In this document: piece after piece, positions 1 to 64,000 of the stretch
Layout of the letters: each line of letters opens with the position of its first letter
Numbering within the stretch: position 1 is the first letter of the stretch
Assembly (NCBI GenBank): GCA_039744215.1
Contig: JBCJTT010000007.1
Coordinates: forward strand, 5,598 to 69,597
DNA from: Solirubrobacteraceae bacterium
Lineage (GTDB): Bacteria > Actinomycetota > Thermoleophilia > Solirubrobacterales > Solirubrobacteraceae
DNA: 64,000 bases
Direction of reading: 5' to 3'
The notes under the pieces: model-generated
The model's database searches: none
The model's input: the letters and a program-made list of their open reading frames with translations, nothing else
What the model was told of the DNA's origin: nothing
Translations under genes and position numbers: made by a program

Positions 1-11
1 AGTATATACAC

Positions 12-410
12 ATGTCTTGGCATCCCTCAAAGCGAGGCCCGCTCGCGGTTTCAAGGGTCATAACCGCCCCGGTCGTGGCCGCGCTCGTCCTCGTTGTCGC
101 CGCCTGCGGCGACAACGAGCAGGCCACTCGATCGAGCCGCGTCGACGCGGCTCGTGATGGGTCACTGCGCTTTGACCGAACCGCACTCCGAACAGCGCCC
201 GGTCGTGTGTCGTTCAAGATGGCCAACCCCTCCTCCATCCCCCACGCGATCGCCATCCGCGGCAACGGGACCGACGAGACAGGGGCGACCGTAGGCGAGG
301 ACGAAACGTCGCGCATCGTGGCCGACCTGCGGCCCGGCCGCTACACGCTGTTCTGTCCCGTCGGCGGCCACGAGCAGGCCGGCATGACCGCCACGCTCGA
401 CGTCGGGTGA
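12..410 (+). CDS. cupredoxin-fold (plastocyanin/azurin-like) copper-binding lipoprotein
   Basis: 132-aa ORF. Signal peptide ends in lipobox-like LVVAAC. Type-1 Cu ligand pattern: His in IPHAIAIRG plus C-x4-H-x4-M in FCPVGGHEQAGM. Confidence 0.7.
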   Translation: MSWHPSKRGPLAVSRVITAPVVAALVLVVAACGDNEQATRSSRVDAARDGSLRFDRTALRTAPGRVSFKMANPSSIPHAIAIRGNGTDETGATVGEDETSRIVADLRPGRYTLFCPVGGHEQAGMTATLDVG

Positions 411-606
411 ACCGCCTCGCTTCAGCCGACCCAATCTGTCTCGAACGCCGATCGCGACGAACGAACCCGTCGTGTGAGCACCGACAGCGAGCGACGACCA
501 CAGCGACATCGTCGAGGTGTACGTCGAGGGTTCGAGTCCCTTCAGCCGCTTCGTTTAGGATCGCCGCAGCAGATCGCGCCAAGTCAGCTGCGCGCAGGTG
601 AAGCGG

Positions 607-1428
607 TCAGCGGCCAGGCTGTGAGCTGGCCCTACTGACAACCGACAGTTCAATGCTGGCGCTTGACCTGACGCCGTGCGAGTCGGTTATCTGCACCGTG
701 ATCGGGAAGACGCCGTTCTCCGGGAAGGCGATCGTTAGGCTGCCCAGCTTCGTCGTCTTATCCCAATCGCCGTCGCCGTTGAGATCCCAGTCGTAACGCT
801 TGATCACGCGGCTAGGGACACCGACGTTGCGCGCTGTCAGCGTCACCGGGTCAGCGCGGTAGACGGTGTCCGCCGCAGCTGACAGCTGAGCGACAGGCGC
901 CGTAAGCAGCGCGGCGCGAACGAAACCGGTCGAGCTCTTGACCAGACGCAGCTTGCGCCGAACGGCATCGCCTGTGTTGCCCTCAATCGTCGTAACGAGC
1001 CCGTTCGGCCGGAGGCTTTCGACAATGCCGATGTGCTGCGGGAACGTGATCAGATCGCCCGGCTGCGGCGTAGCGAAAAGGATTCTGGCCTTCCGCGCCC
1101 AAGCGCGGATGCGCGGCACGTAACCGTCGCCGAGACCGTTGGCGCCGATCGGCACACCTGCCTGCCGTGTCACCCAGGAGGTGAAATAGGCGCACCAAGG
1201 TGCCGGGTAGTAACGCAGCGGCGCCTGCGTTGCGAGGCCGTACATCCTGATCCGGGGCGCCTTGTTCGAGCCCCTCGGGGTCTCGCGGACGTTTAGCGCG
1301 AGCTCCTGCTGGGCGATCGCAACGATCCGCTCGGCCGGCGTCTGGGCAAGCGTCTGCGCCTGCGCCGCAGGGGCGGCTAGCGCCACTGCAGCGGCAACGC
1401 CGCAGAGGGCTGAAAGGAGTCGAGTCAC
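607..1428 (-). CDS. secreted CHAP-domain cell-wall hydrolase with C-terminal PKD-like domain
   Basis: Track ORF 607..1845 trimmed to the GTG at 1428, which gives signal peptide LLSALCGVAAAVALAAPAAQA. The upstream 139 codons are a shadow overlapping the divergent FTR1 gene. CHAP Cys/His contexts APWCAYFTSWV and QHIGIVES. C-terminal DWDLNGDGDWD...ITVQITDSHG. Confidence 0.7.
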   Translation of the reverse strand: MTRLLSALCGVAAAVALAAPAAQAQTLAQTPAERIVAIAQQELALNVRETPRGSNKAPRIRMYGLATQAPLRYYPAPWCAYFTSWVTRQAGVPIGANGLGDGYVPRIRAWARKARILFATPQPGDLITFPQHIGIVESLRPNGLVTTIEGNTGDAVRRKLRLVKSSTGFVRAALLTAPVAQLSAAADTVYRADPVTLTARNVGVPSRVIKRYDWDLNGDGDWDKTTKLGSLTIAFPENGVFPITVQITDSHGVRSSASIELSVVSRASSQPGR

Positions 1429-1558
1429 AGCACGGCCAGTGTAGTAAGCAGGCGTCGGCCGGCGCGCAGGTAGCGCTGCGGCGCCATTCCCGATAGCCGA
1501 GGTCGGTCTTTGGTAGGGTTCCCTAACAACTAACCAACTATGCGAAAGACGTGAATCC

Positions 1559-2308
1559 ATGGGCGCATTCCTGATAACCCTGCGAGAGGTCTTTGAGGCC
1601 AGCCTGATCATCGGGCTGATACTCGCTTTCCTGAAGCGCACCGGTACGCTGGAGAGCCATGCGCGGGCCGTCTGGCAGGGTACGGCGGCAGCGATTCTTG
1701 TCAGCACGATTGCCGCCGTGATCCTGTTCGCCGCGGTCGGCAAGCTGGAAGGGACGGCTGAGGTCCTGTTCGAGGCGGTCGCGATGCTGTCCGCCGCTGT
1801 CGTGCTGACCTGGATGGTCTTCTGGATGCGTCGCCAGGCACGCACATTGGGCAGCGACCTGCGCGATCAGGTAGGTACCGCGATCGCCCAGGGTGGAACC
1901 TTCGCGCTGGCCTTAGTTGCTTTCGTCGCCGTCGTGCGCGAAGGCTTTGAGACTGCGCTCTTCCTGTTTGTTTCAGTCGGCGAGAGCGGCGCGGTGGCAA
2001 CGATCGTCGGCGGCGTGGCCGGCGGTGTCGTAGCGATCGGACTCGGCGTCGCCTTATATCGCGGCTCCTTGAAGCTCGACCTGCGCCGATTCTTCCTTGT
2101 GACCGGAGGGCTGGTGCTGATTCTCGCCGCCTACATGGTCTACGGCGGGCTCGAGGAGCTGGCTGAGCTGGGCGCGAGCGAAGCGGTCGAGATGCTCGCG
2201 GCGCCAGTGGCAGTGATCTTCCTCGTCACAACCGGTTGGCTCTTCCTGCGTGACAATCAGGCCGTTCGGAGCAAACAGCCGGAAGCGAGCGAGACCACCA
2301 CGGTCTGA
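1559..2308 (+). CDS. FTR1/EfeU-family high-affinity iron permease
   Basis: 249-aa polytopic membrane ORF with two RExxE motifs (LREVFEA, VREGFET) typical of FTR1 permeases. Confidence 0.8.
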   Translation: MGAFLITLREVFEASLIIGLILAFLKRTGTLESHARAVWQGTAAAILVSTIAAVILFAAVGKLEGTAEVLFEAVAMLSAAVVLTWMVFWMRRQARTLGSDLRDQVGTAIAQGGTFALALVAFVAVVREGFETALFLFVSVGESGAVATIVGGVAGGVVAIGLGVALYRGSLKLDLRRFFLVTGGLVLILAAYMVYGGLEELAELGASEAVEMLAAPVAVIFLVTTGWLFLRDNQAVRSKQPEASETTTV

Positions 2309-2344
2309 GCCGCCGCGTCAACCACTCCAACAGCCTCCAGATCG

Positions 2345-3451
2345 TCAGCCGACGACCTGGAGGCTGGTCTCCAATCCGTTCAGCCGCTCGCTACCGTCGT
2401 CGGTTATTAGCAGCAGATCCTCGATCCGCACGCCGCAGACGCCGGGCAGGTAGATGCCAGGCTCAACTGTGACAACCATGCCGGCCTGGAGCGGCTCCTC
2501 GCCATGGTGTGAGAGGCGCGGCGCCTCGTGAACGTCGAGGCCGACGCCGTGGCCGAGGCCATGACCAAAGTTGTCGCCGTACCCCCCGGCCTCAATGATT
2601 GAACGGGCGAGCTGATCGATCTCGCGCCCTGTTGGCCCCGGCCGAACGGCGCCAACCGCCGCCTGCTGGGCTTCGAGAACGAGCTCGTAGACGGCCCGCT
2701 GCTGATCGTCAATCTCGCCGGTTGCCCAGGTTCGAGTGCAATCAGAGCAGTAACCGTCGAGCCGGGCGCCCCAGTCGATTGTGACGAGCTGGTCGGCCTC
2801 AATCATCACGCTGCGCGGCTCAGCGTGAGGCAGTGCAGCGCCGGCGCTGGCGGCGACGATCGGCGGAAAGCTGAGCTCCTCGGCGCCGCGGCTGCGGATT
2901 GCGAACTCCAGCGCCAACGCCAGCTGCTGCTCAGTTCGGCCGACCAGACCTGCTTCTAGCAGCTCAAGCACCGCATCGTCAGCAAGCTCAGCAGCGGCAC
3001 GAATCTTTGCGACCTCCGCAGCGTCTTTGCAAAGCCGGAGCTGCTCGACCAAGCCGGCAGCGGCAGTCAGTTCGGCGCGGCCGTCCAACGCCTTTTCCAA
3101 CGCCGCCTGCTGCGCCACCGTTACGTGGCTGTCATCGAAACCGACGGCGCCGTAGCTGCTGCCAGCGTTGTCGGCAAGCGGAAACTTCTCCGCCAGGCCG
3201 GCGCCAAGCAGGTCGTGGCGCGAACTCTCGACCTGCCACTGATCCGGTGCCTGCGCAGCAGCCTGCTCGATGTAACGAAAGTCGGTGATCAGCAGCGCCG
3301 GAGAGCGGCCCGGATCGGACGGGCAGAGAGCAAGCGCGTTGCTACCCGTGAAGCCCGTAAGCCAGCGAACGTTGTTGGGCGCGGAGACGACCAGCCAATC
3401 AAGACCCCGCTCAGCGACCAGCGCTGCGAGCTGCTCGATCCGCTCACTCAC
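2345..3451 (-). CDS. Xaa-Pro aminopeptidase (peptidase M24B)
   Basis: 368 aa. M24 metal-ligand motifs HGLGHGVGLDVHE and VEPGIY...RIED. GTGA start/stop overlap with aroQ. Position after aroQ matches actinobacterial synteny. Confidence 0.85.
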   Translation of the reverse strand: MSERIEQLAALVAERGLDWLVVSAPNNVRWLTGFTGSNALALCPSDPGRSPALLITDFRYIEQAAAQAPDQWQVESSRHDLLGAGLAEKFPLADNAGSSYGAVGFDDSHVTVAQQAALEKALDGRAELTAAAGLVEQLRLCKDAAEVAKIRAAAELADDAVLELLEAGLVGRTEQQLALALEFAIRSRGAEELSFPPIVAASAGAALPHAEPRSVMIEADQLVTIDWGARLDGYCSDCTRTWATGEIDDQQRAVYELVLEAQQAAVGAVRPGPTGREIDQLARSIIEAGGYGDNFGHGLGHGVGLDVHEAPRLSHHGEEPLQAGMVVTVEPGIYLPGVCGVRIEDLLLITDDGSERLNGLETSLQVVG

Positions 3452-3906
3452 TGGCCGGCCGCATCGGCCAGCGCGTCGCGCAGCGCCTCAAGCGCCCGCT
3501 TGTAGCCATCGGGGCCCATGCCGCTGACCGTCGTTAGGCAAATATCGCTGATCACCGAGACGCGGCGAAACTGCTCGCGCTGCGTGATGTCGCTGAGATG
3601 AACCTCAACTGCTGGCAGCGCTGCGATCTCAAGCGCGTCACGGATCGCGTAGGAGTAATGCGTCCAAGCTCCCGGATTGATGATGATCGCGTCGGCAATG
3701 TCGTTAACGCGGTGCAAATACTCGACAAAATCGCCCTCGAAGTTGGTCTGGAAGTACTGGGCCGAAAGGCCAAGCTCGGCGGCGAACTCGCCAATCCGCT
3801 GCGTCAGGCGGTCGTAACCGAGGTCGCCGTAAAGCGCCGGGTCACGGCGGCCCAGCTGATCAAGGTTGACGCCGTGCAGGACGGCTATTCGATTGTGAGC
3901 GAGCAT
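3448..3906 (-). CDS. aroQ: 3-dehydroquinate dehydratase, type II
   Basis: 152 aa. IAVLHGVNLDQLGRRDPALYG and IINPGAWTHYSYAIRDA are type II DHQase signatures. Confidence 0.9.
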   Translation of the reverse strand: MLAHNRIAVLHGVNLDQLGRRDPALYGDLGYDRLTQRIGEFAAELGLSAQYFQTNFEGDFVEYLHRVNDIADAIIINPGAWTHYSYAIRDALEIAALPAVEVHLSDITQREQFRRVSVISDICLTTVSGMGPDGYKRALEALRDALADAAGQ

Positions 3907-3939
3907 CGGCGCAAGTCTCGCAGGTCGCGCGCCCGGCGA

Positions 3940-5475
3940 CTAGGCGACAAGCTCTTCGACCGCGGCCAGCACGACTGCGGGCTCGACAGCGACGCCGTAG
4001 CGCACGGCGCCCGGCGCTTCGCAGCAGACAAACGGCACCTCGCCCGACAGCCGCTTCTTGTCGAGCCGAGTTGCGGCGATCACGGCGGCGACGTCAAGCG
4101 TCGCCAGCGAGGTCGGCAGGCCGGCGCCCTCTAGCAGCGTGGCAACCTCAGTGCGCAGTTCGTCGGCGCCAGAGATTCGCAGTGCTGCCAGCAGGCCGAG
4201 CGATACCGCCTCGCCGTGGCTGAGCTGCGTGTACCCGGTTGCGGCTTCGATCGCATGGCCGACCGTGTGACCGAGGTTGAGCAGTTGGCGGCGTCCATCG
4301 TCGCGCTCGTCGTCTGCGACGATTTCCAGCTTCGTACGGGCCGCCTCGCGAATCATCTGCTCGTCAACAGGATCGCCCCCGCTGACGCGCTGCCAAAGCA
4401 GGCCGCCGCTGATCAGCGCCGTCTTAAGCAGCTCGGCGTAGCCAGCCGCCATCTCAGCGGCGGGGAGGCTTGCCAGCAGCGCCGGGTCGATCAGCACGGC
4501 GGCCGGCTGATGGTAAGCGCCGACGTAGTTCTTAGCCTCCGGCAGGTCGACGCCGGTCTTGCCGCCGAGCGCTGAATCGACCTGCGCGACGAGCGTCGTC
4601 GGCACTTGGATCACGGGCACGCCGCGCTGGTATGTGGCGGCGCAGAAGCCTGCGAGGTCGCCGACAACGCCGCCGCCGAGCGCGACTAGGTGGTCGGCGC
4701 GCGTGACCTGCTGATCAACCAAGGCGCGCCAAACGCTCTCTGCCGTTGCCAGGTTCTTGAACTGCTCGCCGGCAGCAATCTCAATCAGTCCATCGAGCCG
4801 CGGAACTGCGCCTGCGTACAGATCGGCGACGTTGCTGTCGCTGACAACAATCCGGCGCGACTCTTCCGCCAATGGCCACGGCGCACTAGCTAGCGCGCCT
4901 TCGCCAACCCAGACCGGGTAGCCGCCGTCAGCAGTCGCTGCCCAGAGCAGTCTGAGCGAGTCGGCGGCACCTTGGGCCATCGCAGTCAGTGACGGCAGTG
5001 CGGCGGCAATCACCACCGTGTCACTGGTTGACAGATTGACGTCGGCAATCTCGCGGTAGACCCACTCGCGTTCGCTGAAGCGGTATTCAAACTCGGCGCG
5101 GTCTTGGCCGAGCGGCCGGTCGCTTCCTTGAACGCGCGCCCACGCAGTTTCGAGGTCGACGTCGAGCAGCACGGTCGTGTGCTGCTCAAGCGCGGCGACG
5201 ACCTTCGCCGATGCGAGCGCTCCCCCACCTAGCGAGATTACGTGCGGCGGCAGCCCGAGCAGCTCCAGCACAATCTTCTCTTCAACTTCGCGGAAGTCCG
5301 GCTCACCTGACGCTTCGAAGTGCTGGGCCGGCGTCATCCCGGTCCGCTCCTCGATCACGAGGTCGCTGTCGCTGCAATGGATGCCCAGAAGCTGTGCTGC
5401 GTGCAGCGCAGCGGTGGTCTTACCGGCCCCCATGAAGCCGATGAAGACCAGTGATCGGTTTAGCTCCGGTTCCAT
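3940..5475 (-). CDS. aroKB: bifunctional shikimate kinase / 3-dehydroquinate synthase (AroK-AroB fusion)
   Basis: One 511-aa ORF. N-terminal Walker A FIGFMGAGKTT (shikimate kinase). C-terminal DHQ synthase motifs GGGVVGDLAGF, LNLGHTVGHAIE and HGEAV. Confidence 0.85.
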   Translation of the reverse strand: MEPELNRSLVFIGFMGAGKTTAALHAAQLLGIHCSDSDLVIEERTGMTPAQHFEASGEPDFREVEEKIVLELLGLPPHVISLGGGALASAKVVAALEQHTTVLLDVDLETAWARVQGSDRPLGQDRAEFEYRFSEREWVYREIADVNLSTSDTVVIAAALPSLTAMAQGAADSLRLLWAATADGGYPVWVGEGALASAPWPLAEESRRIVVSDSNVADLYAGAVPRLDGLIEIAAGEQFKNLATAESVWRALVDQQVTRADHLVALGGGVVGDLAGFCAATYQRGVPVIQVPTTLVAQVDSALGGKTGVDLPEAKNYVGAYHQPAAVLIDPALLASLPAAEMAAGYAELLKTALISGGLLWQRVSGGDPVDEQMIREAARTKLEIVADDERDDGRRQLLNLGHTVGHAIEAATGYTQLSHGEAVSLGLLAALRISGADELRTEVATLLEGAGLPTSLATLDVAAVIAATRLDKKRLSGEVPFVCCEAPGAVRYGVAVEPAVVLAAVEELVA

Positions 5476-6629
5476 CCGATCCGCCCGCAGTAGCTGGCCA
5501 ATGCCTGGCGCGCATCGTCGATCTGATCGCCACCAAACTTCTCGCGGTAAGCCTCAGCCAGGACAAAAGCAACCATCGCCTCGGCGACAACGCCAGCCGC
5601 CGGCACGGTGCAGGAATCGGTCCGTTCGCGCAGCGCCTCAGCCGGCTGGCGCGTGCTGATGTCAACCGACCGCAGCGGCTTCGTCAGCGTTGACAGCGGC
5701 TTCATTGCGCCCTGAGCCAGCAGCGGTTCGCCGGTCGTCATCCCGCCCTCGAGCCCGCCGGAGCGATTGGTCTCGCGGTAGTAGCCCCGCTCGTCGGAGT
5801 AGAAGATCTCGTCGTGAGCTTGGGAACCTGGCCGCGCCGGCAGATCCCAGCCGTCGCCCAGCGAAACACCCTTGACGGCTTGGATTGAGCAGATCGCGCC
5901 TGCAATTCGGCCATCGAGCCGCGTCTGCCACGAGATGTGCGAACCGACACCCGGCGCCAAGCCGAATACGACGACCTCAAAGACGCCGCCGATCGACTCG
6001 TTGGCCTTGCGCTGAACGTTGATGTGCTCGACCATCAGCTTGCTTAGCTCGGGATCGAGGCAGCGCACCGGATCGTCGTCGACACCGTCAAAGTCCTCCA
6101 GCGCAAGCGGCGCCGCCGGCGGATCTGTGGCGACCGTTCCGATCCGGACGACGTGCGAACGGATCGTCACGCCAAGCGCTGAAAGGAATTGACGGCAGAG
6201 TGCGCCGCCGGCAACACGCGCCGCTGTTTCACGCGCGCTGGCGCGCTCAAGGATGTCGCGAACGTCGCTGGCGCCGTACTTCCAGGCACCGACGAGATCT
6301 GCGTGGCCAGGGCGCGGCAGATGAACCTCGGGCACTTCGGCCTCAACCGGCCAAGGGTTCATTCGTTCTTCCCAGTTTTCGTAGTCGCGGTTGACGACCT
6401 GTAGCGCGACCGGGCCGCCGAGCAGCCGTCCGTGACGAATCCCAGCGGTGACCTCGGCGCGGTCGGTCTCGATCTTCATCCGCCCGCCGCGGCCATGCCC
6501 CAACTGACGGCGGGCAAGGTCGCGGTCGATCCCAGCGCGATCGACTTCAAGCCCGGCTGGGAGCCCTTCAACGATGCAGGTCAGGCCGGGGCCGTGTGAT
6601 TCGCCCGCGGTTATAAGCGTCAGTGCCAT
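5460..6629 (-). CDS. aroC: chorismate synthase
   Basis: 389 aa. N-terminal ITAGESHGPGL and GRSSARETA-like SARETAARVAGG motifs. Confidence 0.9.
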   Translation of the reverse strand: MALTLITAGESHGPGLTCIVEGLPAGLEVDRAGIDRDLARRQLGHGRGGRMKIETDRAEVTAGIRHGRLLGGPVALQVVNRDYENWEERMNPWPVEAEVPEVHLPRPGHADLVGAWKYGASDVRDILERASARETAARVAGGALCRQFLSALGVTIRSHVVRIGTVATDPPAAPLALEDFDGVDDDPVRCLDPELSKLMVEHINVQRKANESIGGVFEVVVFGLAPGVGSHISWQTRLDGRIAGAICSIQAVKGVSLGDGWDLPARPGSQAHDEIFYSDERGYYRETNRSGGLEGGMTTGEPLLAQGAMKPLSTLTKPLRSVDISTRQPAEALRERTDSCTVPAAGVVAEAMVAFVLAEAYREKFGGDQIDDARQALASYCGRIGWNRS

Positions 6630-6675
6630 AGCCAGATGCAGGCTAGCGAGCAGTAGCCGCGCGGGGCGGGCGCCC

Positions 6676-7293
6676 TCACCCGCCCAGCAGCAGAACGATC
6701 AGCGAGCTGACAGCAAGAAATGGCGCAAGTGGCAGTGTCGCCGAGCGGGCGACGCTCCAGCCGCGGCGGGTAGCGATCACGAGGCCAGCGAATGATCCGC
6801 CCAACAAGGCCAGCAGAATCGCTGGCGCCGCCGCGGCTCCAAGCGCCGCGCCAATCACGGCGACGAGCTTGACATCGCCAAGGCCCAGCGCACCGGGCCT
6901 GAGCAACGCCGCGCCAAGGAAGAGGCTGAAGGCCAATAGGGCAAAGAGCAGCCTTTCTGTTGCAATTGGCGGCTCAAAGATCGCCGTCGCGGCCAGTATC
7001 GCAACCAGCCCTGGAACTGTCAGCTGGTTTGGAATTCGGCGCGTGTCGAGATCAACGAGCGCTGCGGGCAGCAGTACACAGAGCATGATCAGCGACGCCG
7101 CCAAGTTCAGGCTGCCCGGCTCGATCGACGCCAAAAGTGCGCAGTAGAGCGCCGTTGCAGCGGCGGCGCAGGCAGTGCGCGGGCCAACCGGGCGTTGGCG
7201 GTCGGCAAGCGCGGCAGCGAGCCGCTCGAGGCCAACGCCAAGCAGCGCACCGAGCGCCGCTGCTGCTGCAATCATTGGCTGATAGGCGATCAT
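6676..7293 (-). CDS. prepilin peptidase family protein (A24)
   Basis: 205-aa polytopic membrane ORF with two catalytic Asp contexts, DLDTRRIPN and GLGDVKL. No N-terminal methyltransferase region. Confidence 0.7.
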   Translation of the reverse strand: MIAYQPMIAAAAALGALLGVGLERLAAALADRQRPVGPRTACAAAATALYCALLASIEPGSLNLAASLIMLCVLLPAALVDLDTRRIPNQLTVPGLVAILAATAIFEPPIATERLLFALLAFSLFLGAALLRPGALGLGDVKLVAVIGAALGAAAAPAILLALLGGSFAGLVIATRRGWSVARSATLPLAPFLAVSSLIVLLLGG

Positions 7294-7341
7294 TCGAGCT
7301 TAAGCGCGGCCAGCCGCTTGGGAAACGGTCACAATCAACTG

Positions 7342-7716
7342 ATGAGGATTCGCGGACTGTTCATCGTGCTGGCACTGCTGGTCGTGATTTTGAACGTTGT
7401 TTCCGGCTCACAGCGTGCCAACAACCAGGCGACAACGACAGCGCCGACCGTCTCGCCGCAGCAGCCGCAACCCGCCGCAATCGAGGCAACGCTGCCATCG
7501 AACGGCGCTGTTCGGGCGCAACCGGGCCAGAGCGTCAAACTTCTTATCCGGTCGGATTCGCCCGATGTCGCCCAGATCGAGAAGCTCGGCCTGTCGGTCG
7601 CAGTCGGGCCAGGGATTCCCGGCGCACTGACCGTCGTCGCGCCAAGCGATGGTCGCTATCCAGTGACGCTTCAACTGACAAAGCGAACGATCGGCGTTCT
7701 CGATGTTGGGTCTTAG
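7342..7716 (+). CDS. hypothetical signal-anchored/secreted protein
   Basis: Track ORF 7195..7716 trimmed to the ATG at 7342 (MRIRGLFIVLALLVVILNVV hydrophobic N-terminus). No recognisable domain. Confidence 0.4.
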   Translation: MRIRGLFIVLALLVVILNVVSGSQRANNQATTTAPTVSPQQPQPAAIEATLPSNGAVRAQPGQSVKLLIRSDSPDVAQIEKLGLSVAVGPGIPGALTVVAPSDGRYPVTLQLTKRTIGVLDVGS

Positions 7717-7937
7717 TCGACCGCTGGCTGTGGCTTCTCGCCGACGCTGTCGCCGCCCTGCCGCTGCGCCGCCTGCGCATCGTGACCTTCAATAAAGACG
7801 CCGCTTCCTTCGCACCACGGGCAGTCAACCTGGTGCGGTTCACCGCCGCTGTTGGAGTTCAGCTTGCCGGTGCCGCGGCAGGGCGAGCAGGGAACCGGCC
7901 CCTGCGGCTCGATCGTTTCTTCTTTAGCGTCAGCCAT
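7713..7937 (-). CDS. small DnaJ-type zinc-finger protein (two CxxCxGxG motifs)
   Basis: 74 aa. CSPCRGTG and CPWCEGSG match the CxxCxGxG repeat of the DnaJ cysteine-rich domain. No J domain. Confidence 0.5.
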   Translation of the reverse strand: MADAKEETIEPQGPVPCSPCRGTGKLNSNSGGEPHQVDCPWCEGSGVFIEGHDAQAAQRQGGDSVGEKPQPAVD

Positions 7938-7989
7938 CGCGACCGGAGAGTAGCGGTGCTAGCGTCGAGGTGGTGGACGAGGTCCGGTT

Positions 7990-8280
7990 TCAACTGGCTC
8001 CCCCACCGGCTGACGCCAGCGGCCGCTTCCGGCGCCGCAGGCCCGCGTAGAGGGGACCAAAGTTAGCTTTATCGACCGAATCCACGGCCCTGTCACCGGT
8101 TGCCTTGATGACTTTGTCGTCCGCCGCCAGGACGGCAACGCCGCTTATCAGCTGGCGGTCGTCGTCGATGACGGTGAGCAAGCTATGTCCATCTGCCGTT
8201 ATTGCTTGACCAGAGCGGCAAGCGAACTGGCAGGCCGCTTCGCCCGGATCCTCGTAAGATCCCCTTAGTGACCAATCCAC
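7990..8280 (-). CDS. hypothetical protein
   Basis: 96-aa ORF with moderate GC3. No motif recognised. The 5' end collides with the divergent ORF starting at 8268, so the start is uncertain. Confidence 0.25.
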   Translation of the reverse strand: MDWSLRGSYEDPGEAACQFACRSGQAITADGHSLLTVIDDDRQLISGVAVLAADDKVIKATGDRAVDSVDKANFGPLYAGLRRRKRPLASAGGGAS

Positions 8281-8555
8281 CAGACAGGCGGCGGCCGGAT
8301 CATGATCGCCGCCCGTTACTGAACTTCGTTCGCTTCATCCTTCCTGCACTTATCGCCCTCTCCGGGCTGCTACTGGCAGCCATCGGCCAGCGTGAATCGG
8401 CCTACGAAGCTGGGGGCCTGCTGATCAGCGCCGGCGCCTCGGTTGCGCTACTGAACATGTTCTACCGGATCGGCGTCAAGGGCGACAAGGACCGCGACCG
8501 CGAGGCCTCGGCGCGCGATCACTACGACCGAACCGGCCGCTGGCCGGACGAGTAG
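8268..8555 (+). CDS. hypothetical two-TM membrane protein
   Basis: High-GC3 frame. Two hydrophobic helices (FILPALIALSGLLLAAI, GGLLISAGASVALLNMF) and a charged tail. The start (GTG 8268 versus TTG 8202) is not resolved. Confidence 0.4.
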   Translation: MTNPPDRRRPDHDRRPLLNFVRFILPALIALSGLLLAAIGQRESAYEAGGLLISAGASVALLNMFYRIGVKGDKDRDREASARDHYDRTGRWPDE

Positions 8556-8565
8556 GCACAGCACC

Positions 8566-9735
8566 TTGACGACCAACGAGAAACTGCGGGCGCTGGCCGC
8601 CCGCGCCCGCCAGACCGGCGCGCTGGCACTTGACACCGAGTTCATCGGCGAAGGGCGCTACCGAACGGAACTCTGCCTGGTTCAGGTTTCCGTCGACGCT
8701 GAACAGCTCGACCAGCCGGCCTGGACCGAACTGATTGACCCTTTCGACCGCGCGATCGACCCAACGCCAATTGTCGAACTAATCGACGACCCAAAAGTCG
8801 AGATCGTTGTCCACGCCGGCCGTCAGGATCTGGCCCTACTACGTCGCATCTGGCACGCCCACCCAACTAACTGCTTTGACACGCAGATTGCCGCCGCCTT
8901 CGCCGGTCTGCGCTCGCAGATCGGCTACGAGACGCTGCTGCGTGACCTTCTCGGCGTGCAGCTGGACAAGGGCGCGAGCTTCTCCAACTGGGACGCGCGG
9001 CCGCTGACCGAACAGCAACAGAGCTACGCGCGCGGCGATGTGCTGCACCTAATCGAAGTAGCAACTGTGCTCAAAGACCGGCTTGAAGAGCGCGGACGGC
9101 TTGGCTGGGCACGCGAAGAGTGCCTACCGCTTGAGGCCTCAAGCGACGAACGTGACGTCGACACCGTCTTCGCCAAGCTGCCGAAGATCAACACGCTCAG
9201 CGGCCAGCAGCGAGCCGTTGCCCAGGCGCTGGTGATCTGGCGCGAAGAGACGGCCGACCGGGAGGACAAGCCGGTCCAGAAGGTGCTCGCTGACGCAGCA
9301 ATCGTCGAAGTCGCAAAGAGTGGTGCCGCGAGCGAACAGCAACTTCGCAGCCTGCGCGGGCTACATGAGGGGATTACCCGTCGCCGCGGCGCTTCAATCG
9401 TCAAGGTCGTCGACGACGCCGCGTCAGCGGCGCCGATCCCAGCAGAAAGGTCGACCCGCAAACAATCCGATCAGGGCGACGCCGCGTTGATCGTGCTGGC
9501 CGAGTCGCTGGTCCGGGCGCGGGCCGCCAGCGAAGACCTGGCATATGAGCTGCTGGCAACCCGGGCCGATCTGCAGGCCGTGATCAGCGCCGAGCGCAAC
9601 GCAACGCCGGAGCCCAATGTGCGCACGTTGACCGGCTGGCGCCGAGCTGTAGTAGGCGACGAACTTCTGGCGCTATTGCGCGGACAGCGTAGCCTGCGGA
9701 TCGACGATCAGCTGCGCGTCGTCGTTGACGGCTAG
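8566..9735 (+). CDS. rnd: ribonuclease D
   Basis: 389 aa. DEDD 3'-5' exonuclease motifs (LALDTEF, HAGRQDL, YARGDV) followed by an HRDC-like region. Confidence 0.8.
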   Translation: MTTNEKLRALAARARQTGALALDTEFIGEGRYRTELCLVQVSVDAEQLDQPAWTELIDPFDRAIDPTPIVELIDDPKVEIVVHAGRQDLALLRRIWHAHPTNCFDTQIAAAFAGLRSQIGYETLLRDLLGVQLDKGASFSNWDARPLTEQQQSYARGDVLHLIEVATVLKDRLEERGRLGWAREECLPLEASSDERDVDTVFAKLPKINTLSGQQRAVAQALVIWREETADREDKPVQKVLADAAIVEVAKSGAASEQQLRSLRGLHEGITRRRGASIVKVVDDAASAAPIPAERSTRKQSDQGDAALIVLAESLVRARAASEDLAYELLATRADLQAVISAERNATPEPNVRTLTGWRRAVVGDELLALLRGQRSLRIDDQLRVVVDG

Positions 9736-10263
9736 TCAGCTGGCTGAGCGTTCGACCGCAGTGTTGACGACTAGGGCGTTGCGCAGGCACCAGACGCCGG
9801 GGCAGCGAGCGTCGGCGATCTCGCGCAGCCTCTCGACCTCTTGATCGTCGGCGTCGCAGTCGACCTCGAGCGTCCAATCAATCTGCTCAAGCGGCACCTG
9901 ATCGCCGACCCCAAGGGCGCGCGCCATGTCGAGCTCGGCGGCGACGCGGCCGCGCAGCGCGCGTAGCTCAATCCCTTCACGCGCTGCCTCCTGAGCAAAG
10001 GTCATCGCGTAGCAGGCGAGTCCACCCCAGAAGCAGTAAGCAAGCGGGCTCGGCGCTGCGCCGCTGCCGCCCATCGGCGGCGGAAAGTCAGCGGCGAAGG
10101 CGACCGACCCGCCTGCCGGCAGCGGAATCTCGGTCGTGAACTGTGTCGCGCCGGGTTCGACGTTCCACTGCCCGGTGAGCGCCACCGGCTGCAGGCCGGC
10201 CGCAGGATCGGCCGCCGCCTTCGCAGCAGTTGCCTCAATTGCTTCGACGTTGACATTGTGCAT
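9736..10263 (-). CDS. OsmC-family peroxiredoxin-like protein
   Basis: 175 aa. OsmC-like size, with conserved Cys contexts (GGLACYAMT, ARCPGVWC). Confidence 0.7.
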   Translation of the reverse strand: MHNVNVEAIEATAAKAAADPAAGLQPVALTGQWNVEPGATQFTTEIPLPAGGSVAFAADFPPPMGGSGAAPSPLAYCFWGGLACYAMTFAQEAAREGIELRALRGRVAAELDMARALGVGDQVPLEQIDWTLEVDCDADDQEVERLREIADARCPGVWCLRNALVVNTAVERSAS

Positions 10264-10350
10264 AAGGCTCCTTTGTATTGGCTATACGCAACCGTACCGG
10301 ACCGGACTGCCGCCCGATCCGGCGGCTATATTCGTCGCTCAAGAGTCCGT

Positions 10351-11295
10351 ATGCCCGCAGCCAAACCTTCTCCCCCAAAAGCTCCTTCTGGCGCCGATCG
10401 CTATCGGCGCCGGCGGCTGATCGCTTTTGCTGCCGGCGGCGTCATGCTGGTCGGCTTTGTCGGAACCGTCGCCGTCAGTGCCGGCAGCTCCGGCAGATGG
10501 GATCCGCGGCAATTTGAACAGGGCGCGATCGCTGAAAAACCGAAGATCGAACTGGCAGCGCAAGCCAGGGCTATCGCCGCCCTGCTAGAGAAGCGCAAGG
10601 CGCTGATCGCGAAAGAGAACGTTGCGATTAAGCAGGCGATTACCAACTTCGGCGTTGTCAGTGAGGGCGGGGCGCAGAACGCCGAGGTCGCGCTGACCTT
10701 CGATGATGGTCCCAGCAGCTACACCAGCGGGATCCTCGACACGCTGAAGAAGGGTCACGCAGCGGCGACATTCTTCACGCTCGGCAACCAGGCCAGCAGC
10801 TTCCCGCTGCCGCTGCAGCGCGCTGTCGCCGAAGGCCACGTTGTGGGCAACCACACCTGGGACCATCAGGATCTAACGCGGCTCAGTCCTAAGGACGTTC
10901 GCACCAAACTGACTGACCAGACCAGCGCCATGACCGGCAAAGGATTGCCAGCGCCGAACCTTTTCCGGCCACCGTTCGGCGCGATCAACCAGCGGGTCAC
11001 GGCTGAAGCAAACCGCAAAGGAATGCTTGTCGTGATGTGGTCGATCGACAGCAACGATTACAAGCTGCCGACCCCCGCGGCGATGGCCGCGCAGGTGATC
11101 AGCGAAGCTCAAAACGGATCGATCATCCTGATGCACGATGGCGGCGGCGACCGCACAACGACCTCAATCGCGTTGCCGCTGATCATCAAAGGCCTCCGCG
11201 CCAAGGGCTTCAAGATGGTTACTGTGCCGCAGCTACTGCTTAACAACCCGCCCGAAGCCCAGCAGCAGGAAGTACCCCGAACGCCAGTTGCCTGA
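10351..11295 (+). CDS. polysaccharide deacetylase (NodB homology domain), membrane-anchored
   Basis: Trimmed to the ATG at 10351. Has a TM anchor. NodB motifs LTFDDGP and GNHTWDH. Confidence 0.8.
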   Translation: MPAAKPSPPKAPSGADRYRRRRLIAFAAGGVMLVGFVGTVAVSAGSSGRWDPRQFEQGAIAEKPKIELAAQARAIAALLEKRKALIAKENVAIKQAITNFGVVSEGGAQNAEVALTFDDGPSSYTSGILDTLKKGHAAATFFTLGNQASSFPLPLQRAVAEGHVVGNHTWDHQDLTRLSPKDVRTKLTDQTSAMTGKGLPAPNLFRPPFGAINQRVTAEANRKGMLVVMWSIDSNDYKLPTPAAMAAQVISEAQNGSIILMHDGGGDRTTTSIALPLIIKGLRAKGFKMVTVPQLLLNNPPEAQQQEVPRTPVA

Positions 11296-11321
11296 CAAAT
11301 GATCGATAACTAGGAGAGACG

Positions 11322-11912
11322 TTGAACCAGATTGACGAAGCAGTCCAGGACGCGCCGCCCGAAGCACGTGAGGCGATCAAGCAGATGGCCAACTATTGGT
11401 GGCTATGGCTGGTGTTCGGAATCGTCTGGATCATTGTGGCTCTCGTGATTCTACAGTCCGACAGCCGCTCAACCGACGTTGTCGGGCTGATTATCGGCGC
11501 GATGTTCATAGGCGCCGGTATCCAGTACATGGTGATCTCGACGCTGATGGCGAAGTGGCGCTGGGTTTGGCTGCTGCTTGGCGCTTGGCTGATCATCTTC
11601 GGCGTCGTTTCGATCTTCAACCCGGCCGAGACCTTCAACGACTTTGCCAGCATCGTCGGCTTCCTCTTCCTGCTCGTCGCCTTCACCTGGATCATCCAGG
11701 CTTTCGCTGAGCGGGATCACAACGACCTCTGGTGGCTTGGCCTGGTCAACGGTGTGCTGATGCTGGTGATCGCCTTCTGGACGAGCGGCCAGCTTTTCAA
11801 CACGAAGGCTCACCTGCTGATCGTCTTCGCCGGACTCTGGGCGCTGATGGCAGGGCTTATTGACATTGTCCGCGGCTTCCAGCTGCACGCCGTCGGTCAG
11901 CGTTTGAAGTAG
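11322..11912 (+). CDS. HdeD/DUF308-family membrane protein
   Basis: 196 aa with six predicted TM helices and Trp-rich loops. TTG start preceded by AGGAGA. Confidence 0.55.
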   Translation: MNQIDEAVQDAPPEAREAIKQMANYWWLWLVFGIVWIIVALVILQSDSRSTDVVGLIIGAMFIGAGIQYMVISTLMAKWRWVWLLLGAWLIIFGVVSIFNPAETFNDFASIVGFLFLLVAFTWIIQAFAERDHNDLWWLGLVNGVLMLVIAFWTSGQLFNTKAHLLIVFAGLWALMAGLIDIVRGFQLHAVGQRLK

Positions 11913-11922
11913 CGCGCCAGCG

Positions 11923-12720
11923 TCAGCAGGCGGCGGCGGCGCGCATCAGTTCGAGCGGCGCCGCCACGCCCGTCCAATGCTCGAAGGCGATCGCGCCCTG
12001 CTGCACAAGGATCTCGCGCCCGTCGATCGTCCGTGACCCGGCGGCGGCTGCGGACTCAATCAGCGCGCTCGGCTGATCGCCATAGACAAGGTCGACGACG
12101 GTCGCGTAGCCGCCGACTTCGTTGGCTGTCAGCGGCAGCGACACGAAGCTGGCGCCCGGGCCGTCAAGGCCAGCGGCAGTGCAGTTGACAAGCAGCTGCG
12201 CGGGCGCCGCGTCGCTGACCGCCTCCACCCCAAACTCAGCGGCCAGCGCGGCTGCCCGCGCCGCTGTGCGGTTCCAAAGCTGCACCTTCATTCCGACGTC
12301 ACGCAGCGCCCAGACGACGGCGCGGGCGCTGCCGCCGGCGCCGAGCACGAGCGCGCTGTCACCGGCCCGCGCATGCTCGCCCAGCGCTGCCAGCAGTCCT
12401 GGGGCATCGCTGTTATCGGCGACGATCGTGCCATCGGCGCTGAAGCTAAGGAGGTTGGCAGCGCCAATCTGTTCGGCTCGAAAGCTGCAGCTGTCAGCGA
12501 CCGCGAGGGCCGCCTGCTTGTGCGGGATCGTCACGTTTGCGCCGACGAAACCGGCGCCGTGCAGGCCGCGTACTAGTCGCTCAAACTCAGCTGGCGGCGC
12601 CGGCAGCAGTTGGTAGTTCCACCCGTCAAGGTCGCTCCCCTCAAATGCCGCGTTAAAGATCTGCGGCGAGCGGCTGTGACCGACTGGCCAGCCGAGCACG
12701 CCGAGTCGTTTGACGCTCAC
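11923..12720 (-). CDS. aroE: shikimate dehydrogenase
   Basis: 265 aa. GWPVGHSRSP N-terminal substrate motif and GAGGSARAV NADP fold. Confidence 0.85.
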   Translation of the reverse strand: MSVKRLGVLGWPVGHSRSPQIFNAAFEGSDLDGWNYQLLPAPPAEFERLVRGLHGAGFVGANVTIPHKQAALAVADSCSFRAEQIGAANLLSFSADGTIVADNSDAPGLLAALGEHARAGDSALVLGAGGSARAVVWALRDVGMKVQLWNRTAARAAALAAEFGVEAVSDAAPAQLLVNCTAAGLDGPGASFVSLPLTANEVGGYATVVDLVYGDQPSALIESAAAAGSRTIDGREILVQQGAIAFEHWTGVAAPLELMRAAAAC

Positions 12721-12725
12721 TTACG

Positions 12726-14087
12726 TCAGCCCTTCGGGCAACGGGATGGATCCTTACCGCCAAGCGCAGCCCGCTTGTTGTCGTAGATCGCCTTCAACTT
12801 CTGGAACTCGGCGTCGGTCTTCGCGAAGCTGTGCCCGCCGTTACGGCACGGCGCGACGATGAAGAACAGGTAGTCGCTCTTCGCAGGCTTCGCGGCCGCC
12901 TTGATTGAGGCCAACCCGGGATTGCCGATCGGCCCGGGCGGCAGGCCAGTGAAGCGGCGCGTGTTGTACTTCGACGGACTGTTTAGCTGCGACACAGTCA
13001 GGGGCTTATTCCAGTTACTAACAGCGAAGCGCGTTGTCGCATCAGCGCCGAGCGAGATTGACTGCCGCAGACGGTTGTAGAAGACGGCCGCCACCAGCGC
13101 TCGCTCGCGATCGAGGGATACTTCGCGCTCGATAATTGAGGCCAGCGTCACCACGTCAAAGGCAGTTAGGTTCTTCTTCTTGGCGTAGCTCATGTCGACG
13201 CTGGCAAAGTTGCGTTTGAAGGCGACCACCTGATCATCAACAAGGCGGCGTGCAGTTGGCGATTCTTTTAGCAACTCGTAGGTGGCCGGAAAGAGGAACC
13301 CTTCGAGCGACTTGACGTTGGCGGGCGCGCCGTAGCTGCGTAGATTGAGCTTTGTCGACGAAACCGATGCGGAGATGTAGCTGCCGCTGACCCCTTGCTT
13401 CTTCACAACCGGCGCGATCTCGCTGCGAGCCGGCCCTTCAGGCAGGACTACCTTGATCACCGGCGCCGCCGCTTTGACCTCGGTCAGGACGGCCAAAGCG
13501 GCTCCGTTGCTCATTCCCTTACGCAGGCGGTAAACGCCAGCGCGCAAGTTGCCGCGGTCGCCACCGAGCGTCGCCCTCAACTCGAAGAAGAAGGCCGAGG
13601 CGACTACGGCGCGATCAGCGAGGATGCTGCCGACGTCGCCGGCATTGACTCCGGCCGGAATCTTGACGGCAACGCTCCCGGCGCCGTCGCCCTTGAACGG
13701 CTCGATGACAGCGTTGGCGACAAACAGCACAGCGACCACTACAAGCGCGACTAGGCCGAACAGCAAGGCGTGGCGGCCGGGCGAACGCCGCCGCGGCGTT
13801 GCAGGATCGGGCGCCGCGGCTGCGGCGGCCGCGCCAGGGCGAACCGTGCCGCTGGGGCGTTCGGCGGACGCGGCAAGCTTGCGCGGTGGCGGCGGCGGCG
13901 GCGCAGTCTGAGGCGGCGGAGTTGGTCGGGCGGGCGGCGCCGCAGGATCCGGCGGCGCCGGTTCGCCTCGATCGGCGGCACGCTTCCGCTCACGCTCAAG
14001 GCGGGCGGCTTCTCGCTGTTTCTCGCTGCGGTGTGATTGATCGCTCAATGCTGGTTCCAGTGCTCGTGCCCGTGCCGGGCGATCCAA
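12726..14087 (-). CDS. mltG: endolytic murein transglycosylase MltG (YceG-like) with long Pro/Ala-rich N-terminus
   Basis: C-terminal YceG domain (ASIIEREV, FYNRL, YNTRRFTGLPPGPIGNPG). TM anchor. Start uncertain within the low-complexity N-terminus. Confidence 0.8.
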   Translation of the reverse strand: MDRPARARALEPALSDQSHRSEKQREAARLERERKRAADRGEPAPPDPAAPPARPTPPPQTAPPPPPPRKLAASAERPSGTVRPGAAAAAAAPDPATPRRRSPGRHALLFGLVALVVVAVLFVANAVIEPFKGDGAGSVAVKIPAGVNAGDVGSILADRAVVASAFFFELRATLGGDRGNLRAGVYRLRKGMSNGAALAVLTEVKAAAPVIKVVLPEGPARSEIAPVVKKQGVSGSYISASVSSTKLNLRSYGAPANVKSLEGFLFPATYELLKESPTARRLVDDQVVAFKRNFASVDMSYAKKKNLTAFDVVTLASIIEREVSLDRERALVAAVFYNRLRQSISLGADATTRFAVSNWNKPLTVSQLNSPSKYNTRRFTGLPPGPIGNPGLASIKAAAKPAKSDYLFFIVAPCRNGGHSFAKTDAEFQKLKAIYDNKRAALGGKDPSRCPKG

Positions 14088-14455
14088 TCATTCAACAACA
14101 CCGCCGCGGCGCGCGAATCTTCGCTCTCACTGCCGCCGCTGTCGGCGGCGATCGTCGTCGTGAAACGCTCGTCGAAGAGTTCGACTGGGATCTTCGCGCC
14201 TAGCGCAGCGCGCAGCCGGTCGGCGTAAGAACGGGCCTCACGTGTTTGCTGCGAATCGTCGCCTGAGAGCGAGAGTGGCAGGCCGACGACGACGCGCTGC
14301 ACCTCACGCGCCTCGACCAGCGCGCGCAGGGCCTTGACGCCGGCCTTCGTCGCCGGTCGCAGGATTGGGGGAAGCGGCGTCGCGATCGTTCCGGTCGGAT
14401 CGCTCAGCGCGCAGCCGCAGCGAGCCGAGCCGTAGTCAAGGGCAAGCACGCGCAC
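14045..14455 (-). CDS. ruvX: Holliday-junction resolvase-like nuclease RuvX/YqgF
   Basis: Track ORF trimmed to the GTG at 14455, 4 nt after the alaS stop. VLALDYGSARCG N-terminus is typical of YqgF. Confidence 0.8.
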   Translation of the reverse strand: MRVLALDYGSARCGCALSDPTGTIATPLPPILRPATKAGVKALRALVEAREVQRVVVGLPLSLSGDDSQQTREARSYADRLRAALGAKIPVELFDERFTTTIAADSGGSESEDSRAAAVLLNDWIARHGHEHWNQH

Positions 14456-14459
14456 GTCG

Positions 14460-17054
14460 TCAGGCGTCAAGCGCCTGTTCAACCATCGTGGCGGCCAGCG
14501 CAAGTGCCTCCGCGAGATTGGCCGGCTCCTTGCCGCCGGCCTGGGCGATCGTGTCGCGGCCGCCGCCGCCGCCGCCAACGACTGCCGCCGCCGCGGCGAC
14601 AACCTCGCCCGCCTTGACGCCGCGCTCAACCAGCGACGGAGTGACTGCGACGACCAATGAGACGCGACCTTCGACTGTGCTCGCGATGACAACGGCAGCG
14701 TCGCTGCCGAGCTGACCCTTCAACCGGTCGGCTAGGTCCATCAGCGCCTTCGCTGCAACGGCGCCAACGTCAGCGACCAGCAGCTTTGCCCCGCCAACCT
14801 CGCGCGCATCTGCAAGCAGCGCACTCTCGTCAATCTCAGCCGCAACGTTCTGCCCGCTACTGCGCGACGCGCTGCGAAGCGCCGCGACGGCGGCCGGCAA
14901 CTGGGCAGGGGTCGTGCGCAGCGTTGCGGCTGCCTCAGTGAGCAGCGCGTCGTGACCGCGCAGCAGCTCAACCGCGACAGGCCCGGTGACCGCCTCAATA
15001 CGGCGCACATTGGCGGCGCTTGATCCTTCACTGGTGATCTTCAGGCAGGCGATCTCAGAGCTGCGGGCGACATGGGTACCGCCGCAGAGCTCGCGTGAGA
15101 AACTGCCGTCGCCAATCTCAACCATTCGCACAATCTCGCCGTACTTCTCACCGAACAACGCCATCGCGCCGAGCTGCTGCGCTTGATCGATCGTCGTCGT
15201 AATCGCGCGCACGTTAAGGCTTTCGAGGATCCGCTGATTGACCCGATCCTCAACCGCTTGGCGATCTTCATCGCTGAGCCGGCCGGAGTGCGTGAAATCG
15301 AAGCGCAGCTTGTCGGGGCCGACGTACGAGCCAGCCTGGCGAACGTGGTCGCCGAGCCGCTCGCGCAGCGCCGCGTGCAGCAAGTGGGTCGCAGTGTGGT
15401 TGCACTCGGTTGCGTGACGGGCCGTTGCGGCGACTTCAGCGAGCAGCTCGGTACCGGCTTCCAGCGGCTCTCCATTCGCTTCGACCACCAGCGCCTGATC
15501 GTCGCCGCCGCGCACCACCCCAACCACGGTCGCAATCGTGTCGCCGCCCAGCGAACGCAGCAGGCCGCTGTCGGCCGCCTGGCCGCCGCCTCCAGCGTAA
15601 AACGGCGAATCGGCAAGCTTGACGAGCGTGCGGCCCTGATCCTCAGCGACGGCAGTGACAGTTGTACGAACGCTGAGCGTCTCGTAGCCGACGAAGTGCA
15701 CCGCGTCGCCGCCGACGGCGCGCACGGCCTCGGCCGAAGCGCCGACCTTGCGATCACCGGTGCCGGCCGACGAGCGGCTGCGCTGTTCACTCATTAGGAG
15801 GTCAAACTGTTCTTCTTGATTGAACGGAACGCCCCGCTCCTGCGCCAACTCGCGCGTCAGCTCGATTGGAAAGCCGAAGGTGTCGTGCAGTCGGAAGGCG
15901 TCCTCACCGCTCAGCTCACCGGCGTCGAGCAACTGGTCGAGCAAGCCGCTGCCCTGCTCGAGCGTTCGGCCAAAGCTCTCTTCCTCACCGCGCACCCACT
16001 CAAGAATCGTCTTGCTGCGCTGCCGCAGCTCGGGGTAGGCCTCACCCATCACGTCGATCACCTGCTCGGCAAATGCCGGCAGAAAGACACCGTCAATCCC
16101 AATTCTGCGCCCCTGTTGGATCGCACGGCGCATCACGCGCCGCAAGATGTAACCACGCTCCTCGTTCGACGGGACAACGCCGTCGGCGATCAGAAAGGTC
16201 ATCGCTCGTGAATGGTCGGCGAGGATCCGCAGCGCACGCTGGTCGGCTTCACCGCTAGCCAGCTCACGGCCCAACGCCATCAGCCCGGCAAACTGATCGG
16301 TCTCGAAGATGCTTTCGACTCCCTGCTCAATCAACGCCAGCCGGTTGAGGCCAGCGCCGGTGTCGATATTGCGGGCAGGCAGAGCCGTCAGCACGCCGGC
16401 GGGCTGCTGAGCGAACTCCATGAAAACGAGGTTCCAGTACTCAAGGAAGCGATCGTTCTCACCGCCCGGCAGGTCGTTGGGCCCGCCAAACTGCTCGCCG
16501 CGGTCGAGGTAGAGCTCGCTACAGGGACCGCACGGCCCGACCGGCCCGGCCTGCCAGAAGTTCTCAGAGCGCGGACAGAGAACGATCCGCTCGCTCGGCA
16601 CGCCGACTGCCTGCCAGGCTGCGATCGCCTCCTCATCCGGCCCGAGGCCAAGCTCATCGTCGCCTTCAAAAACGCTGATCCAGATCTTCTCAGGATCAAA
16701 GCCAAATCCCTCCAGCGATAGCTTCCAGGCGAACTCGACCGCGCCCTCTTTGAAGTAATCACCAAGCGAGAAGTTGCCGAGCATTTCGAAGAAGGTCAGG
16801 TGGCGCGAGGTGTTCCCTACATTGCCGATGTCGGTCGCTCGGAAGCACTTCTGGCAGCTCGTCAGCCGCGTCGCCGGTGGCGCCTCCAAGCCCATGAAGT
16901 ACTCCTTCAGCGGATGCATGCCGGCCGTTGTCAGCAGCACTGACGAGTCAAACGAAGCCGGCACCAACGACCCGGACGGGCGCAGCATGTGTCCGTTCGC
17001 TTCGAAAAAGTCGAGGAATGTTGAACGGACCTGATCGGAGCTGCGACTGCTCAT
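14460..17054 (-). CDS. alaS: alanine--tRNA ligase
   Basis: 864 aa. Class II core, editing-domain HxxxH (CNHTATHLLH) and C-terminal DHHA1-like region. Confidence 0.95.
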   Translation of the reverse strand: MSSRSSDQVRSTFLDFFEANGHMLRPSGSLVPASFDSSVLLTTAGMHPLKEYFMGLEAPPATRLTSCQKCFRATDIGNVGNTSRHLTFFEMLGNFSLGDYFKEGAVEFAWKLSLEGFGFDPEKIWISVFEGDDELGLGPDEEAIAAWQAVGVPSERIVLCPRSENFWQAGPVGPCGPCSELYLDRGEQFGGPNDLPGGENDRFLEYWNLVFMEFAQQPAGVLTALPARNIDTGAGLNRLALIEQGVESIFETDQFAGLMALGRELASGEADQRALRILADHSRAMTFLIADGVVPSNEERGYILRRVMRRAIQQGRRIGIDGVFLPAFAEQVIDVMGEAYPELRQRSKTILEWVRGEEESFGRTLEQGSGLLDQLLDAGELSGEDAFRLHDTFGFPIELTRELAQERGVPFNQEEQFDLLMSEQRSRSSAGTGDRKVGASAEAVRAVGGDAVHFVGYETLSVRTTVTAVAEDQGRTLVKLADSPFYAGGGGQAADSGLLRSLGGDTIATVVGVVRGGDDQALVVEANGEPLEAGTELLAEVAATARHATECNHTATHLLHAALRERLGDHVRQAGSYVGPDKLRFDFTHSGRLSDEDRQAVEDRVNQRILESLNVRAITTTIDQAQQLGAMALFGEKYGEIVRMVEIGDGSFSRELCGGTHVARSSEIACLKITSEGSSAANVRRIEAVTGPVAVELLRGHDALLTEAAATLRTTPAQLPAAVAALRSASRSSGQNVAAEIDESALLADAREVGGAKLLVADVGAVAAKALMDLADRLKGQLGSDAAVVIASTVEGRVSLVVAVTPSLVERGVKAGEVVAAAAAVVGGGGGGRDTIAQAGGKEPANLAEALALAATMVEQALDA

Positions 17055-18463
17055 TTTACGATTGTCGCGGATCCCACGACACGATCACCGCTTAGCAGTA
17101 CTGCGGTCTGCCCCGGCGCCGGCGCCCAAGCCGACTTTTCGAACTCAAGAACGTCGCCATTAAGTGTGCACTGAAGCGCCGGCGCGTGCGAACGTAGCCG
17201 CGCATGGTCAACGCTTTCGGCTGATCGATAGAGCCTCAGGTCGATCAGCGACAGCTGTTTGCGATGCAGCTCGTCGCACCGCCCAACCGTCACCGTGTTG
17301 CTGGCGGCGTCGGTCGCCGTGACGTAGAGCGGCTCGGGCGAACCACCGATCTGCAGGCCGCGCCGCTGACCGACGGTAAAACGGTGCGCGCCAAGGTGAC
17401 TGCCAAGCAGTTCGCCGGCGCCGTTGATGATCCGGCCGGGACGATCAGCGATGCCGCCGTGACGGGCGAGGAAGGCGTCGCCGGAGGTGCCTGCGAGGAA
17501 GCAAAGATCCTGCGAGTCGGGCGTCTGCGCGACCGCCAGACCCCTCTGCTCGGCGAACTGACGGACCTCAGGTTTGGTCATTGCGCCAAGCGGAAAGAGC
17601 ATCCGCGCGACCGACTCCGGTGCCAGCGCGGCGAGCATGTAGCTCTGATCTTTTGCCGGATCGACGGCTGTCCGCAGCAGACCCTCAGGCCCGACGCGCG
17701 CGTAGTGACCGGTCGCCAGCTGCGCCGCGCCCAGTCGAGAAGCCAGCGCGAGCATCGCGTCGAGCCGCACTTCACCGTTGCAGCGCACGCACGGGTTCGG
17801 CGTCACGCCGGCGGCGTGACCGGCGATCCAGGGTTCGACAACGCCGGTCCGGAACGACTCGCGTAGATCGAGCGTCAGATGAGCGAGCCCGAGCCCATGC
17901 GCCAACGATCGGGCCCGCTTGACAGCGCTGGCTGAGCAGCAGCTGTCTTCAGCGTCATTCTGCTCGTCACGCCAAAGCTCCAACGTAACGGCGACCGGGG
18001 GTACGCCCGACCGCTCGGAGCAGAGCTGCGCGGCAACGGCGCTGTCAACGCCGCCGCTCATCGCAACGAGAACGCGGCCGGGGACCGCTGCCAACTTGGC
18101 ATCGGCTGCGACGGCGGCGCCGAGCGCGCCCGCCAGCGCGTCAGCTGCCAACTCAGCGGCGTGGAACTTACCGGCGCTCAGGCCGCCCAGCTGATTTGCG
18201 ACGTCGTGCGCGCCGATCCGCGCCGCGTCAAGAACGGGGCTGCCGTCAACCAGCTCGACCGCGGCGCTGGCAGCGGCACTAGCGGCGCCGCAGCCCGACG
18301 CGGCAAACGTCACCTCAGCTACGCGATCGTCTTCGACTCTAATCGCGATCCGCACGAGGTCACCGCAGACGGCGCCGCCCGCGGCGCCGCAGTACGCGCC
18401 CTCAGGCACGTCGCCCAGCCCACGCGGGTGGTTCAGGTGGTCTTCGAAACGCTCATCAGCCAT
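17051..18463 (-). CDS. mnmA: IscU/NifU-like scaffold domain fused to tRNA 2-thiouridine(34) synthase MnmA
   Basis: The first ~120 aa resemble an IscU N-domain (GAVCGD, ASGCGAASAAAS). The rest is MnmA: PP-loop VAMSGGVDSAV and catalytic Cys contexts DSCCSA and DSQDLCF. ATGA overlap with alaS. Confidence 0.8.
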   Translation of the reverse strand: MADERFEDHLNHPRGLGDVPEGAYCGAAGGAVCGDLVRIAIRVEDDRVAEVTFAASGCGAASAAASAAVELVDGSPVLDAARIGAHDVANQLGGLSAGKFHAAELAADALAGALGAAVAADAKLAAVPGRVLVAMSGGVDSAVAAQLCSERSGVPPVAVTLELWRDEQNDAEDSCCSASAVKRARSLAHGLGLAHLTLDLRESFRTGVVEPWIAGHAAGVTPNPCVRCNGEVRLDAMLALASRLGAAQLATGHYARVGPEGLLRTAVDPAKDQSYMLAALAPESVARMLFPLGAMTKPEVRQFAEQRGLAVAQTPDSQDLCFLAGTSGDAFLARHGGIADRPGRIINGAGELLGSHLGAHRFTVGQRRGLQIGGSPEPLYVTATDAASNTVTVGRCDELHRKQLSLIDLRLYRSAESVDHARLRSHAPALQCTLNGDVLEFEKSAWAPAPGQTAVLLSGDRVVGSATIVK

Positions 18464-18490
18464 CGACCAGCAGTCTAGGACCCGCAGCCG

Positions 18491-20269
18491 CTAGTCAACG
18501 CCAGGTGGTGGTGCCAGCGACTTGATTGCGAGGTCGCGCAGCTGCCGTGCGTCGGCCGGCGCCGGCGCGCCGGTAAGCGGGTCTGAACCACTGGCTGTCT
18601 TCGGAAAGGCGATCACATCGCGGATCGATTCGCGGCCGCAGACCAAGGCAACGATCCGGTCAATCCCAAAGGCGATGCCGCCGTGCGGCGGTGCACCGTA
18701 CTGCAGCGCGTCGAGCAGAAAGCCAAAGCGCGCCTGCGCCTCAGCCGGATCGAGCCCAATCGCCTCGAACACGCGAGACTGAAGCTCCGGCGTGTTGATA
18801 CGGATCGAGCCGCCGCCAAGCTCAACCCCGTCGACGACCAGGTCGTAGGCGCGTGAGCGCAGCGACGCCGGATCCTCAAGGTCGCCCTGCGGCGCCGTAA
18901 ACGGGTGATGGAGCGCCGTCAGTCCGCCGCTCTGGGCGTCGGCTTCAAACATTGGGAAGTCGACAACCCAGCAGGCGGCGTGTTCAGCCTCGTTGATCAG
19001 CCCAAACCGCTGGCCGAGGTCGAGCCGCAGCGCGCCGATCGCCGCCGCGGCGACCGGTTCGCTGTCGGCGACGAAGCAGAGTAGGTCGCCGTCAGCGGCG
19101 CCAAGCTGGGCATTGACTGCGTTGATCTGCTCGGCGCTAAAGAACTTCGCCAGGTTGCCGCTCCAGCCACCGTCACCGGCGATGATCGGCGCGACCGCCT
19201 TGGCGCCGTGAACCTGAACAATCTCATTTAGTCCGTCAAGTTCAGAGCGCGACAACTCGCGCTGACCAGCGTTCAGTGCCCGCACAACGCCGCCGCCGGA
19301 TAGCACCGACTCAAAGACCTTGAACTCAGAACCGCGCAGCTGCTCACTGACGTCACTGATCTCCATTCCGAAGCGCAGGTCGGGGCAGTCACTGCCGAAT
19401 CGAAGCATTGCCTCGTCGTAAGGCAGCCGCGGCCACGGCGCCGGCACCAGCGCAAAGCCGGTCGCTCCAAAGGCCGCCGTAATCGCCGCCTCGCTCAACT
19501 CGATTACGTCGTCTTCAGCGACGAACGCCATCTCAATATCAAGCTGCGTGAACTCTGGCTGACGGTCGGCGCGCAGGTCCTCATCACGGAAGCAACGGGC
19601 AATCTGGAAGTAGCGCTCATAGCCAGCGATCATCAGCAACTGCTTGAAGAGCTGCGGCGACTGCGGCAGCGCGTACCAGTCGCCAGGGTTCATCCGGCTT
19701 GGCACTAGAAAGTCGCGTGCTCCCTCCGGCGTCGACTTTGTCAGGATCGGCGTCTCAATCTCAAGGAAATCACGCTGGACGAGCTGATCGCGCAACGTCT
19801 GCGTGATCAGCGCGCGCGTGATCATCGACTGCTGCATCGCTTCGCGGCGCAGATCAAGCCAGCGGTAACGCAGCCGCGTCGTCTCGTCGACCGGGCCGTC
19901 GTCGTCGATCGCAAACGGCGGCGTTTTACTGTGCGCCAGCGCCTCAGCGTCGGCCACTTCCAGCTCGACCGTGCCGGTTGCCATCTCGGCGTTGACGTTC
20001 GCAACGCCGCGCTCGATCAGCGCGCCGCTGGCACTGATCACGTGCTCAGGTCGCAGCGCCTCGGCCAGAGCAAACAGCTCGGCGCCGCGGTCTGGATGAA
20101 AGACGAGCTGCAGCAGACCGGAGCGGTCCCGCAGGTCGATGAAGATCAAGCCGCCGTGATCACGGCGCCGGTGGACCCAGCCGGCGACGCGGACCTGCCG
20201 GCCAACCTCAGCTTCGCCGAGCTCGCCGCACCAGCTGTCGCGGTACTCGTTCGCAGACGGCGGGCGCAT
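18491..20269 (-). CDS. aspS: aspartate--tRNA ligase
   Basis: 592 aa. OB-fold N-terminus and class IIb motifs (FRDEDLRADRQPEFTQLD, GGGSIR). Confidence 0.95.
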   Translation of the reverse strand: MRPPSANEYRDSWCGELGEAEVGRQVRVAGWVHRRRDHGGLIFIDLRDRSGLLQLVFHPDRGAELFALAEALRPEHVISASGALIERGVANVNAEMATGTVELEVADAEALAHSKTPPFAIDDDGPVDETTRLRYRWLDLRREAMQQSMITRALITQTLRDQLVQRDFLEIETPILTKSTPEGARDFLVPSRMNPGDWYALPQSPQLFKQLLMIAGYERYFQIARCFRDEDLRADRQPEFTQLDIEMAFVAEDDVIELSEAAITAAFGATGFALVPAPWPRLPYDEAMLRFGSDCPDLRFGMEISDVSEQLRGSEFKVFESVLSGGGVVRALNAGQRELSRSELDGLNEIVQVHGAKAVAPIIAGDGGWSGNLAKFFSAEQINAVNAQLGAADGDLLCFVADSEPVAAAAIGALRLDLGQRFGLINEAEHAACWVVDFPMFEADAQSGGLTALHHPFTAPQGDLEDPASLRSRAYDLVVDGVELGGGSIRINTPELQSRVFEAIGLDPAEAQARFGFLLDALQYGAPPHGGIAFGIDRIVALVCGRESIRDVIAFPKTASGSDPLTGAPAPADARQLRDLAIKSLAPPPGVD

Positions 20270-21528
20270 CAGGCGATCCTCCGGCCGCGCAGCACTGCGG
20301 CGATTACCTGATCAACGCCGTCGAAGGCTGTCTGCTCGCCGCTCTCACGGTCCTTCAGCTCAATCCGATTGTCGCCAACGACGGCGATGTAGCGGGCGTC
20401 AAGGCGGTCGGCGTGCTTGAGCTGGCCCTTGATCGAGCGGCCGGCCAGCTCGATCTGCGTTGGGATCCCGGCGCGGCGGGCCGAGTTGCTGAGGGCAAAA
20501 CCACTGATCCGGGTTGCCTCGCTGTCGTCGCCGAGCGCAACGAACAGCAGCGTCAGCGGCTGCGGTTCGGGGCGATGCTCAGCGACCAGCAGGATTCGGT
20601 CAATCCCTGCCGCCCAGCCGACGCCCGGAGTTGGCGGTCCGTAAATCTGCTCGGCCAGACCGTCGTAGCGACCGCCGCCGCCAACGCCGCTCTGAGCGCC
20701 GAGCGCGTCGGAGCTGAACTCAAAGACCGTTCGCGCGTAGTAATCGAGCCCACGCACCAAGCTTGCGTCGACCACGTAAGGCAGCTCAATAGCGTCAAGC
20801 AGTGCCCTGACCTGCGCGAAGTGATCTAGGTCTTCCTGATCAAGGTGGTCGAGCAGCAGCGGCGCTCCGGCCATCACTGCCCGTGTGTCCTCGTCAGCGG
20901 CGTCAAAGGCGCGCAGTGGGTTCAGCTCAATCCGGGCGCGAACATCTTCGGCTAGTCGATCCTCGTTATCACGCAGGTAGCTTTTCAGCAGCTCGCGGTA
21001 GCGCTCACGCGCGGCCGCGCCGCCGAGGCTGCCGATCCGTAGCTGCAAGCCACCAACACCGAGCTGCTCGAGCACGGTCGCCAGAAGAGCAATCGATTCG
21101 CCGTCAACGGCCGGGTCGTCGGAGCCGATTGCCTCAGCGCCAACCTGCCAAAACTGGCGGTAGCGGCCCTTCTGGGCGCGCTCGTACCTGAAGCAACTCG
21201 ACAGGTACCAGAGCTTGACCGGCTGGGGCAGCTTGTGCATTCCGTGCTGCAGGTAGGCGCGGACGATTGGCGCCGTCAGCTCGGGCCTCAGCGTCAACGA
21301 ACGGCCGCCGCCGTCGGTGAACGTGTACATCTCCTTCTGGACGATGTCGGTCGCTTCGCCGACGCTGCGCGTGAACAGCTCGGTCGACTCAAAGGCCGGT
21401 GTTTCAATCCTCTGGTAACCGGCACTCTCGAGCACCGAACGGGCGACCTTCTCAACCGCCAGACGCAGCGGCGCCTGCTGGGGGAGGATGTCGAATGTGC
21501 CACGCGGCGACTGAATCTGCTCGCTCAT
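20269..21528 (-). CDS. hisS: histidine--tRNA ligase
   Basis: 419 aa. Motifs RGTFD, RYERAQKGRYRQF, RGLDYY and GGGRYD. Confidence 0.95.
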   Translation of the reverse strand: MSEQIQSPRGTFDILPQQAPLRLAVEKVARSVLESAGYQRIETPAFESTELFTRSVGEATDIVQKEMYTFTDGGGRSLTLRPELTAPIVRAYLQHGMHKLPQPVKLWYLSSCFRYERAQKGRYRQFWQVGAEAIGSDDPAVDGESIALLATVLEQLGVGGLQLRIGSLGGAAARERYRELLKSYLRDNEDRLAEDVRARIELNPLRAFDAADEDTRAVMAGAPLLLDHLDQEDLDHFAQVRALLDAIELPYVVDASLVRGLDYYARTVFEFSSDALGAQSGVGGGGRYDGLAEQIYGPPTPGVGWAAGIDRILLVAEHRPEPQPLTLLFVALGDDSEATRISGFALSNSARRAGIPTQIELAGRSIKGQLKHADRLDARYIAVVGDNRIELKDRESGEQTAFDGVDQVIAAVLRGRRIA

Positions 21529-22190
21529 GACGGGCTTGGGAGGTCCTGCATGAAGGGGTTTGTCGCGCGTTCTTGGCCGATCGTCGTGATCCCCATGTGG
21601 CCCGGCAGCACCGGCGTCTCGTCGGCAAAGGTCTCGGCCAGCATCGCCAACGACTTCATCAGCTCGCCGTGATCGGCGCCTGGCAGGTCGGTCCGTCCAA
21701 CTGAGCCTTGGAAGAGCACGTCGCCACTGGCCAGCACGTAGCCGCCGTTCGGATCATCAGGGTCGCAGAAGGCGTATGTGACGTGGCCGGGACTGTGGCC
21801 GGGCGTAAAGAAAACCTCGATCTCAAAGCCGGCGAGGTCAAGCCGCTCGCCGCCGCCGACGAACTCCTCGGCCTGCCAGTTTTCATACGGGCCAATCCCC
21901 TCCCATGGAACGTAAGTCATGATGTCGGCCAGCACGTGACCTTCAAGTTCGGGGCAGTAAACCGGCGCGCCGGTCACACGGGCGATCGGCGCAACAGCGC
22001 CGACGTGGTCGAAGTGGGTGTGCGTAAGCAGGATTGCCTCAAGCTCGACGCCGAGCGCCTCAATCGCTTCAAGAATCCGTTCGGCTTCCTCCCCCGGATC
22101 GATCAGCAGCGCGCTCTTGGCGTCAGGCCCGCTGCGCAGCAGGTAGCAGTTCTCCTGCACCGGCCCGACCGTCAACACCTGAATCTCCAC
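21525..22190 (-). CDS. MBL-fold metallo-hydrolase (glyoxalase II-like)
   Basis: 221 aa. LLTHTHFDHVG metal-binding motif. ATGA overlap with hisS. Confidence 0.8.
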   Translation of the reverse strand: MEIQVLTVGPVQENCYLLRSGPDAKSALLIDPGEEAERILEAIEALGVELEAILLTHTHFDHVGAVAPIARVTGAPVYCPELEGHVLADIMTYVPWEGIGPYENWQAEEFVGGGERLDLAGFEIEVFFTPGHSPGHVTYAFCDPDDPNGGYVLASGDVLFQGSVGRTDLPGADHGELMKSLAMLAETFADETPVLPGHMGITTIGQERATNPFMQDLPSPS

Positions 22191-22193
22191 GCC

Positions 22194-22568
22194 TTAGCGC
22201 TTCCCCTGCTTGCCGCCGGCGTCCTTCGCCAGTCGCCGTTGGTAGAGCCAGCGGTCGGTGTAGTAGCTGAGCGGCACGTAGAACAGCAGCATCACGCCGC
22301 CGACTGGAAGCGTCGTATTGACCGGCTGCTTGAGCAGCAATATGAGGACGGCGGAAAAGATGACAACAGCGATCACGGAGCGGTTGAGGGCGCCGCGCCA
22401 ACTGGGCTTCCGCAGCGCCCTGACCGAAGATTTGCCTGCGCCGGCGGCCTTCTTGTTCTTCGCCTGTTCGCGCTCGCTCAGTTTGCGGCCGGTGCGGCCA
22501 CGCGTCTCGACGATGCCTGCAGCATTGCCGCGATGCTTGGAGCTGCGCCTCTTCTTTGGCTGAGCCAT
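22194..22568 (-). CDS. hypothetical membrane protein with highly basic N-terminus
   Basis: 124 aa. Lys/Arg-rich first 60 aa, then two TM helices. No family recognised. Confidence 0.45.
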   Translation of the reverse strand: MAQPKKRRSSKHRGNAAGIVETRGRTGRKLSEREQAKNKKAAGAGKSSVRALRKPSWRGALNRSVIAVVIFSAVLILLLKQPVNTTLPVGGVMLLFYVPLSYYTDRWLYQRRLAKDAGGKQGKR

Positions 22569-22573
22569 TGTGG

Positions 22574-23455
22574 TTAGAAGCCTAGAGCGTCCTCAAGCGT
22601 CGCCCGGTTGCGGCAGCGAAGCCCGTCCGGGAAGCCGTCAAAGGCGGCTCGCGGCGCCAGCCCGACCAGCTCCGCCTCGGCCACCACGGCGCGGCGACTG
22701 ACGGCGGCGACAACCTCGGCAAGGCTTAGCGCGCGGTGGTCTTCGATATTCATCGAAACCTGCGCGACGCCAGCGCGGCCTGGAAGTTCGAGGCCGATCG
22801 CCTTCAGCCCCGGCAGCCCGTCCTCGCCGCCCTCGCGCAGCTGCGCCGCGATCAGCTTGGCGTCGGCAAGCGTGGCGGGCGCTGCGAGCTCCAAATTGAA
22901 GGCAACCAGCGGTGGTCGCGCCGCCACCAGGGTGAACCCTTTAGCGCCGTCGGCCGTCGCCGGGCCGAAGTCGGGGCTGAGCTCGCCGGCGGCTATTCGA
23001 CCGCTCAACGCTGCGCCTCCGCCGCGGCGCAGCTCGGCCCGCGTGCGCCCCTGCGCAAGCACTCCGTAAAGAAAGACCGGAACGCCGAGCTGACTGCCGA
23101 TCAACCCCGCCGCGACCAAGGCTTCGGCCATCGCCGGCCCACGCCGCTCGTCATCAAGGAAGACAACAGGCACGACATCAACGACGCCAACCTGCGGGTG
23201 GGCACCGCTGTGGCTCGCAAGCGTGACGCGTTCTAGTGCGACACGGGCACCGGCCAGCAGCGATCCGGCGAGCTCTCCGGGCTGGCCGGCCAGCGTGAAG
23301 ACCGAGCGGCCGTGGTCGGGGTCGCTGTGCGGATCGGCCAGCAACCTTGTCTGGCCGGTCTCGAACGCTGCCCCAATCGCTTCCAGCGCCTTGTTGTCAA
23401 CGGCCTCGGAAATGTTCGGCACGGCCGTCAGTAACGTTTTCGGATCCAAAGGCAC
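22574..23455 (-). CDS. glutamate formimidoyltransferase-like protein
   Basis: 293 aa. N-terminal AVPNISE resembles the ECVPNFSEG start of the formiminotransferase domain. Two-subdomain length fits. Confidence 0.6.
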   Translation of the reverse strand: MPLDPKTLLTAVPNISEAVDNKALEAIGAAFETGQTRLLADPHSDPDHGRSVFTLAGQPGELAGSLLAGARVALERVTLASHSGAHPQVGVVDVVPVVFLDDERRGPAMAEALVAAGLIGSQLGVPVFLYGVLAQGRTRAELRRGGGAALSGRIAAGELSPDFGPATADGAKGFTLVAARPPLVAFNLELAAPATLADAKLIAAQLREGGEDGLPGLKAIGLELPGRAGVAQVSMNIEDHRALSLAEVVAAVSRRAVVAEAELVGLAPRAAFDGFPDGLRCRNRATLEDALGF

Positions 23456-23504
23456 GGCCCGACCTTACTTTGGCGGCGCTGCGGCGCGGTCGCCCGGGGC
23501 GCGG

Positions 23505-24320
23505 TCAGCGGTCGAAGCGGCGCAGCTGCCGCAGCGCCAAGAGCCCAAAGATAAGCGCCATACCGGCCAGCGCGAGCAGCCCCGGCCAGGTGTGCGCCCA
23601 GCTCGGTTCGATCCCCGAAACCGTTGCCTGACGACCCATCTGAAGCACGTAGGTGAGGGGGTTATAGGGAGCAACGGCGCCCAACCAACCTTTCAGGTAC
23701 GGCAGTGGCGTGTAGGCGGTGGAGAGGAAGACGGCAATGAAGACGCCGTTCTGAATCAACGGCCCGACCTGCTGGCTGCGGGCGCGCAGCGCCAAGGTAA
23801 TCCCCCAAAGTGAGGCCACAACGCTGAACGAAACAGCGGCGAGGAAGAGGATCAGCAGCCCGTACAGCCCGCCGGTCAAGCCGGGCCCGATCAGCAGCCC
23901 AACGCTAAGAATTACCGTTGTCGGAACAAGCGACCGCGTCATCGCCGCCATCACCGGGCCAAGGATCAGTAGCGGCCGCGGCGCCGGTGAACTAAGCAGC
24001 CGGTCAAACCATCCGGCCTCGATGTCGCGTGCCAAGTTGGCACCCGTTGCGCCGCCGGCGAAGCCCGCACCTTGCAGGCAGGAGAGCGGGATCAGCCAGG
24101 CGATGTAGGAGGTCGTCGGGAAGTCCGCCAGCTGATCGAGGCCGCCGAACTGGCCGAGGTTGCCGAGCATGAAGATCATCGGCGCGACGATTGTCGGCAG
24201 CAGGCCGCCGCGAACCCGCGCCAGCTCTAGCAGCGAGCGGCGCCACAGCGCAATTCCGACACCGCCGACGTAGAGCGCGCCTCGGGTGCTCACGCCTTCA
24301 CCCGCGAGCGCATTGCCCAA
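23505..24320 (-). CDS. ABC-2 type exporter permease
   Basis: 271-aa six-TM protein downstream of a DrrA-like ATPase and a paralogous permease. Confidence 0.75.
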   Translation of the reverse strand: MGNALAGEGVSTRGALYVGGVGIALWRRSLLELARVRGGLLPTIVAPMIFMLGNLGQFGGLDQLADFPTTSYIAWLIPLSCLQGAGFAGGATGANLARDIEAGWFDRLLSSPAPRPLLILGPVMAAMTRSLVPTTVILSVGLLIGPGLTGGLYGLLILFLAAVSFSVVASLWGITLALRARSQQVGPLIQNGVFIAVFLSTAYTPLPYLKGWLGAVAPYNPLTYVLQMGRQATVSGIEPSWAHTWPGLLALAGMALIFGLLALRQLRRFDR

Positions 24321-25090
24321 ACGGCCAGCGCACAGGTCAGCAGGACCGAGCCGGCGGCCGCCAGCAGCCCTCCCCAGACGCTGCCCAGAGCCGGGCTGTC
24401 AAACAACGCCGCGCGCATCCCTTCAACTACGTAGCTGAGCGGGTTCCAGTCGGCAATACTCTTCAGCATCGGGTTCAGCAGGGCACGCGGAAGGAAGGCC
24501 GGCGCTGTGAACAGCAGAACGAAGACGAACGGGAAGAGGTTCTGCATCAGCGACAGCGAGCCGGTGCGCAGCGCAATCGTGGCCCCCAGCCCGGCCGCGG
24601 CCGAGGCGCTCAGCGCTGCGAGCACGATCACGATCAGCACACCGCCGATGCCGCCATCGAAGTCAGCCCCCATCAGTAGTGCCACAGAGAGGAACAGAAC
24701 AGCCTGAACGGCTCCGATTAAGGAGGTCCCAAGGACGCGGCCAAGGACCAGGCTGGCGCGGTGTACAGGCGCCGACAGCAGACGATCAAAGAAGCCTCCC
24801 TCAATGTCGCTGGCCATCGCAATGCCGGCCATCAAGCCGGCCAGCAGTGTTCCCTGCATGATCGTGCCGCTGACAACGAAGCCAACGTACGACCCTGTTG
24901 CCGGGAAGCCGGGCAGCTGCTGCGCCGCTGAGGTGCCGCTGGCAACGACGGCGAGCAGCAGCAGTGGCAGCAGAAACGATGGCAGCAGGAACTGGGCGCG
25001 GCGGAGCTGGACTCGCAGCGCCCGCTGCGCCAGCGCAACGATTACGCGCCCTTGCGTCGCGAGGTCGCGTTCTAGCGCGAACTCGCTCAC
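24290..25090 (-). CDS. ABC-2 type exporter permease
   Basis: 266-aa six-TM protein. Overlaps both the ATPase gene end and the next permease start. Confidence 0.75.
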   Translation of the reverse strand: MSEFALERDLATQGRVIVALAQRALRVQLRRAQFLLPSFLLPLLLLAVVASGTSAAQQLPGFPATGSYVGFVVSGTIMQGTLLAGLMAGIAMASDIEGGFFDRLLSAPVHRASLVLGRVLGTSLIGAVQAVLFLSVALLMGADFDGGIGGVLIVIVLAALSASAAAGLGATIALRTGSLSLMQNLFPFVFVLLFTAPAFLPRALLNPMLKSIADWNPLSYVVEGMRAALFDSPALGSVWGGLLAAAGSVLLTCALAVWAMRSRVKA

Positions 25091-26076
25091 TGCGCTGAGT
25101 CCTGCGGCTCTTCTTCGGCCGGGTGGCCGGTGACGGCGAGGAAGACGTCATCAAGCGTTGGCTCCTCAACCTCGACCGCGTCAAGCTCGATCCGACCCTC
25201 GTCGAGCGTGCGAACGATCGGCGCGATCGCGCGCGCGCCGAGCGCCGTGCGGATCGTTAGCCCACCGGCGCGGCGGTCGCTGACGGCGCCGTGAACAGCG
25301 AGCAGGCCGCGCGCCAGTTCGGTCTGCGACTCGTCGACTAGCTTCACATAGATCCCAGGCTCACCAACCAGTCGGCCAAGCTCCTGCGGCGTCCCCTCGG
25401 CAACCAGTCGGCCGTGATCGATGATCCCAACACGGTCGGCGAGCTGCTCGGCCTCCTCGAGATACTGCGTTGTCAGAAAGATCGTTGTTCCGTCATCGTT
25501 GAGCGCCTTCAGCTCCTGCCAGAGGGTGGCCCGACTTACCGGGTCCAGACCGGTCGTCGGCTCGTCGAGGAACAGCACGCTTGGCCGGTGAACCAACGCC
25601 ATCGCCAGGTCGAGCCGGCGGCGCATGCCGCCGGAATAGGTTCCCAGCAGGCGGTCGGCCGCAGCGACAAGGTCGACCCGCTCCAACAACTCGGTCGCGC
25701 GTAGCCGCGCCTCGGCGCGCTTGAGGCCGTGCAGTGCGCCCTGTAGCGCCAGCAACTCGCGGCCGGTCATCAGCGGATCGAGTGCCGCCTCCTGAAGGGC
25801 GACGCCGATCGAGCGGCGCACCTGCGGCGCTTCGCGCACAAGGTCATAGCCGGCAACGCTCGCGCGGCCGCCGGTCGGCCGCAGCAGCGTCGTCAGGATC
25901 CGAACAGTTGTCGATTTGCCGGCGCCGTTCGGCCCGAGAAATCCATAGATTTCGCCGGCGGCGACTTCCAAGTTAACGCCGTCAACGGCCTTCAACCCGC
26001 CGGGGTAGACACGTTCCAGCTGCTCGACGACGATCGCCGCCGAACCGTCGGTCGTGCCGCGTGCGGCCCCGCCCAT
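25087..26076 (-). CDS. ABC transporter ATP-binding protein (DrrA-like)
   Basis: Walker A GPNGAGKST, signature YSGGMRRRL and Walker B VLFLDEPTTGLD. Start placed at the ATG at 26076. A GTG at 26151 that overlaps the MFS stop is an alternative. Confidence 0.85.
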   Translation of the reverse strand: MGGAARGTTDGSAAIVVEQLERVYPGGLKAVDGVNLEVAAGEIYGFLGPNGAGKSTTVRILTTLLRPTGGRASVAGYDLVREAPQVRRSIGVALQEAALDPLMTGRELLALQGALHGLKRAEARLRATELLERVDLVAAADRLLGTYSGGMRRRLDLAMALVHRPSVLFLDEPTTGLDPVSRATLWQELKALNDDGTTIFLTTQYLEEAEQLADRVGIIDHGRLVAEGTPQELGRLVGEPGIYVKLVDESQTELARGLLAVHGAVSDRRAGGLTIRTALGARAIAPIVRTLDEGRIELDAVEVEEPTLDDVFLAVTGHPAEEEPQDSAQ

Positions 26077-26150
26077 CGCGATTTTGTCTGACCTACTCAC
26101 GCGCCTGACCCTAGCCGTCGATCGGCAAAACCAGCTGCGATTGGGCGCCA

Positions 26151-27386
26151 CTAGAGCATCGTCGCCTCACCGCTCTGCGTCGCGGCAGCCGGGTGGACTT
26201 GGCGCAGATAACGCGACCGCAGCCAGGCAGCGACCGTTGCCAGCAGCAGTGAGAGGACGGCGGCGGCAAAAAAGATTGCGCTGAAGTGGCCGGCGTCGGC
26301 CAACGGAGCAGCGCCAGCGCTGGCGACAGCGCCGCCGACAAAGACCGACGCTGCGAAGAACGAGACCGTTACGGCGCGGGCGCCAGGGTTGACCTGCGTC
26401 GCCCAGAGCTGCATCGTCGGGTGAAAAAAGCCAAAGCCTGCGCCGAGCGCCAGGGAAGCGATGACGGCTGTCGGGACGACAGTGTCGCTGGCGGCCGTCA
26501 GCAGCCCTAGCGCGGCAAGCGCCGAGCCGCCAGCGATCAGCGTCGCCGAGGCAAAGCGTTTGATCGCCCTTGTGACTAGCGGCACGCAAAGGACATTGGC
26601 GATGCCAAAGCCTGCCGCAGCCGATCCGGCAATCGCAGCGCCCACCCCCTGCTTCTGGAGCGACGCCGAGATGAAGGTAAGCGAACCCAGAATCACCGCT
26701 CCCTCAACGAAGGCGATTCCCAACACGACCAGCACCCAGCGTTGGCGCAACACGGCGCGCGCGGTTCTGGCAAAACCGTGCGCGGACTGCGCCCGCCGCG
26801 GCTCCGGCAGCCGCGCGATCGCAAACGACACGGCAAGCGCCAACAGCGAGGAGACAACAAACGCTGCTCGCCAGCTGATCAGCTGTGCGCAGAGACCACC
26901 GACGATCGTTGCCGCGGCAATGCCAGCCGACGCCGCGGCGATCGTCAGCGTCAGCGCGTGCTGACGGTTGCCCTCGTCAACCGTGTCGCCGATGTAGGTG
27001 ACGGCGGTCGGCACGATCGCCGCGAACAGCACGCCGCCAAGCGTGCGCGCCACCAGCAAGACCGCAAAGCTCGGCGCCGCCGCAGCAACCAGGCAACAGA
27101 CTCCGCCGGCGATGACCGACAGGCGAATCACGGCAACGCGGCCAAAGCGGTCGGACGCCGCACCCCAGAACGGCTGACTCAACCCGTAGGCGACGAAGTA
27201 GAAGCTCGCAACGAGCGCCGCCGTTCCAAGCGGGATGTCAAACGCTTGATGGATCGGCACGAGCAGCGGCGGGATCGTAAATCGATCGAAGCTCGAAAGG
27301 AACGTTGCGGCCTGCAGGCGGCGCAGGACGGCTGGAGTGTTGGCAAGCACGAGGCCCAAAGCTAACGGCCGCCCACTGTCGGCCAC
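26151..27386 (-). CDS. MFS transporter
   Basis: 411 aa, about 12 TM helices, with an MFS loop motif like GAASDRFGR. Confidence 0.8.
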   Translation of the reverse strand: MADSGRPLALGLVLANTPAVLRRLQAATFLSSFDRFTIPPLLVPIHQAFDIPLGTAALVASFYFVAYGLSQPFWGAASDRFGRVAVIRLSVIAGGVCCLVAAAAPSFAVLLVARTLGGVLFAAIVPTAVTYIGDTVDEGNRQHALTLTIAAASAGIAAATIVGGLCAQLISWRAAFVVSSLLALAVSFAIARLPEPRRAQSAHGFARTARAVLRQRWVLVVLGIAFVEGAVILGSLTFISASLQKQGVGAAIAGSAAAGFGIANVLCVPLVTRAIKRFASATLIAGGSALAALGLLTAASDTVVPTAVIASLALGAGFGFFHPTMQLWATQVNPGARAVTVSFFAASVFVGGAVASAGAAPLADAGHFSAIFFAAAVLSLLLATVAAWLRSRYLRQVHPAAATQSGEATML

Positions 27387-27412
27387 CAGCCGTTCGCTAC
27401 GATCAGCGCCCC

Positions 27413-27486
27413 GCCGGAGTAGCTCAGCTGGTTAGAGCAGCGGAATCATAATCCGCGTGTCGGGGGTTCGAGTCCCTCCTCCGGCA
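27413..27486 (+). tRNA. tRNA-Met (anticodon CAT; an Ile2/lysidine identity cannot be excluded)
   Basis: Hand-folded 74-nt cloverleaf. Acceptor GCCGGAG/CTCCGGC, D arm GCTC-AGCTGGTTA-GAGC, anticodon arm GCGGA-ATCATAA-TCCGC, variable GTGTC, T arm GGGGG-TTCGAGT-CCCTC, discriminator A. The G1:C72 pair argues against an initiator. CCA is not encoded. Confidence 0.85.
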
Positions 27487-27488
27487 TC
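27440..27488 (+). repeat. attL-like direct repeat (3' half of tRNA-Met plus 2 nt)
   Basis: GCGGAATCATAATCCGCGTGTCGGGGGTTCGAGTCCCTCCTCCGGCATC. Matches 45042-45090 at 48 of 49 positions. Confidence 0.85.
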
Positions 27489-27826
27489 CGCTTTCTTCCT
27501 GCATGGCGGCTCCTTTCGACGGCGCGCTGGGTGCGCGCGGAGGGAGTCTAGAGGCGTTTGTGTCCCGGATGTGTCCCGAGGCACGCACCCGCAACGAGGC
27601 ACAGCTGATCATCGCGTTCGGCGATGAGGCGGCGGCGGCCTCGGTGACGGGCAAGAGCTGGCTCGCGGATGCGCTGCGTGCTTGAGACGTTCGCGTCATC
27701 GTCGTCGATCTCGGCCCCGAAGTTCGAGCAGGTCTCCTCGCTGCGCAAGCCCGTCAGGTCATGGTCAACCGGGTCGCCGACTCGACTAACTACAGCGGAC
27801 GCGTCTCCGAGACCGTGACAAGCCAC

Positions 27827-28038
27827 TCAGGCGTGCCGAACGGCGTCCTGGCTCGTATGCAACAGGCGCAGGTGACACGCGATGTGGATCACGATCACGA
27901 CGTCCTGTCGCGTGGCAGGACCATGCAAGCCGTGCGCAACTGCGTTCCTGAGGTTCACGCCTAGAGGATCGGTCAGCGCGTTTACGAGGTACCTTCGCCA
28001 CGATTCGTCCAGCCGTCCATGAAGGTCAACGAGGACCG
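27827..28038 (-). pseudogene. C-terminal fragment of a HEPN-motif (Rx4H) protein, abutting or disrupted by the IS
   Basis: The frame reads through the left IS inverted repeat. It contains LRNAVAHG (R-x4-H). No intact N-terminus remains, because upstream codons are antisense to the transposase. Confidence 0.3.
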
Positions 28039-29200
28039 CCTGAAGGGTGCCAAAACGATGTTCGGCCGCTGAAATGCGGGTGTTCGCGGTGCTCGTCACG
28101 ATCACGGGATGACCGGGCCGCTGATCTACCGCTGCGTTCTTGCTGTCTTGAAGCTGATCGTGCGTCGGGCCGGATCGGCCGCTGCGAAGGATCTCGAGAT
28201 CGTGTTGCTGCACCACCAGCTGCAGGTCCTTCGTCGCCAGCACCCCAGGCCAAAGCTCAAGCCGTGGGATCGCGTGTTCATGGCGTCTGTCGCTCAAGTC
28301 CTCTCACCGAGACGACGGCATGGTCTCCTGGTCACGCCGCAGACCATGTTGCGCTGGCATCGACGGCTCGTGCGCCGCCACTGGACCTCTGGGCACACCG
28401 GCACGAGCGGCCGCCCGCCGATCCCGGACGCGACCCGCCAGATGGTCGTGCGGCTCGCGCGGGAGAACCCGAGATGGGGATACCAGCGCATCGCCGGTGA
28501 ACTGCAGAAGCTCGGCGTCAAAGTCTCGCCGAGCACCGTCCGCCGTATCCTCGCCCGCTCGGGACTGCAGCCGGCGCCCCGTCGGATCGGCCCGACGTGG
28601 AGCCAGTTCCTGCGCGCCCAGACGGCCGGGATGATCGCGTGCGACTTCTTCACCGTCGACACCGCGTTCCTGCGCCGCTACTACGTGTTGTTCGTGATCG
28701 ACATCCACACCCGCCGGCTGCACCTCGCTGGGGTTACTCGTAACCCCGACGGGCCGTGGGTTACGCAACAGGCACGGAACCTCAGCATGACCGGGGTGCT
28801 CGACGACGCTCGGTTCCTGATCCGCGACCGCGACACCAAGTTCACCGCCGCGTTCGACGCCGTCTTCCAGTCCGACGGGGTCCGGGTGCTGCAGACCCCG
28901 TTCCGCACGCCCCAGGTCAACGGCTACGCCGAACGCGTGGTACGCACGATCCGTAGCGAGTGCCTTGACTGGATCATCATCCGCGGCCACCGGCATCTCC
29001 AGCAGGTCCTTGAAATCTACGTCCAGCGCTACAACGAGCAGCGACCGCACCGTGCGCTCGGCCGACGACCCCCGGTCGCCGTCGCCGCAACCCCGCAACA
29101 AGGCCCCGCGGACCTGCGCCGACACGACCGCCTCGGCGGCCTCATCCACGAGTACTACACAGACGCAGCCTGACCGAACCTAGTTTTGGCACCCTTTAGG
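28039..29200 (+). mobile_element. IS element (single-ORF rve/DDE transposase, IS481/IS3-superfamily-like), 1162 bp
   Basis: Imperfect 30-bp terminal inverted repeats with 25/30 identity. Left is CCTGAAGGGTGCCAAAACGATGTTCGGCCG at 28039-28068. The reverse complement of 29171-29200 is CCTAAAGGGTGCCAAAACTAGGTTCGGTCA. One 354-aa transposase ORF lies between them. No clear target-site duplication. Confidence 0.75.
28109..29173 (+). CDS. DDE (rve, integrase-core) transposase
   Basis: 354 aa. N-terminal KDLEIVLLHHQLQVLRR...LVTPQTMLRWHRRLVRRHW module and ENPRWGYQRIAGELQKLG HTH. DDE core: ACDFFTVDT, LIRDRDTKF and PQVNGYAERVVRTIRSE. Confidence 0.85.
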   Translation: MTGPLIYRCVLAVLKLIVRRAGSAAAKDLEIVLLHHQLQVLRRQHPRPKLKPWDRVFMASVAQVLSPRRRHGLLVTPQTMLRWHRRLVRRHWTSGHTGTSGRPPIPDATRQMVVRLARENPRWGYQRIAGELQKLGVKVSPSTVRRILARSGLQPAPRRIGPTWSQFLRAQTAGMIACDFFTVDTAFLRRYYVLFVIDIHTRRLHLAGVTRNPDGPWVTQQARNLSMTGVLDDARFLIRDRDTKFTAAFDAVFQSDGVRVLQTPFRTPQVNGYAERVVRTIRSECLDWIIIRGHRHLQQVLEIYVQRYNEQRPHRALGRRPPVAVAATPQQGPADLRRHDRLGGLIHEYYTDAA

Positions 29201-29502
29201 GCGTGGCGGTGCTGCAACTCGTTGTCCGGGAGATCTGCCAGCACGACGCGTGTGTGCTGAGCCTCGACGACCAGCGTGCTTGTGCGGCGCAGCCACGCGG
29301 CCCGCTCGATTCGCACGCGCAGCGCGTAACCGCCGTGCGTCATCCGATTGATGTCCAGCACCACGGGCGCGGAGTGCGGGGTGACGCTGTACGGCGTCCC
29401 CGCGAAGCAGAACGAGCCGAGGTCCACCTCGACTTCCATCCGGCGGCCTTCGCCGCTCTGCAGACGCATCCTCCCGATGTCGAGGGTGTCCGTCCGGGCC
29501 AT
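29201..29502 (-). pseudogene. hypothetical ORF truncated at the right IS end
   Basis: ATG at 29502 (MARTDTLDIGRMRL...). The frame runs into the IS inverted repeat and terminates inside it. Confidence 0.35.
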
Positions 29503-29528
29503 CACCGCAGCGTAGAAGATGACCCGCC

Positions 29529-30404
29529 TCAGCGAGACCGGCGCACCGACAGCACGATCTTCGCGGTGATCCAGCAGTCGCCGTCGGCGTTGAGCGCTCC
29601 GGGGGCGGGTATCCCGGCCGAACCGGACTTGGTGGAGGCGCGCGCTAAGTTGCACGGCCCGGCGACGACGATCGACCGTCGCAGCCGATCACGGCGCTTG
29701 AGGTTGAACAGCTTGACCGAGGCCAGCCCGGTCGGCAGCGAAAGGGATACGCCGGGATACCAGGACGTGCTGATGTGGGCGTTGCTGGGGGTGCCGAAGA
29801 GCTCGACTATGCCAGCATTGCCACCGGAACACGACCCGAAGTCCTGGGCGCCACCGCTGCGGATCACCGACAACATCATCGGATTGCCGCCGAGCGGGAC
29901 CGGGTCGTCCTCATTGCCCTCGGACTTGACGGCCGACGTCAGCGCGACCGACGTCTTTCCTTTTATCTTCACGCACGTGGGCGGGACCGGCTCGGGGTCC
30001 GGCGCGATCGGTGCGCAGTAATTCGTGGTGCCGAACCCGGTGATCCCGCCGGTGATGTTGGCCGAGCCCACCGCGCGGGAGAACCCCGTCGTGATCACCC
30101 CGTCCATCCCCGGAAACACGGTGTTAGTCAGGCGCGTTCTCACGTACTTGCTCGTCTCGAACGTGTACCGGTTGGTCTGCGTGTACGTCACGCCGGGGGA
30201 GCAGCGGCTGGTCGTGTCCGTGAGCTGGCGCGTCTCCACGTACCCGGCGACGTCGAGGTCGAGCTTCGCGACCTGCAGGAACTTGGGCGCCTTCATCGCC
30301 GCGGCGCCGGCGTCGGCCATGGCCGCGGACGGCACCAAGGCGAGTCCGAGCGTGGCGGCGACGGAGGCCGACAGCGCGAGCACGGCGTGCGAACCAGAGC
30401 TCAT
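29529..30404 (-). CDS. secreted protein of unknown function
   Basis: 291 aa. Signal peptide MSSGSHAVLALSASVAATLGLALVPSAAMA. Gly/Thr/Ser-rich with 8 Cys. No domain recognised. A consensus promoter sits directly upstream. Confidence 0.6.
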   Translation of the reverse strand: MSSGSHAVLALSASVAATLGLALVPSAAMADAGAAAMKAPKFLQVAKLDLDVAGYVETRQLTDTTSRCSPGVTYTQTNRYTFETSKYVRTRLTNTVFPGMDGVITTGFSRAVGSANITGGITGFGTTNYCAPIAPDPEPVPPTCVKIKGKTSVALTSAVKSEGNEDDPVPLGGNPMMLSVIRSGGAQDFGSCSGGNAGIVELFGTPSNAHISTSWYPGVSLSLPTGLASVKLFNLKRRDRLRRSIVVAGPCNLARASTKSGSAGIPAPGALNADGDCWITAKIVLSVRRSR

Positions 30405-30410
30405 GGGCCG

Positions 30411-30438
30411 ATCATACGCGCGGCTCGGAACCTGTCAA
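30411..30438 (-). promoter_or_regulatory. sigma-70/SigA-type promoter giving a leaderless mRNA
   Basis: Minus strand reads TTGACA (30438-30433), a 16-nt spacer, TATGAT (30416-30411), 6 nt, then the ATG at 30404. Confidence 0.55.
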
Positions 30439-30465
30439 GTCGTTTGAGACAGTGGGTCTGTGAAT

Positions 30466-30678
30466 TTAGTGGCGGGCCTCCGGGCTTGGGGTGGGGTCTT
30501 GGGGCTTGTTGATCCAAGCGCCGGTCGGGAGCGCAGACGGCGGCCGCGGCGGGCGGCGAACGAAGCGCTCCGGGGTGGCGGCGTAGGCGGCGTTGAGGAC
30601 CTGTGCGCGGGCGGCGTGGGTCTGCTCGGCTCGGCCGTGATGCACGACGTTCGGGGTCATGAGGCCGATCGTGCTCAT
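30466..30678 (-). pseudogene. C-terminal relic of a second rve-type transposase
   Basis: STIGLMTPNVVHHGRAEQTHAARAQVLNAAYAATPERFVRRPPRPPSALPTGAWINKP matches the conserved tail (HSGIGL.TP..VHYG...R..VL..AY..HPERFV...P.PP.LP..AWIN.P) of actinobacterial DDE transposases. No catalytic core lies upstream. Confidence 0.55.
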
Positions 30679-31103
30679 TGCATGACTCCCGGGACGTACG
30701 ACTAAATGTACGTATATTGAGGAGGGCAACTCGTCGCGCGGTACACACGTCGCACAGACTGCAGGCAAGGCTGCCGTCACCCGGCGATCCGCACGTCCAA
30801 GGAGTCACGTCGCCGCCGCGGAGGATGGAGCCAGACTCCATTTGGTCGAACTCCTGGAAGAGCCGACGAGCTTGGACGCCACGGTGGTCGGACCAACAAC
30901 GGCCCGACCCCACAGCGCCTCGTACACCACTTCTAACGACATGACCTTGGGACGCGAATGGGACGCGGTGAGTCGCAGTCAGGCGGTCGGCGTCACGGCG
31001 CGACCAGCGTCCGCTACTTGCCGTGTTTGAGGGTGCGCCACTTGCTGCTCTTCCCAGCCCGGTCCCTGATGGGAGCGAGCGGCCAGCGACCAATCCCGCG
31101 ATG

Positions 31104-32303
31104 CTAGATCTCGCAGACAGCGATAGCTGGGGCGTCGCGGCGAGCTTTCTCGGTCGTGGTCGTCAGGTCGCCGAGGGGGGCATAGGTGACGCGGCCGGGA
31201 TCGAGGTCAAGCGCCGCGGCATCGTCTGGTTCCAAGCGTTCCATGAGACTCTTCGAGGCGAGCGCCAGGCCGCCGCTGGCGCAGGCCTCGATGCGGGCGC
31301 CTTCGTTGACTTCGTCGCCGAGGGCCGTGACCTCCGTGCGCCCGCCGGTCGTGATGTTCCCGACGTACAGCGTGGATCCCCAGTGCAGGCCGAAGCGCAG
31401 CACGACGTCCTCGGGCTGCAGTTCGCTGCGAGCGGCGACCTCGCGGACAGCCACTCGGAGCGCGCGGGCGGCGGTGATGCACGCGCGCGCGGCGGCGGAC
31501 TCTGATCCGCACGTCTCGGTCAGAAAGAATGCGACGACGCCGTCACCGACGTGGCGTCCGACGATGCCGCCTGCGTCGATGACGCACTGGTCGGCGGCTC
31601 GAACCAGGCGCCTGCCGAGCGCGAAGTAGCTGGCGGTCGAGAGGCGCCGCGCGAGCTGGTAGGACCCTTCCAGGTCGGCGAACAGGATTGCCGCGGGACG
31701 CCTACGGGCCTCGGCGACGCGTTGCATCCGCTCGACGTGCCGCCGATCGGCGGAGATGGTCATCGCGCCCAGCGTTGCCATGTCCGCCGCGGGCTTGGAG
31801 ATCAGCATCGTTCCGGCCAGCCACCCAGCGGCGTCGCGCAGGCGCGTTGCGATGACGGGAATGTCCTCGAGGACCCAAATGCACATCCAGCCGCCTGCAA
31901 GCACCAGTACCGCTGGATCGGCCGGCGAGAGCTCGTCGACCAGATCACTCAGCGCCGGATCCACCAGCTCGCGCAGCTCATCGCGCCCACCCGGGGTGTC
32001 GGCAAGGATCCACCCGCCGAGGCCGGCGAAGTAGTCCCTTTGGAGCTCGTTCGTGTTGTACCCAAAGGGCCACGTCCTGCTTTTGGCCACCGCCTCGGGC
32101 CCGAAGAAGTGAGCGCCGATCGCAAACGGTGCGAGCTCGACGAAGCCGCCGAAAGTGCGGCGCAGCGCGTCGGTCACATAGACAAGCCGCCAGCGGTCGT
32201 CGACGACCCACCCCCAGTGACCTGTGTCGCGCAACGCGATCGCCGCTTGCGCGAGCACCGGGTCCTCAGGCAGCGGGTACGACTCCTGACCGTCCTCAGG
32301 CAT
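31104..32303 (-). CDS. class III adenylate/guanylate cyclase with uncharacterised N-terminal sensor region
   Basis: Trimmed to the ATG at 32303, because the longer ORF reads through a tRNA fragment. Cyclase motifs AILFADLEGS, GDGVVAFF, RFGLHWG and GDEVNEGARIE. Confidence 0.75.
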   Translation of the reverse strand: MPEDGQESYPLPEDPVLAQAAIALRDTGHWGWVVDDRWRLVYVTDALRRTFGGFVELAPFAIGAHFFGPEAVAKSRTWPFGYNTNELQRDYFAGLGGWILADTPGGRDELRELVDPALSDLVDELSPADPAVLVLAGGWMCIWVLEDIPVIATRLRDAAGWLAGTMLISKPAADMATLGAMTISADRRHVERMQRVAEARRRPAAILFADLEGSYQLARRLSTASYFALGRRLVRAADQCVIDAGGIVGRHVGDGVVAFFLTETCGSESAAARACITAARALRVAVREVAARSELQPEDVVLRFGLHWGSTLYVGNITTGGRTEVTALGDEVNEGARIEACASGGLALASKSLMERLEPDDAAALDLDPGRVTYAPLGDLTTTTEKARRDAPAIAVCEI

Positions 32304-32427
32304 CGCCCAACCATACCTCGCGTGCCCAACGATGCCCGTTCTCGCTCCGGACGAGAGGTATCGCGCGGTGCCCGCCCCCGGGGTCGGCGGCGCTTCAGCC
32401 TCAGCATTTGCAGGCCGTTCTTTTGAA

Positions 32428-32469
32428 TGGAGCCAGACGGGATCAAACCGTCGACCTCCTGCTTGCAAA
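32428..32469 (-). pseudogene. tRNA-Ala(TGC) 3' fragment (anticodon loop to discriminator)
   Basis: Reverse complement is TTTGCAAGCAGGAGGTCGACGGTTTGATCCCGTCTGGCTCCA. This aligns with the 3' 42 nt of bacterial tRNA-Ala(UGC) (compare E. coli TTTGCACGCAGGAGGTCTGCGGTTCGATCCCGCATAGCTCCA). No matching 5' half is present. Confidence 0.55.
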
Positions 32470-32590
32470 CGAACCCAGACGGGTCACAAGAAGACACCGA
32501 TGGTCAGGGACGCCGGGTCCTTCCTCCCGGTCGGGACGGGGTGAAGCGGTGCTCCTGCTTGTCGTCTCTATGAAAGAGGGATGGCGGGGC

Positions 32591-32621
32591 GTGGGCGAGG
32601 CGCCGGTGCGCCGTCGCCCAC
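32591..32621 (-). terminator. hairpin downstream of the cupin gene (possible intrinsic terminator)
   Basis: An 8-bp stem, GTGGGCGA (32591-32598) pairing with TCGCCCAC (32614-32621), lies 10 nt after the stop. The downstream T-tract is weak. Confidence 0.3.
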
Positions 32622-32630
32622 AACGGTGGT

Positions 32631-33077
32631 TCAGGCAGCAGCTGGTGCGCCCTGGTTGAGGACGGTCGCGCCCATCGGCTGCATGGGTTCGGTGAAGGTC
32701 GAGATGATCTCAGACTCGGAGAAGAAGCCCACGCACTTGAAGGTCTCGTCGCCCATGTTGCGTAGAGCGTGGGGGACCATTGCGGGGATCACGGCGAGTT
32801 CTCCAGCCGTCAGGTGCCCGCGCTCGTCGCCTACTTCTGCCTCTGCCTCGCCGGCGACGACGTAGAGGATCTCCTCGGCGCTGTCGGTGTGGATGGGGAG
32901 CTGGTCGCCCGGCTCGATTTCGAAGTAGACGACGGCGCTGTCGTCGGAGCCGGCCCACTTGTTGATCGGGAACGTGCAGCGCACGCGCTGGTGCTCGGGG
33001 TCGCTGTCGAGCCAGACCTGAGTCAGCTCGAGTTCGGTGGTGTTGGCAGTTAGCATGTCTGGAGTCCCGTCTTTCAT
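32631..33077 (-). CDS. cupin-domain protein
   Basis: 148 aa. Cupin motifs in GDQLPIHTDSAEEILYVVAGEAE and AVIPAMVPHALRN. Confidence 0.75.
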   Translation of the reverse strand: MKDGTPDMLTANTTELELTQVWLDSDPEHQRVRCTFPINKWAGSDDSAVVYFEIEPGDQLPIHTDSAEEILYVVAGEAEAEVGDERGHLTAGELAVIPAMVPHALRNMGDETFKCVGFFSESEIISTFTEPMQPMGATVLNQGAPAAA

Positions 33078-33104
33078 AGAACAGCTTTGGTCGATGGATT
33101 ACTG

Positions 33105-33133
33105 ACCCTACCTCGGGCTGTATCGCCTGTCAA
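33105..33133 (-). promoter_or_regulatory. sigma-70/SigA-type promoter for the cupin gene, overlapped by a palindrome
   Basis: Minus strand reads TTGACA (33133-33128), a 17-nt spacer, then TAGGGT (33110-33105). The palindrome GTCAA-GT-TTGAC at 33129-33140 covers the -35. Confidence 0.5.
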
Positions 33134-33154
33134 GTTTGACTGCACGGTTATGAG

Positions 33155-33967
33155 CTACGAAAGGCCGCTTGAGCGGACACCGAGTGGTTCGAGCCAGGCT
33201 GCGGGCAGCGTCGGCGGGACCCTTCCCGGGTAGTCCGGGACGACCCGCAGGGCGAGCTCGCCGGCCGGGCGGTGCTCGATTGCCGGCCGTAGGTCGTCGA
33301 ACGCCATCGCCAGTCGCAGGCTTGGGGCGATCTGGAAGTCGGCGACGTTGAGATTCTCGCCGCCGAGCGTGCCGTCGGCGATCCAGTCGTCAATCCGCTG
33401 CAGCATTCCGGGCAGGGCCGCAATGTCGCGTTGCACGTCGGCGTCGCTGACATCGTGCGAGCGGGCGTCGAGCGCGATGAACGGGCCGGCCATCCTGACT
33501 CCCAGGCCGTGCGGGAGGCCGATCTTCGCGCCCTCCAGGAAGCTGCGCAGCGGCGCCACGTCCTGCTTGAGCATCCACAGCAGGATCTGACGCACGCAGT
33601 GCTGCAGATCCTCGTCGCCGAACCGCTCGGCCACCTCCACCTGTGCACGGAGGCCGGGATCAGCGGGGAAGATGGCCGGCTCGGGCCGCAGGCGCTCGAG
33701 CTCACGGGCGATCTCCGTCGAGCCCTGGACCCGTCGCCCGTCGATCTTGATCGCCGGCACCGTCACGCGCGGGAAGCGCAGCACCTTGAGCACGCCCCAC
33801 GAGACCACGGGAAGCAGGTCGGTGCGTCTATATGGAATGCCCTTGAGTTCGAGCATCCGCTGCACGGCGACCCCGGGGTGCGAGCCGGGGATCGTGAACA
33901 GCCGCACTTTGAACGGGCCGGCCGGCTCCAGGCGGGTTTCGGCAGGCGTTGTCGCTGTGGTCGTCAT
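33155..33967 (-). CDS. glutathione S-transferase-like protein (thioredoxin-fold N-domain)
   Basis: About 270 aa. The GST_N-like segment VRLFTIPGSHPGVAVQRMLELKGIPY...VPAIKIDGRRVQGSTEIAREL is followed by a helical C-domain. Start is the ATG at 33967 or the GTG at 33991. Confidence 0.65.
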   Translation of the reverse strand: MTTTATTPAETRLEPAGPFKVRLFTIPGSHPGVAVQRMLELKGIPYRRTDLLPVVSWGVLKVLRFPRVTVPAIKIDGRRVQGSTEIARELERLRPEPAIFPADPGLRAQVEVAERFGDEDLQHCVRQILLWMLKQDVAPLRSFLEGAKIGLPHGLGVRMAGPFIALDARSHDVSDADVQRDIAALPGMLQRIDDWIADGTLGGENLNVADFQIAPSLRLAMAFDDLRPAIEHRPAGELALRVVPDYPGRVPPTLPAAWLEPLGVRSSGLS

Positions 33968-34012
33968 GTCAGCTGCCTTTTCATTGAACACACTTGGTTG
34001 ATGTATTTGGCG

Positions 34013-34041
34013 ACGCTACGCCCGACCAAGCCATCTGTCAA
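34013..34041 (-). promoter_or_regulatory. sigma-70/SigA-type promoter for the GST-like gene, in the divergent region shared with tetR
   Basis: Minus strand reads TTGACA (34041-34036), a 17-nt spacer, then TAGCGT (34018-34013). Confidence 0.45.
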
Positions 34042-34057
34042 GCTTCAGTGCACAGCC

Positions 34058-34687
34058 ATGGTTCGTGAAACTCCCACCAAGCGCAAGTACGAGCTCAAGA
34101 AGCGCGCCGACGAGATGGCCGCGACGCGCCGGCGGATCACCGAGGCCGCCGTCGAGCTGCACGGCACGATCGGCCCGGCCCGCACCACGATCACCGCGGT
34201 CGCCGAGCGCGCCGGCGTCCAACGTCACACCGTCTACCGCCACTTCCCCACCGAAGCAGAGCTCTACGGAGCGTGCTCAGCCCACTTCTTCGCCGCCAAC
34301 CCGCTGCCCGACCCCCAGGCCTGGGCCGCGATCAGCGACCCCCACCAGCGGCTCGCGCGAGCACTGGACGAGCTCTACGCCTACTACGAGCGTGCCGAGC
34401 AGATGTTCTCCAACGTCTTCCGTGACGCCGAACTCGTCGACGCCCTGGCCCCCACCCTCGCGCCGCTCCAGAGCTACATGGCCACCACGGCCAAGATCCT
34501 GGCAACCGGCCGACCCGTCCGCGGGCGACGCCGACAGGTCCTCGCCGCCGCGCTCAACCACGCCACCGACTTCCGAACCTGGCGCTCGCTCACCGCCGAC
34601 GGCCAGATCACGCGCACCGACGCCGTACAACTCGCCAGCGGACTCGTCGACACCGCCGCAACCCCCCAGCGACGCACCACCGCATAG
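34058..34687 (+). CDS. TetR/AcrR-family transcriptional regulator
   Basis: Track ORF trimmed to the ATG at 34058. HTH is RRRITEAAVELHGTIGPARTTITAVAERAGVQRHTVYRHF. Confidence 0.8.
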   Translation: MVRETPTKRKYELKKRADEMAATRRRITEAAVELHGTIGPARTTITAVAERAGVQRHTVYRHFPTEAELYGACSAHFFAANPLPDPQAWAAISDPHQRLARALDELYAYYERAEQMFSNVFRDAELVDALAPTLAPLQSYMATTAKILATGRPVRGRRRQVLAAALNHATDFRTWRSLTADGQITRTDAVQLASGLVDTAATPQRRTTA

Positions 34688-34902
34688 CTCCACCCGGCAA
34701 GACGGTGGCCCACCGCCTGCGCGCCGCTCCGCATCCCCGCAGACCAGTTCTCCCTGCGGCGTGCCCGTAGACGCGGCTCGGACCACGATTCCCGCGGGCC
34801 CACCGGTGCCAGCGATGGCCGCGCGCAGGCAGGCGAACGTTGCGCTGTGTCCGCCGTCGACAAACTCGTCGGCGACGTGGAGCGTGGCCTGGGATTGCGG
34901 TG

Positions 34903-35934
34903 TTACGCGGCGAGCGAGTCGCGGACCGTCGTCCGCTTGCCCCACTGGTCGGACTGGGCGAACGCCATCAGCTGGGGGAAGCAGGCGCGCACGTCGGCCG
35001 GTTCGATCCCGGCCGGGCCGAGGACGGCGGCGGCCCTGCGGCGGTCGAAACGGGTGCGCACGTCGAAGTAGGGGGCGAAGACGCCTTCGGTCTCCGCGTC
35101 GGGCCGCAGCTCGATCGGCGCCCGGTCGAAGCTTGCGGCCGCGAGCCTTACCAAATCATGCACAGGGAAGGCGCGGGCCCCTGCCGTGAGGTTGTAGGTG
35201 CCGGTCGCGCCGGGCGCGGTCAGCAGATGCAGTAGCGCGTCGGCCACGTAGTCGCCCGTGACGATGTCGAGCAGGCCGTCCGGATCGGCGGGGGCGCTCG
35301 TCAGTAGGCCGCGGGAGTAGGCGCGCATCGGTGGGTAGAGGACGTTGAAACTGCACGTCCAGCCGGTCGGCGCTTCCCCGACCACGATGCTGGGCCGCGC
35401 GACGACGAGCGGCAGATCGTCGCGCTCGCCGAGCATCACCTCGGCCTCGAGCTTCGTCTGCTCGTAGGTGTTACGGAACGCCTGGCCCAGGTCGAGATCG
35501 CCCTCGGTGAAGGTGCCGTCGTGGCGGCCCGACACGTAGGCGGTGCTGACGTGCACGAACCGCTCTAGGCGCGGCGCATCCTCCGCGAGGAGGTTGGCGA
35601 GAAACCGCGTGCCGCCGACGTTGGTCGCCCGCGCGGTGTCCAGGGGAAGGTCGAAGGCCACCGCGGCGGCGCAGTGCAACACGAGCGTGACCTCGCCCAA
35701 CCCCGGGATCTGCGGGTCCTGCGTGAGGTCGGCCGCGCAGGCGCGGATACGTGCCCGCCGGGCAGGGCCGGGGACGGCCCACAACCGGTCGAGGACCGCG
35801 TCCATCCGCGCGGTCGCGGCGATATCGTCGTCGGCCCGGACGGGGCAGAGGATCGGCTCGCCCTCGGGGTCGGCGAGGAGCCGAGCGAGCACGAGCGTCC
35901 CGAGATACCCGGTGGCGCCGGTGAGCAGGATCAT
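34903..35934 (-). CDS. thioester reductase-family SDR (fatty acyl-ACP/CoA reductase-like, NAD_binding_4 type)
   Basis: Trimmed to the ATG at 35934, which makes an ATGA overlap with the fabI stop. Rossmann motif LLTGATGYLG, catalytic YEQTK, and VHVSTAYV typical of terminal R domains and FARs. Confidence 0.75.
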   Translation of the reverse strand: MILLTGATGYLGTLVLARLLADPEGEPILCPVRADDDIAATARMDAVLDRLWAVPGPARRARIRACAADLTQDPQIPGLGEVTLVLHCAAAVAFDLPLDTARATNVGGTRFLANLLAEDAPRLERFVHVSTAYVSGRHDGTFTEGDLDLGQAFRNTYEQTKLEAEVMLGERDDLPLVVARPSIVVGEAPTGWTCSFNVLYPPMRAYSRGLLTSAPADPDGLLDIVTGDYVADALLHLLTAPGATGTYNLTAGARAFPVHDLVRLAAASFDRAPIELRPDAETEGVFAPYFDVRTRFDRRRAAAVLGPAGIEPADVRACFPQLMAFAQSDQWGKRTTVRDSLAA

Positions 35935-36710
35935 CGGCCGGTCGCGCCGATCGCATGGAAACCGCCGTCCACGTGCAGGATCTCGCCGCTGATCGCCCGC
36001 GCACGGTCCGACAGCAGCCAGCACACGGCGTCCGCGACCGGTTCGGCGTCCGCAGTGTCCCAGCCCAGCGGCGCCTGCTCCTGCCAGATGTCGGCCAGGC
36101 GGTCGAAGCCAGGGATCCCGCTTGCGGCGATCGTGGCCAGCGGCCCGGCGCTGACGAGGTTCACGCGGATACCGTCGGGGCCGAGGTCACGGGCCAGATA
36201 CCGCGACACCGATTCCAGCGCCGCCTTGGCCACGCCCATCCAGTCGTAGACCGGCCAGGCCACCGTGGCGTCGAAGTCGAGCCCAACGACGCTGGGAGTC
36301 TCGCCGGCGGCGAGCAGCGGATGCAGCGCGCGCGCCAGCGCCTTGAAGCTGAACGCGCTCGTCGTGAACGCGGTCTGCGCGCTTTCGGCCGGCGTGTCGA
36401 GAAACGCACCGCCGAGCGCGTCGGCCGGCGCGAACGCGATCGCGTGCAGTACGCCGTCGACGGCCCCCCAGCGGGAGTGCAGCTCGACCGCAAGGGCGTC
36501 GAGATCCTCGGGGCGGTTGACGTCGAGTTCCAGAACGTCGCACGGCTCCGGCAGTTTGCGGGCGGCGCGCTCGGTCAGCCGGCGGCCGCGGCCGAAGCCG
36601 GTGAGGACAACCTCGGCGCCCTCCTCCTGCGCACGGCGGGCGACGTGCCAGGCGATTGAATCCTTGGTGACCACGCCGGTCAGAAGCAGTCGCCGGCCCT
36701 CGACACTCAT
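35931..36710 (-). CDS. fabI: enoyl-ACP reductase (FabI/InhA type)
   Basis: Trimmed to the ATG at 36710. N-terminus is RLLLTGVVTKDSIAWHVA. Catalytic context is YDWMGVAKAALES. 259 aa. Confidence 0.85.
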   Translation of the reverse strand: MSVEGRRLLLTGVVTKDSIAWHVARRAQEEGAEVVLTGFGRGRRLTERAARKLPEPCDVLELDVNRPEDLDALAVELHSRWGAVDGVLHAIAFAPADALGGAFLDTPAESAQTAFTTSAFSFKALARALHPLLAAGETPSVVGLDFDATVAWPVYDWMGVAKAALESVSRYLARDLGPDGIRVNLVSAGPLATIAASGIPGFDRLADIWQEQAPLGWDTADAEPVADAVCWLLSDRARAISGEILHVDGGFHAIGATGR

Positions 36711-37225
36711 GTTAGGTCCCAGACATTCTCGCCGTAGGGCACGCTGGCGCCGTTCGAGGGCGCGGCTGCCGACTTGGACGGTCCCCCGACATGGCCGGTG
36801 CGCCACAGCACTTCGACCCGCGCCGTGCAGGCCTTCAGCCCGTCCTGGCGCACGACGTCGATAGCCAAGGTAACGAGGCCCGCCTCGTCGCTCACGGGCT
36901 TGACCTCGCGGATGCGCCCGTCCACGTGGATCGTGTCGCCCAGCCGCACGGGACGTTTGAACGTCACATCGCGCACGCGGCGCAGCGCCATCACGCGCTC
37001 GGGGTCGAACGGCACGAGGCCGACGGCGAACGAGAGCACCAGCATGCCGTGGGCGATGCGCTCGCCGAACGGCCCGGCCGCCGACCATTCGGCGTCGGCG
37101 TGCTGCGGGTGCCAGTCGCCGGTCAGCGCGGCGAAGCCCACGACGTCGGCCTCGGTCACTGTGCGCCCGCGGCTGGTGAAGCGCGTGCCGGTTTCGAGCG
37201 TCTCGAAGGGGTCAGACCAGTTCAC
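36707..37225 (-). CDS. MaoC-like (R)-specific hydratase/dehydratase (single hotdog)
   Basis: 172 aa. Hydratase motif GDWHPQHADAEW...IAHG. GTGA and ATGA overlaps with its neighbours. Confidence 0.8.
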   Translation of the reverse strand: MNWSDPFETLETGTRFTSRGRTVTEADVVGFAALTGDWHPQHADAEWSAAGPFGERIAHGMLVLSFAVGLVPFDPERVMALRRVRDVTFKRPVRLGDTIHVDGRIREVKPVSDEAGLVTLAIDVVRQDGLKACTARVEVLWRTGHVGGPSKSAAAPSNGASVPYGENVWDLT

Positions 37226-38673
37226 AGTGGGATGTTCCTTGTCGGCTGGGGTGGGCGGTGCACATCGGCGAGTGTCTGCAACGAGGAGGCGATTCGGTTG
37301 CGCGTCTCGTCTGGCGTGACGATCTCGTCGATGTGGCCGAGCGCCGCGACGGCCTTCACGTCCAGGTGCTCGGCCGCGTAGCGCCCCGCCAGCCGGTCGC
37401 GGGCACGGTCGGAATCGGGATCGGCAGCAATCTCGCGGTGGTTGACGATGCCGACCGCCTGCGGTGCGCCCATCACGCCGATCTGGGCCTGCGGCCAGGC
37501 GAACACGAGATCGGCGCCCAAGCCCTTGCTGTTCATCGCGATGAACGCGCCGCCGAAGGCCTTACGGGTGACGACGGTGATCTTCGGCACCGTGGCGGCG
37601 GCGAAGGCGTGCACGAGCTTGGCGCCGTGGCGGATCACCCCCGCCTGCTCCTGAGCGCTGCCGGGCAGGAATCCGGGAGTGTCGACCAGGACGATCAGCG
37701 GCAGTCCGAACGAGTCGCAGGTGCGCACGAAGCGCGCCGCCTTGGATGCGGACTCGGCGTCGAGCACTCCGCCGAGGTAACGCGGCTGGTTGGCCACGAT
37801 CCCGACCGCGCGGCCGTCGAGACGCGCGAAGCCGCACACCATGTTGCGCGCCCACTTTTCGCCGATCTCGATCATCCGGCCACCGTCGACGAGCAGGCGT
37901 ATCAGGTGGCGCACGTCGTACACGCGGCGATGCTCGTCGGGGACGACAGCGCTCGCCGAGCCCGCGAGCGGCGGGACGGTCGGCCAGCGCTGCGCCGTGG
38001 CGCCGGTGTGCTGGGGCAGATGGTCGAGGATGTCGCGGGCCAGCAGTGCCCCGTCGACCTCGGACTCCACGACGGCGTGGCAGACGCCGTTGCGCTGATG
38101 GACCCGCGGACCACCGAGCTCGTCGCCGGTGACCTGCTCGCCGGTCACCTCCTCCACGATGCCCGGCCCGGTGAGGAACATGCTGGCCGAACGCGTCATG
38201 ATCACCAAGTCGGTGAGCGCGGGTGCGTACGAACCCCCACCGGCGCTGGCGCCACAGACGACGCTGATCTGCGGCACCTGACCCGACAGCATGGTGTGGG
38301 CACGGAAGATGCGGCCATAACCCGACAGCGCGCCGGTGCCTTCCTGCATGCGCGCTCCGGCCGACTCGATGAAGCCCACGACGGGCATGCGACCGCGCCC
38401 CGCGAGCTCCAGCAGTCGCACCACGGTGTCGGCGTGGGCCTCGCCCAGCGACCCGCCGGCGAAGCTCGCGTCCTGCGCGAAGCAGGCCACGGCGCGGTCG
38501 TCGACGGTGCCGGTGGCGGCGAGAACGCCGTCGCCGTCACGGGCCTTCTCGCCCATGCGCGAGGAACGCACACCGGTGCGCAGCAGTTGAAGGGACCCCG
38601 GGTCGCAGAGGACCTCCAGGCGCTCGAGCGGCGACAGGCGCTCATCGGGGCGGGGGACCAGCGCGAGGCTCAT
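37222..38673 (-). CDS. acyl-CoA carboxylase carboxyltransferase beta subunit (AccD6-like, short form)
   Basis: 483 aa with two crotonase-like carboxyl_trans halves (GGSLGEAHA, ESAGARMQEG, ANQPRYLGG, DTPGFLPG). No biotin carboxylase or BCCP gene in the cluster. Confidence 0.85.
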   Translation of the reverse strand: MSLALVPRPDERLSPLERLEVLCDPGSLQLLRTGVRSSRMGEKARDGDGVLAATGTVDDRAVACFAQDASFAGGSLGEAHADTVVRLLELAGRGRMPVVGFIESAGARMQEGTGALSGYGRIFRAHTMLSGQVPQISVVCGASAGGGSYAPALTDLVIMTRSASMFLTGPGIVEEVTGEQVTGDELGGPRVHQRNGVCHAVVESEVDGALLARDILDHLPQHTGATAQRWPTVPPLAGSASAVVPDEHRRVYDVRHLIRLLVDGGRMIEIGEKWARNMVCGFARLDGRAVGIVANQPRYLGGVLDAESASKAARFVRTCDSFGLPLIVLVDTPGFLPGSAQEQAGVIRHGAKLVHAFAAATVPKITVVTRKAFGGAFIAMNSKGLGADLVFAWPQAQIGVMGAPQAVGIVNHREIAADPDSDRARDRLAGRYAAEHLDVKAVAALGHIDEIVTPDETRNRIASSLQTLADVHRPPQPTRNIPL

Positions 38674-39875
38674 ACGCCTTCCAGTACCAGTACGGCGTTG
38701 TGCCCGCCGAAGCCGAAGGAACTGGACAACGCGACGGCGGGGAGATCGTCCTCGCGGGCGGCGAGCGGTCGTGCCCGGCCCGGGACGTAATCCAGGTCCA
38801 GGCCCTCGTCGGGCTGCTCGTAGCCGAGCGTGGGCGGAGCGACGCGGTCGCGTAGCGCCAACAGCGTGGCGATCGCCTCGACGGCGCCGGCCGCACCGAG
38901 CAGGTGCCCGATCGATGACTTCAGAGACGACGTCGGGATGCGGTGGGCGTCCGCCCCCAGCGCCGTCTTCAGCGCCATCGTCTCGGCGCGATCGTTCAGC
39001 TGGGTGCTCGTCCCGTGGGCGTTCACGTAGTCGATCGCCGCGGGGGTCAGCCCGGCGTCGTGGAGCGCGGCGGTGATCGCGCGGGCGGCGCCCGCGCCGT
39101 CGGGGTGAGGGGCGACCATGTGGTGTGCGTCGCAGGTGGCGCCGTAGCCACGGACGGTCCCGAGGATCCGTGCACCGCGGGCCCGGGCCGCCGCGCCGTC
39201 CTCCAGGACGAGCACGCCCGCCCCCTCACCCATCACGAAGCCGTCCCGTCGCGCGTCGAACGGGCGGGAGATGCCGCTCGATGACGTGGCGTCAAGCGCA
39301 CCGAAGGAGGCGCGCGACAACGGGGTCAGCGCTGCTTCGGCGCCGCCGGTGACCACGGCGTCGGCGTCGCCGCAGGCGATCATCCGGGCGGCGACGCCGA
39401 TCGCGTGGGTGCCCGACGCGCAGGCCGAGACCACGCCGTAGCAGGGACCCTGCAGGCCATGGCGCATCGCCAACGCGGCGGCGGCGGCGTTGCCCATCAT
39501 CAACGGAACCGAGCGGGGTGAGACCCCGCTGGCGCCGCGCCCCAGCAGGTCGGTCTGCCCGGCCTCGATCGTGGCCAGACCCCCGACCCCCGTCCCGATC
39601 ACGCAGCCGATCCGCGTGGGATCCACCGGCGGCCCGTCGCCCCAGCCGGCGTCGATCAGCGCTTCCTCACCGGCGGCGATGGCCAGCTGGGTGAAGCGGT
39701 CCGCTCGCCGGGCCTCCTTGCGCGACATTGTGTCGAGCGGGTCGAAGTCCGCGCACGGAGCCTCGCCGCCCACAATCGCGCAGACGCCCGACGTCCAGCG
39801 CTCGTGCAGCGTGCGGGCGCCAACCCCCAGCGGGGTGATCGCTCCGACTCCGGTGACGACGACATCGGCGCGCAT
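38670..39875 (-). CDS. fabF: beta-ketoacyl-ACP synthase II
   Basis: Start set to the ATG at 39875 (MRADVVVTGVGAITPLG), 4 nt after the ACP stop. Active-site contexts SACASGTHAIG, NAHGTSTQ and GHLLGAAG. Confidence 0.9.
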   Translation of the reverse strand: MRADVVVTGVGAITPLGVGARTLHERWTSGVCAIVGGEAPCADFDPLDTMSRKEARRADRFTQLAIAAGEEALIDAGWGDGPPVDPTRIGCVIGTGVGGLATIEAGQTDLLGRGASGVSPRSVPLMMGNAAAAALAMRHGLQGPCYGVVSACASGTHAIGVAARMIACGDADAVVTGGAEAALTPLSRASFGALDATSSSGISRPFDARRDGFVMGEGAGVLVLEDGAAARARGARILGTVRGYGATCDAHHMVAPHPDGAGAARAITAALHDAGLTPAAIDYVNAHGTSTQLNDRAETMALKTALGADAHRIPTSSLKSSIGHLLGAAGAVEAIATLLALRDRVAPPTLGYEQPDEGLDLDYVPGRARPLAAREDDLPAVALSSSFGFGGHNAVLVLEGV

Positions 39876-39879
39876 GGCG

Positions 39880-40122
39880 TCAGGCGCGCTGCGCAATCAG
39901 GTCGATCGCCTCGCCGACGGTCCCGATTCCCCGGATATCGTCGCTCTTTAGCTCGACTCCGAACTCCTCCTCGACGATCTGGGCCAGCTCAGCCAGGTCG
40001 AGCGAATCGATGTCCAGCGCCTCGAACGAGGCGTCCCGGCTGATGTCGCCTGGCTCGGCGCCGAAATCCGCCAGCGCCTTCGTGACGACGTCTTCGATCT
40101 TCGTGTTGTCAGTGGTGCCCAT
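39880..40122 (-). CDS. acyl carrier protein
   Basis: 80 aa. Phosphopantetheine site is LDIDSLDLAEL. AAGGAG lies 8 nt upstream of the ATG. Confidence 0.9.
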   Translation of the reverse strand: MGTTDNTKIEDVVTKALADFGAEPGDISRDASFEALDIDSLDLAELAQIVEEEFGVELKSDDIRGIGTVGEAIDLIAQRA

Positions 40123-40141
40123 GCGTGCTCCTTTGGTTGGT

Positions 40142-40879
40142 TTAGGCGGTCAGGCCGCCGTCGATGAACAGAGTGGTGGCGGTCACGTAGGCCGCCGCGT
40201 CGGAGGCGAGGAAAGCGACGCCCGCGGCGACGTCGTCCGGGCTGCCGGCGCGTCGTGCGGGGATCGCCTTCAACATTTCCTCATCGATCACATCGGTGGT
40301 CATGTCGGTCGCGATGAAGCCGGGAGCGACCGCGTTGACGGTGACGCCGCGGCGCGCGACCTCGACGCCAGCCGTGCGCGTGAAGCCGACGAGGCCGGCC
40401 TTGGACGCCGCGTAGTTGGCCTGGCCGGCGTTGGCGCGCGGCCCGACGACCGAGGCGATGTTGATCACGCGGCCGTAGCGGGCACGGACCATGCCTTTCA
40501 GGGCACCGCGCGTAAGACGGAACGCCGCCGTGAGGTTGGTGGCGAGGACGAGATCCCAGGCCTCGTCGCTGAGCGACATGGCCAGGTCGTCGGCGCGCAC
40601 ACCCGCGTTGTTGACCAGTCCGAGCACCGGTCCGTCGAGCGCCTCCTGGGCGCGGGTGAACACCGCGGCGGTGGCTGCCGCGTCGGTCACGTCGAGGTCG
40701 AGCGCGTGGGCGCGACCGCCGCCGGCGTGGATGACGTCGACTGTCCGGGCGGCGCCCTCGGGGTCGGAGCGGTAGGTCACCGCGACGGCCCAGTCGTCAG
40801 CGGCGAGGGCTCGGGCGCTCGCGGCGCCGATGCCTCCGGAGGCGCCGGTGACGAGGGCGACGGCGCCATCAGGACGCAT
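40142..40879 (-). CDS. fabG: 3-oxoacyl-ACP reductase
   Basis: Trimmed to the ATG at 40879. Motifs ALVTGASGGIG, NNAG and YAASKAG. Confidence 0.85.
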   Translation of the reverse strand: MRPDGAVALVTGASGGIGAASARALAADDWAVAVTYRSDPEGAARTVDVIHAGGGRAHALDLDVTDAAATAAVFTRAQEALDGPVLGLVNNAGVRADDLAMSLSDEAWDLVLATNLTAAFRLTRGALKGMVRARYGRVINIASVVGPRANAGQANYAASKAGLVGFTRTAGVEVARRGVTVNAVAPGFIATDMTTDVIDEEMLKAIPARRAGSPDDVAAGVAFLASDAAAYVTATTLFIDGGLTA

Positions 40880-41882
40880 CCGTATCACCCCAGGTGACGA
40901 CGGTCGCGGCCCAGGTAAACCCGGCGCCGAACGCGGCCAACAGGACGCGGTGGCCGGGCGCGAGCAGGCCGCGATCACGGGCCGTGCCCAGCGCCAGCGG
41001 GATTGACGCGGCCGACGTGTTGCCGTGCTCATCGATCGTGGCCAGGACCCGCTCGGGGGACAGGTCGAGCCGCTCGACCAGCGACTGCAGGATCCGGGCG
41101 TTGGCCTGGTGGAAGACGAGGAGGTCGAGGTCGTGGATGTCGATCCCGGCCTGCGCGCACGCGCCGAGCGCGGCTTCGCTAATTCGCGCGACGGCGTGGT
41201 GGAACACCTCGGGGCCGTCCATCCGGATCAGGCCGTCCCCGCGTTCGGCGTGCAGGAGCGGGCCGAGGCTGCCATCGGCGCCGAGCAACGTCGGGCCCAC
41301 ACCCGTGGCGGCACCGCTGCGGGCGCCGACGAGTACCGCGCCCGCGCCGTCACCGAAGATCGCCGCCGTCTTGCGGTCGGCGTAGTCGATGTGGCGGGCG
41401 AGCATCTCGGCGCCCACGACGAGCACGCGTTCGGCACGGCCCGATTCGAGCATCGCGGCCGCCAGCGCGAGGGCGGAGACCCACCCGCTGCAGGCGGCGC
41501 CAACGTCGAGCGCCCCTGCGTTCACGGCGCCCAACTCGTTGGCCAGCAGTGGCGCGGTGTGAGGGATGATCTCGTCTGACGAGCAGGTGGCGACGAGGAT
41601 CAGGTCAAGGTCGGCGGCGTCGACGCCCGCGTCGGCGAGCGCCTCACGGGCGGCGACGGCCGCTAGGTCGTGCAGATGATCACCGGGTGCTGAGCGGCGA
41701 CGCTCGCGGATACCCGTGCGCTTGATGATCCACGCGGGATCGACACCGGTGATCGCGGCGATCTCCTCGTTGGTGACCACCTCGACCGGTAGGGCCGTGC
41801 CCAAGCCGAGGATGACGGCGCCGGTAGTGGCGCGGAAGGCGGGGTCGGCGACCGAAACAGCCGTGCGTTCAGACGGGATCAT
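40869..41882 (-). CDS. fabH: beta-ketoacyl-ACP synthase III
   Basis: 337 aa. Cys-His-Asn contexts GAACSGW, FHQAN and HGNTSAAS. Confidence 0.85.
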   Translation of the reverse strand: MIPSERTAVSVADPAFRATTGAVILGLGTALPVEVVTNEEIAAITGVDPAWIIKRTGIRERRRSAPGDHLHDLAAVAAREALADAGVDAADLDLILVATCSSDEIIPHTAPLLANELGAVNAGALDVGAACSGWVSALALAAAMLESGRAERVLVVGAEMLARHIDYADRKTAAIFGDGAGAVLVGARSGAATGVGPTLLGADGSLGPLLHAERGDGLIRMDGPEVFHHAVARISEAALGACAQAGIDIHDLDLLVFHQANARILQSLVERLDLSPERVLATIDEHGNTSAASIPLALGTARDRGLLAPGHRVLLAAFGAGFTWAATVVTWGDTDAS

Positions 41883-42708
41883 GAGCGAGCTCCAGCTGCG
41901 GTGGGTTGCGATCGACCAGCTTGGCTAGGACGTCGCCCGGCCCCAAATCGATGAAGTTCTGGCACCCGTGACGGTACAACGCCGCCATGACCTCACGCCA
42001 GCGCACCGGCGCGGTGATCGCGGCCGACAGCTCGCCGACCGGGCCGGTGAACGGCTGCGCCGTCATCCCGCTGAACACCAGCCCGTCGGGTTCCCGCCAG
42101 TCGACCGATGCGGCGGCCTGCGAAAACGCGGTTCGCGCCGGCGCCATCGCGGGACAGTGGAAGGCGCCGGTGACGTTCAGCTCGATCGCGCGCAGCCCGC
42201 GATCGCGGGCGTCGCCGCGTGCGCTCTGCAGCGCGTCGCGGGGTCCCGACAGGACCACCTCCCCGGGCGCATTGTCGTTGGCCAGCACGAGCCCGTGGTC
42301 GTCTGCCAGCGACTGTGCCTCAGCGACGGAGCCCTTCAGCACGGCGAGCATCCCCTGCCCCGGGTCGCGCTCGGCGGCGCGGGCCATGGCGTCGCCGCGG
42401 ACGACCGCGAGATGCACGGCGTCGCGCTCGGACAGAGCGCCCGCCGCGGCCAGCGCCGTCAGCTCCCCCAGCGAATGCCCGGCGTAGGCGCGGTCCTCGG
42501 CCGGCACGGTGCCGCGCCACGCGGCGAGTCCGGCGAGCAGGATCGCCGGCTGGGCGAAGCGGGTGCTCTCATCGCACCGCGTGAACGGCTCCTCACCGAG
42601 CAGGTCGATGCACAGGTCGAGCAGATCGGGGGCCTGTACCCGGACGAGCGTGAGAGCCTCGGGGTCCTGGGTCCCCTGGCCCGGGAAGAGGTAGGCGGTT
42701 GTGGCCAC
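41869..42708 (-). CDS. fabD: malonyl-CoA:ACP transacylase
   Basis: Start set to the GTG at 42708 (VATTAYLFPGQGTQ). Nucleophile elbow is GHSLGE. Confidence 0.85.
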   Translation of the reverse strand: MATTAYLFPGQGTQDPEALTLVRVQAPDLLDLCIDLLGEEPFTRCDESTRFAQPAILLAGLAAWRGTVPAEDRAYAGHSLGELTALAAAGALSERDAVHLAVVRGDAMARAAERDPGQGMLAVLKGSVAEAQSLADDHGLVLANDNAPGEVVLSGPRDALQSARGDARDRGLRAIELNVTGAFHCPAMAPARTAFSQAAASVDWREPDGLVFSGMTAQPFTGPVGELSAAITAPVRWREVMAALYRHGCQNFIDLGPGDVLAKLVDRNPPQLELAHDPV

Positions 42709-42769
42709 GCAACCACCATAAACCAGTGTGGATGTGCGCACTCGGGCGGCGGCGTCCAGAACCGTCCGG

Positions 42770-42798
42770 TCGGGGGGTCGCACCCGCCGATCGGGGGG
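42770..42798. promoter_or_regulatory. two G6-tract boxes in the response-regulator/fabD intergenic region (candidate operator)
   Basis: TCGGGGGGTCGC at 42770-42781 and CCGATCGGGGGG at 42787-42798. Each is an exact 12-mer match to part of the palindromic site at 45007-45025. Confidence 0.4.
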
Positions 42799-42813
42799 CC
42801 GACGTTCTCAGCC

Positions 42814-43437
42814 TCAGCGCAGCAGACCGATCTGTTGTGCTCGGCGCACCGCTTCGGCCCGGTTGCGCACATCGAGCTTGCGGTACAGCAGGCTCGTGTG
42901 CTCCTTGACCGTATGCGGGGAGAGGTGCAGAGCCTCGGCGATCTCGCGGTTGGTGGCGCCAGTGCCGATGTGTTCCAGAACCTCGCGCTCACGGGCCGTC
43001 AGTTCGGGGCCACGGGGCTCCTCGGCGGGCGGGAACACCGTCTTGCCCATCCCCACCATGCGCACTGCGGCGGCAACGTCGGCGGCCGGCCACTCCTTCA
43101 GGACGAACCCGGCCGCACCGGCGGCGCGCGCGGCGGCCGGTGCGATGCGGCCGGCGCCCGAGATCAGCAGGACGCGCGGCGGGATCAGCAGCCCACGCAA
43201 GCGTTCGGTCAGCTCGGCGCCCGACTCGGGCCCGATGAACAGGTCGACGAGGGCGACGTGGGGTTCGTAGCGGGTCGCGAGAGCCACCGCCTGGTCGCCG
43301 TTGCGTGCGCTCAGCGTCCGCTCCACCCACGGCTGCTGGCCCAGCATCAGCCGGAAGCCCCAGTGCACGACGTCGTGGTCGTCGACGACCAGCACGCGCA
43401 GCCGCCGGTCCGGATTGCCCTCCACCTCGTCAGACAT
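42814..43437 (-). CDS. NarL/LuxR-family response regulator
   Basis: 207 aa. REC domain (VLVVDDH, ALVDLFIG) and LuxR HTH (LTAREREVLEHIGTGATNREIAEALHLSPHTVKEH). Confidence 0.85.
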   Translation of the reverse strand: MSDEVEGNPDRRLRVLVVDDHDVVHWGFRLMLGQQPWVERTLSARNGDQAVALATRYEPHVALVDLFIGPESGAELTERLRGLLIPPRVLLISGAGRIAPAAARAAGAAGFVLKEWPAADVAAAVRMVGMGKTVFPPAEEPRGPELTAREREVLEHIGTGATNREIAEALHLSPHTVKEHTSLLYRKLDVRNRAEAVRRAQQIGLLR

Positions 43438-44548
43438 CGCGGGGGATCACCAGACGCACCTGCCATTCGCCGGGCGCCGGGGAGCCGAACTCCAGCAGCG
43501 CGCCCTGGTGCAGGGCTTCGACGGCGGCGAGCCGGAGCCCGACCCCCGAGGCGCCCCGCCCGGCCCGGGCACCGTCATTGCGCACCTCCAGGACGAACGC
43601 CTCCTGCTCGTCGCGGATACGCACCCGGACGGCAGTCGGCTCGGCGTGTTTGTGGGCGTTGCGCACAGCCTCGGCCAGCACCGACTGCACCAGCGGTTCC
43701 AGCTCCGGCGGCACGGAGGTGGGGTCGCCCTCCTCCAGCACGACGCCCAGGTCGGCGTGCCCGGCGGCCAGGCGCGTCAGCTCGTCGGCGAGCGTTACCT
43801 GCGTGGGCCGCGGAGCCCGCCCCAGCGGCTTGGAGAGGGCCTCTCGCAGGTCGTGCATCGCCTGCTGCAACTCGTCAGCGGCGCGTACGCGGGACTCCGC
43901 GTCCAACGGCCCCTCCCCCGACAGCGCGAGGGAGACGCCGAACAGGCGCTGCACGACCCCGTCGTGGAGCTCGCGCGCCATGTCGATGCGCTCCTCCAGT
44001 TCCCTCGCGCGCTGGGATTGCGCCGTCGCCGAGCGGGCGGTGGCCGCAAGGGCCGCGGTCTTGCCCAAGGTCCAGAGCGTGTGGCGCTCGGGCTCAGACA
44101 GGCCGGGGCTGCCGGCCGGTCGGTCGGAGATGATCACGCCGACCCACTGGCCGCCCGCGGCCATCGGGGTGACGATGAGGCCGACGTCGGCGACGAGGCC
44201 GACGTAGTCGGGCGGCACGATGCCCGCCGTCTCGGTCTCCACCACGCGGTCCTCCTCGAGTGCCGTACGGGCCGCCTCTAGGGATTCCACCGTGAAGAAT
44301 CCGCCGTCGAAGATCTCCGCGTCGACACCGTGCGCCCCGGCCGCCCGGACCTGGCGGCGCGCCGCGTCGTAGCGGAAGATCACGGCGCGCTCCGCGCTCG
44401 TCAGGTCACAGATCACGCGGCACAGCTGGCTGTAGAACAGGCTGCCGTCCGCGTCGTCGGGCGCGTGCCCGTCCGGCACGGTGGACAGCACCTCCACGAA
44501 CGCATCGAGGGCCGCGATGTGCGCCCCAGGCCCACCAACTGCGCTCAC
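43430..44548 (-). CDS. GAF-domain sensor histidine kinase (HisKA_3 type)
   Basis: Start set to the GTG at 44548, a GTGA overlap with the upstream small ORF. GAF-like N-domain, H-box RELHDGVVQRL and ATPase N-box EAVRNAHKHA. Overlaps the RR start by 8 nt. Confidence 0.8.
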   Translation of the reverse strand: MSAVGGPGAHIAALDAFVEVLSTVPDGHAPDDADGSLFYSQLCRVICDLTSAERAVIFRYDAARRQVRAAGAHGVDAEIFDGGFFTVESLEAARTALEEDRVVETETAGIVPPDYVGLVADVGLIVTPMAAGGQWVGVIISDRPAGSPGLSEPERHTLWTLGKTAALAATARSATAQSQRARELEERIDMARELHDGVVQRLFGVSLALSGEGPLDAESRVRAADELQQAMHDLREALSKPLGRAPRPTQVTLADELTRLAAGHADLGVVLEEGDPTSVPPELEPLVQSVLAEAVRNAHKHAEPTAVRVRIRDEQEAFVLEVRNDGARAGRGASGVGLRLAAVEALHQGALLEFGSPAPGEWQVRLVIPRDV

Positions 44549-44796
44549 GACGGGCCAGCCCCCGCGAGGGTCAGGCGCAGGTACTGGAGTGGCGTGGCCT
44601 CGACGCGGTGCTGGTGGTCGCACGCCGAGCAGTGGCAGTCGACGTGGCCGTCGGTGGCGTCGCCCGCCAGCCGGGCCTCCGACGCCGCATGGAGGCACTG
44701 CGGGCAGGCCATCGAGGCGGCGACGAGGGCCTGAGGGTCATCCGGGGCGAACAGGGCGACGGCGGGCATGGCACCAACGCTAGCGCGGACGCTCAT
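44545..44796 (-). CDS. small Cys-rich (zinc-ribbon-like) protein
   Basis: 83 aa from the ATG at 44796, or 74 aa from the ATG at 44769. Motif is CPQC...CHCSAC. Its stop overlaps the kinase start. No Shine-Dalgarno seen. Confidence 0.4.
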   Translation of the reverse strand: MSVRASVGAMPAVALFAPDDPQALVAASMACPQCLHAASEARLAGDATDGHVDCHCSACDHQHRVEATPLQYLRLTLAGAGPS

Positions 44797-45006
44797 CGGC
44801 GCCCAACGGCGGGCACCTCCACCGGACGAACGGGGGGGGTCGGACGGGCCGCGTCCGTATCACGGCCGTCCTTGATGCGTCTGCGTGCAGGCATCAGCCC
44901 GTTCAAAACGACGCCTGCGTGCTCGGTCGTAAGGGAGAGCTCACGAATCAAGCTGTCGTCATCGTTCCAGTGACGGCTCCCGTGCGCGGGCACGCACCCG
45001 AGAAAT

Positions 45007-45025
45007 CCCCCGATCGGGGGGTCGC
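45007..45025. promoter_or_regulatory. perfect 14-bp palindrome CCCCCGATCGGGGG plus TCGC extension, upstream of the regulator/fab array
   Basis: Palindrome at 45007-45020. The 12-mers CCGATCGGGGGG (45010-45021) and TCGGGGGGTCGC (45014-45025) recur at 42787-42798 and 42770-42781. A related GGGGGGGGTCG lies at 44832-44842. Confidence 0.4.
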
Positions 45026-45041
45026 GGCCACGCCGCGGGCC

Positions 45042-45090
45042 GCGGAATCATAATCCGCGTGTCGGGGTTTCGAGTCCCTCCTCCGGCATC
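45042..45090 (+). repeat. attR-like direct repeat (displaced tRNA-Met 3' half)
   Basis: Matches 27440-27488 at 48 of 49 positions. The single mismatch is T45068 versus G27466. No 5' tRNA half lies upstream. Confidence 0.85.
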
Positions 45091-45118
45091 GCCAAAGGCT
45101 CGCCCCAGCAGGTCCTTC

Positions 45119-46459
45119 TCAGCGAACACAGGCCTTACCTTTGCAGCTCTTCAGCTCCAGCGCCAGCTTGCGCAGCTCTGCCAACTTCGCCGGCGATGAG
45201 GCGGTCGGCTGCGCGACAAGGTTTGTCATCTCGAACGGGTCGGCAACGAGGTTGTACATCTCCTCCGGGCTGCCGGCACTGAAGTTTCCTTGTGAATCGA
45301 CGTAGCGGGCGTACATGAAATCCTTCGTACGGATGCCGTAGTACGGGATGTTCTCAGCGTTCGGGAAATTGCCCGGCTTGACGAACAGCTTGCGCGTCGC
45401 CTCAAGCGGGATCGCGCTGCGACCCTTGGCGGGGTTTTTCATCACCGGGAAGAGCGACATGCCGTCGCTTACGCGCCGCGCCTTCGCACCACTGGCAGCG
45501 ACAATCGTCGGCGTCAAGTCAACATTCGCAACCAGCGCATCGTTGGTCTTACGCTTCGGCACTCCCGGGCCGGCGATCATCAACGGCACATGCGTTGACT
45601 CCTTGTAGGGCAGGTACTTATTGCCGTTGATGTTGTGCTGGCCCATCAGCCAGCCGTTATCGGAAGTGAAGATGATCAGCGTGTTCTTCAGCTTGCCGTT
45701 CTTCTTCAGTTGGTCGATCATCATGGCGAACTGATCATCAAGCGCCATCGAAGCGCCTGCGCGGCCCTGGTAGTAGTGCGTCAGTTTGAGCATGCACTGA
45801 ACGCAGTCTGGGCTGAGCGTGTTCTTCATCAGTGGCGGCCGCAGCGCAGGGCGCAGGTCGCTGACATCCTGCTCGGCGAACGACGGGCCCTGCGGCAGGA
45901 CGAGGTTCTTGACGCGACTTGCGCACGGCTCCGGCAGACGCGGGTTCGGGCCGCCGATGTCGCGGCCTGGGCCTGCGTTGGCCTGCTCGGCGATGTCTTC
46001 GCGATGCTGGCTGGGCGGCGTGTAGTACTCAAACTACGGTTTCTTCGACTTCGAGAGCTTGGCGATCGTGTCGCGCCAGTCGGTCCATCCTTTCGGCACT
46101 TCCTTCGGGTCCAGTTCGCCGTAACCGTTGAGGTACTTGCCGCTGAGGCCGGTGTTGTAACCGGCCTTCTGCAGCTAGGCGGCCATGTTGTTGTCCTTCG
46201 TCTTCCAGCCGAGGAAATTGTCGGGTGAGAAGACGCTGGAGACACCGTGGTTGTGTGCCAACTGGCCGGTCAGAAAGGTGGTGCGGGCCGGGCAGCAGAG
46301 TGGATAGGTGACGAAGTTCTTCGTGAAACTGGTGCCCTGCGACTTGAAGAAGGCGGTCGTCTTCGGCATGAACATAAGGTTGTCGTAGCTCATGTCGTCA
46401 GCCATCACGACAAGCACGTTCGCGGCGGTACTGCGCTGATCGTGCTCGCAACGCAACAA
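45119..46459 (-). pseudogene. arylsulfatase-family gene with two in-frame TAG codons
   Basis: A single reading frame links ORFs 46175..46732 and 45119..45829. The FGly motif is CCPARTTFLTG. In-frame TAG codons lie at 46175-46177 (NMAA*LQKAGYNTG) and 46034-46036 (KSKKP*FEYYTPP). No signal peptide is evident. Confidence 0.75.
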
Positions 46460-46532
46460 AAGGAGCTGCGGCGGGTTGGTAGAAGCAGTGCAGATGATCT
46501 TCAACGCAATCGACTTCCCTACCGTGGGGCCG

Positions 46533-47690
46533 GTGAAGCTGACCTTAAGGGCGCGACGCGCGCTGCGCAGCGCCTTCCTCCTCACGCTCGCTGCGCTGGC
46601 GCTGACCGCCGTCGGCGCTGGCCGCGCCGACGCCGCACAGATCAACCCAGCCTTCACCGGCCAGTCGATCTGGATCTGGAATATGCCGAACGCCGAAGGC
46701 GGCAGCGTCGCGAAGATTGTTGCCCGCGCCAAGGCGGCCCGCGTTCGTTCCGTTTACATCAAGTCGGCCGACGGTTCCGGCGCTTGGAAGCAGTTCAGTA
46801 AGCCGCTGGTCGCGTCGCTGAAGGCTGCCGGCCTGCGGGTCTGCGGCTGGCAGTTTGTCTACGGCGCAAAGCCAATCGGCGAGGCGCGCGCCGCGGCAAC
46901 CGCGAAGACGGCCGGCGCCGCGTGTCTGATCATCGATGCCGAATCGGCCTATGAGGGCCGCTACAGGTCGGCGCGCATCTACATGAAGGAGCTGCGACGC
47001 TTGGTCGGGCCGAAGTTCGCGCTCGGCTTCACCAGCTTCCCCTACGTGGATTACCACCCCTCGCTGCCCTACTCGGTCTTCCTCGGCGCCAACGGCGCTG
47101 AAGTCAACATGCCGCAGGTCTACTGGCGCGACATCGGTGATTCAGTGGCAATGGCAATGAAGCACACCTGGCGCGAGAACCGGATTTACGGCCGACCGAT
47201 CCACCCGATCGGCCAAACCTACGCGGCTCCCTCGGCCAACGAGATCATTCGCTTCCGTCAGCTTGCTGCCGGCTACAGGGCGCCCGGCTACAGCTGGTGG
47301 GAGTGGTCAACGACCTCGCCCCGACTTTGGAAGGCGCTGGGGCAGGCTCTGCCGTCGGCGCCGCGACCGGCCGACCCGGGCTGGCCGCTGCTACGGCGCG
47401 GCGCCAAGGGCGACTCGGTCGTTAGGGCGCAGCAGCTGCTGACGATGGCCGGCGCGGTCAAGTTGCGCGCGAGCGGCGTATTTGACTTGGCAACCGTCAA
47501 CGCTGTGAAGGCATTCCAGCTGAAGAGCAAGCTAACGACGGACGGCGCGATCGGCCCGTCAACCTGGGAGCTGCTAGGTCGGGTGACGGTCGCTATTGCA
47601 CGGCGCAACGCGATTAGCCCCGCCGCTGCGACGGTGCCACGCTCGGCGACGCTGCCAGCGGTTCGCAACGAACTGTCGCCGCAGCGTTAA
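46533..47690 (+). CDS. secreted Rv2525c-like glycoside-hydrolase-like domain protein with C-terminal peptidoglycan-binding domain
   Basis: Signal peptide RSAFLLTLAALALTAVGAGRADA. TIM-barrel-like region (SIWIWNMP...VYIKSADG...IIDAES). PG_binding_1-like tail is GDSVVRAQQLL...FDLATVNAVKAFQ...DGAIGPSTW. Start is the GTG at 46533, with TTG 46476 and ATG 46494 as alternatives. Confidence 0.6.
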   Translation: MKLTLRARRALRSAFLLTLAALALTAVGAGRADAAQINPAFTGQSIWIWNMPNAEGGSVAKIVARAKAARVRSVYIKSADGSGAWKQFSKPLVASLKAAGLRVCGWQFVYGAKPIGEARAAATAKTAGAACLIIDAESAYEGRYRSARIYMKELRRLVGPKFALGFTSFPYVDYHPSLPYSVFLGANGAEVNMPQVYWRDIGDSVAMAMKHTWRENRIYGRPIHPIGQTYAAPSANEIIRFRQLAAGYRAPGYSWWEWSTTSPRLWKALGQALPSAPRPADPGWPLLRRGAKGDSVVRAQQLLTMAGAVKLRASGVFDLATVNAVKAFQLKSKLTTDGAIGPSTWELLGRVTVAIARRNAISPAAATVPRSATLPAVRNELSPQR

Positions 47691-47763
47691 CGCGATCATC
47701 ACGACCTGTCCGCCAAGCCACTTATCTTGTTGACCGTCAGCCACACTCACGACGGAGGCACAG

Positions 47764-48339
47764 ATGATGGAAGCCGGCGGCCCACCAGTACCACCGCAAA
47801 CACCTGGTAACCCCAACCTTCCGCCGCGGGGATCGGCCGGCGAGCCCGGGGGTCCCGGCGCCGGTGGCTCAGCCGCCGGCAAGCCATCCGGACTGTGGTG
47901 GGCAGGCGCCGCCGCGGTCGCGATCATTCTCGCTGTTGGCGGCTACTTCCTCGGCACAAACCGCGAGGCCAATAACTACAAAGAGGGATCGGCTGGCTAC
48001 CAGCAGATCTACAAGACAGGTTCCGATCAGGGGTCCGTTGCTGGCGAGAGCGCCGGCAAGAAGTCGGGCTCGGCCTACGGCAAGAAGGTCGGCTACACGA
48101 CCGGAAACTCGGCCGGCCTGAAGCAAGGTCAGGTCCAAGGAACGGCCGACGGCGCCAGCGCCGCGCTCGGCGGCCTAACCGCGTGGGACAGCGGCACGCA
48201 CTACATCGTCACGACGATTAACCCAACGCTGCAGGGCGTACCGGCAGCGATCCACAGCCGCTCGGCGATGCAGGCCGGCTTTGAGTACGCGCTCTGCAAA
48301 TCGAACCCATCGATCGTCTGCACAAAGCCGGAGAAGTAA
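47764..48339 (+). CDS. hypothetical membrane-anchored Gly/Ser-rich protein
   Basis: 191 aa. GGAGG lies 7 nt upstream. Pro/Gly-rich N-terminus, one TM helix, repetitive SAG/GK segments. Confidence 0.5.
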   Translation: MMEAGGPPVPPQTPGNPNLPPRGSAGEPGGPGAGGSAAGKPSGLWWAGAAAVAIILAVGGYFLGTNREANNYKEGSAGYQQIYKTGSDQGSVAGESAGKKSGSAYGKKVGYTTGNSAGLKQGQVQGTADGASAALGGLTAWDSGTHYIVTTINPTLQGVPAAIHSRSAMQAGFEYALCKSNPSIVCTKPEK

Positions 48340-48347
48340 GGGCCAGT

Positions 48348-50249
48348 TCAGCGCAGCAGACGCCGCGGCGGGCCGCTGCTGCGAGCGGGCGCCTTCGCAG
48401 CCGAGGCTGAGCCGCTCCAGTTAATAGCGCGGCCGTCGAGCACTCCGCGGACCGAACGCCATGAGCGCAGCGTCAAGCTTCCCGAAGCGGCGCCGCTGAC
48501 CTTAAGCGTCCCCTTCGGGCCCGCCGACGCTAGCTCCAGCGTGCCGCTGACGGCCAGCCCGTCGACGTAGCTGTATCGCCGCAGCACTAGGCGACTGAAA
48601 GGACCTTGCCGCAGGTCGTAGCTACCGCCGCGTAGCCCGCCGCCGCGAGCAGCCATACCGGCGTAGTAGCGCAGATACCCGTTCGCGACGGCGTCATTGA
48701 CGGCCGCCAATGTTGCCGCGAGAGCGCGGGCAGCGGCGCCGTCGACTCCTGGCACCGGGCTCACGGCGGCGAGTGAGCGAGGGGCAATTTCGACCGGCCG
48801 GTCGGCGTTATTACGGTTGGCGCAAGGGGAACCAACGGCGCGGCGAGCAGCGAACCTTCTGAGTGCGAGCTGCACACAACCGGTGCCATCACCGTTGAGC
48901 ATGTCGTGGCCGGCGCCGCGCAGTTCGACCAAACTGGAGCCAGCAATCAGCGCCGCTGTTGCCCGGGCATTCTCAACCGGCGTGCGCAGATCGAGCTGGC
49001 CGACAAGGATCAGCGTCGGCACTTTCGGCAATGGCCCGGCTGTTGCTGCGCCGTCCGCCTGCGGCGGGAACAGCAGACAGCCGTTGCTGGTGCTTGTTGA
49101 AGCGACGCTGCTACTGGAGAACGGCCGGTAATCGCTGGCTGGCACGGCGCTCAGCGCGGCAACGTTGAGCGCCGTGCGCTGGCCGGTCTCGCTGCTGAGC
49201 GGGTAGGGCAGCGCGTAGTCGAGGCAGCTGGTCATCAGGTTGAGGCCAACGCTTAGGTCGGTCGTCTTCAGCGGACGGCCCACGACAGCCGGCCAAAGGC
49301 GCAGGATCTGCGCGTAGTCGCCACTGTGCGCGGCCGCAAACGCCGCCGGCAGCTGCGCCTGTAGCGCTGGGTTGATGTCGGCGTTTTCAACGATGCCTCG
49401 AATCTCATCCTCACCGTAATAGTGAGCCTTAACTGCACGCCCATTTAGGTCAAAAACGGTCCCCTTCAGCGGTTCCTGCGCTGCTCGTTTTACGACGCTC
49501 GTCAGGTCGCCGACCGGATCTTTGGTGATTCCATCGCATCGTGTCCCTGCGCACCGCTCAGCGGTAACGCGCGGCACGGCGGCGAGACTGTCGAGGTAGA
49601 AGCCATTCGGCGGGCCCGGGCCGACAACCGAATCGAGGATTAACGAGTCGGTCGTTGCCGGATGGCTGCGGGCGTACTGCGCGGCAACCCAGGTGCCATA
49701 ACTGACGCCCATCAGCGCCAGCTTCGGCGCGCCGAAGGCGCGGCGCACCGCATCAAGGTCGGCGACGCTGTCGAGCGTTGAGTAGAAGCGCCGGCGCGGC
49801 CCGATCAGCTCAGCGCAGTCACGAACATCGGCCGGTGTCAGCACCGCGGCCTCGCTGGCGGTTTGTAGCTTCGGGCAGGAGAGAGCGCCCGAAGCGCCGG
49901 TGCCGCGCTGATCGATCACGACCAGCCGATAGCGGCGCAGCATCGGCGAGAGCGTCTGCGCAAAGTCATCGGCAAACTGCACCGCTCCTTGGCCGGGGCC
50001 GCCGGCCAGCGCGATCAGCAACCCGGCGCCGCGACGGTAGTGGCTCTGCGCAGCGAGCCGCAGCTTGACGCTGCCGGGATTAGCGCCGGAACGGTCGAGC
50101 GGCAGCGTTAGCGTCGCGCAGCGAAACTCGACGCTGTCGTTGCAGCGGCCGAAGCTCAGAGCCTCGGCGCGTGGAGCCAGGCTGACCGCTGCTAGCGAGA
50201 CCGCTGCGAAGGCAACGACGGCGAGCCTATGTCGCCGGACGACCATCAA
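48348..50249 (-). CDS. secreted alpha/beta hydrolase (tripeptidyl-aminopeptidase-like, S33) with long C-terminal extension
   Basis: 633 aa. Signal peptide, oxyanion GGPGQGA, nucleophile elbow GVSYGTW and C-terminal GAGHDM. Confidence 0.75.
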   Translation of the reverse strand: MMVVRRHRLAVVAFAAVSLAAVSLAPRAEALSFGRCNDSVEFRCATLTLPLDRSGANPGSVKLRLAAQSHYRRGAGLLIALAGGPGQGAVQFADDFAQTLSPMLRRYRLVVIDQRGTGASGALSCPKLQTASEAAVLTPADVRDCAELIGPRRRFYSTLDSVADLDAVRRAFGAPKLALMGVSYGTWVAAQYARSHPATTDSLILDSVVGPGPPNGFYLDSLAAVPRVTAERCAGTRCDGITKDPVGDLTSVVKRAAQEPLKGTVFDLNGRAVKAHYYGEDEIRGIVENADINPALQAQLPAAFAAAHSGDYAQILRLWPAVVGRPLKTTDLSVGLNLMTSCLDYALPYPLSSETGQRTALNVAALSAVPASDYRPFSSSSVASTSTSNGCLLFPPQADGAATAGPLPKVPTLILVGQLDLRTPVENARATAALIAGSSLVELRGAGHDMLNGDGTGCVQLALRRFAARRAVGSPCANRNNADRPVEIAPRSLAAVSPVPGVDGAAARALAATLAAVNDAVANGYLRYYAGMAARGGGLRGGSYDLRQGPFSRLVLRRYSYVDGLAVSGTLELASAGPKGTLKVSGAASGSLTLRSWRSVRGVLDGRAINWSGSASAAKAPARSSGPPRRLLR

Positions 50250-50294
50250 CGGAACCTAGCGAGCATCCTGCGCTAGCGCGCCAGACCACCTCCG

Positions 50295-50501
50295 TCAGCT
50301 CTGCGGCTGCGAGGGTTCGTCGAACGGCGGATCCGGCCGCGGCACAAAGCCATCGCAGGCGACGACCGGCAGGCGCGGATAGCGCGGATAGCGCGGATCG
50401 GTGGCTGACCGCTCGCAGAGCGAGAAGGTTGAGCCGCGCGTATTGGGCACGATGCGCTGGAAGGCGCAGCCACCGCAAAGACCAAAGTTGGATCCGCTCA
50501 T
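50295..50501 (-). CDS. small conserved-looking Cys-rich protein
   Basis: 68 aa. Motif CGGC...LC...C, and a RYPRYPR segment encoded by a 9-bp tandem repeat. Confidence 0.4.
   Translation of the reverse strand: MSGSNFGLCGGCAFQRIVPNTRGSTFSLCERSATDPRYPRYPRLPVVACDGFVPRPDPPFDEPSQPQS
50373..50399. repeat. 9-bp tandem repeat x3 (GCGCGGATA GCGCGGATA GCGCGGATC)
   Basis: Read directly from the sequence. In frame within the 68-aa ORF. Confidence 0.8.
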
Positions 50502-50563
50502 CGGATAGTAAGTATCGCGCCCATACTCTAGGAAGAGCGCCGCCCCGCGGCGCAGCGCTACTA

Positions 50564-52375
50564 ATGCAACCGAACTCTGAACAGCTCGCCCCGCCCGATT
50601 CGGGCATGAGAACCTTCCTCAGGTTGCTTGGCTTCCTGCGCCCCTACCGGCGCAGCGTCCTGTTCTCGCTCGCCTTCGCGCTGCTGGCAATGCTGATGAC
50701 CGTCTCAATCCCCTGGCTGACCGGCCAGGCGATCAACAAGATTTATCAGGGCGACAAGGCCGACCTGAAGCTGCTGGCTGGCGCCGTGCTGCTGGCCGGC
50801 ATCCTGCGCGGGCTGCTGACGGTAATTCGCCGGTTCGTGGCTGGCCGCGTATCGCTCGGCGTCGAGTTTGACCTGCGAGCGCGGATCTACGCTCACTTCC
50901 AATCGCTCGAGTTAGCCTTTTTCGACCAGCAGCAGACCGGCCAGTTGATAAGCCGCGCGACGGTTGACCTTCAGGCAGTCAGGTTTTTCCTTGGCTACGG
51001 CCTTGTCTTCCTGATCCAGGCGCTGCTGACGATCACGCTGGCAGCGGTCGCGATGTTCCTGACCGACCCGCTGCTTGCGGCTCTGTCGCTGGCGCCGGTC
51101 CCGTTCGTGATCATCATCGCCTTTCGCTACGGACGCCGATCACGGCCGGCGCTGCAGGAGGTGCAGCAGCGTGTTGCCGAGCTGACGGCGGAGGTTGAGG
51201 AGAACATCGCTGGCGTGCGCGTCGTTAAGGCCTTCGCGGCCGAAACGCGCCAGCGCCTGAGCTTCGACTACCGCGTTGGCCGCGTCTTCGACCAATCGAT
51301 GGTCTCGACCAGACTGACCGCCTTTTATGGCCCGTTCATCGGCTTCCTGCCGCAAGTCGGCCTTGCCGCGGTGCTGTTCTTCGGTGGCCGCCAGGTAATC
51401 GACGGCAATCTCTCAATCGGCGCCTTTTCCGCTTTCTATATCTACTTGTTGATGCTGATCGCACCGATGCGCACCTTCGGCATGATGCTCGGGCTGTCGC
51501 AGCGGGCTACCGCCTCGGGCGGGCGGATCTTTCAGATCCTCGACCGTCAGCCCGAGGTTACGGGGCGCCCTGGCGCCGGCGCCTTGCCCGAGGGCGGCGG
51601 CCGTGTGCAGTTCAAGGCAGCGACGCTGCGCTATCCGGGCGCCTCGCGTGACGCGCTGCACGAGATTGAGCTGGACGTTCGCGCCGGGTTGACAGTTGCC
51701 TTGGTCGGTGGCACCGGGTCAGGCAAGAGCTCGCTCGTTCAGCTAATCCCGCGCCTCTATGACACAACGTTAGGCGCTGTGCTGGTCGACGGCGCCGACG
51801 TTCGCGACGTTGACCCGGCGCTACTGCGCAGCCAGATCGCCGTTGTCAACGACGACCCCTTCCTGTTCTCGACCAGCGTCCGCGACAACATCGCCTACGC
51901 CCGCCCCGACGCCAGCGACGCCGAGGTGTTGGAAGCGGCAACGAGGGCGCAAGCGGCATCGTTCATTGAGCGACTACCCGATGGCTTCAGCACAATCGTT
52001 GGCGAGCGAGGTCTGACCCTCTCCGGCGGCCAGCGCCAGCGGTTGGCGATCGCCCGCGCGCTGCTGGCCGACCCCCGGATCCTGATCCTTGACGATGCAA
52101 CGTCAAGCGTCGACGCCTCAACCGAACAGCAGATCAAGGCGGCGCTGCGCGAAGTGATGGCGGGGCGGACAACTTTCGTGATCGCCCACCGCCTTTCAAC
52201 GATCGCGTTGGCAGAGGAGATCGTGCTGCTCGAGGACGGCAGGCTAGTTGCCCACGGCGACCACGCGCACCTACTGGCGGAGAGTGACCTTTACCGCCAG
52301 ATCGTCGAGAAGGGGCTGCCAGACCAGGTCTTCCTGACGCGCAAGCCAGCTGAGAGCGAGACCGCGGGGCTATGA
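50564..52375 (+). CDS. ABC exporter, fused permease/ATPase (heterodimer partner 1)
   Basis: Trimmed to the ATG at 50564. Six TM helices plus an NBD with GGTGSGKSS, LSGGQRQRL and ILILDDATS. Confidence 0.85.
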   Translation: MQPNSEQLAPPDSGMRTFLRLLGFLRPYRRSVLFSLAFALLAMLMTVSIPWLTGQAINKIYQGDKADLKLLAGAVLLAGILRGLLTVIRRFVAGRVSLGVEFDLRARIYAHFQSLELAFFDQQQTGQLISRATVDLQAVRFFLGYGLVFLIQALLTITLAAVAMFLTDPLLAALSLAPVPFVIIIAFRYGRRSRPALQEVQQRVAELTAEVEENIAGVRVVKAFAAETRQRLSFDYRVGRVFDQSMVSTRLTAFYGPFIGFLPQVGLAAVLFFGGRQVIDGNLSIGAFSAFYIYLLMLIAPMRTFGMMLGLSQRATASGGRIFQILDRQPEVTGRPGAGALPEGGGRVQFKAATLRYPGASRDALHEIELDVRAGLTVALVGGTGSGKSSLVQLIPRLYDTTLGAVLVDGADVRDVDPALLRSQIAVVNDDPFLFSTSVRDNIAYARPDASDAEVLEAATRAQAASFIERLPDGFSTIVGERGLTLSGGQRQRLAIARALLADPRILILDDATSSVDASTEQQIKAALREVMAGRTTFVIAHRLSTIALAEEIVLLEDGRLVAHGDHAHLLAESDLYRQIVEKGLPDQVFLTRKPAESETAGL

Positions 52376-54216
52376 GCAAGAGCCAGCGCCAAGAGATGGG
52401 GCTGACGCGGCGCGAGGACGTGCGTCGTCGGCTCGAAGGGACCAGCGGCCGCGGCCGCAAGCTACGCGGTCTGGCTGGCCTGATGCGTCCCTACCGCAGA
52501 CGCGTGATCCTGATGTCGACCGCGCTCGTGATCGGCGTCGCAGCATCGCTGGCGCCAGCCCCATTGGCCGCCAAGGCGATTGACGGCGGCATCATTCCCG
52601 GCAACCTGGCGGTCCTAAACCTCGTTGTCGTTGTCTACCTGATCAGTGTGCTGCTGGTCTGGGGCTGCTCCTACGCGCAAACCTTCCTCGTCGGTTGGGT
52701 TGGACAACGGGCCCTGGCCGACCTGCGGCGGCGAATCTTCGCTCACCTGCAGCAGATGCCGGTCGGCTTCTATGAACGTCGCTCAGCCGGTGTGCTGATC
52801 AGCCGGATGACAAATGACGTTGACGCACTCAACTCGCTTGTCACCGACACGATCGTGACGCTCTTCCAAGCCTCGCTGACGTTGATCGGCTCGGTCGTGA
52901 TCCTACTGCTGCTGGACTGGCAGCTGGCGCTGCTCGTCTTCCTTATCTTCCCAGTGATGGCGGTCGCCTCACTGCTGTTCAGGATCGCCAGCGCCGACGC
53001 CTATAAACGCACGCGCGAGACGATCGGATCGCTGACCGGATACCTGCAGGAGACGCTGTCCGGCGTGCGTGTCGTGCGCGCATTCGCGCAGGAGCCAGCC
53101 CACCGCAAGCGGTTCAGCGTTCTCAACGAAAGCAACCGCTCGGCCAACATGACGACCGTCAACCTGAACGCCGTTTACTTCCCGGCGGTCGAGCTGGTCG
53201 CCGCGTTGGCGGTCGTAATCGTGATCCTGTTCGGCGGAATGCAGGCGATCGACGGAAAGGTAGAGATTGGTGTTCTGGTCGGCTTCATCGCTGCGCTGAA
53301 CGGCTTCTTTGATCCGATCACGCAGCTTTCGCAGGTCTACACGACATACCAATCCGGAATGGCGGCGCTCGACAAGATCTTCGAACTGCTCGACACCGAA
53401 TCGGACCTTGTCGACGCGCCCGACGCAATCGCACTGCCGCAGATTAAGGGCGAGATCCGCTTTGACGACGTCAGCTTCGCCTACCAGCCACGTGTCGGCG
53501 CCAGCGGCGATGCCGGTGCGGTCAAAACGGCGCTCGACGCCGTCAGTGTCACGATCGCAGCGGGCGAGACGGTCGCGCTGGTCGGCGCCACCGGCGCCGG
53601 CAAGTCAACTTTTGCCAAGCTCGTCGCCCGCTTCTACGACCCGACCAGCGGCGCCGTCAGTGTCGACGGCCACGATCTGCGGAGCGTGACAATGCACTCG
53701 CTGCGCAGCCAGATGGGGATTGTGCCGCAGGAGGGCTACCTGTTCAGCGGCACGATCGCCGACAACCTCGCTTTTGCCCGTCCCCAGGCGTCGCGCGAGC
53801 AGCTCGAGGACGCCGCCAAGGCGGTTGGTGCTTGGCCGTTCATCGAATTGCTGGACGACGGCCTCGACACACAGATCGGCGAGCGCGGCGCAATGCTGTC
53901 AGCCGGGCAGCGGCAGCTGCTCGCCTTTGCGCGCGCACTGGTCGCAGATCCTAGAATTCTGATCCTTGATGAAGCGACCGCAAACGTTGACATTCACTCC
54001 GAACTGGCGATCGAGCAGGCGCTGCGCCGGCTGCTGGCGGGACGAACAGCGATCGTGATCGCTCACCGCCTTTCAACGATCCGGCAGGCCAGCCGGATCC
54101 TCGTCCTTTCCGACGGACGCGTCGTCGAACAAGGCGACCATGACTCGCTGCTGGCACTGAACGGGGCCTACTCCGACCTTTACAGCGACTGGGCCAAGCA
54201 GGCGAGCGCCGCATGA
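52372..54216 (+). CDS. ABC exporter, fused permease/ATPase (heterodimer partner 2)
   Basis: ATGA overlap with partner 1. NBD motifs GATGAGKST, LSAGQRQLL and ILILDEATA. Confidence 0.85.
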   Translation: MSKSQRQEMGLTRREDVRRRLEGTSGRGRKLRGLAGLMRPYRRRVILMSTALVIGVAASLAPAPLAAKAIDGGIIPGNLAVLNLVVVVYLISVLLVWGCSYAQTFLVGWVGQRALADLRRRIFAHLQQMPVGFYERRSAGVLISRMTNDVDALNSLVTDTIVTLFQASLTLIGSVVILLLLDWQLALLVFLIFPVMAVASLLFRIASADAYKRTRETIGSLTGYLQETLSGVRVVRAFAQEPAHRKRFSVLNESNRSANMTTVNLNAVYFPAVELVAALAVVIVILFGGMQAIDGKVEIGVLVGFIAALNGFFDPITQLSQVYTTYQSGMAALDKIFELLDTESDLVDAPDAIALPQIKGEIRFDDVSFAYQPRVGASGDAGAVKTALDAVSVTIAAGETVALVGATGAGKSTFAKLVARFYDPTSGAVSVDGHDLRSVTMHSLRSQMGIVPQEGYLFSGTIADNLAFARPQASREQLEDAAKAVGAWPFIELLDDGLDTQIGERGAMLSAGQRQLLAFARALVADPRILILDEATANVDIHSELAIEQALRRLLAGRTAIVIAHRLSTIRQASRILVLSDGRVVEQGDHDSLLALNGAYSDLYSDWAKQASAA

Positions 54217-55106
54217 CCACAACGCAGAGTTGGAGCGAGCTCGATGGCGGCAGCTTCCTGATCGGCAACCCGCGCGGCGATGGTTACCCACAGGACGGCG
54301 AAACACCGGTTCACGAAGTAACGCTGAGCGCTTTTGCAATAGCGCCGTATCCCGTCACTAACTCCCAGTTTGCCGATTTTGTCCAGCAGACCGGCTACTG
54401 CACCGACGCCGAGGAGGTTGGCTGGTCGTTCGTCTTCACGATGTTCCTGCCGGCGGATTTTGAGCCGACCCGCGCCGTCCAACGGGCCGAGTGGTGGCGT
54501 CAGGTCTTCGGCGCCGACTGGGCGCACCCGGAAGGACCGCAGAGCGATATCGCTGAGCGCAGGAAACACCCCGTCGTCCAGGTCAGCTGGAACGACGCCG
54601 CCGCCTACTGCCGCTGGGCCGGCGCGCGGCTGCCAACCGAGGCCGAATGGGAGTTCGCGGCGCGCGGCGGCCTCGACGGAATGGCATTCCCGTGGGGCAA
54701 CGAGCTGGAACCCGGCGGCGTCCACCGGATGAACGTCTTCCAGGGGGAATTCCCGGCCGAGAACAGCTGCGCCGACGGATTCGCGGGAACCTGCCCGGTC
54801 GGCTCGTTCCCGGCAAACGATTACGGGCTTTACGAGATGACCGGAAATGTCTGGGAGATGTGCTCGGACTCCTACCACGCCGAATATTACGCGGCCAGTC
54901 CGGCGCTTGACCCGACTGGGCCGGCGCTTCCTCCCGACGCGCCGCGCGTCCAGCGCGGCGGCTCGTACCTCTGTCACGCCTCCTACTGCAAGCGCTACCG
55001 CGTCGACGCGCGCAGCCACAACACGCCGGAAAGCGCTGCCGGCAACCTCGGCCTGCGGCTTGTGCGTGACGACGCGGCCACGTTAGCTTCCGGCGATGGC
55101 CGATAG
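54213..55106 (+). CDS. formylglycine-generating enzyme family protein (SUMF1/FGE)
   Basis: 297 aa. Motifs HEVTLSAFAIAPYPVTN, WAGARLPTEAEWE and catalytic Cys pair RGGSYLCHASYCKRYR. ATGA overlap with the ABC gene. Confidence 0.85.
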   Translation: MTTTQSWSELDGGSFLIGNPRGDGYPQDGETPVHEVTLSAFAIAPYPVTNSQFADFVQQTGYCTDAEEVGWSFVFTMFLPADFEPTRAVQRAEWWRQVFGADWAHPEGPQSDIAERRKHPVVQVSWNDAAAYCRWAGARLPTEAEWEFAARGGLDGMAFPWGNELEPGGVHRMNVFQGEFPAENSCADGFAGTCPVGSFPANDYGLYEMTGNVWEMCSDSYHAEYYAASPALDPTGPALPPDAPRVQRGGSYLCHASYCKRYRVDARSHNTPESAAGNLGLRLVRDDAATLASGDGR

Positions 55107-55485
55107 GCAGCAAGACGGCGCGGCGGGGCGCGTTGAAGCGATCTTCATCACCGCTGTTTCGCAGGCGCCGATGGTCGAATGCCGGTCGGTCAAGGCAATC
55201 ACTGGCTGCGGCTTAGAGGGCGACCGGTACTGCATCGCCGAGCTAGGCGAGAGGAGCTTCGCGAACATGACGCTGATTGAGCAGGAAGCCTACGACCATC
55301 TCGCGTCGATTGAGCTTGAGCTGCCGACCAACGCGCTGCGACGCAACCTTCTAACCAGCGGGATACAGCTCAGCGCGCTGGTCGGCCGCGGCGGCCTGCG
55401 CGCGCAGATCCTTGACGGCGGGCTGATCTCAGTTGGCGACGCCGTCAGCACAATGTCAGAAACGGCGCCTTCCGGTCGACCGTAG
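55096..55485 (+). CDS. MOSC-domain-like protein (short)
   Basis: 129 aa. Motifs GLEGDRY, RRNLLTSG and LISVGDAV resemble MOSC. The central beta-barrel part looks shortened. Overlaps the FGE gene by 11 nt. Confidence 0.5.
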   Translation: MADRQQDGAAGRVEAIFITAVSQAPMVECRSVKAITGCGLEGDRYCIAELGERSFANMTLIEQEAYDHLASIELELPTNALRRNLLTSGIQLSALVGRGGLRAQILDGGLISVGDAVSTMSETAPSGRP

Positions 55486-55520
55486 GTATAGCGTTAACGC
55501 GAGCTAGAGGAAAGGACGGT

Positions 55521-56009
55521 ATGGGCCCGAGCGAGACGATGGACATGGTGGTCGGAATGCTCGACCGCAACGAGATTGAGTTTCAACGTCGCCCCGATGG
55601 CGATGAGGTGCGCGTACTGCTCGGAACTGCCGCCGTATTCATCGGCACCGGCGTCTGGGATGGGCAAGAGATTGTCGTCATCCACTCGCCCCTTGTGCTC
55701 GACCTTCAGCTAACGCCGGAGACGACAGCCAGCGCCCACTTCTGGGTCAACCAGCGCAACCGCGAGACGCGCTTCGCTCGCTTTGTGCTGGTGGACACGC
55801 GGCCAGACGAACCGGGCGCAACAACGACTGCCTTCATCAACGCTGAACATGAGCTGCTGTCAGCTGACCTGCAGGCCAGCGAGCTGATCAACGCGGTCGA
55901 GGAGATGGCCGCGATCGCCGACGCGGTTGACGAGGAAGCGGTCGCGCTGCTCGGTGGCAAAACCTACGCTGCGGCGAGTGAGGAAGAGGCGGAGATTGAG
56001 CAGGAGTAA
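55521..56009 (+). CDS. YbjN-like (putative sensory-transduction/chaperone-like) protein
   Basis: 162 aa with an acidic C-terminus. The YbjN-like call rests on overall pattern only. Confidence 0.45.
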   Translation: MGPSETMDMVVGMLDRNEIEFQRRPDGDEVRVLLGTAAVFIGTGVWDGQEIVVIHSPLVLDLQLTPETTASAHFWVNQRNRETRFARFVLVDTRPDEPGATTTAFINAEHELLSADLQASELINAVEEMAAIADAVDEEAVALLGGKTYAAASEEEAEIEQE

Positions 56010-56020
56010 GGCTGAGTAGC

Positions 56021-56308
56021 TCAGTCGCCGGTCGCAGACTCGCCGTTCCGCCAGTAGTGGCTGACAGCGATCGCTGTCGTGCAGGCGATTACACCAACCG
56101 TGTTGGCAATCATCATCGCCGGATTGCCGAGTGCAATCCCATAGGCGAGCCAGGCGGCGCCGCCGATCCAGAGTAAGCCGAGGAAGGGCATGCTGATGTC
56201 GGCTGAACTTTGCCTTCGGTGAGCACGCAGCGCCTGCAGCAGTGGACTGGCGCCCATCAGAACCCCGAATGAGCCGGCCGTGACGGAGAGAACCGCGGTG
56301 ATGTCCAT
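56021..56308 (-). CDS. SemiSWEET / PQ-loop family 3-TM transporter
   Basis: 95 aa with three TM helices. The first helix is followed by SPLLQALR (PQ-loop-like). Starts 10 nt downstream of the GATase1 stop. Confidence 0.55.
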   Translation of the reverse strand: MDITAVLSVTAGSFGVLMGASPLLQALRAHRRQSSADISMPFLGLLWIGGAAWLAYGIALGNPAMMIANTVGVIACTTAIAVSHYWRNGESATGD

Positions 56309-56318
56309 AGCCGTGAGG

Positions 56319-57041
56319 TTACTTGGCGATGCGGGCCTGAACGATGTCCAGCCATGCGCCGATCAACCGCCCTGCCTGGCCGCCCAGCTGCTCGTGCTGA
56401 TCGACCGCGTCGACAAGGAACTGCTTGCCGCCCTCGTCGCCCAGCGTCGCTGCCAGCGCTGCTGCATACTCCGGCACCTCGCTCCACTGCTGCGCCATCT
56501 GCGGCGTAACCTCGAGGTGGAACTGAATGCCGTAGGCGCTATCGCCATAGCGGAAGGCTTGGTTTGGCGCGGCAGGCGAGCTGGCCAGCAGAACTGCGCC
56601 AGCGGGCAGTTCAAACGTGTCGCCGTGCCACTGCAGCGTGACCAGCGGGTCGTCGGCCGCTCCGAGCACAGGGTCGGCTAAGCCTTCGGGCGTGAGCTCA
56701 ACCGGCAGCAGTCCAACCTCGGCCTGCTCCAGTGGATAGACGCGTGCGCCGAGCGCGCTGGCCAGCAGCTGGACGCCGAGGCAGGCGCCGAAGTAGGGCA
56801 GTCCGGCGTTGACAGCCTCAGCGGTCCAGCGCTTCTCCTCGATCAGCCACGGGAAGTCATCCTCGTCATTGACGCTCATCGGGCCGCCCATTGCGATGAT
56901 CCCGTCGAACTCACGCCAGTCGGGCAGCGCGTCGCCGGTATCTATCTCAATCACGCTGCGCTGAACGCCGCGGCGGTCAAGCTCCGTATTGTAGGCACCA
57001 GGGCTCTCGCAGAAAAGGTGCTGAACGACTGCGATCCGCAC
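56319..57041 (-). CDS. class I glutamine amidotransferase-like protein
   Basis: Trimmed to the GTG at 57041. Nucleophile context GACLGVQLL and a C-terminal IQFHLE His/Glu pair. Confidence 0.75.
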   Translation of the reverse strand: MRIAVVQHLFCESPGAYNTELDRRGVQRSVIEIDTGDALPDWREFDGIIAMGGPMSVNDEDDFPWLIEEKRWTAEAVNAGLPYFGACLGVQLLASALGARVYPLEQAEVGLLPVELTPEGLADPVLGAADDPLVTLQWHGDTFELPAGAVLLASSPAAPNQAFRYGDSAYGIQFHLEVTPQMAQQWSEVPEYAAALAATLGDEGGKQFLVDAVDQHEQLGGQAGRLIGAWLDIVQARIAK

Positions 57042-57046
57042 CCCGG

Positions 57047-58393
57047 CTACCCGGTCTTTCCGTCGAGCCCGGGGATCCACTTCGTCCCGGCCAGTGGCAC
57101 GCGGGCCATTGCCGCAGCCTCAATCGTCAAACCGACCAGATCTTCCGGCTCAAGGTTACGAACGTCTGACTTGCCGCAGGCGCGGGCCAAGGTCTGCGTC
57201 TCAAGCACCATCGCGCGCAGGTAGTTAGCTAGGCGCCGGCCGCCAAGCTCGGCGTTGAAGCGCTTGCCGAGCTCCTCATCCTGGGTTGAGATGCCGGCCG
57301 GATCGCGGCCCTCGTGCCAAGCGTCGTAGTAGCCAGCACTACTGCCGAGCTTTTCGTACTCCTCCTGATATTCGGGCGCATTGTCGCCGAGCGCAATTAT
57401 CGCCGCGACACCGATCGAGACGGCGTCGGCGCCTAGCGCCAGTGCCTTTGCGACGTCGGCGCCGGTGCGGATGCCGCCGGAGACGATCAGCTGAACCTTA
57501 CGGTGCATGCCAAGCTCTTTCAGCGAGTCAACGGCCTCGGGGATCGCCGACATGATCGGGATCCCAACATGTTCGATGAAGACATCCTGCGTTGCCGCTG
57601 TGCCGCCCTCCATGCCGTCAAGGACGACAACGTCGGCGCCAGCCTTGACTGCCAGTGCGACATCGAAGTAGGGCCGTGAGGCAGCGATTTTAACGTAGAT
57701 CGGCACGCGCCAGTCGGTGATCTCGCGCAGCTCGCCAATCTTAATCTCAAGGTCGTCGGGGCCGGTCCAGTCGGGGTGACGGCAGGCGCTTCGCTGGTCG
57801 ATCCCTTTTGGCAGGTCGCGCATCTCGGCCACGCGGTCGGAGATCTTCTGACCGAGCAACATTCCGCCGCCGCCCGGCTTGGCGCCCTGCCCAATCACGA
57901 CCTCGATCGCATCGGCCCGGCGCAGGTCATCAGGGTTCATCCCGTAGCGGGAAGGCAGCAGCTGGTACACGAGCTTCTCGGAGTGACCGCGCTCCTCCTC
58001 GGTCATTCCTCCATCACCGGTGGTCGTGCTGGTGCCGACAACGGTCGCGCCGCGGCCCAGAGCCTCCTTCGCTTGCGCCGACAGGGCGCCGAAGCTCATG
58101 CCGGCGATCGTGATCGGGATGTCCAGCTCGATCGGGTTCTTCGCGAAGCGCGTACCGAGCGTCACTGCCGTATTGCACCGCTCGCGGTAGCCCTCCAGCG
58201 GGTAGCGCGAAACGCTGGCGCCAAGCATCAGCAGATCGTCAAAGTGCGGCACCTTGCGCTTTGCGCCGAAGCCGCGGATGTCGTAAATCCCTTCGCGCGC
58301 CTTGCGTTGAATCTCATGGATTACGTTGCGGTCGAAGAGCGCCGACTCGCGCATCCCGATGCCGCCCGCAGGTCCTTCGCCGTGATCAGCCAT
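57047..58393 (-). CDS. FMN-binding glutamate-synthase-family protein (MgsC/GlxD-like)
   Basis: 448 aa. Matches the GltB FMN domain: GQGAKPGGGG, DGMEGGTAAT and SGGIRTGADVAKALALGADAV. Confidence 0.85.
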   Translation of the reverse strand: MADHGEGPAGGIGMRESALFDRNVIHEIQRKAREGIYDIRGFGAKRKVPHFDDLLMLGASVSRYPLEGYRERCNTAVTLGTRFAKNPIELDIPITIAGMSFGALSAQAKEALGRGATVVGTSTTTGDGGMTEEERGHSEKLVYQLLPSRYGMNPDDLRRADAIEVVIGQGAKPGGGGMLLGQKISDRVAEMRDLPKGIDQRSACRHPDWTGPDDLEIKIGELREITDWRVPIYVKIAASRPYFDVALAVKAGADVVVLDGMEGGTAATQDVFIEHVGIPIMSAIPEAVDSLKELGMHRKVQLIVSGGIRTGADVAKALALGADAVSIGVAAIIALGDNAPEYQEEYEKLGSSAGYYDAWHEGRDPAGISTQDEELGKRFNAELGGRRLANYLRAMVLETQTLARACGKSDVRNLEPEDLVGLTIEAAAMARVPLAGTKWIPGLDGKTG

Positions 58394-59094
58394 TAGTAAG
58401 CGTCCGCATTGTCGATGTCGAAGTTGTAGAGCTTTCGCGCCGAGCCGTAGCGTTTGAAGTCGGCCGCGTCGCAGTCAACCCCTGCCTCGGCGAGCAAGCC
58501 GGTCAGCTCCGCCAGATGGAAGTCGCCGAACTCCTTTTCGATGCAGTCGGCGCCCAGCTCGGCGACCGAGCCACGGACGTAGATGTGCGTTTCATAGATC
58601 GAATCACCAAGCGCCTCACCGGCGTCACCGCAGACAACGAGCGCGCCCTTCTGCGCCATGAAGCCGCTGAGGTGGCCGACGTTGCCTTCGACAACGATGT
58701 TGACGCCCTTCATCGAGATGCCGCAGCGCGCCGCGGCGTTGCCGCGCACAACGACAAGGCCGCCGCGGCCGGTCGCAGCGGCCGACTGGCTGGCGTCGCC
58801 ATCGACGATCACCGAGCCAGACATGATGTTCTCTGCCAAACCGACCCCAGCGCTGCCGTGAATCCGGACCTGCGCCTCCTTGTTCATGCCGGCGCAGTAG
58901 TAACCGACGTGTCCGTCGATATCGATCTCCAGCGGCGCGTTGACGCCGGCCGCGATCGCGTGAATCCCGCCCGGATGGATGATCCTCCATCGCTGTGGGC
59001 CGCCTTCGGCGGCGTCATGCAGACGCTGGTTCAGTTCGCGGATCGGAGTATCCGTCAGGTCGACCGTTTCAACCGCTGTTTCTGTGGCAGTCAT
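58393..59094 (-). CDS. GXGXG-motif protein, glutamate synthase alpha-subunit C-terminal domain homolog (MgsB/GlxC-like)
   Basis: Trimmed to the ATG at 59094. Repeated beta-helix GxxGxxxG segments. TAATG junctions on both sides. Confidence 0.8.
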   Translation of the reverse strand: MTATETAVETVDLTDTPIRELNQRLHDAAEGGPQRWRIIHPGGIHAIAAGVNAPLEIDIDGHVGYYCAGMNKEAQVRIHGSAGVGLAENIMSGSVIVDGDASQSAAATGRGGLVVVRGNAAARCGISMKGVNIVVEGNVGHLSGFMAQKGALVVCGDAGEALGDSIYETHIYVRGSVAELGADCIEKEFGDFHLAELTGLLAEAGVDCDAADFKRYGSARKLYNFDIDNADAY

Positions 59095-59999
59095 TAGACG
59101 CGCTGCTTCTCCCAGATGTAGACCTGGCCAGGCTCCGGCTCCCAGACGCGAGCCGTCTCGGCCCCTGGCAGCACCGCGATCGCTCGGTACTCGGAGGCCA
59201 TCGCAACCCACTCGTCGCTCTCGCTCATCACTGCTGGCTTGCAGGCAATCGGGTCGCGCAGCACGGCGAAGCCGTCGGCGGTTCCAACCGCGAATGTGTA
59301 GAAGCCGTCGAGGTCATCAAGACCTGACTCAAGCGCCTCAGTCAGGCTTGCGCCTTCGCGCATCTTCCAGGTCAGGTAGGCAGCGGCGACCTCGGAGTCG
59401 TTGTCGGTTTGAATCGTCAGCCCTTCGCGGCGCAGCTCCTCACGCAGGCGGTTGTGGTTGGAGAGCGAGCCGTTGTGGACGAGGCATAGGTCGAGCCCAG
59501 TCGAAAACGGGTGCGAGTGCTCGGTCGTGACGATGCTCTCGGTCGCCATCCGCGTGTGGCCGAGCGCGTGCGTGCCGCTGAGCTCCCGCAGCCCGAAGCG
59601 CTCAATAAACTGACGCGGGTCACCCTTCTCCTTGTAGATCTCAATCGATTGGCCGGCGCTCATGACGCGCAATTCGGGGTGGTTGTCGATCACCCAGCGG
59701 CCGGCGTCGTCGGCATCGGTCTCAACGACGATCACTGCATGACTGGCACGGACTTCGGGAGCATGAGCGCCGCCGAACGCCTTTGATAACTGGCCCGCTA
59801 GGTCATCCCACGAGTATTGATCATCGGGCGAGAAGAGCGTCAGTTTGCTGCACCCGGTCGGCGCCGGGTTGCGATAGAAGGCAACGCCAGCGCTGTCCGG
59901 GCCACGGTCGGCCATCTGGATCAGCATGTCGGACAGGTGGTCGCCGAGACGCTGCTCGAAGGCCGTCGATTTACTAAAGAGCCCGGCGATTCCACACAT
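59094..59999 (-). CDS. class II (Ntn) glutamine amidotransferase-like protein (MgsA/GlxB-like)
   Basis: ATG at 59999 gives the MCGIAG N-terminal nucleophile Cys. AAGGAGG lies 6 nt upstream. Confidence 0.8.
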   Translation of the reverse strand: MCGIAGLFSKSTAFEQRLGDHLSDMLIQMADRGPDSAGVAFYRNPAPTGCSKLTLFSPDDQYSWDDLAGQLSKAFGGAHAPEVRASHAVIVVETDADDAGRWVIDNHPELRVMSAGQSIEIYKEKGDPRQFIERFGLRELSGTHALGHTRMATESIVTTEHSHPFSTGLDLCLVHNGSLSNHNRLREELRREGLTIQTDNDSEVAAAYLTWKMREGASLTEALESGLDDLDGFYTFAVGTADGFAVLRDPIACKPAVMSESDEWVAMASEYRAIAVLPGAETARVWEPEPGQVYIWEKQRV

Positions 60000-60020
60000 C
60001 AAAACCCTCCTTGGTGATCG

Positions 60021-60060
60021 TCCAGACGTTGACGTCTAGATCCAGACGTTGAAGTTTAGA
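60021..60060. repeat. 20-bp tandem repeat x2; copy 1 is itself a near-perfect palindrome
   Basis: TCCAGACGTTGACGTCTAGA (60021-60040) and TCCAGACGTTGAAGTTTAGA (60041-60060), 18/20 identical. Copy 1 has 9-bp arms with one mismatch around a central TG. Lies between the GS-like stop and the amidotransferase Shine-Dalgarno. Confidence 0.8.
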
Positions 60061-61426
60061 ACAGCTGAAGGTACCGATCGAGCTCCCACTTGGTGATCTG
60101 CTCATGGGCTGTCGTCCATTCAAGCCGCTTGCGTTCGATGAAGTAGTCAACGTAGTCACGTCCGTCATGGCTGCCAAAGGCCTTACGCATCACGTCGTTG
60201 GTTTCCAGCTCACGCGTCGCGTCAAGCAGGTTCGCTGGCAACGTCTTAATGCCCATCTCCTCGCGCTGGGCGGCAGTCGTTTTGAACATGTTCTCGCTGG
60301 TCGGGTCGCCCGGGTCAAGGCCACGCTCAATGCCGTCGAGGCCGGCCGCCAGAACTGCGGTCGCCGCCAAGTAGGGGTTGCAGGAACCGTCAACGGTGCG
60401 ATCTTCAATCCGCCCGAGGTCAGGAATCCGCAGCATCATCGAACGGTTGTTGTGGCCGTAGGTGACGTACGCCGGCGCCCAGGTCGAGCCGCTGGTCGGC
60501 TCACCGACAACGAGCCGCTTATATGAGTTGACGGTTGGCGCTGTGATCGCGATGTAGGCCGTTGCATTGTCGGTCAGGCCGCCGAGAAAGTTGTACCCCG
60601 TCTCGGACAGCCCGAGGCCGCGCGGATCGTCAGCAGGGTCGGAGTGGAAGACGTTCTCGTCGCCCTTCCAGAGACTCATGTGGAAGTGGCAGCCGTTGCC
60701 GGTCAGGTGACCGAAAGGCTTCGGCATGAAGGTCGCGATCAGGCCGCGCTCCTGCGCCATCGCCTCAACCATGTAGCGGAAGAAGACGGCCCGGTCGCAG
60801 GTTGTCAGCGCATCGGCGTAGTCCCAGTTCTGCTCGAACTGGCCGTTGGCGTCCTCATGGTCGTTGGCGTAATTGTCCCAGCCGAGCGCCGTGATGTTGT
60901 CGGCAACCTCGATGACGAACGGCAGGTTGCGAGTCAGCGCCCGCATGTCGTAACAGGGCTGCTCAAGATCGTCGAGCGGGTCGGCCAGCTGGATTGAGCC
61001 GTCGTCGCCGCGGCGCAGCAGGAAGTACTCAAGCTCGGCGCCGATCCGCAGCTCGTAGCCAAGCTCAGCGGCGCGGGCGATCTGGTTTCGCAGGATCGTC
61101 CGAGGGCAGAACGGCCACGGCTCGCCCTCGACCGTTACGTTACAGGCGAAGCGCGCGATCTTCGGCAACCAGGGCAGCTTCGTGAAGGTCGAAACGTCGG
61201 GCATCGCAATCATGTCGGGGCTGTCCGGCGTCTGGCCGATATCGCCGGCGGCAAAGCCAGCGAAGCCGGCGCCGTCCTCCAACAGGTCATCGAGGTGATG
61301 CGCGGGCACCAACTTGGCGCTCGGCTTGCCGTGCATGTCGACGAACTGCGCGAAGAAGAACTCGATTCCTTCGTCGGCAACGGCCTTGCGAACGTCATCA
61401 ACTGTCGGTGTTTGGTTAGCGGCCAT
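60056..61426 (-). CDS. glutamine-synthetase-family gamma-glutamyl-amine ligase (GmaS/GlnA-like)
   Basis: 456 aa with GS beta-grasp and catalytic domains (GAELEYFL, NGCHFHMSLW, RIPD). The ammonium-site region reads FAGFAAGD rather than the FDGSS of true GS. Confidence 0.8.
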   Translation of the reverse strand: MAANQTPTVDDVRKAVADEGIEFFFAQFVDMHGKPSAKLVPAHHLDDLLEDGAGFAGFAAGDIGQTPDSPDMIAMPDVSTFTKLPWLPKIARFACNVTVEGEPWPFCPRTILRNQIARAAELGYELRIGAELEYFLLRRGDDGSIQLADPLDDLEQPCYDMRALTRNLPFVIEVADNITALGWDNYANDHEDANGQFEQNWDYADALTTCDRAVFFRYMVEAMAQERGLIATFMPKPFGHLTGNGCHFHMSLWKGDENVFHSDPADDPRGLGLSETGYNFLGGLTDNATAYIAITAPTVNSYKRLVVGEPTSGSTWAPAYVTYGHNNRSMMLRIPDLGRIEDRTVDGSCNPYLAATAVLAAGLDGIERGLDPGDPTSENMFKTTAAQREEMGIKTLPANLLDATRELETNDVMRKAFGSHDGRDYVDYFIERKRLEWTTAHEQITKWELDRYLQLF

Positions 61427-61557
61427 CCTGATCCTCTCGTCGGATAATTCTGAGTACTTGGTTGAACGATATTACGGGAACGCGCCTACTTCGCGTGACA
61501 CGGTAGGGCCCCTGCGACCAGGTCAGGGCCGCCACGACACTGCTGCGCGGCGCCCGG

Positions 61558-61992
61558 TCAGCGCTTGCTCTCTTCCTGCTGTCCGCTGCTCTGTGGACTT
61601 GGCGTGGCGCCTTCGACTGAAACGTTCTTTTCTCGGATCACCTTTGCGACGTCCCCGGTGTTAGCGTTTAGCTGAACCACGGCTAGGCGCAGATAGACCT
61701 TGCCATTCGGGCTCGGCTTGGAGAGCGAGACGGCCCAGTAAGGAGCGCCCTGTAACCCCTGCCGGAGGAACCGGACCTGCGTCCGGGTGGGCTGAAAGTC
61801 AACCTGGCGGAGGGCAATAGTGATCGCCTGATCCTTGGAAATGCGGATCTGCGAACGCTGGCAGGAGAGCGAGAAGACCAGTGCCGCGGCGAAGGTTACG
61901 GCGACGAAAGCCACCGCCGCCCAGCGCGGCCTTTGCAGCGGCCCAGGGCGCACGCGGTGGCGCAGCACCGACCGCCGATCCGGATCGTCCAT
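61558..61992 (-). CDS. membrane-anchored PepSY-like protein
   Basis: 144 aa. TM anchor, then ISKDQAITIALRQV...YWAV...VVQLNANTGDV, a PepSY-like pattern. Confidence 0.45.
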   Translation of the reverse strand: MDDPDRRSVLRHRVRPGPLQRPRWAAVAFVAVTFAAALVFSLSCQRSQIRISKDQAITIALRQVDFQPTRTQVRFLRQGLQGAPYWAVSLSKPSPNGKVYLRLAVVQLNANTGDVAKVIREKNVSVEGATPSPQSSGQQEESKR

Positions 61993-62034
61993 CGACTAAA
62001 GCCTACTACCCAGAGCTCTTGGCGCGGCCGAGCT

Positions 62035-62214
62035 TCAGACTTGTGGTCGGAAGGAATCGCCCGCGTCGGTACCCATAATGACAAACAGAACGACGGCGAC
62101 GCAGACAAGCGAGATGACAATCATCGCACGCTCGAAGCCCTTGACGTGGGTTTCGTCGGGTGGGAACTCAATCTGCTTGGTCCGTCCGTTGTCCCTGCTC
62201 TCAACGTCTGACAT
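62035..62214 (-). CDS. 59-aa single-TM protein (below the ORF-track length cutoff)
   Basis: Hand translation: MSDVESRDNGRTKQIEFPPDETHVKGFERAMIVISLVCVAVVLFVIMGTDAGDSFRPQV. AGGAGG lies 6 nt upstream of the ATG at 62214. Confidence 0.45.
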   Translation of the reverse strand: MSDVESRDNGRTKQIEFPPDETHVKGFERAMIVISLVCVAVVLFVIMGTDAGDSFRPQV

Positions 62215-62224
62215 CTAGTTCCTC

Positions 62225-62590
62225 CTAAGGGTTATAAGGGGTTACGTTGGGATCGGCTTCGTGGGCGACAGGGGAGGGGGCTAAGGCGGCGCGTCCTGAC
62301 CGGAGCCTGCTCACAAACCCCGTAAGGCGGCGATTCTCGAAAACGCACCAGTAGATCAGCACAACCACCATGAACGCAATCCCGATGCCGGTGAGCACGT
62401 AGTAGCTCGTTGCCGCGGCCAGACCATCGGGGCCGTACGTCGACCCGGGCCCGAAGGTCATGAACCCGGCGCACTCGGCGTAGGGACCTTGGACGATGAA
62501 GTCGGCCGTGTCTGCTGCATCTGGGCTGGAGTTGCCCACCGCTGCCGCCGACTGGATGCACGCTGGGGCACTGTCAATTAGCAACGGCAT
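62225..62590 (-). CDS. hypothetical membrane protein
   Basis: 121 aa with one strong TM helix (YYVLTGIGIAFMVVVLIYWCVF). The ATG lies 1 nt after the preceding small-ORF stop. Confidence 0.4.
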   Translation of the reverse strand: MPLLIDSAPACIQSAAAVGNSSPDAADTADFIVQGPYAECAGFMTFGPGSTYGPDGLAAATSYYVLTGIGIAFMVVVLIYWCVFENRRLTGFVSRLRSGRAALAPSPVAHEADPNVTPYNP

Positions 62591-62591
62591 T

Positions 62592-62714
62592 TCAAGCCTC
62601 CTCGTGTTCTTGGTCGACGATCCCGCCCTGACGCCGGTCCTTCATGATCACCCAGCCAGTAAGGCCCCCGACAACGATAACCATCAGCGCGATGCTCAAC
62701 GCGAACTCAAACAT
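62592..62714 (-). CDS. 40-aa single-TM peptide
   Basis: MFEFALSIALMVIVVGGLTGWVIMKDRRQGGIVDQEHEEA. The ATG at 62714 overlaps the amt stop by 8 nt. Confidence 0.3.
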   Translation of the reverse strand: MFEFALSIALMVIVVGGLTGWVIMKDRRQGGIVDQEHEEA

Positions 62715-63999
62715 TGGTCTTGGGGCGGCTGGCACCGCCACCGTTTGCGTTGTAGGCTTGGATTTCCTCGAAGGCCCTATCCAACACTGGCCCGGCTGGC
62801 ACGACAGAGCCGTCGGGCTCGATGATCGTCTCGCCCTCGCGCCCAAACTCGGGGAAGAAGTCGGTGTCGAACTCGGCTATGTCTAGGCCCGCAATCTCGA
62901 CCTCCGGCGGCACGCGCAAGAGGTTCATCTTTTTGAGGATCCAGGAGCCCGTCCACCCGGTTAGGAAACCGAGCGGGAGGAAGGTGGCCATCCCGATCAG
63001 CTGCCCACCAATAGACGTGTCGACGTTGTTTATGCCAGTCGGATAGCCGGCCGCGAAAACACCGACCCAGAGCAGGCCAAGGAACCCAGCGACGCCGTGG
63101 ACGGCGACCGCGCTGACAGCGTCATCCACGCGCATCCGTTTCTCGAGGAATCCCGCCCCGTAGTAGGCGAGCACGGCGGTCAAGGCCGCGAGCAGGTACG
63201 CGAGCGTGGGAGCGTAAATGTCGGCGCCAGCGGAAACACCGACCACCCCTGCTAGTCCCCCCGAGATCGTCCAGAACGGGTCACCCTTTGAGGCGAAGTA
63301 GCCGCCTGTGAATCCGCCCGCGAAGCCGAAAGTGGCCACCATCGTGATCGACCCGAGCGTGGTTGGGTTCAGGTAGATGTTGGCCCAGCCTGGGAACGCG
63401 GTCGACGATATAACCAAGCAGGCGGCGTAGAAGCCGTAGAAGCCAGTGAAGATCAGCATCAGGCCCAGAGCCGTTATATGCAGGTTGTGGGGTCTGAAGT
63501 TGCGGGCTTTGCCCTTCACGTAGCGGCCGATTCGGGGCCCCATGTTGAACAGCACGCCCAAGGCGAATGCGCCAGCGACTCCGTGAACGACACCCGAAGC
63601 GATCGCGTCGTGGAAGCCGAAGCGAACCGGTAGCCAGCCACCGGCGCTCCATCCCCAGGCAGCATCTAGGATCCAGACCACCGAACCGAGTAGAACAGCG
63701 AGCAGCAGGTAAGCACTTAGCCGGGCCCGCTCGATAATCGCACCGGACATGATTGAGGCTGTCGTCCAGGAGAAGAGCAGGAAGGCCAGGAAGAAGATCA
63801 TGTTGATGTTGTTTGTCAGGTTGGGGCCGAAGGCATCGCTCCACGGAATACCGCCCTGGCAGGCCAGCGACGTGAAGTCTGAGGAGTTCGGACCGATCGG
63901 CAGGCCGGGCTGGTTGCAGTTGTAGATCCACCAGCCGAAGAAGTAGAAGCTCGGCGTGACCACGGCGATCGTCAGGATGTTTTTGAGGACCGTCGCCAT
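62707..63999 (-). CDS. amt: ammonium/methylammonium transporter (Amt family), possibly 5'-truncated by the window edge
   Basis: At least 430 aa and about 11 TM helices. Amt signatures AAWGWSAGGWL, FHDAIASGVVHGVAGAF and AVHGVAGFLG. Acidic cytoplasmic tail. Confidence 0.85.
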   Translation of the reverse strand: MATVLKNILTIAVVTPSFYFFGWWIYNCNQPGLPIGPNSSDFTSLACQGGIPWSDAFGPNLTNNINMIFFLAFLLFSWTTASIMSGAIIERARLSAYLLLAVLLGSVVWILDAAWGWSAGGWLPVRFGFHDAIASGVVHGVAGAFALGVLFNMGPRIGRYVKGKARNFRPHNLHITALGLMLIFTGFYGFYAACLVISSTAFPGWANIYLNPTTLGSITMVATFGFAGGFTGGYFASKGDPFWTISGGLAGVVGVSAGADIYAPTLAYLLAALTAVLAYYGAGFLEKRMRVDDAVSAVAVHGVAGFLGLLWVGVFAAGYPTGINNVDTSIGGQLIGMATFLPLGFLTGWTGSWILKKMNLLRVPPEVEIAGLDIAEFDTDFFPEFGREGETIIEPDGSVVPAGPVLDRAFEEIQAYNANGGGASRPKTNV

Positions 64000-64000
64000 T

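Follow-up and report, generated by a model that had tools for sequence, protein, structure and literature searches.

The window analyzed here, 64,000 nucleotides from a freshwater Solirubrobacteraceae bacterium, contains a single tRNA gene called by ARAGORN, a tRNA-Met(CAT) on the plus strand at 27413-27486, a label that covers either a Met elongator or an Ile2-lysidine identity. A full-length Rfam tRNA match (67.2 bits) agreed with ARAGORN that this gene is intact, as the earlier note on this DNA had said, and its sequence is identical in the relatives L001 to L005, L090, and L091. A tRNA-like 3′ fragment is also present at 523-552, outside the region discussed below. Reading of the sequence and a repeat search bore out that note's description of a 49-bp direct repeat: the left copy (27440-27488, plus strand) begins with the 5′ arm of the anticodon stem, takes in the last 47 nt of the tRNA, and extends 2 nt beyond its 3′ end; the right copy (45042-45090, plus strand), in the same orientation, starts 17,602 bp further on. 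The two copies match at 48 of 49 positions, which in 64 kb is far beyond chance. Their single mismatch, G27466 versus T45068, affects the T-stem, on its 5′ strand; T45068 occurs in this genome only, and the right copy in L090 gives a perfect 49/49 match. When the right copy was tested as a possible full second tRNA gene, its 5′ half was found to be absent, and no tRNA was called there by ARAGORN or by Rfam at E ≤ 10.

The tRNA and the repeat stand between conserved chromosomal neighbors. To the left lies an MFS transporter gene (26151-27386, minus strand; Pfam MFS_1), which, together with the tRNA-Met gene, is syntenic in L001 to L005, L090, and L091 and served as the anchor with which we located relatives. 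To the right lies a sulfatase pseudogene (45119-46732, minus strand), recognized by Pfam Sulfatase matches and its L003 orthologue. It is split over different frames into a C-terminal part (45119-45829) and an N-terminal part (46175-46732), with no Pfam match between the two pieces. The earlier note had suggested searching related genomes for an empty site at which the MFS, tRNA-Met, and sulfatase genes are adjacent, and such sites were found in L003 and L004, which are family-level relatives (72 to 82% identical) and not a sister strain. L003 has one tRNA-Met gene followed by the 3′ end of a sulfatase gene; this orthologue aligns to the right-flank region, the last 53 nt of the L003 tRNA align to both copies in the window, and the intact tRNA there stands at a similar distance from the sulfatase gene as the right repeat does here. 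In L004, neither flank is more than about 280 bp away from tRNA-Met. The relatives with both flanks have no fab genes between tRNA-Met and the right flank, so that the interval between the repeats is absent from the same site in L003 and L004, a comparison made at the family level only. L002 carries a different insert in the same tRNA, about 950 bp of low-GC DNA with one pentapeptide-repeat gene, unrelated to the interval in the window and bounded by a 45-bp repeat that begins within the anticodon loop. We concluded that tRNA-Met is a recurrent integration site in this family.

Directly 3′ of the tRNA is an arm of some 52 to 54 nt (27489-27540), delimited by alignment to relatives. It has a diverged form in close relatives and is absent from the family-level relatives, and the sequence of L002 to L005 is unrelated here. 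The alignment of L001 to the window stops at 27538, and one metagenome contig carries an L001-type arm and then jumps to 34883. Metagenome joints with only 20 to 35 nt on one side were discarded as chance matches; the two that were kept, both backed by longer matches, were this one (27540 to 34883) and one from about 44865 to 45105, seen in three runs. The arm is probably island-side DNA derived from attP.

Beyond the arm, the interval is variable as far as 34882; we refer to this part as the slot, or block B. Its first part, B1 (27541-30624), defined by Pfam, gene calls, and colinearity, is common to L090 and L091 and comprises a DUF4209 C-terminal fragment (Pfam match at about 27902-28015, minus strand), an IS481-family insertion sequence with 27-nt terminal inverted repeats (28039-29200, plus strand), an ORF of unknown function (29155-29502, minus strand), and a secreted protein gene (29529-30386, minus strand) that is only 86% identical to that of L090, its neighboring genes being 99% identical. 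The transposase gene of the IS (28109-29173, plus strand) matches Pfam HTH_32 and rve_3, and its best transposase match in NCBIfam was IS481, at 130 bits, under the 224-bit cutoff. Reading of the IS flanks revealed no clear target-site duplication, and joining the two sides did not restore the DUF4209 reading frame, so the IS is not a simple insertion into the DUF4209 gene. The earlier note had placed an IS, a transposase relic, and a foreign tRNA fragment between the repeats. The IS stood; the relic was not found, a six-frame Pfam search of 27487-31100 giving only the IS and the DUF4209 fragment, and no T-arm-like match was present in the interval besides the repeat itself.

The second part of the slot, B2 (30625-34882), delimited by comparison with L090 and L091, which have about 160 bp in its place, is present in this genome only, among the genomes examined. 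It starts with about 700 bp without a credible ORF, followed by Pfam-assigned genes for a PycC-like class III cyclase (31104-32468, minus strand; PADLOC PycC, 70.6 bits, E = 3e-20), a cupin (32631-33077, minus strand), a GST-like protein (33155-33991, minus strand), and a TetR regulator (about 34100-34687, plus strand). No Pycsar effector, which would be a TM or TIR protein with a cNMP-binding domain, was found by Pfam next to the cyclase gene, whose 700 bp downstream are those without a credible ORF, and the ORF at 30401-31093, considered as such an effector, was rejected as spurious because of its Arg/Pro-rich nonsense translation. The slot is 7.3 kb long here and 3.2 kb in L090 and L091, and it reaches about 21.5 kb in L001; a near-empty variant of 2 nt comes from one metagenome contig of 347 nt at 3.9× depth. 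The slots of L096 and L097 start with the same F-block genes as that of L001. Flexible or additive genomic islands beside tRNA genes are known from aquatic bacterial populations (the concept of Rodriguez-Valera). The slot resembles them in being tRNA adjacent and in holding differing gene sets (0, 3.2, 7.3, and 21.5 kb), with defense-like and catabolic genes, but it lies between the tRNA and an older fixed block, and its cassettes have neither an integrase nor internal att copies.

That fixed block, block C (34883-44837; GC 0.72), is one gene array on the minus strand, assigned by Pfam and NCBIfam with gene calls taken from L090. It opens with a small ORF (44545-44796; L090 gene calls) and a two-component system made up of a GAF/HisKA_3 kinase (43430-44548; Pfam) and a LuxR-type response regulator (42814-43437; Pfam). 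A nine-gene operon follows, encoding FabD (41869-42708; Pfam only), FabH (40869-41882; NCBIfam 347 versus a cutoff of 249), FabG (40142-40879; 238 versus 222), ACP (39880-40122; Pfam), FabF (38670-39875; 449 versus 387), a carboxyltransferase (37222-38673; Pfam), a MaoC dehydratase (36707-37225; Pfam only), FabI (35931-36710; 374 versus 299), and last, a thioester-reductase-like SDR (34903-35934; Pfam). FabD, FabH, FabG, ACP, FabF, the dehydratase, and FabI together mark it as a FAS-II operon, and the regulators (TetR, LuxR-type response regulator, and histidine kinase) and complete fab set that the earlier note had seen between the repeats are thus all there. The Streptomyces-type actinobacterial FAS-II operon has the order fabD-fabH-acpP-fabF. 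The core order FabD, FabH, ACP, FabF on one strand is the same here, FabI is InhA-like, and the dehydratase is MaoC/Had-like. Unlike the Streptomyces type, the operon has nine genes, with FabG, the carboxyltransferase, the dehydratase, FabI, and the terminal SDR in addition, its own kinase/regulator pair ahead of it, and a position inside a repeat-bounded island.

Every species-level relative examined carries block C, which is 95 to 99% identical in L090, L091, L094, L096, L097, and metagenome contigs. On the L100 contig (GC 0.75), the small ORF, kinase, regulator, and fab array recur at 75 to 76% nucleotide identity, and our search found no donor closer than about 75%. A scan of metagenome contigs with FabF gave only distant contigs (≤65 to 68% amino acid identity) and no near-identical context. 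The nine-gene operon is conserved across the Solirubrobacteraceae and also lies on the contigs L092 and L093 (GC 0.745), away from any tRNA and in a different, conserved context. The closest relatives of block C are, by sequence comparison, high-GC Solirubrobacteraceae, which probably include the donor lineage.

From the operon promoter region to the right repeat extends a GC-rich noncoding right arm (44838-45041), also present in L090. L001-type genomes and metagenome relatives have lost this arm together with the repeat. A deletion of about 240 bp that removes attR (the joint from about 44865 to 45105) is present in contigs from three freshwater metagenomes. In L094, which is the L001 genome, attR and the sulfatase gene (about 1.56 kb) are replaced by 87 bp, and L096 and L097 have the same gene order as L094, without the sulfatase gene. 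The right repeat is a decaying relic, already deleted in two related lineages.

The composition of the interval sets it apart from the flanks, although its two edges differ. GC content is 0.70 to 0.74 over 34 to 45 kb, and the first 1 kb past the right repeat is already down to 0.62; relatives sharing the flanks have a GC content of 0.62 to 0.635. On the left, the GC step falls at about 34.9 kb and not at the tRNA (27.49 kb), and the break at about 27.5 kb is one of tetranucleotide usage, which is atypical over the whole interval (leave-one-out correlation, 0.67 to 0.75 inside versus 0.82 to 0.93 outside). Breaks at both repeats are thus present, the left one in tetranucleotides but not in GC. 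The impression, from the earlier reading, that the insert uses more G/C-ending codons held for 34.9 to 44.8 kb, where GC3 is 0.87 to 0.90 versus 0.79 to 0.80 in the flanks. The regulators and the noncoding right arm are as GC rich as the fab genes. Blocks B and C correlate with each other in tetranucleotide usage at r = 0.85, B with the host at 0.76, and C with the host at 0.70; host pieces of matched size never fell below 0.89.

We found no integrase, excisionase, conjugation, or phage genes in the island with Pfam on called ORFs, a six-frame search of 27487-31100, or PHROGs. Neither Phage_integrase (PF00589) nor any other recombinase family matched the called ORFs or the six frames of 27487-31100, block C is fully assigned to other families, and the remaining gaps are too short for an integrase. 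The PHROGs matches were the transposase and weak families of unknown function only, with no phage structural, lysis, or replication genes, and Pfam and PHROGs gave no FtsK-like Tra, relaxase, T4SS, or replication genes. Actinobacterial integrative and conjugative elements (AICEs) such as pSAM2 and SLP1 integrate at tRNA 3′ ends with an identity segment of about 45 to 60 bp, and int, xis, rep, and FtsK-like tra are their hallmarks. The island shares with them the actinobacterial host, the tRNA 3′-end site, and an identity segment of such a length, but all four of these functions are absent. Prophages and ICEs typically integrate at a tRNA 3′ end and are bounded by a direct repeat, and one IS is present here, yet an intact prophage, ICE/AICE, or composite transposon is refuted by gene content, there being no genes for phage structure or replication, FtsK-like transfer, a relaxase, an integrase, or an excisionase and only a single IS copy, internal and not at the borders, with no second IS or other long repeat.

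By the rule published for Islander (Hudson, Lau & Williams 2015; PMC4383910), an island ends at a regenerated tDNA on one side and at the displaced piece of that tDNA on the other, and anticodon-centered att sites form the common class A. The interval likewise has an intact tRNA at one end and a fragment in the same orientation at the other, its left repeat has the extent that fits a class A site, and it shares the anticodon-stem start, typical size, and foreign composition of Islander islands (PMC4383910). Unlike them, it has no tyrosine integrase inside; it therefore fails the Islander integrase filter and would rank among damaged or inactive islands. Elements that have lost integration and transfer genes but kept attL and attR are defined as CIMEs (ICEberg 2.0, PMC6323972), and the same combination is seen here as in the CIMEs of Streptococcus thermophilus and other bacteria (PMC6323972), a likeness of genes and att sites only. 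This island, however, appears to be fixed in the species, no cognate ICE or integrase is known for it, and since sister lineages are already without attR, it has gone further toward a plain chromosomal region than CIMEs have.

Taken together, these results make it very likely that 27487-45041 is a remnant of foreign DNA that integrated at the 3′ part of tRNA-Met and is non-autonomous because its integration and transfer genes were lost. Site-specific integration, bounded on the attL side by the regenerated tRNA and on the attR side by the displaced 3′ piece of the old tRNA-Met gene, is supported by the empty sites of L003 and L004, the second insert in L002, and the breaks at both repeats, and to this extent the earlier note's integration footprint stands. 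Its "17.6-kb genomic island" is an oversimplification: the interval is composite, has no mobility gene but one IS, and has a decaying right repeat. The note had named three observations that would count against an island; instead, there are compositional breaks, relatives differ in content between tRNA and repeat, and the right copy is no full tRNA gene. The island is old, fixed, decaying, and CIME-like, neither active nor intact. An integration scar without an integrase makes it an ordinary kind of island, unusual mainly for its cargo of a complete FAS-II operon.

No recombinase gene is present, and so we infer the mechanism from the scar alone. An ancestor of this Solirubrobacteraceae species would have taken up the foreign DNA into its chromosome, presumably by tyrosine-integrase-type recombination that crossed over in the anticodon-loop region of the tRNA-Met gene. 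A new 3′ part for the tRNA would have come with this DNA, and the original one would have been displaced 17.6 kb downstream, where it still faces its old sulfatase neighbor. The surviving cargo would be the 10-kb high-GC block with the two-component system and the nine-gene FAS-II operon ending in the thioester reductase. Integration and transfer genes would then have been lost, and their expected place beside the tRNA would have become the slot with its fast gene turnover, here holding the IS481-family element, gene fragments, the PycC-like cyclase, cupin, GST-like, and TetR genes. Such an island could be moved at most if a cognate integrase were supplied from elsewhere, and deletion of the right repeat would have locked it in place in the sister lineages.

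The left GC step at 34.9 kb speaks against a single entry, and blocks B and C could have arrived separately. There is, in our estimate, a little under an even chance that the interval was assembled in at least two independent events, block C and the right repeat coming first and the tRNA-proximal DNA (B here, a 21.5-kb catabolic block in L001) later, by IS-mediated or illegitimate recombination or by homologous replacement between strains, so that the 17.6 kb would be an accretion and never one element. The slot varies among close relatives as block C stays constant, its one IS lacks a clean target duplication and lies beside a truncated DUF4209 gene, and L090, which is without 30625-34882, shows short-repeat microhomology at a nearby 70-bp deletion. 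Integrase-mediated tandem accretion, however, would leave an internal att copy, and a search of the B/C and F/C junctions for degenerate att or tRNA remnants gave none above shuffled controls; B and C also share atypical tetranucleotides and are nearer each other than the host. The reading of several independent events is compatible with the integrated-remnant reading, not exclusive of it, and concerns the later history of the slot.

It is improbable that the whole 17.6 kb is still mobile in the manner of a CIME, its intact att sites being served by an integrase, encoded at another genomic locus or on a related incoming element, that could still excise and transfer it. The repeats match at 48/49 here and 49/49 in L090, attL and attR are kept without integration or transfer genes as the CIME definition has it (PMC6323972), tRNA-Met is a recurrent target in the family, and block C is 97.3 to 99.6% identical to L090 versus 95 to 97% in parts of the left flank. 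This conservation of the repeats is, however, what neutral drift predicts at 1 to 3% divergence, and the identity mosaic extends to the flanks (99.9% at 20.7 to 22.7 kb), which points to ordinary homologous recombination. The 64-kb window holds no cognate integrase, about eight related assemblies and the metagenome contigs carry block C here with no excised circle or species-level empty site, and loss of C by excision would probably kill the cell if there is no other FAS-II operon.

More improbable still is that block C is native, its high GC being intrinsic to a highly expressed operon and the repeat a small or unrelated rearrangement, with no real island. Block C looks like the family's housekeeping FAS-II operon, which is conserved across Solirubrobacteraceae, and it encodes core lipid synthesis; being present in all species-level relatives as well, it behaves as core and not as accessory DNA. 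The same assemblies yielded no further FabF at ≥69% identity. Against this, regulators and right arm are equally GC rich, and the drop in GC at the right repeat takes no more than a single 1-kb window. Tetranucleotide usage has a foreign signature, relatives sharing both flanks have tRNA-Met directly beside the right flank without fab genes, and other family members have the operon in a different, conserved context without a tRNA.

Block C may be the species' only FAS-II operon. It is possible but on balance doubtful that the island brought in a foreign FAS-II operon of high GC, along with a two-component regulator belonging to it, and that this copy then displaced the native one; such displacement would explain why the block is fixed in relatives while the att site and mobility module decay. 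If true, an essential housekeeping pathway of this freshwater species would now reside on a tRNA-integrated element. The cargo, a full FAS-II operon with thioester reductase and dedicated kinase and regulator, is not a typical accessory trait, and if this is the only copy, a core pathway would have undergone xenologous replacement by way of an integrative element. For an actinobacterial family that has been poorly studied, the locus shows that integration into tRNA-Met recurs, and close relatives preserve successive stages of domestication, with the repeat intact, mutated, deleted, or deleted together with the neighboring pseudogene, which, along with slots of 0, 3.2, 7.3, and 21.5 kb, form a natural series on the fixation of an island.

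The earlier note had described a tRNA-Met followed by a 49-bp direct repeat with a single mismatch at an offset of 17,602 bp, and this was confirmed by ARAGORN, Rfam and a repeat search. The gene at 27413-27486 (+) is a tRNA-Met(CAT), the sole tRNA called in the window by ARAGORN, and it scores 67.2 bits in Rfam over the full model. The block 27440-27488, which starts in the 5' arm of the anticodon stem and reaches 2 nt past the tRNA 3' end, recurs at 45042-45090, as seen both on reading the sequence and in the repeat search, and the two copies differ only at G27466 versus T45068. Because the right copy has no D-arm and no acceptor 5' strand, and because neither ARAGORN nor Rfam (at E<=10) calls a tRNA there, we concluded that it is a displaced tRNA fragment and not a second tRNA gene, the alternative that the note had named as grounds for rejecting an island.

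Using the flanking MFS protein as the query in a genome scan, which assigned the window to the Solirubrobacteraceae (Actinomycetota), we found five loci in which an MFS gene lies beside the same tRNA-Met. In one of these (L003), the 3' end of a sulfatase gene comes next after the tRNA, the last 53 nt of the tRNA align to both repeat copies of the window, and the spacing between tRNA and sulfatase approximates that between the right repeat and the sulfatase in the window. In another (L004), the left flank of the window is separated from its right flank (from 46626) by ~280 bp around the tRNA. The two loci are empty sites of the kind that the note had proposed to look for, in relatives only 72 to 82% identical (GC content, 0.62 to 0.635). 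A third locus (L002, 4460-5493), from another Solirubrobacterales metagenome-assembled genome, carries a different insert of ~950 bp and lower GC content in the same tRNA-Met, bounded by a 45-bp direct repeat that starts inside the anticodon loop. Its cargo is a single gene for a secreted pentapeptide-repeat protein, with no integrase in the mini-island. This tRNA-Met is therefore a recurrent integration target in the Solirubrobacteraceae. The position of the identity blocks in both the window and L002 matches an anticodon-centred class of att sites that has been described (PMC4383910).

The compositional break expected at 27.49 and 45.09 kb was present, although not in every measure. Both flanks have a GC content of ~0.65, compared with 0.66 to 0.67 at 27.5-34 kb, 0.70 to 0.74 at 34-45 kb and 0.62 in the first 1-kb window past the right repeat. 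The suggestion that the insert uses more G/C-ending codons held for 34.9-44.8 kb, where the genes have a GC3 of 0.87 to 0.90 versus 0.79 to 0.80 in flank genes. In a leave-one-out comparison, the tetranucleotide correlation with the flanks was 0.82 to 0.93 for flank windows and 0.67 to 0.75 for every window inside the repeats. Taken whole, the left 7.3-kb part of the island gave an r of 0.76 with the host and the right 10-kb part 0.70, whereas size-matched host pieces never fell below 0.89; the two parts are closer to each other (r = 0.85) than either is to the host. Thus, composition breaks at both repeats, but on the left the step in GC content alone comes only at 34.9 kb.

These two parts also behave differently among close relatives, which we reached through a search with the thioester reductase that led to assemblies of this species group at NCBI. 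Next to the tRNA is an arm of ~54 nt, followed by a variable slot (27541-34882, 7.3 kb), a high-GC block C (34883-44837), a right arm (44838-45041), the right repeat (48/49) and a sulfatase pseudogene. The window is colinear with two relatives (L090 and L091) over 20753-30624; in both, 30625-34882 is replaced by ~160 bp, leaving a slot of 3.2 kb. Colinearity with L090 resumes over 34883-45938, with the same arrangement right of block C and a perfect repeat (49/49); the L091 contig stops within block C, and the right-side comparison is with L090 only. Genomes of a second type (L001 and L094, on one contig, L096 and L097) have the same tRNA, a diverged version of the 54-nt arm and a different slot block. 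Right of block C, L094 has 87 bp in place of the right arm, repeat and sulfatase, and L096 and L097 have the same gene order as L094, with the sulfatase absent. Block C was also found at ~95 to 98% identity in Logan contigs of three freshwater metagenomes (X1, X2 and X4), where ~240 bp right of it, repeat included, are deleted (junction ~44865 to 45105, in contigs of all three runs). A single 347-nt contig, from X2 only, joins the tRNA 3' end and an L001-type arm to 34883, leaving a slot of 2 nt. Across these relatives, block C is therefore constant, the slot between arm and block C turns over and loss of the right repeat is under way. The slot/C junctions contain no degenerate att copy.

In the second genome type, the slot (~21.5 kb in L001; L001 1-9842 and L094 11033-21032) has a GC content of 0.68 and carries catabolic and transport genes (HpaB, flavin reductase, hydrolases, FAA hydrolase, acyl-CoA dehydrogenase and a branched-chain-type ABC transporter), with no mobility genes seen. 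In the window, the sulfatase (45119-46732, -) is broken, its N- and C-terminal Pfam matches lying in separate ORFs with the middle unmatched.

The IS, regulators and complete fab set claimed for the insert were all found. Every gene of block C is on the minus strand: a small ORF, a GAF/HisKA_3 kinase and a LuxR-type regulator, then FabD, FabH, FabG, ACP, FabF, an acyl-CoA carboxyltransferase, a MaoC-type dehydratase, FabI and a thioester-reductase-like SDR. The nine-gene operon occurs in unchanged order, at 74 to 75% nucleotide identity, on two contigs with a GC content of 0.745 (L092 and L093), in a conserved context that lacks a tRNA and a kinase and regulator pair. A third contig (L100; GC content, 0.75) carries the array in full, with small ORF, kinase and regulator, at 75 to 76% identity, and FabF homologues of 70 to 78% amino acid identity are mostly labelled Solirubrobacteraceae. 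From these arrays and homologues, block C looks like the standard FAS-II operon of the family, brought from a high-GC lineage into a genome of 0.65 GC. Apart from copies of block C, none of the best 120 FabF matches (~69% identity or more) came from the draft assemblies of the species group, and within that range the species possibly has no FAS-II operon besides block C. Two NCBI-only FabF candidates for a second copy in the species group were rejected because they came from unrelated assemblies. If the cargo were a sole, xenologously replaced FAS-II operon, the otherwise modest interest of the island would rise. In L092, an MFS gene (1913-3109) sits immediately 5' of fabD in the homologous operon (3223-11050); it is 71% identical in nucleotides to the window MFS gene, which lies on the operon's other side, across the tRNA, and this neighbourhood could be coincidence or old linkage.

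Gene family searches of the island (27487-45041) revealed no integrase, excisionase, replication, conjugation or phage gene. The interpretation in the note stands in part: empty sites, displaced fragment and composition favour site-specific integration into the tRNA 3' end, but the island lacks an integrase and is composite and decaying. The reading with the best support is that an integrase once inserted the DNA into tRNA-Met, in an old event with crossover in the anticodon-loop region; its integration module would have been lost later, most plausibly from the tRNA-proximal slot, and block C would have become fixed, the leftover scars eroding neutrally. By the published definition, a cis-mobilizable element (CIME) retains attL and attR, here the left and right copies of the repeat, after its integration and transfer genes have gone (PMC6323972), and the present structure is CIME-like in just this way. 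Mobility of the island in trans is conceivable but has no support.

The slot of the window holds a C-terminal fragment of a DUF4209 protein, an IS481-family IS (28039-29200) that has 27-nt inverted repeats but lacks a clear target duplication, two genes without a family, a cyclase, a cupin, a GST-like protein and TetR; ~700 bp have no credible ORF. The cyclase (31104-32468, -; 454 aa), in the 4.3-kb segment missing from L090 and L091, matches PADLOC PycC (Pycsar cyclase) with its C-terminal class III cyclase domain (70.6 bits, E=3e-20) and scores just 21 bits with the Pfam Guanylate_cyc model; it is not followed by an effector gene, the 700 bp downstream being non-coding. One of the two genes without a family encodes a secreted protein (29529-30386, -) with a very high GC3 of 0.89; it is only ~86% identical to L090, compared with 99% for the DNA to its left, and is perhaps a surface protein that evolves fast or recombines.

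Elsewhere, identity to L090 is 99.9% at 20.7-22.7 kb, 95 to 97% at 22.7-26.7 kb and 97.3 to 99.6% in block C; over 20753-27752, it drops from 99.9 to 95% at ~22.75 kb and returns to 99.8% at ~27.75 kb. This mosaic suggests that strains often exchange DNA by homologous recombination. The ABC ATPase and MFS genes are ~650 bp apart in L001 (11239-11895) versus ~100 bp in the window (26041-26142). Finally, a tRNA-like 3' fragment at 523-552 (+), comprising T-arm and acceptor strand (GTCGAGGGTTCGAGTCCCTTCAGCCGCTTC) and not called as a tRNA by ARAGORN or Rfam, may be the displaced end of another tDNA island starting upstream of the window.

Follow-up and report, generated by a model that had tools for sequence, protein, structure and literature searches.

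The major fatty acids of Solirubrobacter are iso-C16:0 and C18:1w9c, and the chemotaxonomy account that gives them makes no mention of fatty alcohols or ether lipids (PMC10722151). All seven Thermoleophilia isolates of one survey encode a WS/DGAT (bioRxiv 10.1101/2024.12.02.626346). Here we analyzed a 64,000-nt stretch of DNA (the window) from a member of the Solirubrobacterales that carries a complete FAS-II gene set together with a two-component system (TCS) and a terminal reductase. The original prediction regarded this layout as unusual, but the same colinear operon turned out to be the rule in the order to which the host belongs. We put at roughly 0.6 the probability that the locus is the main FAS-II operon of the order and the chief source of its membrane acyl chains, equipped with a terminal reductase and a TCS with its operator, and borne on an island in this genome. 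It is thus probably part of the normal membrane-lipid machinery of this order of soil actinobacteria and not a one-off lipid factory.

Gene content and operon layout

The translations and ORF coordinates of the window place twelve ORFs at 34903-44796, all on the minus strand. The stop codon of the small first ORF lies over the start of the kinase gene (GTGA, a 4-nt overlap), kinase and response regulator (RR) genes overlap by 8 nt, fabD and fabH by 14 nt and fabH and fabG by 11 nt. The ACP gene and fabF are 4 nt apart, and the fabF/carboxyltransferase, carboxyltransferase/MaoC, MaoC/fabI and fabI/reductase junctions read ATGA, GTGA, ATGA and ATGA, respectively. Each of these previously listed junctions was reproduced exactly, which bears out the tight coupling of same-strand genes into one operon. 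Two junctions absent from that list are a 105-nt spacer between the RR gene and fabD and a 19-nt spacer between fabG and the ACP gene, with AAAGGAG inside the latter.

Pfam and NCBIfam assignments were unambiguous and the catalytic motifs intact, so that the gene functions stand as originally named. FabD, the malonyl-CoA:ACP transacylase (41869..42708, 279 aa, GTG start, Acyl_transf_1 4e-23), has an intact GHSLGE motif and the same length in the gene call of the conspecific strain L001; its best solved match is the Thermus FabD 2cuy, and its score lies below the curated NCBIfam FabD cutoff. The ACP (39880..40122, 80 aa, PP-binding, DSL motif) likewise falls below the curated AcpP cutoffs (48 vs 71 bits). 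FabH and FabI both exceed theirs: FabH (KAS III, 40869..41882, 337 aa, ACP_syn_III and ACP_syn_III_C, Cys/His/Asn triad present) scores 347 bits with NF006829 against a cutoff of 249, and FabI (35931..36710, 259 aa), an enoyl-ACP reductase of the FabI/InhA type, scores 374 bits with the equivalog NF005908 against 299. FabG, the 3-oxoacyl-ACP reductase (40142..40879, 245 aa, adh_short, TIGR01830 2e-78), is above the NF009466 cutoff. FabF (KAS II, 38670..39875, 401 aa) matches both ketoacyl-synt domains, TIGR03150 at 2e-136 and NF005589 at 449 bits (cutoff 387). Its intact Cys/His/His rules out a chain-length factor, and its best solved matches (1j3n, 1e5m and 4ls5) are FabF proteins of primary metabolism; by such matches FabF and FabD are nearest to primary-metabolism enzymes and not to PKS components. 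The MaoC-type (R)-specific hydratase/dehydratase (36707..37225, 172 aa, MaoC_dehydratas 6e-22) is a single hotdog domain with an intact D...H motif, and was found by tblastn in only 35 of 80 relatives.

The sensor histidine kinase (43430..44548, 372 aa) consists of GAF (GAF_3), HisKA_3 and HATPase_c domains, its closest solved catalytic core being that of DesK. None of its segments is more hydrophobic than segments of the soluble FabH and FabF, and judged by sequence it is apparently cytoplasmic. It shares 48-66% identity with its relatives. The RR (42814..43437, 207 aa), of the NarL type with a receiver (Response_reg) and a GerE/LuxR HTH domain, is among the best-conserved proteins of the operon (median identity 69%, maximum 81%). 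The small ORF (44545..44796, 83 aa) carries a zinc-ribbon-like CxxC...CxCxxC motif and gave no Pfam or NCBIfam match. Of 85 loci, about 10 have a homologue (39-46% identity) beside the kinase gene, and sister strains L094-L096 carry a truncated version; the ORF is accessory and not a universal component.

Neither the cluster nor the rest of the window encodes a biotin carboxylase/BCCP (alpha) subunit to work with the carboxyltransferase, a phosphopantetheinyl transferase, an acyl-transfer enzyme or a wax synthase, so that the earlier description of the system as self-contained was overstated. FabD would load malonate onto ACP, FabH would use short, probably branched acyl-CoA primers to begin chains, and FabF, FabG, the MaoC dehydratase and FabI would run the elongation cycle, with malonyl-CoA supplied by the carboxyltransferase and a biotin-carrying partner presumably encoded elsewhere.

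Conservation of the operon across the Solirubrobacterales

The host itself belongs to this order, its HisS being 82% identical to proteins labelled Solirubrobacterales/Solirubrobacteraceae. Matches to the reductase family came from at least 591 species-representative genome loci, and the best 80, which we examined, are almost all from Thermoleophilia, including the cultured Solirubrobacter taibaiensis. The operon was compared in 67 species-representative genomes of the order, through 21-kb loci per genome, and protein searches covered the best 120 of 8000 word-sharing candidates. At least seven of the eight FAS genes lie colinear upstream of the reductase in 47 of the 67 loci; the histidine kinase (HK) and RR genes are upstream in 51 loci and downstream in nine. 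The common order is HK-RR-fabD-fabH-fabG-acp-fabF-CT-(MaoC)-fabI-reductase, where CT is the carboxyltransferase. Median identities of FabF (68%) and FabI (70%) fall inside the span of HisS identities in the order (66-82%).

The neighbourhoods in other genomes are usually non-mobile and of primary metabolism. In subclades they include a branched-chain 2-oxoacid dehydrogenase (BCKDH E1/E2), an acyl-CoA mutase and aconitase, and in four lineages a fatty-acid desaturase lies inside or beside the operon. This context fits the published iso-C16:0 and C18:1w9c. Among the matches listed, at least six assemblies of the species group yielded neither a second operon copy nor a second reductase cluster, and the FabF of L090, a locus from a low-GC relative, matched the FabFs of the window species at only 74%, with none closer; the operon appears to be the sole copy of the species. 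A housekeeping FAS inherited in relatives, the outcome named at the outset as speaking against a dedicated module, is largely what we observe at the level of the order, but not for the position of the operon in this species. Since the relatives were compared as 21-kb loci, the primary role that we infer rests on conservation and context.

The tRNA-Met island and the origin of the operon

The only complete tRNA gene of the window is a plus-strand tRNA-Met (27413-27486), which with the next two nucleotides (27413..27488) makes up the proximal repeat of an island and the site of its integration. Its 3' 52 nt recur on the same strand at 45039..45090 as an att-type direct repeat, identical to 27437-27488 at 50 of 52 nt, and the same 50 nt of a relative, L089, align to both repeats. 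The 17.55 kb between them (27489..45038) are missing at the syntenic sulfatase - tRNA-Met - MFS site of L089, whose HisS is 81% identical. The repeat and the empty site confirm the proposed tRNA-flanked island and its boundaries, the second flank being a partial tRNA copy. The island contains an IS element on the plus strand (28039..29200) with a DDE transposase gene (rve_3, 28109-29173) and 27-nt inverted repeats; no integrase was found in it. Just past the reductase lies a strain-specific 4.3-kb segment (30543..34882) with genes for a cyclase-like protein, a cupin, a GST-like protein and a TetR regulator, in place of which the conspecific strains L001 and L002 have 188 bp. The distal repeat is lacking in L094-L096.

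The GC content of the operon is 71.9% versus 64-66% in the flanks (GC3 0.86-0.90 versus about 0.78). Across the order, however, operon GC follows flank GC with a slope of 0.29 and a prediction of 71.1% for the flank GC of the window, so the high GC reflects in part a feature of the whole order and is weak evidence of foreign origin. The low-GC genome with locus L090, possibly of the same lineage as L089, has its operon in a non-mobile context with a desaturase, at 67% GC and 3 points above its flanks, compared with 72% and 6-7 points in the window. This larger step would suit a horizontally acquired accessory FAS-II, standing beside an unseen housekeeping FAS and triggered by its TCS to make a distinct reduced lipid (a fatty aldehyde or alcohol, or a lipid of the envelope or of signalling), as would the island with its empty counterpart, the dedicated TCS and terminal reductase, the sub-cutoff scores of ACP and FabD with housekeeping models and the genomes in which reductase and TCS occur without FAS genes. 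We nevertheless regard such a second system as unlikely: the operon is colinear in most Solirubrobacterales examined, usually beside primary-metabolism genes and without signs of mobile elements, further copies were not seen in the species group among the matches listed, FabF and FabD resemble primary enzymes, and the 64-kb window holds no second fab gene.

It is also improbable, somewhat more so, that no foreign FAS entered at all and that the operon is a native one passed on by vertical descent, the island being an old integration that the L089 lineage lost precisely, or the result of intragenomic relocation. The GC trend just described would accommodate this, clean excision is possible for repeat-flanked islands, the operon adjoins the same PG_binding gene in all conspecific strains, and identities to the nearest operons (FabF 73-75%, carboxyltransferase 75-80%, RR 80-81%) are little below the 81% of HisS. 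Against it, L090 carries its operon elsewhere, the reductase, ACP, FabD and FabH are only 60-66% identical to those of L090, and the L090 FabF is 81-87% identical to FabFs of higher-GC genomes but only 74% to that of the window. A specialised-metabolite cluster of a highly reducing, type II PKS-like kind, releasing a polyketide aldehyde or alcohol, is very improbable. The top fold match of the reductase, a PKS-NRPS terminal R domain, points that way, but there is a single KS with an intact active site and no chain-length factor, FabF is nearest to primary FabFs, the enoyl reductase is of the FabI type, and the colinear, order-wide operon has no conserved tailoring, export or resistance genes around it in relatives' loci. 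Under our preferred reading of a main FAS-II operon that is island-borne here, the operon may have been mobilised or replaced through the degenerate 17.6-kb island integrated into the tRNA-Met 3' end, the probable donor being a relative from within the order that has a higher GC content.

Terminal reductase and candidate operator

The last gene encodes a stand-alone protein of 343 aa (34903..35934, NAD_binding_4 3e-45) of the FAR/terminal-R-domain type with intact TGATGYLG and YEQTK motifs. The best fold matches to its AlphaFold model (pLDDT 88.5) were the terminal R domain of MxaA (TM 0.78), DPW, a fatty acyl reductase from rice, and the thioreductase domain of a PKS, so that both sequence and fold agree with the thioester reductase first proposed. 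The enzyme may draw part of the acyl-ACP/acyl-CoA pool into a fatty aldehyde or alcohol that could, for instance, feed wax esters. In the relatives' loci compared, no wax synthase, aldehyde dehydrogenase or acyltransferase adjoins it as a conserved partner. In 13 loci it is found together with the TCS, with most or all FAS genes elsewhere, and reductase and TCS may therefore be a functional unit of their own. We know of no described rationale for a thioester reductase as a fixed part of a housekeeping FAS operon.

The spacer between the RR gene and fabD contains a palindrome, CCCCCC-N4-GG(C)GGG (42784..42797), followed directly downstream on the coding strand by a second C6 site that is weaker. 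Another copy, CCCCCGATCGGGGGG (45007..45021), precedes the small ORF by about 210 nt and is deleted in L094-L096. The palindrome is present in 47 of 50 spacers between the RR and the first gene, versus about 2 expected by chance. The median distance from its centre to fabD, which lies downstream, is 69 nt (SD 7.9 nt), whereas the distance to the RR stop codon varies far more (SD 138 nt). In 37 of 39 loci the left arm shows no variation, and right-arm changes occur without matching ones on the left. The palindrome also precedes reductase or TCS genes in variants without FAS genes. The kinase would sense a signal and the NarL/LuxR regulator bind this predicted operator, A-CCCCCC-N4-GGGGGG-TT about 69 nt upstream of fabD, thereby controlling the operon and their own genes.

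In comparison with described systems, the carboxyltransferase (beta) subunit (37222..38673, 483 aa, Carboxyl_trans 1e-139) resembles AccD6 in length and context, as originally suggested, but its sequence is nearer to PccB/AccD5 (1e-119 to 1e-127 in solved matches, against 1e-108 for AccD6). The FAR/R-domain reductase is most likely an undescribed, conserved add-on of the FAS-II operon of the order, and the TCS, acting through the newly noticed candidate operator CCCCCC-N4-GGGGGG, most likely a second one. What would be new is thus a fixed terminal reductase and a TCS with its candidate operator on an otherwise known type of FAS-II operon.

The operon and its terminal reductase

We checked the twelve minus-strand genes at 34903-44796 against the sequence and found all of the originally described junctions to be exact. 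Four ATGA/GTGA overlaps lie in the distal half of the operon; elsewhere the genes overlap by 14, 11 and 8 nt, and fabF follows a gap of 4 nt. Only two spacers are sizeable, one of 105 nt between the regulator gene and fabD and one of 19 nt, with an AAAGGAG sequence, 5' of the ACP gene. Pfam and NCBIfam searches assigned a family to every product except that of the small ORF (83 aa), which has no family match and carries a CxxC...CxCxxC motif; since it is present in about 10 of 85 loci, it was rejected as a universal partner of the kinase. The other minus-strand genes encode a kinase (GAF, HisKA_3 and HATPase domains), a regulator (receiver and GerE), then, from five consecutive genes, FabD, FabH, FabG, ACP and FabF, followed by a carboxyltransferase of 483 aa, a single-hotdog MaoC dehydratase, an InhA-type FabI that scores above the cutoff of its equivalog model and a NAD_binding_4 reductase of 343 aa. 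The discrete parts of a type II synthase (MAT, KAS III, KR, ACP, KAS II, DH and ER) were thus all seven matched by Pfam and NCBIfam models, with FabI, FabH, FabF and FabG each above at least one curated NCBIfam cutoff. In the translations the catalytic residues are intact (GHSxG; Cys-His-Asn; Cys-His-His; DSL; SDR Ser-Tyr-Lys). These family assignments and motifs bear out the functions first proposed for the genes, including the reductase, and as read from its translated products the operon qualifies as a type II (dissociated) fatty-acid synthase (FAS). The rest of the 64-kb window contains no further fab gene, carboxylase alpha subunit, phosphopantetheinyl transferase or wax synthase and is ordinary chromosome, with genes of the shikimate pathway, aminoacyl-tRNA synthetases, glutamine synthetase and an ammonium transporter.

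The reductase matches NAD_binding_4 (PF07993, 3e-45) and has the TGxxGxxG and YxxxK motifs, Y157 and K161 being invariant in 14 homologues. Its nearest solved relative by sequence is the plant fatty acyl-CoA reductase DPW (PDB 7eoz). A structure model (pLDDT 88.5) superposes best on the terminal R domain of MxaA (TM 0.78, E 1e-20), the next matches being the rice fatty acyl-CoA reductase (FAR) and a PKS thioreductase (TR) domain. The modelled protein has a thioester-reductase fold and, together with the motifs, this gives it the predicted defining features of a thioester reductase. An alcohol-forming two-domain FAR of the Maqu_2220 or plant type was ruled out by the absence of the C-terminal domain, as Pfam found no FAR_C (Sterile) match in the reductase, which ends at 343 aa. 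The protein scores far under the curated cutoffs of every named family in NCBIfam; an exact database look-up of the window's reductase gave no match, and P0263 was likewise without a record. The substrate would be acyl-ACP or acyl-CoA and the product an aldehyde or an alcohol. At the loci of relatives we found no conserved gene 3' of the reductase that would indicate the fate of this product. WS/DGAT genes have been reported in all seven Thermoleophilia isolates of one survey (bioRxiv 10.1101/2024.12.02.626346), which makes wax esters a plausible sink.

Distribution, cellular role and predicted control

Homologues of the reductase are numerous. On their contigs, at 53-64% reductase identity, the nine-gene core recurs with its gene order unchanged, and the kinase and regulator genes often precede it. 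A genome scan with one genome per species returned at least 591 loci encoding a relative of the reductase. The best 80 of these belong almost all to Solirubrobacteraceae, Solirubrobacterales, Thermoleophilaceae or Conexibacteraceae, and the cultured Solirubrobacter taibaiensis is among them. Colinearity was counted in the 67 loci with sufficient upstream DNA: at least seven of the eight FAS genes are colinear 5' of the reductase in 47, and the two-component pair lies upstream in 51 and downstream in 9. Thirteen of the 67 keep the reductase, usually with the kinase and regulator, and no more than two FAS genes precede it there. Among the proteins of the operon the reductase is conserved least (43-60% identity in the 80 genome-scan loci, up to 64% in metagenome relatives), and despite this it is always encoded by the last gene, coupled to fabI. 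HisS of the window is 82% identical to proteins named Solirubrobacterales or Solirubrobacteraceae and 67% to that of Paraconexibacter algicola, which identifies the host as a member of Solirubrobacterales. The original prediction knew of no described system with this layout and took the operon for a candidate novel lipid-production module. Its central claim fails, because the same operon is standard in the host's order (47 of 67 loci), where it is probably the housekeeping FAS, and the idea of a one-off lipid factory is unsupported. In the version of the operon found in a freshwater MAG (L004/L005), a gene (528-1499) of the NMO family, which includes the enoyl-ACP reductase II FabK, lies directly 5' of the GAF kinase gene.

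FabF and FabD are nearest to enzymes of primary metabolism (Thermus, Synechocystis, Bacillus, E. coli) and not to PKS parts. The order-wide median identities of FabF (68%), FabI (70%) and the carboxyltransferase (67%) are within the range of HisS (66-82%). Across the order the operon is conserved, colinear and in native contexts, its position in the window's species being the exception. In the species group of the window, represented by at least six assemblies, the matches listed include no FabF more than 74% identical to that of L090, a low-GC relative carrying the operon, and no second reductase cluster. A tRNA scan of 60 other loci gave no credible tRNA beside the operon, only implausible calls inside coding regions; it detected two tmRNAs about 2-2.5 kb 3' of the reductase, and L090 and the near-identical L006 have a tRNA-Asp upstream. 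We conclude that the operon is probably the main, housekeeping FAS of the order, and it may be the only FAS of the organism.

Neighbouring genes also bear on this role. In subclades the operon lies next to genes for a branched-chain 2-oxoacid dehydrogenase (BCKDH), an acyl-CoA mutase and aconitase, and in four lineages a membrane fatty-acid desaturase gene, of which the window has none, is found between the regulator gene and fabD or just 3' of the reductase gene. In some subclades (L024, L032, L036, L060, L064 and L074; locus positions about 11-15 kb) GntR and BCKDH E1a/E1b/E2 genes come after the operon, and in others (among them L012, L019 and L043; again about 11-15 kb) the genes that come after it encode a protein of the methylmalonyl/isobutyryl-CoA mutase family, an FAD oxidase and a P450. 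The desaturase gene is at 2304-3290 in L090/L006, at about 2435-3270 in L007 and L008 and at 11080-11961 in L004/L005, with a P450 after it in L004. The major fatty acids of Solirubrobacter are iso-C16:0 and C18:1w9c (PMC10722151), and the BCKDH, mutase and desaturase neighbours fit this published composition. It is possible that the dehydrogenase and mutase genes supply primers for iso-fatty acids.

Domain searches identified the two-component system as a kinase with a HisKA_3 H-box and HATPase domain and a regulator with a receiver and a GerE HTH domain. A DesK-type thermosensor was ruled out, as the kinase has a GAF domain instead of a multi-pass membrane domain and its maximum hydropathy does not exceed that of the soluble FabH. 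The GAF domain is apparently cytoplasmic, where it would sense its signal. A palindrome lies in the spacer between the regulator gene and fabD (42784-42797), with a second copy upstream of the small ORF (45007-45021). When CCCCC-N4-GGGGG with at most one mismatch was counted in the spacers from the regulator gene to the next cluster gene at loci L003-L083, it was found in 47 of 50 regulator-to-operon spacers, for about 2 expected from the background rate. Its centre is at a median of 69 nt 5' of fabD (SD 7.9) and at 15-588 nt from the stop codon of the regulator gene. In 37 of 39 loci the left arm reads CCCCCC; right-arm variants have no compensating change, and the flanks are A and TT. The palindrome also occurs 5' of reductase or kinase genes in variants without the FAS genes, and 5' of fabD at loci where the two-component genes are elsewhere. 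Because its position tracks fabD and its arm variants are uncompensated, a protein operator fits better than a hairpin. For the same reasons, and since it does not follow the regulator stop codon, a terminator or RNA hairpin was rejected. A scan for consensus promoters and terminators gave 0 promoters, and terminators at or below chance. We propose A-CCCCCC-N4-GGGGGG-TT as a candidate operator, presumably bound by the LuxR-type regulator. At some loci (L049, L065, L067, L068 and L078; L066, L069, L072, L076, L079 and L084) the reductase gene stays with the kinase and regulator genes, in some with the small ORF, and with the palindrome, while of the FAS genes the locus has either none or just fabH and the carboxyltransferase gene. 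These variants indicate that the linkage of the two-component system to the reductase is tighter than its linkage to the FAS.

The tRNA-Met island and the origin of the operon

The prediction that the operon is on a tRNA-flanked island was confirmed by an empty site in a relative and by a direct repeat of tRNA-Met. This relative, L089 (GCA_945889475.1), is the closest non-conspecific one by HisS (81%) and is syntenic with both flanks of the cluster. At its empty site tRNA-Met is bordered directly by a full-length sulfatase gene and an MFS gene, the flanking proteins being 64-86% identical (most 75-86%). The same 50 nt of the L089 tRNA align twice in the window, within the intact tRNA-Met (27413-27486) and at 45039-45090, and define a direct repeat of 52 nt (27437-27488 versus 45039-45090) with 50 of 52 positions identical and the copies 17,602 nt apart. 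The 17.55 kb between the repeats (27489-45038) contain the operon, an insertion sequence (IS), ORFs without assigned function and a 4.3-kb strain-specific segment. The IS (28039-29200, 1.16 kb) encodes a 354-aa DDE transposase (rve_3 and HTH) and has 27-nt inverted repeats that are 89% complementary; it lies at the end of the island nearest to the tRNA, the expected place of an integrase. A search of every ORF between 27.5 and 34.9 kb, with E values up to 1 accepted, detected no tyrosine or serine integrase or recombinase. The strain-specific segment (30543-34882), which begins 20 nt after the stop codon of the reductase gene and is replaced by 188 bp in the conspecific L001 and L002, carries a weakly matched cyclase-like gene (31104-32468), a cupin gene (32631-33077), a GST-like gene (33155-33991) and, on the plus strand, a TetR regulator gene (within 33431-34687).

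On the other side of the island, the sulfatase gene (45119-45829) encodes the C-terminal 236 aa of a protein of 540 aa in L089. The 646 bp between this fragment and the PG_binding gene are too short for the missing half, and a gene for an FGE-type sulfatase-maturing enzyme is still present 8 kb away (54213-55106). The sister strains L094, L095 and L096 (GCA_039744175.1, GCA_039744035.1 and GCA_039744055.1) have the same operon at 96.9% nucleotide identity and the same left neighbour. They lack window positions 44850-46414, with the sulfatase remnant and the distal repeat, and about 145 bp of the small ORF, and 3' of the reductase they carry genes for HpaB, an SDR, RidA, a hydrolase, DHDPS and an acyl-CoA dehydrogenase, with no IS/tRNA end. 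The block conserved between strains (34886-44849) is the operon itself, and the locus is a rearrangement hotspot around it.

The GC content of the operon (71.9% versus 64-66% around it, GC3 about 0.88) is 6-7 points above its flanks. In 60 loci (L001-L084), operon GC is about 72% whatever the GC of the flanks (66-77%), with a mean excess of 1.8 points and an excess above 3 points in 20 of 60 loci. Regression on flank GC over 47 loci has a slope of 0.29 and predicts 71.1% for the flank GC of the window. Operon GC is therefore buffered across the order and high GC alone is weak evidence of foreign origin; strong expression with its codon bias, or recurrent transfer, may lie behind this constancy. 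An artefactual island would also fit the order-wide distribution and GC trend, a reading that the tRNA repeat and the syntenic empty site led us to reject. Relocation of the operon within the genome, or its loss in the sister lineage, would be alternatives to its acquisition. What argues for acquisition comes from L090, a low-GC genome of the same sample series as L089, in which the operon has 67.3% GC between flanks of 64.3%, a non-mobile context and a desaturase gene, and whose FabF is 87% and 81% identical to FabF proteins of higher-GC genomes and 74% to that of the window's species group. These features, together with the failure to detect a second copy among the matches listed for that group, lead us to favour acquisition: the operon probably came with the island from a different member of Solirubrobacterales, the native copy being lost or absent. 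The L006 contig (CAMCVN010000033.1), 99.97% identical to L090, is from a record titled 'MAG: Bifidobacterium breve', a bin that is probably mislabelled or contaminated, as it carries a Solirubrobacterales operon.

A proposed regulon and its relation to known systems

A bolder reading would have the FAS, the reductase and the GAF-kinase/LuxR pair form one regulon, with reduced chains made constitutively and the resident copy replaced by the cargo of a tRNA-integrating element. This combined reading is tentative, and we give it roughly three chances in ten. In this model, a carrier-thioester reductase, a GAF-kinase/LuxR switch and the bulk synthesis of fatty acids would belong to a single Solirubrobacterales regulon with its own C6-N4-G6 operator. 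The fatty alcohols or aldehydes would go into wax esters or ether-type lipids, as a constitutive, regulated branch of core lipid metabolism. The whole, presumably essential regulon would travel as cargo of a tRNA-integrating element, which would amount to xenologous replacement of an entire FAS-II.

The operon is no new kind of system, and what is new here is modest: a FAS-II operon that includes a thioester reductase and recurs across the order, a two-component switch paired with a conserved candidate operator, and one species with the whole unit on a tRNA-Met island. In the open-access full-text literature we found no description of the operon, of the operator or of an island-borne complete FAS-II, nor of fatty alcohols or ether lipids in Thermoleophilia. 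Thermoleophilia are among the commonest soil actinobacteria and, to our knowledge, there has been hardly any work on their lipid biochemistry or gene regulation. If our reading is true, the FAS-II operon of the order is a nearly complete one-locus system that will help to compare the evolution of FAS loci of the Streptomyces and Mycobacterium types. It would also predict fatty aldehydes or alcohols made straight from the FAS and co-controlled with chain synthesis, and offer a candidate regulator-operator pair open to test in cultured Solirubrobacter. The copy on the island would count among the few documented examples of a whole operon for core lipid synthesis passing from one genome to another.

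Like other islands integrated in tRNA genes, this one has a 3' tRNA fragment duplicated at both ends, an empty site, strain-variable cargo and an internal IS. Unlike typical ones, it has no tyrosine or serine integrase left, and in place of the usual accessory genes it carries a biosynthetic operon of core type that belongs to the same order. The two-component system resembles DesK-DesR of Bacillus subtilis and DosS/DosT-DosR of M. tuberculosis in combining a HisKA_3 kinase with a NarL/LuxR regulator, lipid genes and a palindromic box, whose role here is predicted. DesK is the closest solved kinase core, and a desaturase gene is within the predicted regulated unit in four lineages, but the window's kinase lacks the membrane thermosensor. 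DosS and DosT use GAF sensor domains; in contrast, the window's kinase has a single GAF without detectable similarity to the DosS/DosT GAF structures. Also unlike both systems, the box is C6-N4-G6 and the predicted target is a whole FAS operon.

The reductase shares the NAD_binding_4 Rossmann domain, TGxxGxxG and YxxxK with FARs (plant DPW, 7eoz; Marinobacter Maqu_2220/2507; M. tuberculosis Fcr1/Fcr2), and its FRNTYEQTK resembles the FAR motif NTYxFTK. Unlike these FARs it has 343 aa, lacks the FAR_C/Sterile domain and is encoded within a FAS operon. Its closest structural likeness is to the terminal R domains of PKS/NRPS (MxaA, 4u7w/4w4t) and carboxylic acid reductase. R domains reduce carrier-bound thioesters with NAD(P)H and so release them. 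The reductase differs from them in being free-standing, without fusion to a carrier domain, and identity is 21-24%.

The parallel drawn by the original prediction with the FAS-II of M. tuberculosis, encoded by fabD-acpM-kasA-kasB-accD6, mabA-inhA and hadABC, holds in part. Both are actinobacterial dissociated synthases with FabD, ACP and a KAS II-type synthase, a carboxyltransferase gene within the operon, a MaoC/hotdog dehydratase in place of FabZ and an InhA-type FabI (NF040631, 277 bits). A HadAB/HadBC dehydratase was ruled out, as there is one MaoC gene, whose product reaches 30 bits with the HadB model (cutoff 203); with one KAS II and one hotdog gene the operon has no Had heterodimers. 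The carboxyltransferase, a possible AccD6 orthologue by length (483 aa) and operon context, is by sequence nearer to PccB and AccD5 (1e-119 to 1e-127 against solved structures) than to AccD6 (4fb8, 1e-108). In addition, all parts are here in a single operon to which the thioester reductase and the two-component system are added, and FabH is among them, which points to de novo synthesis rather than elongation of FAS-I products. The housekeeping operon of Streptomyces coelicolor is fabD-fabH-acpP-fabF, under the TetR-type regulator FasR. The order fabD-fabH-(fabG)-acp-fabF found here matches it and suggests a homologous core locus of Actinomycetota, with fabG inserted, the accD-like, MaoC, fabI and reductase genes appended, and control predicted to be exerted by a two-component system and not by FasR.
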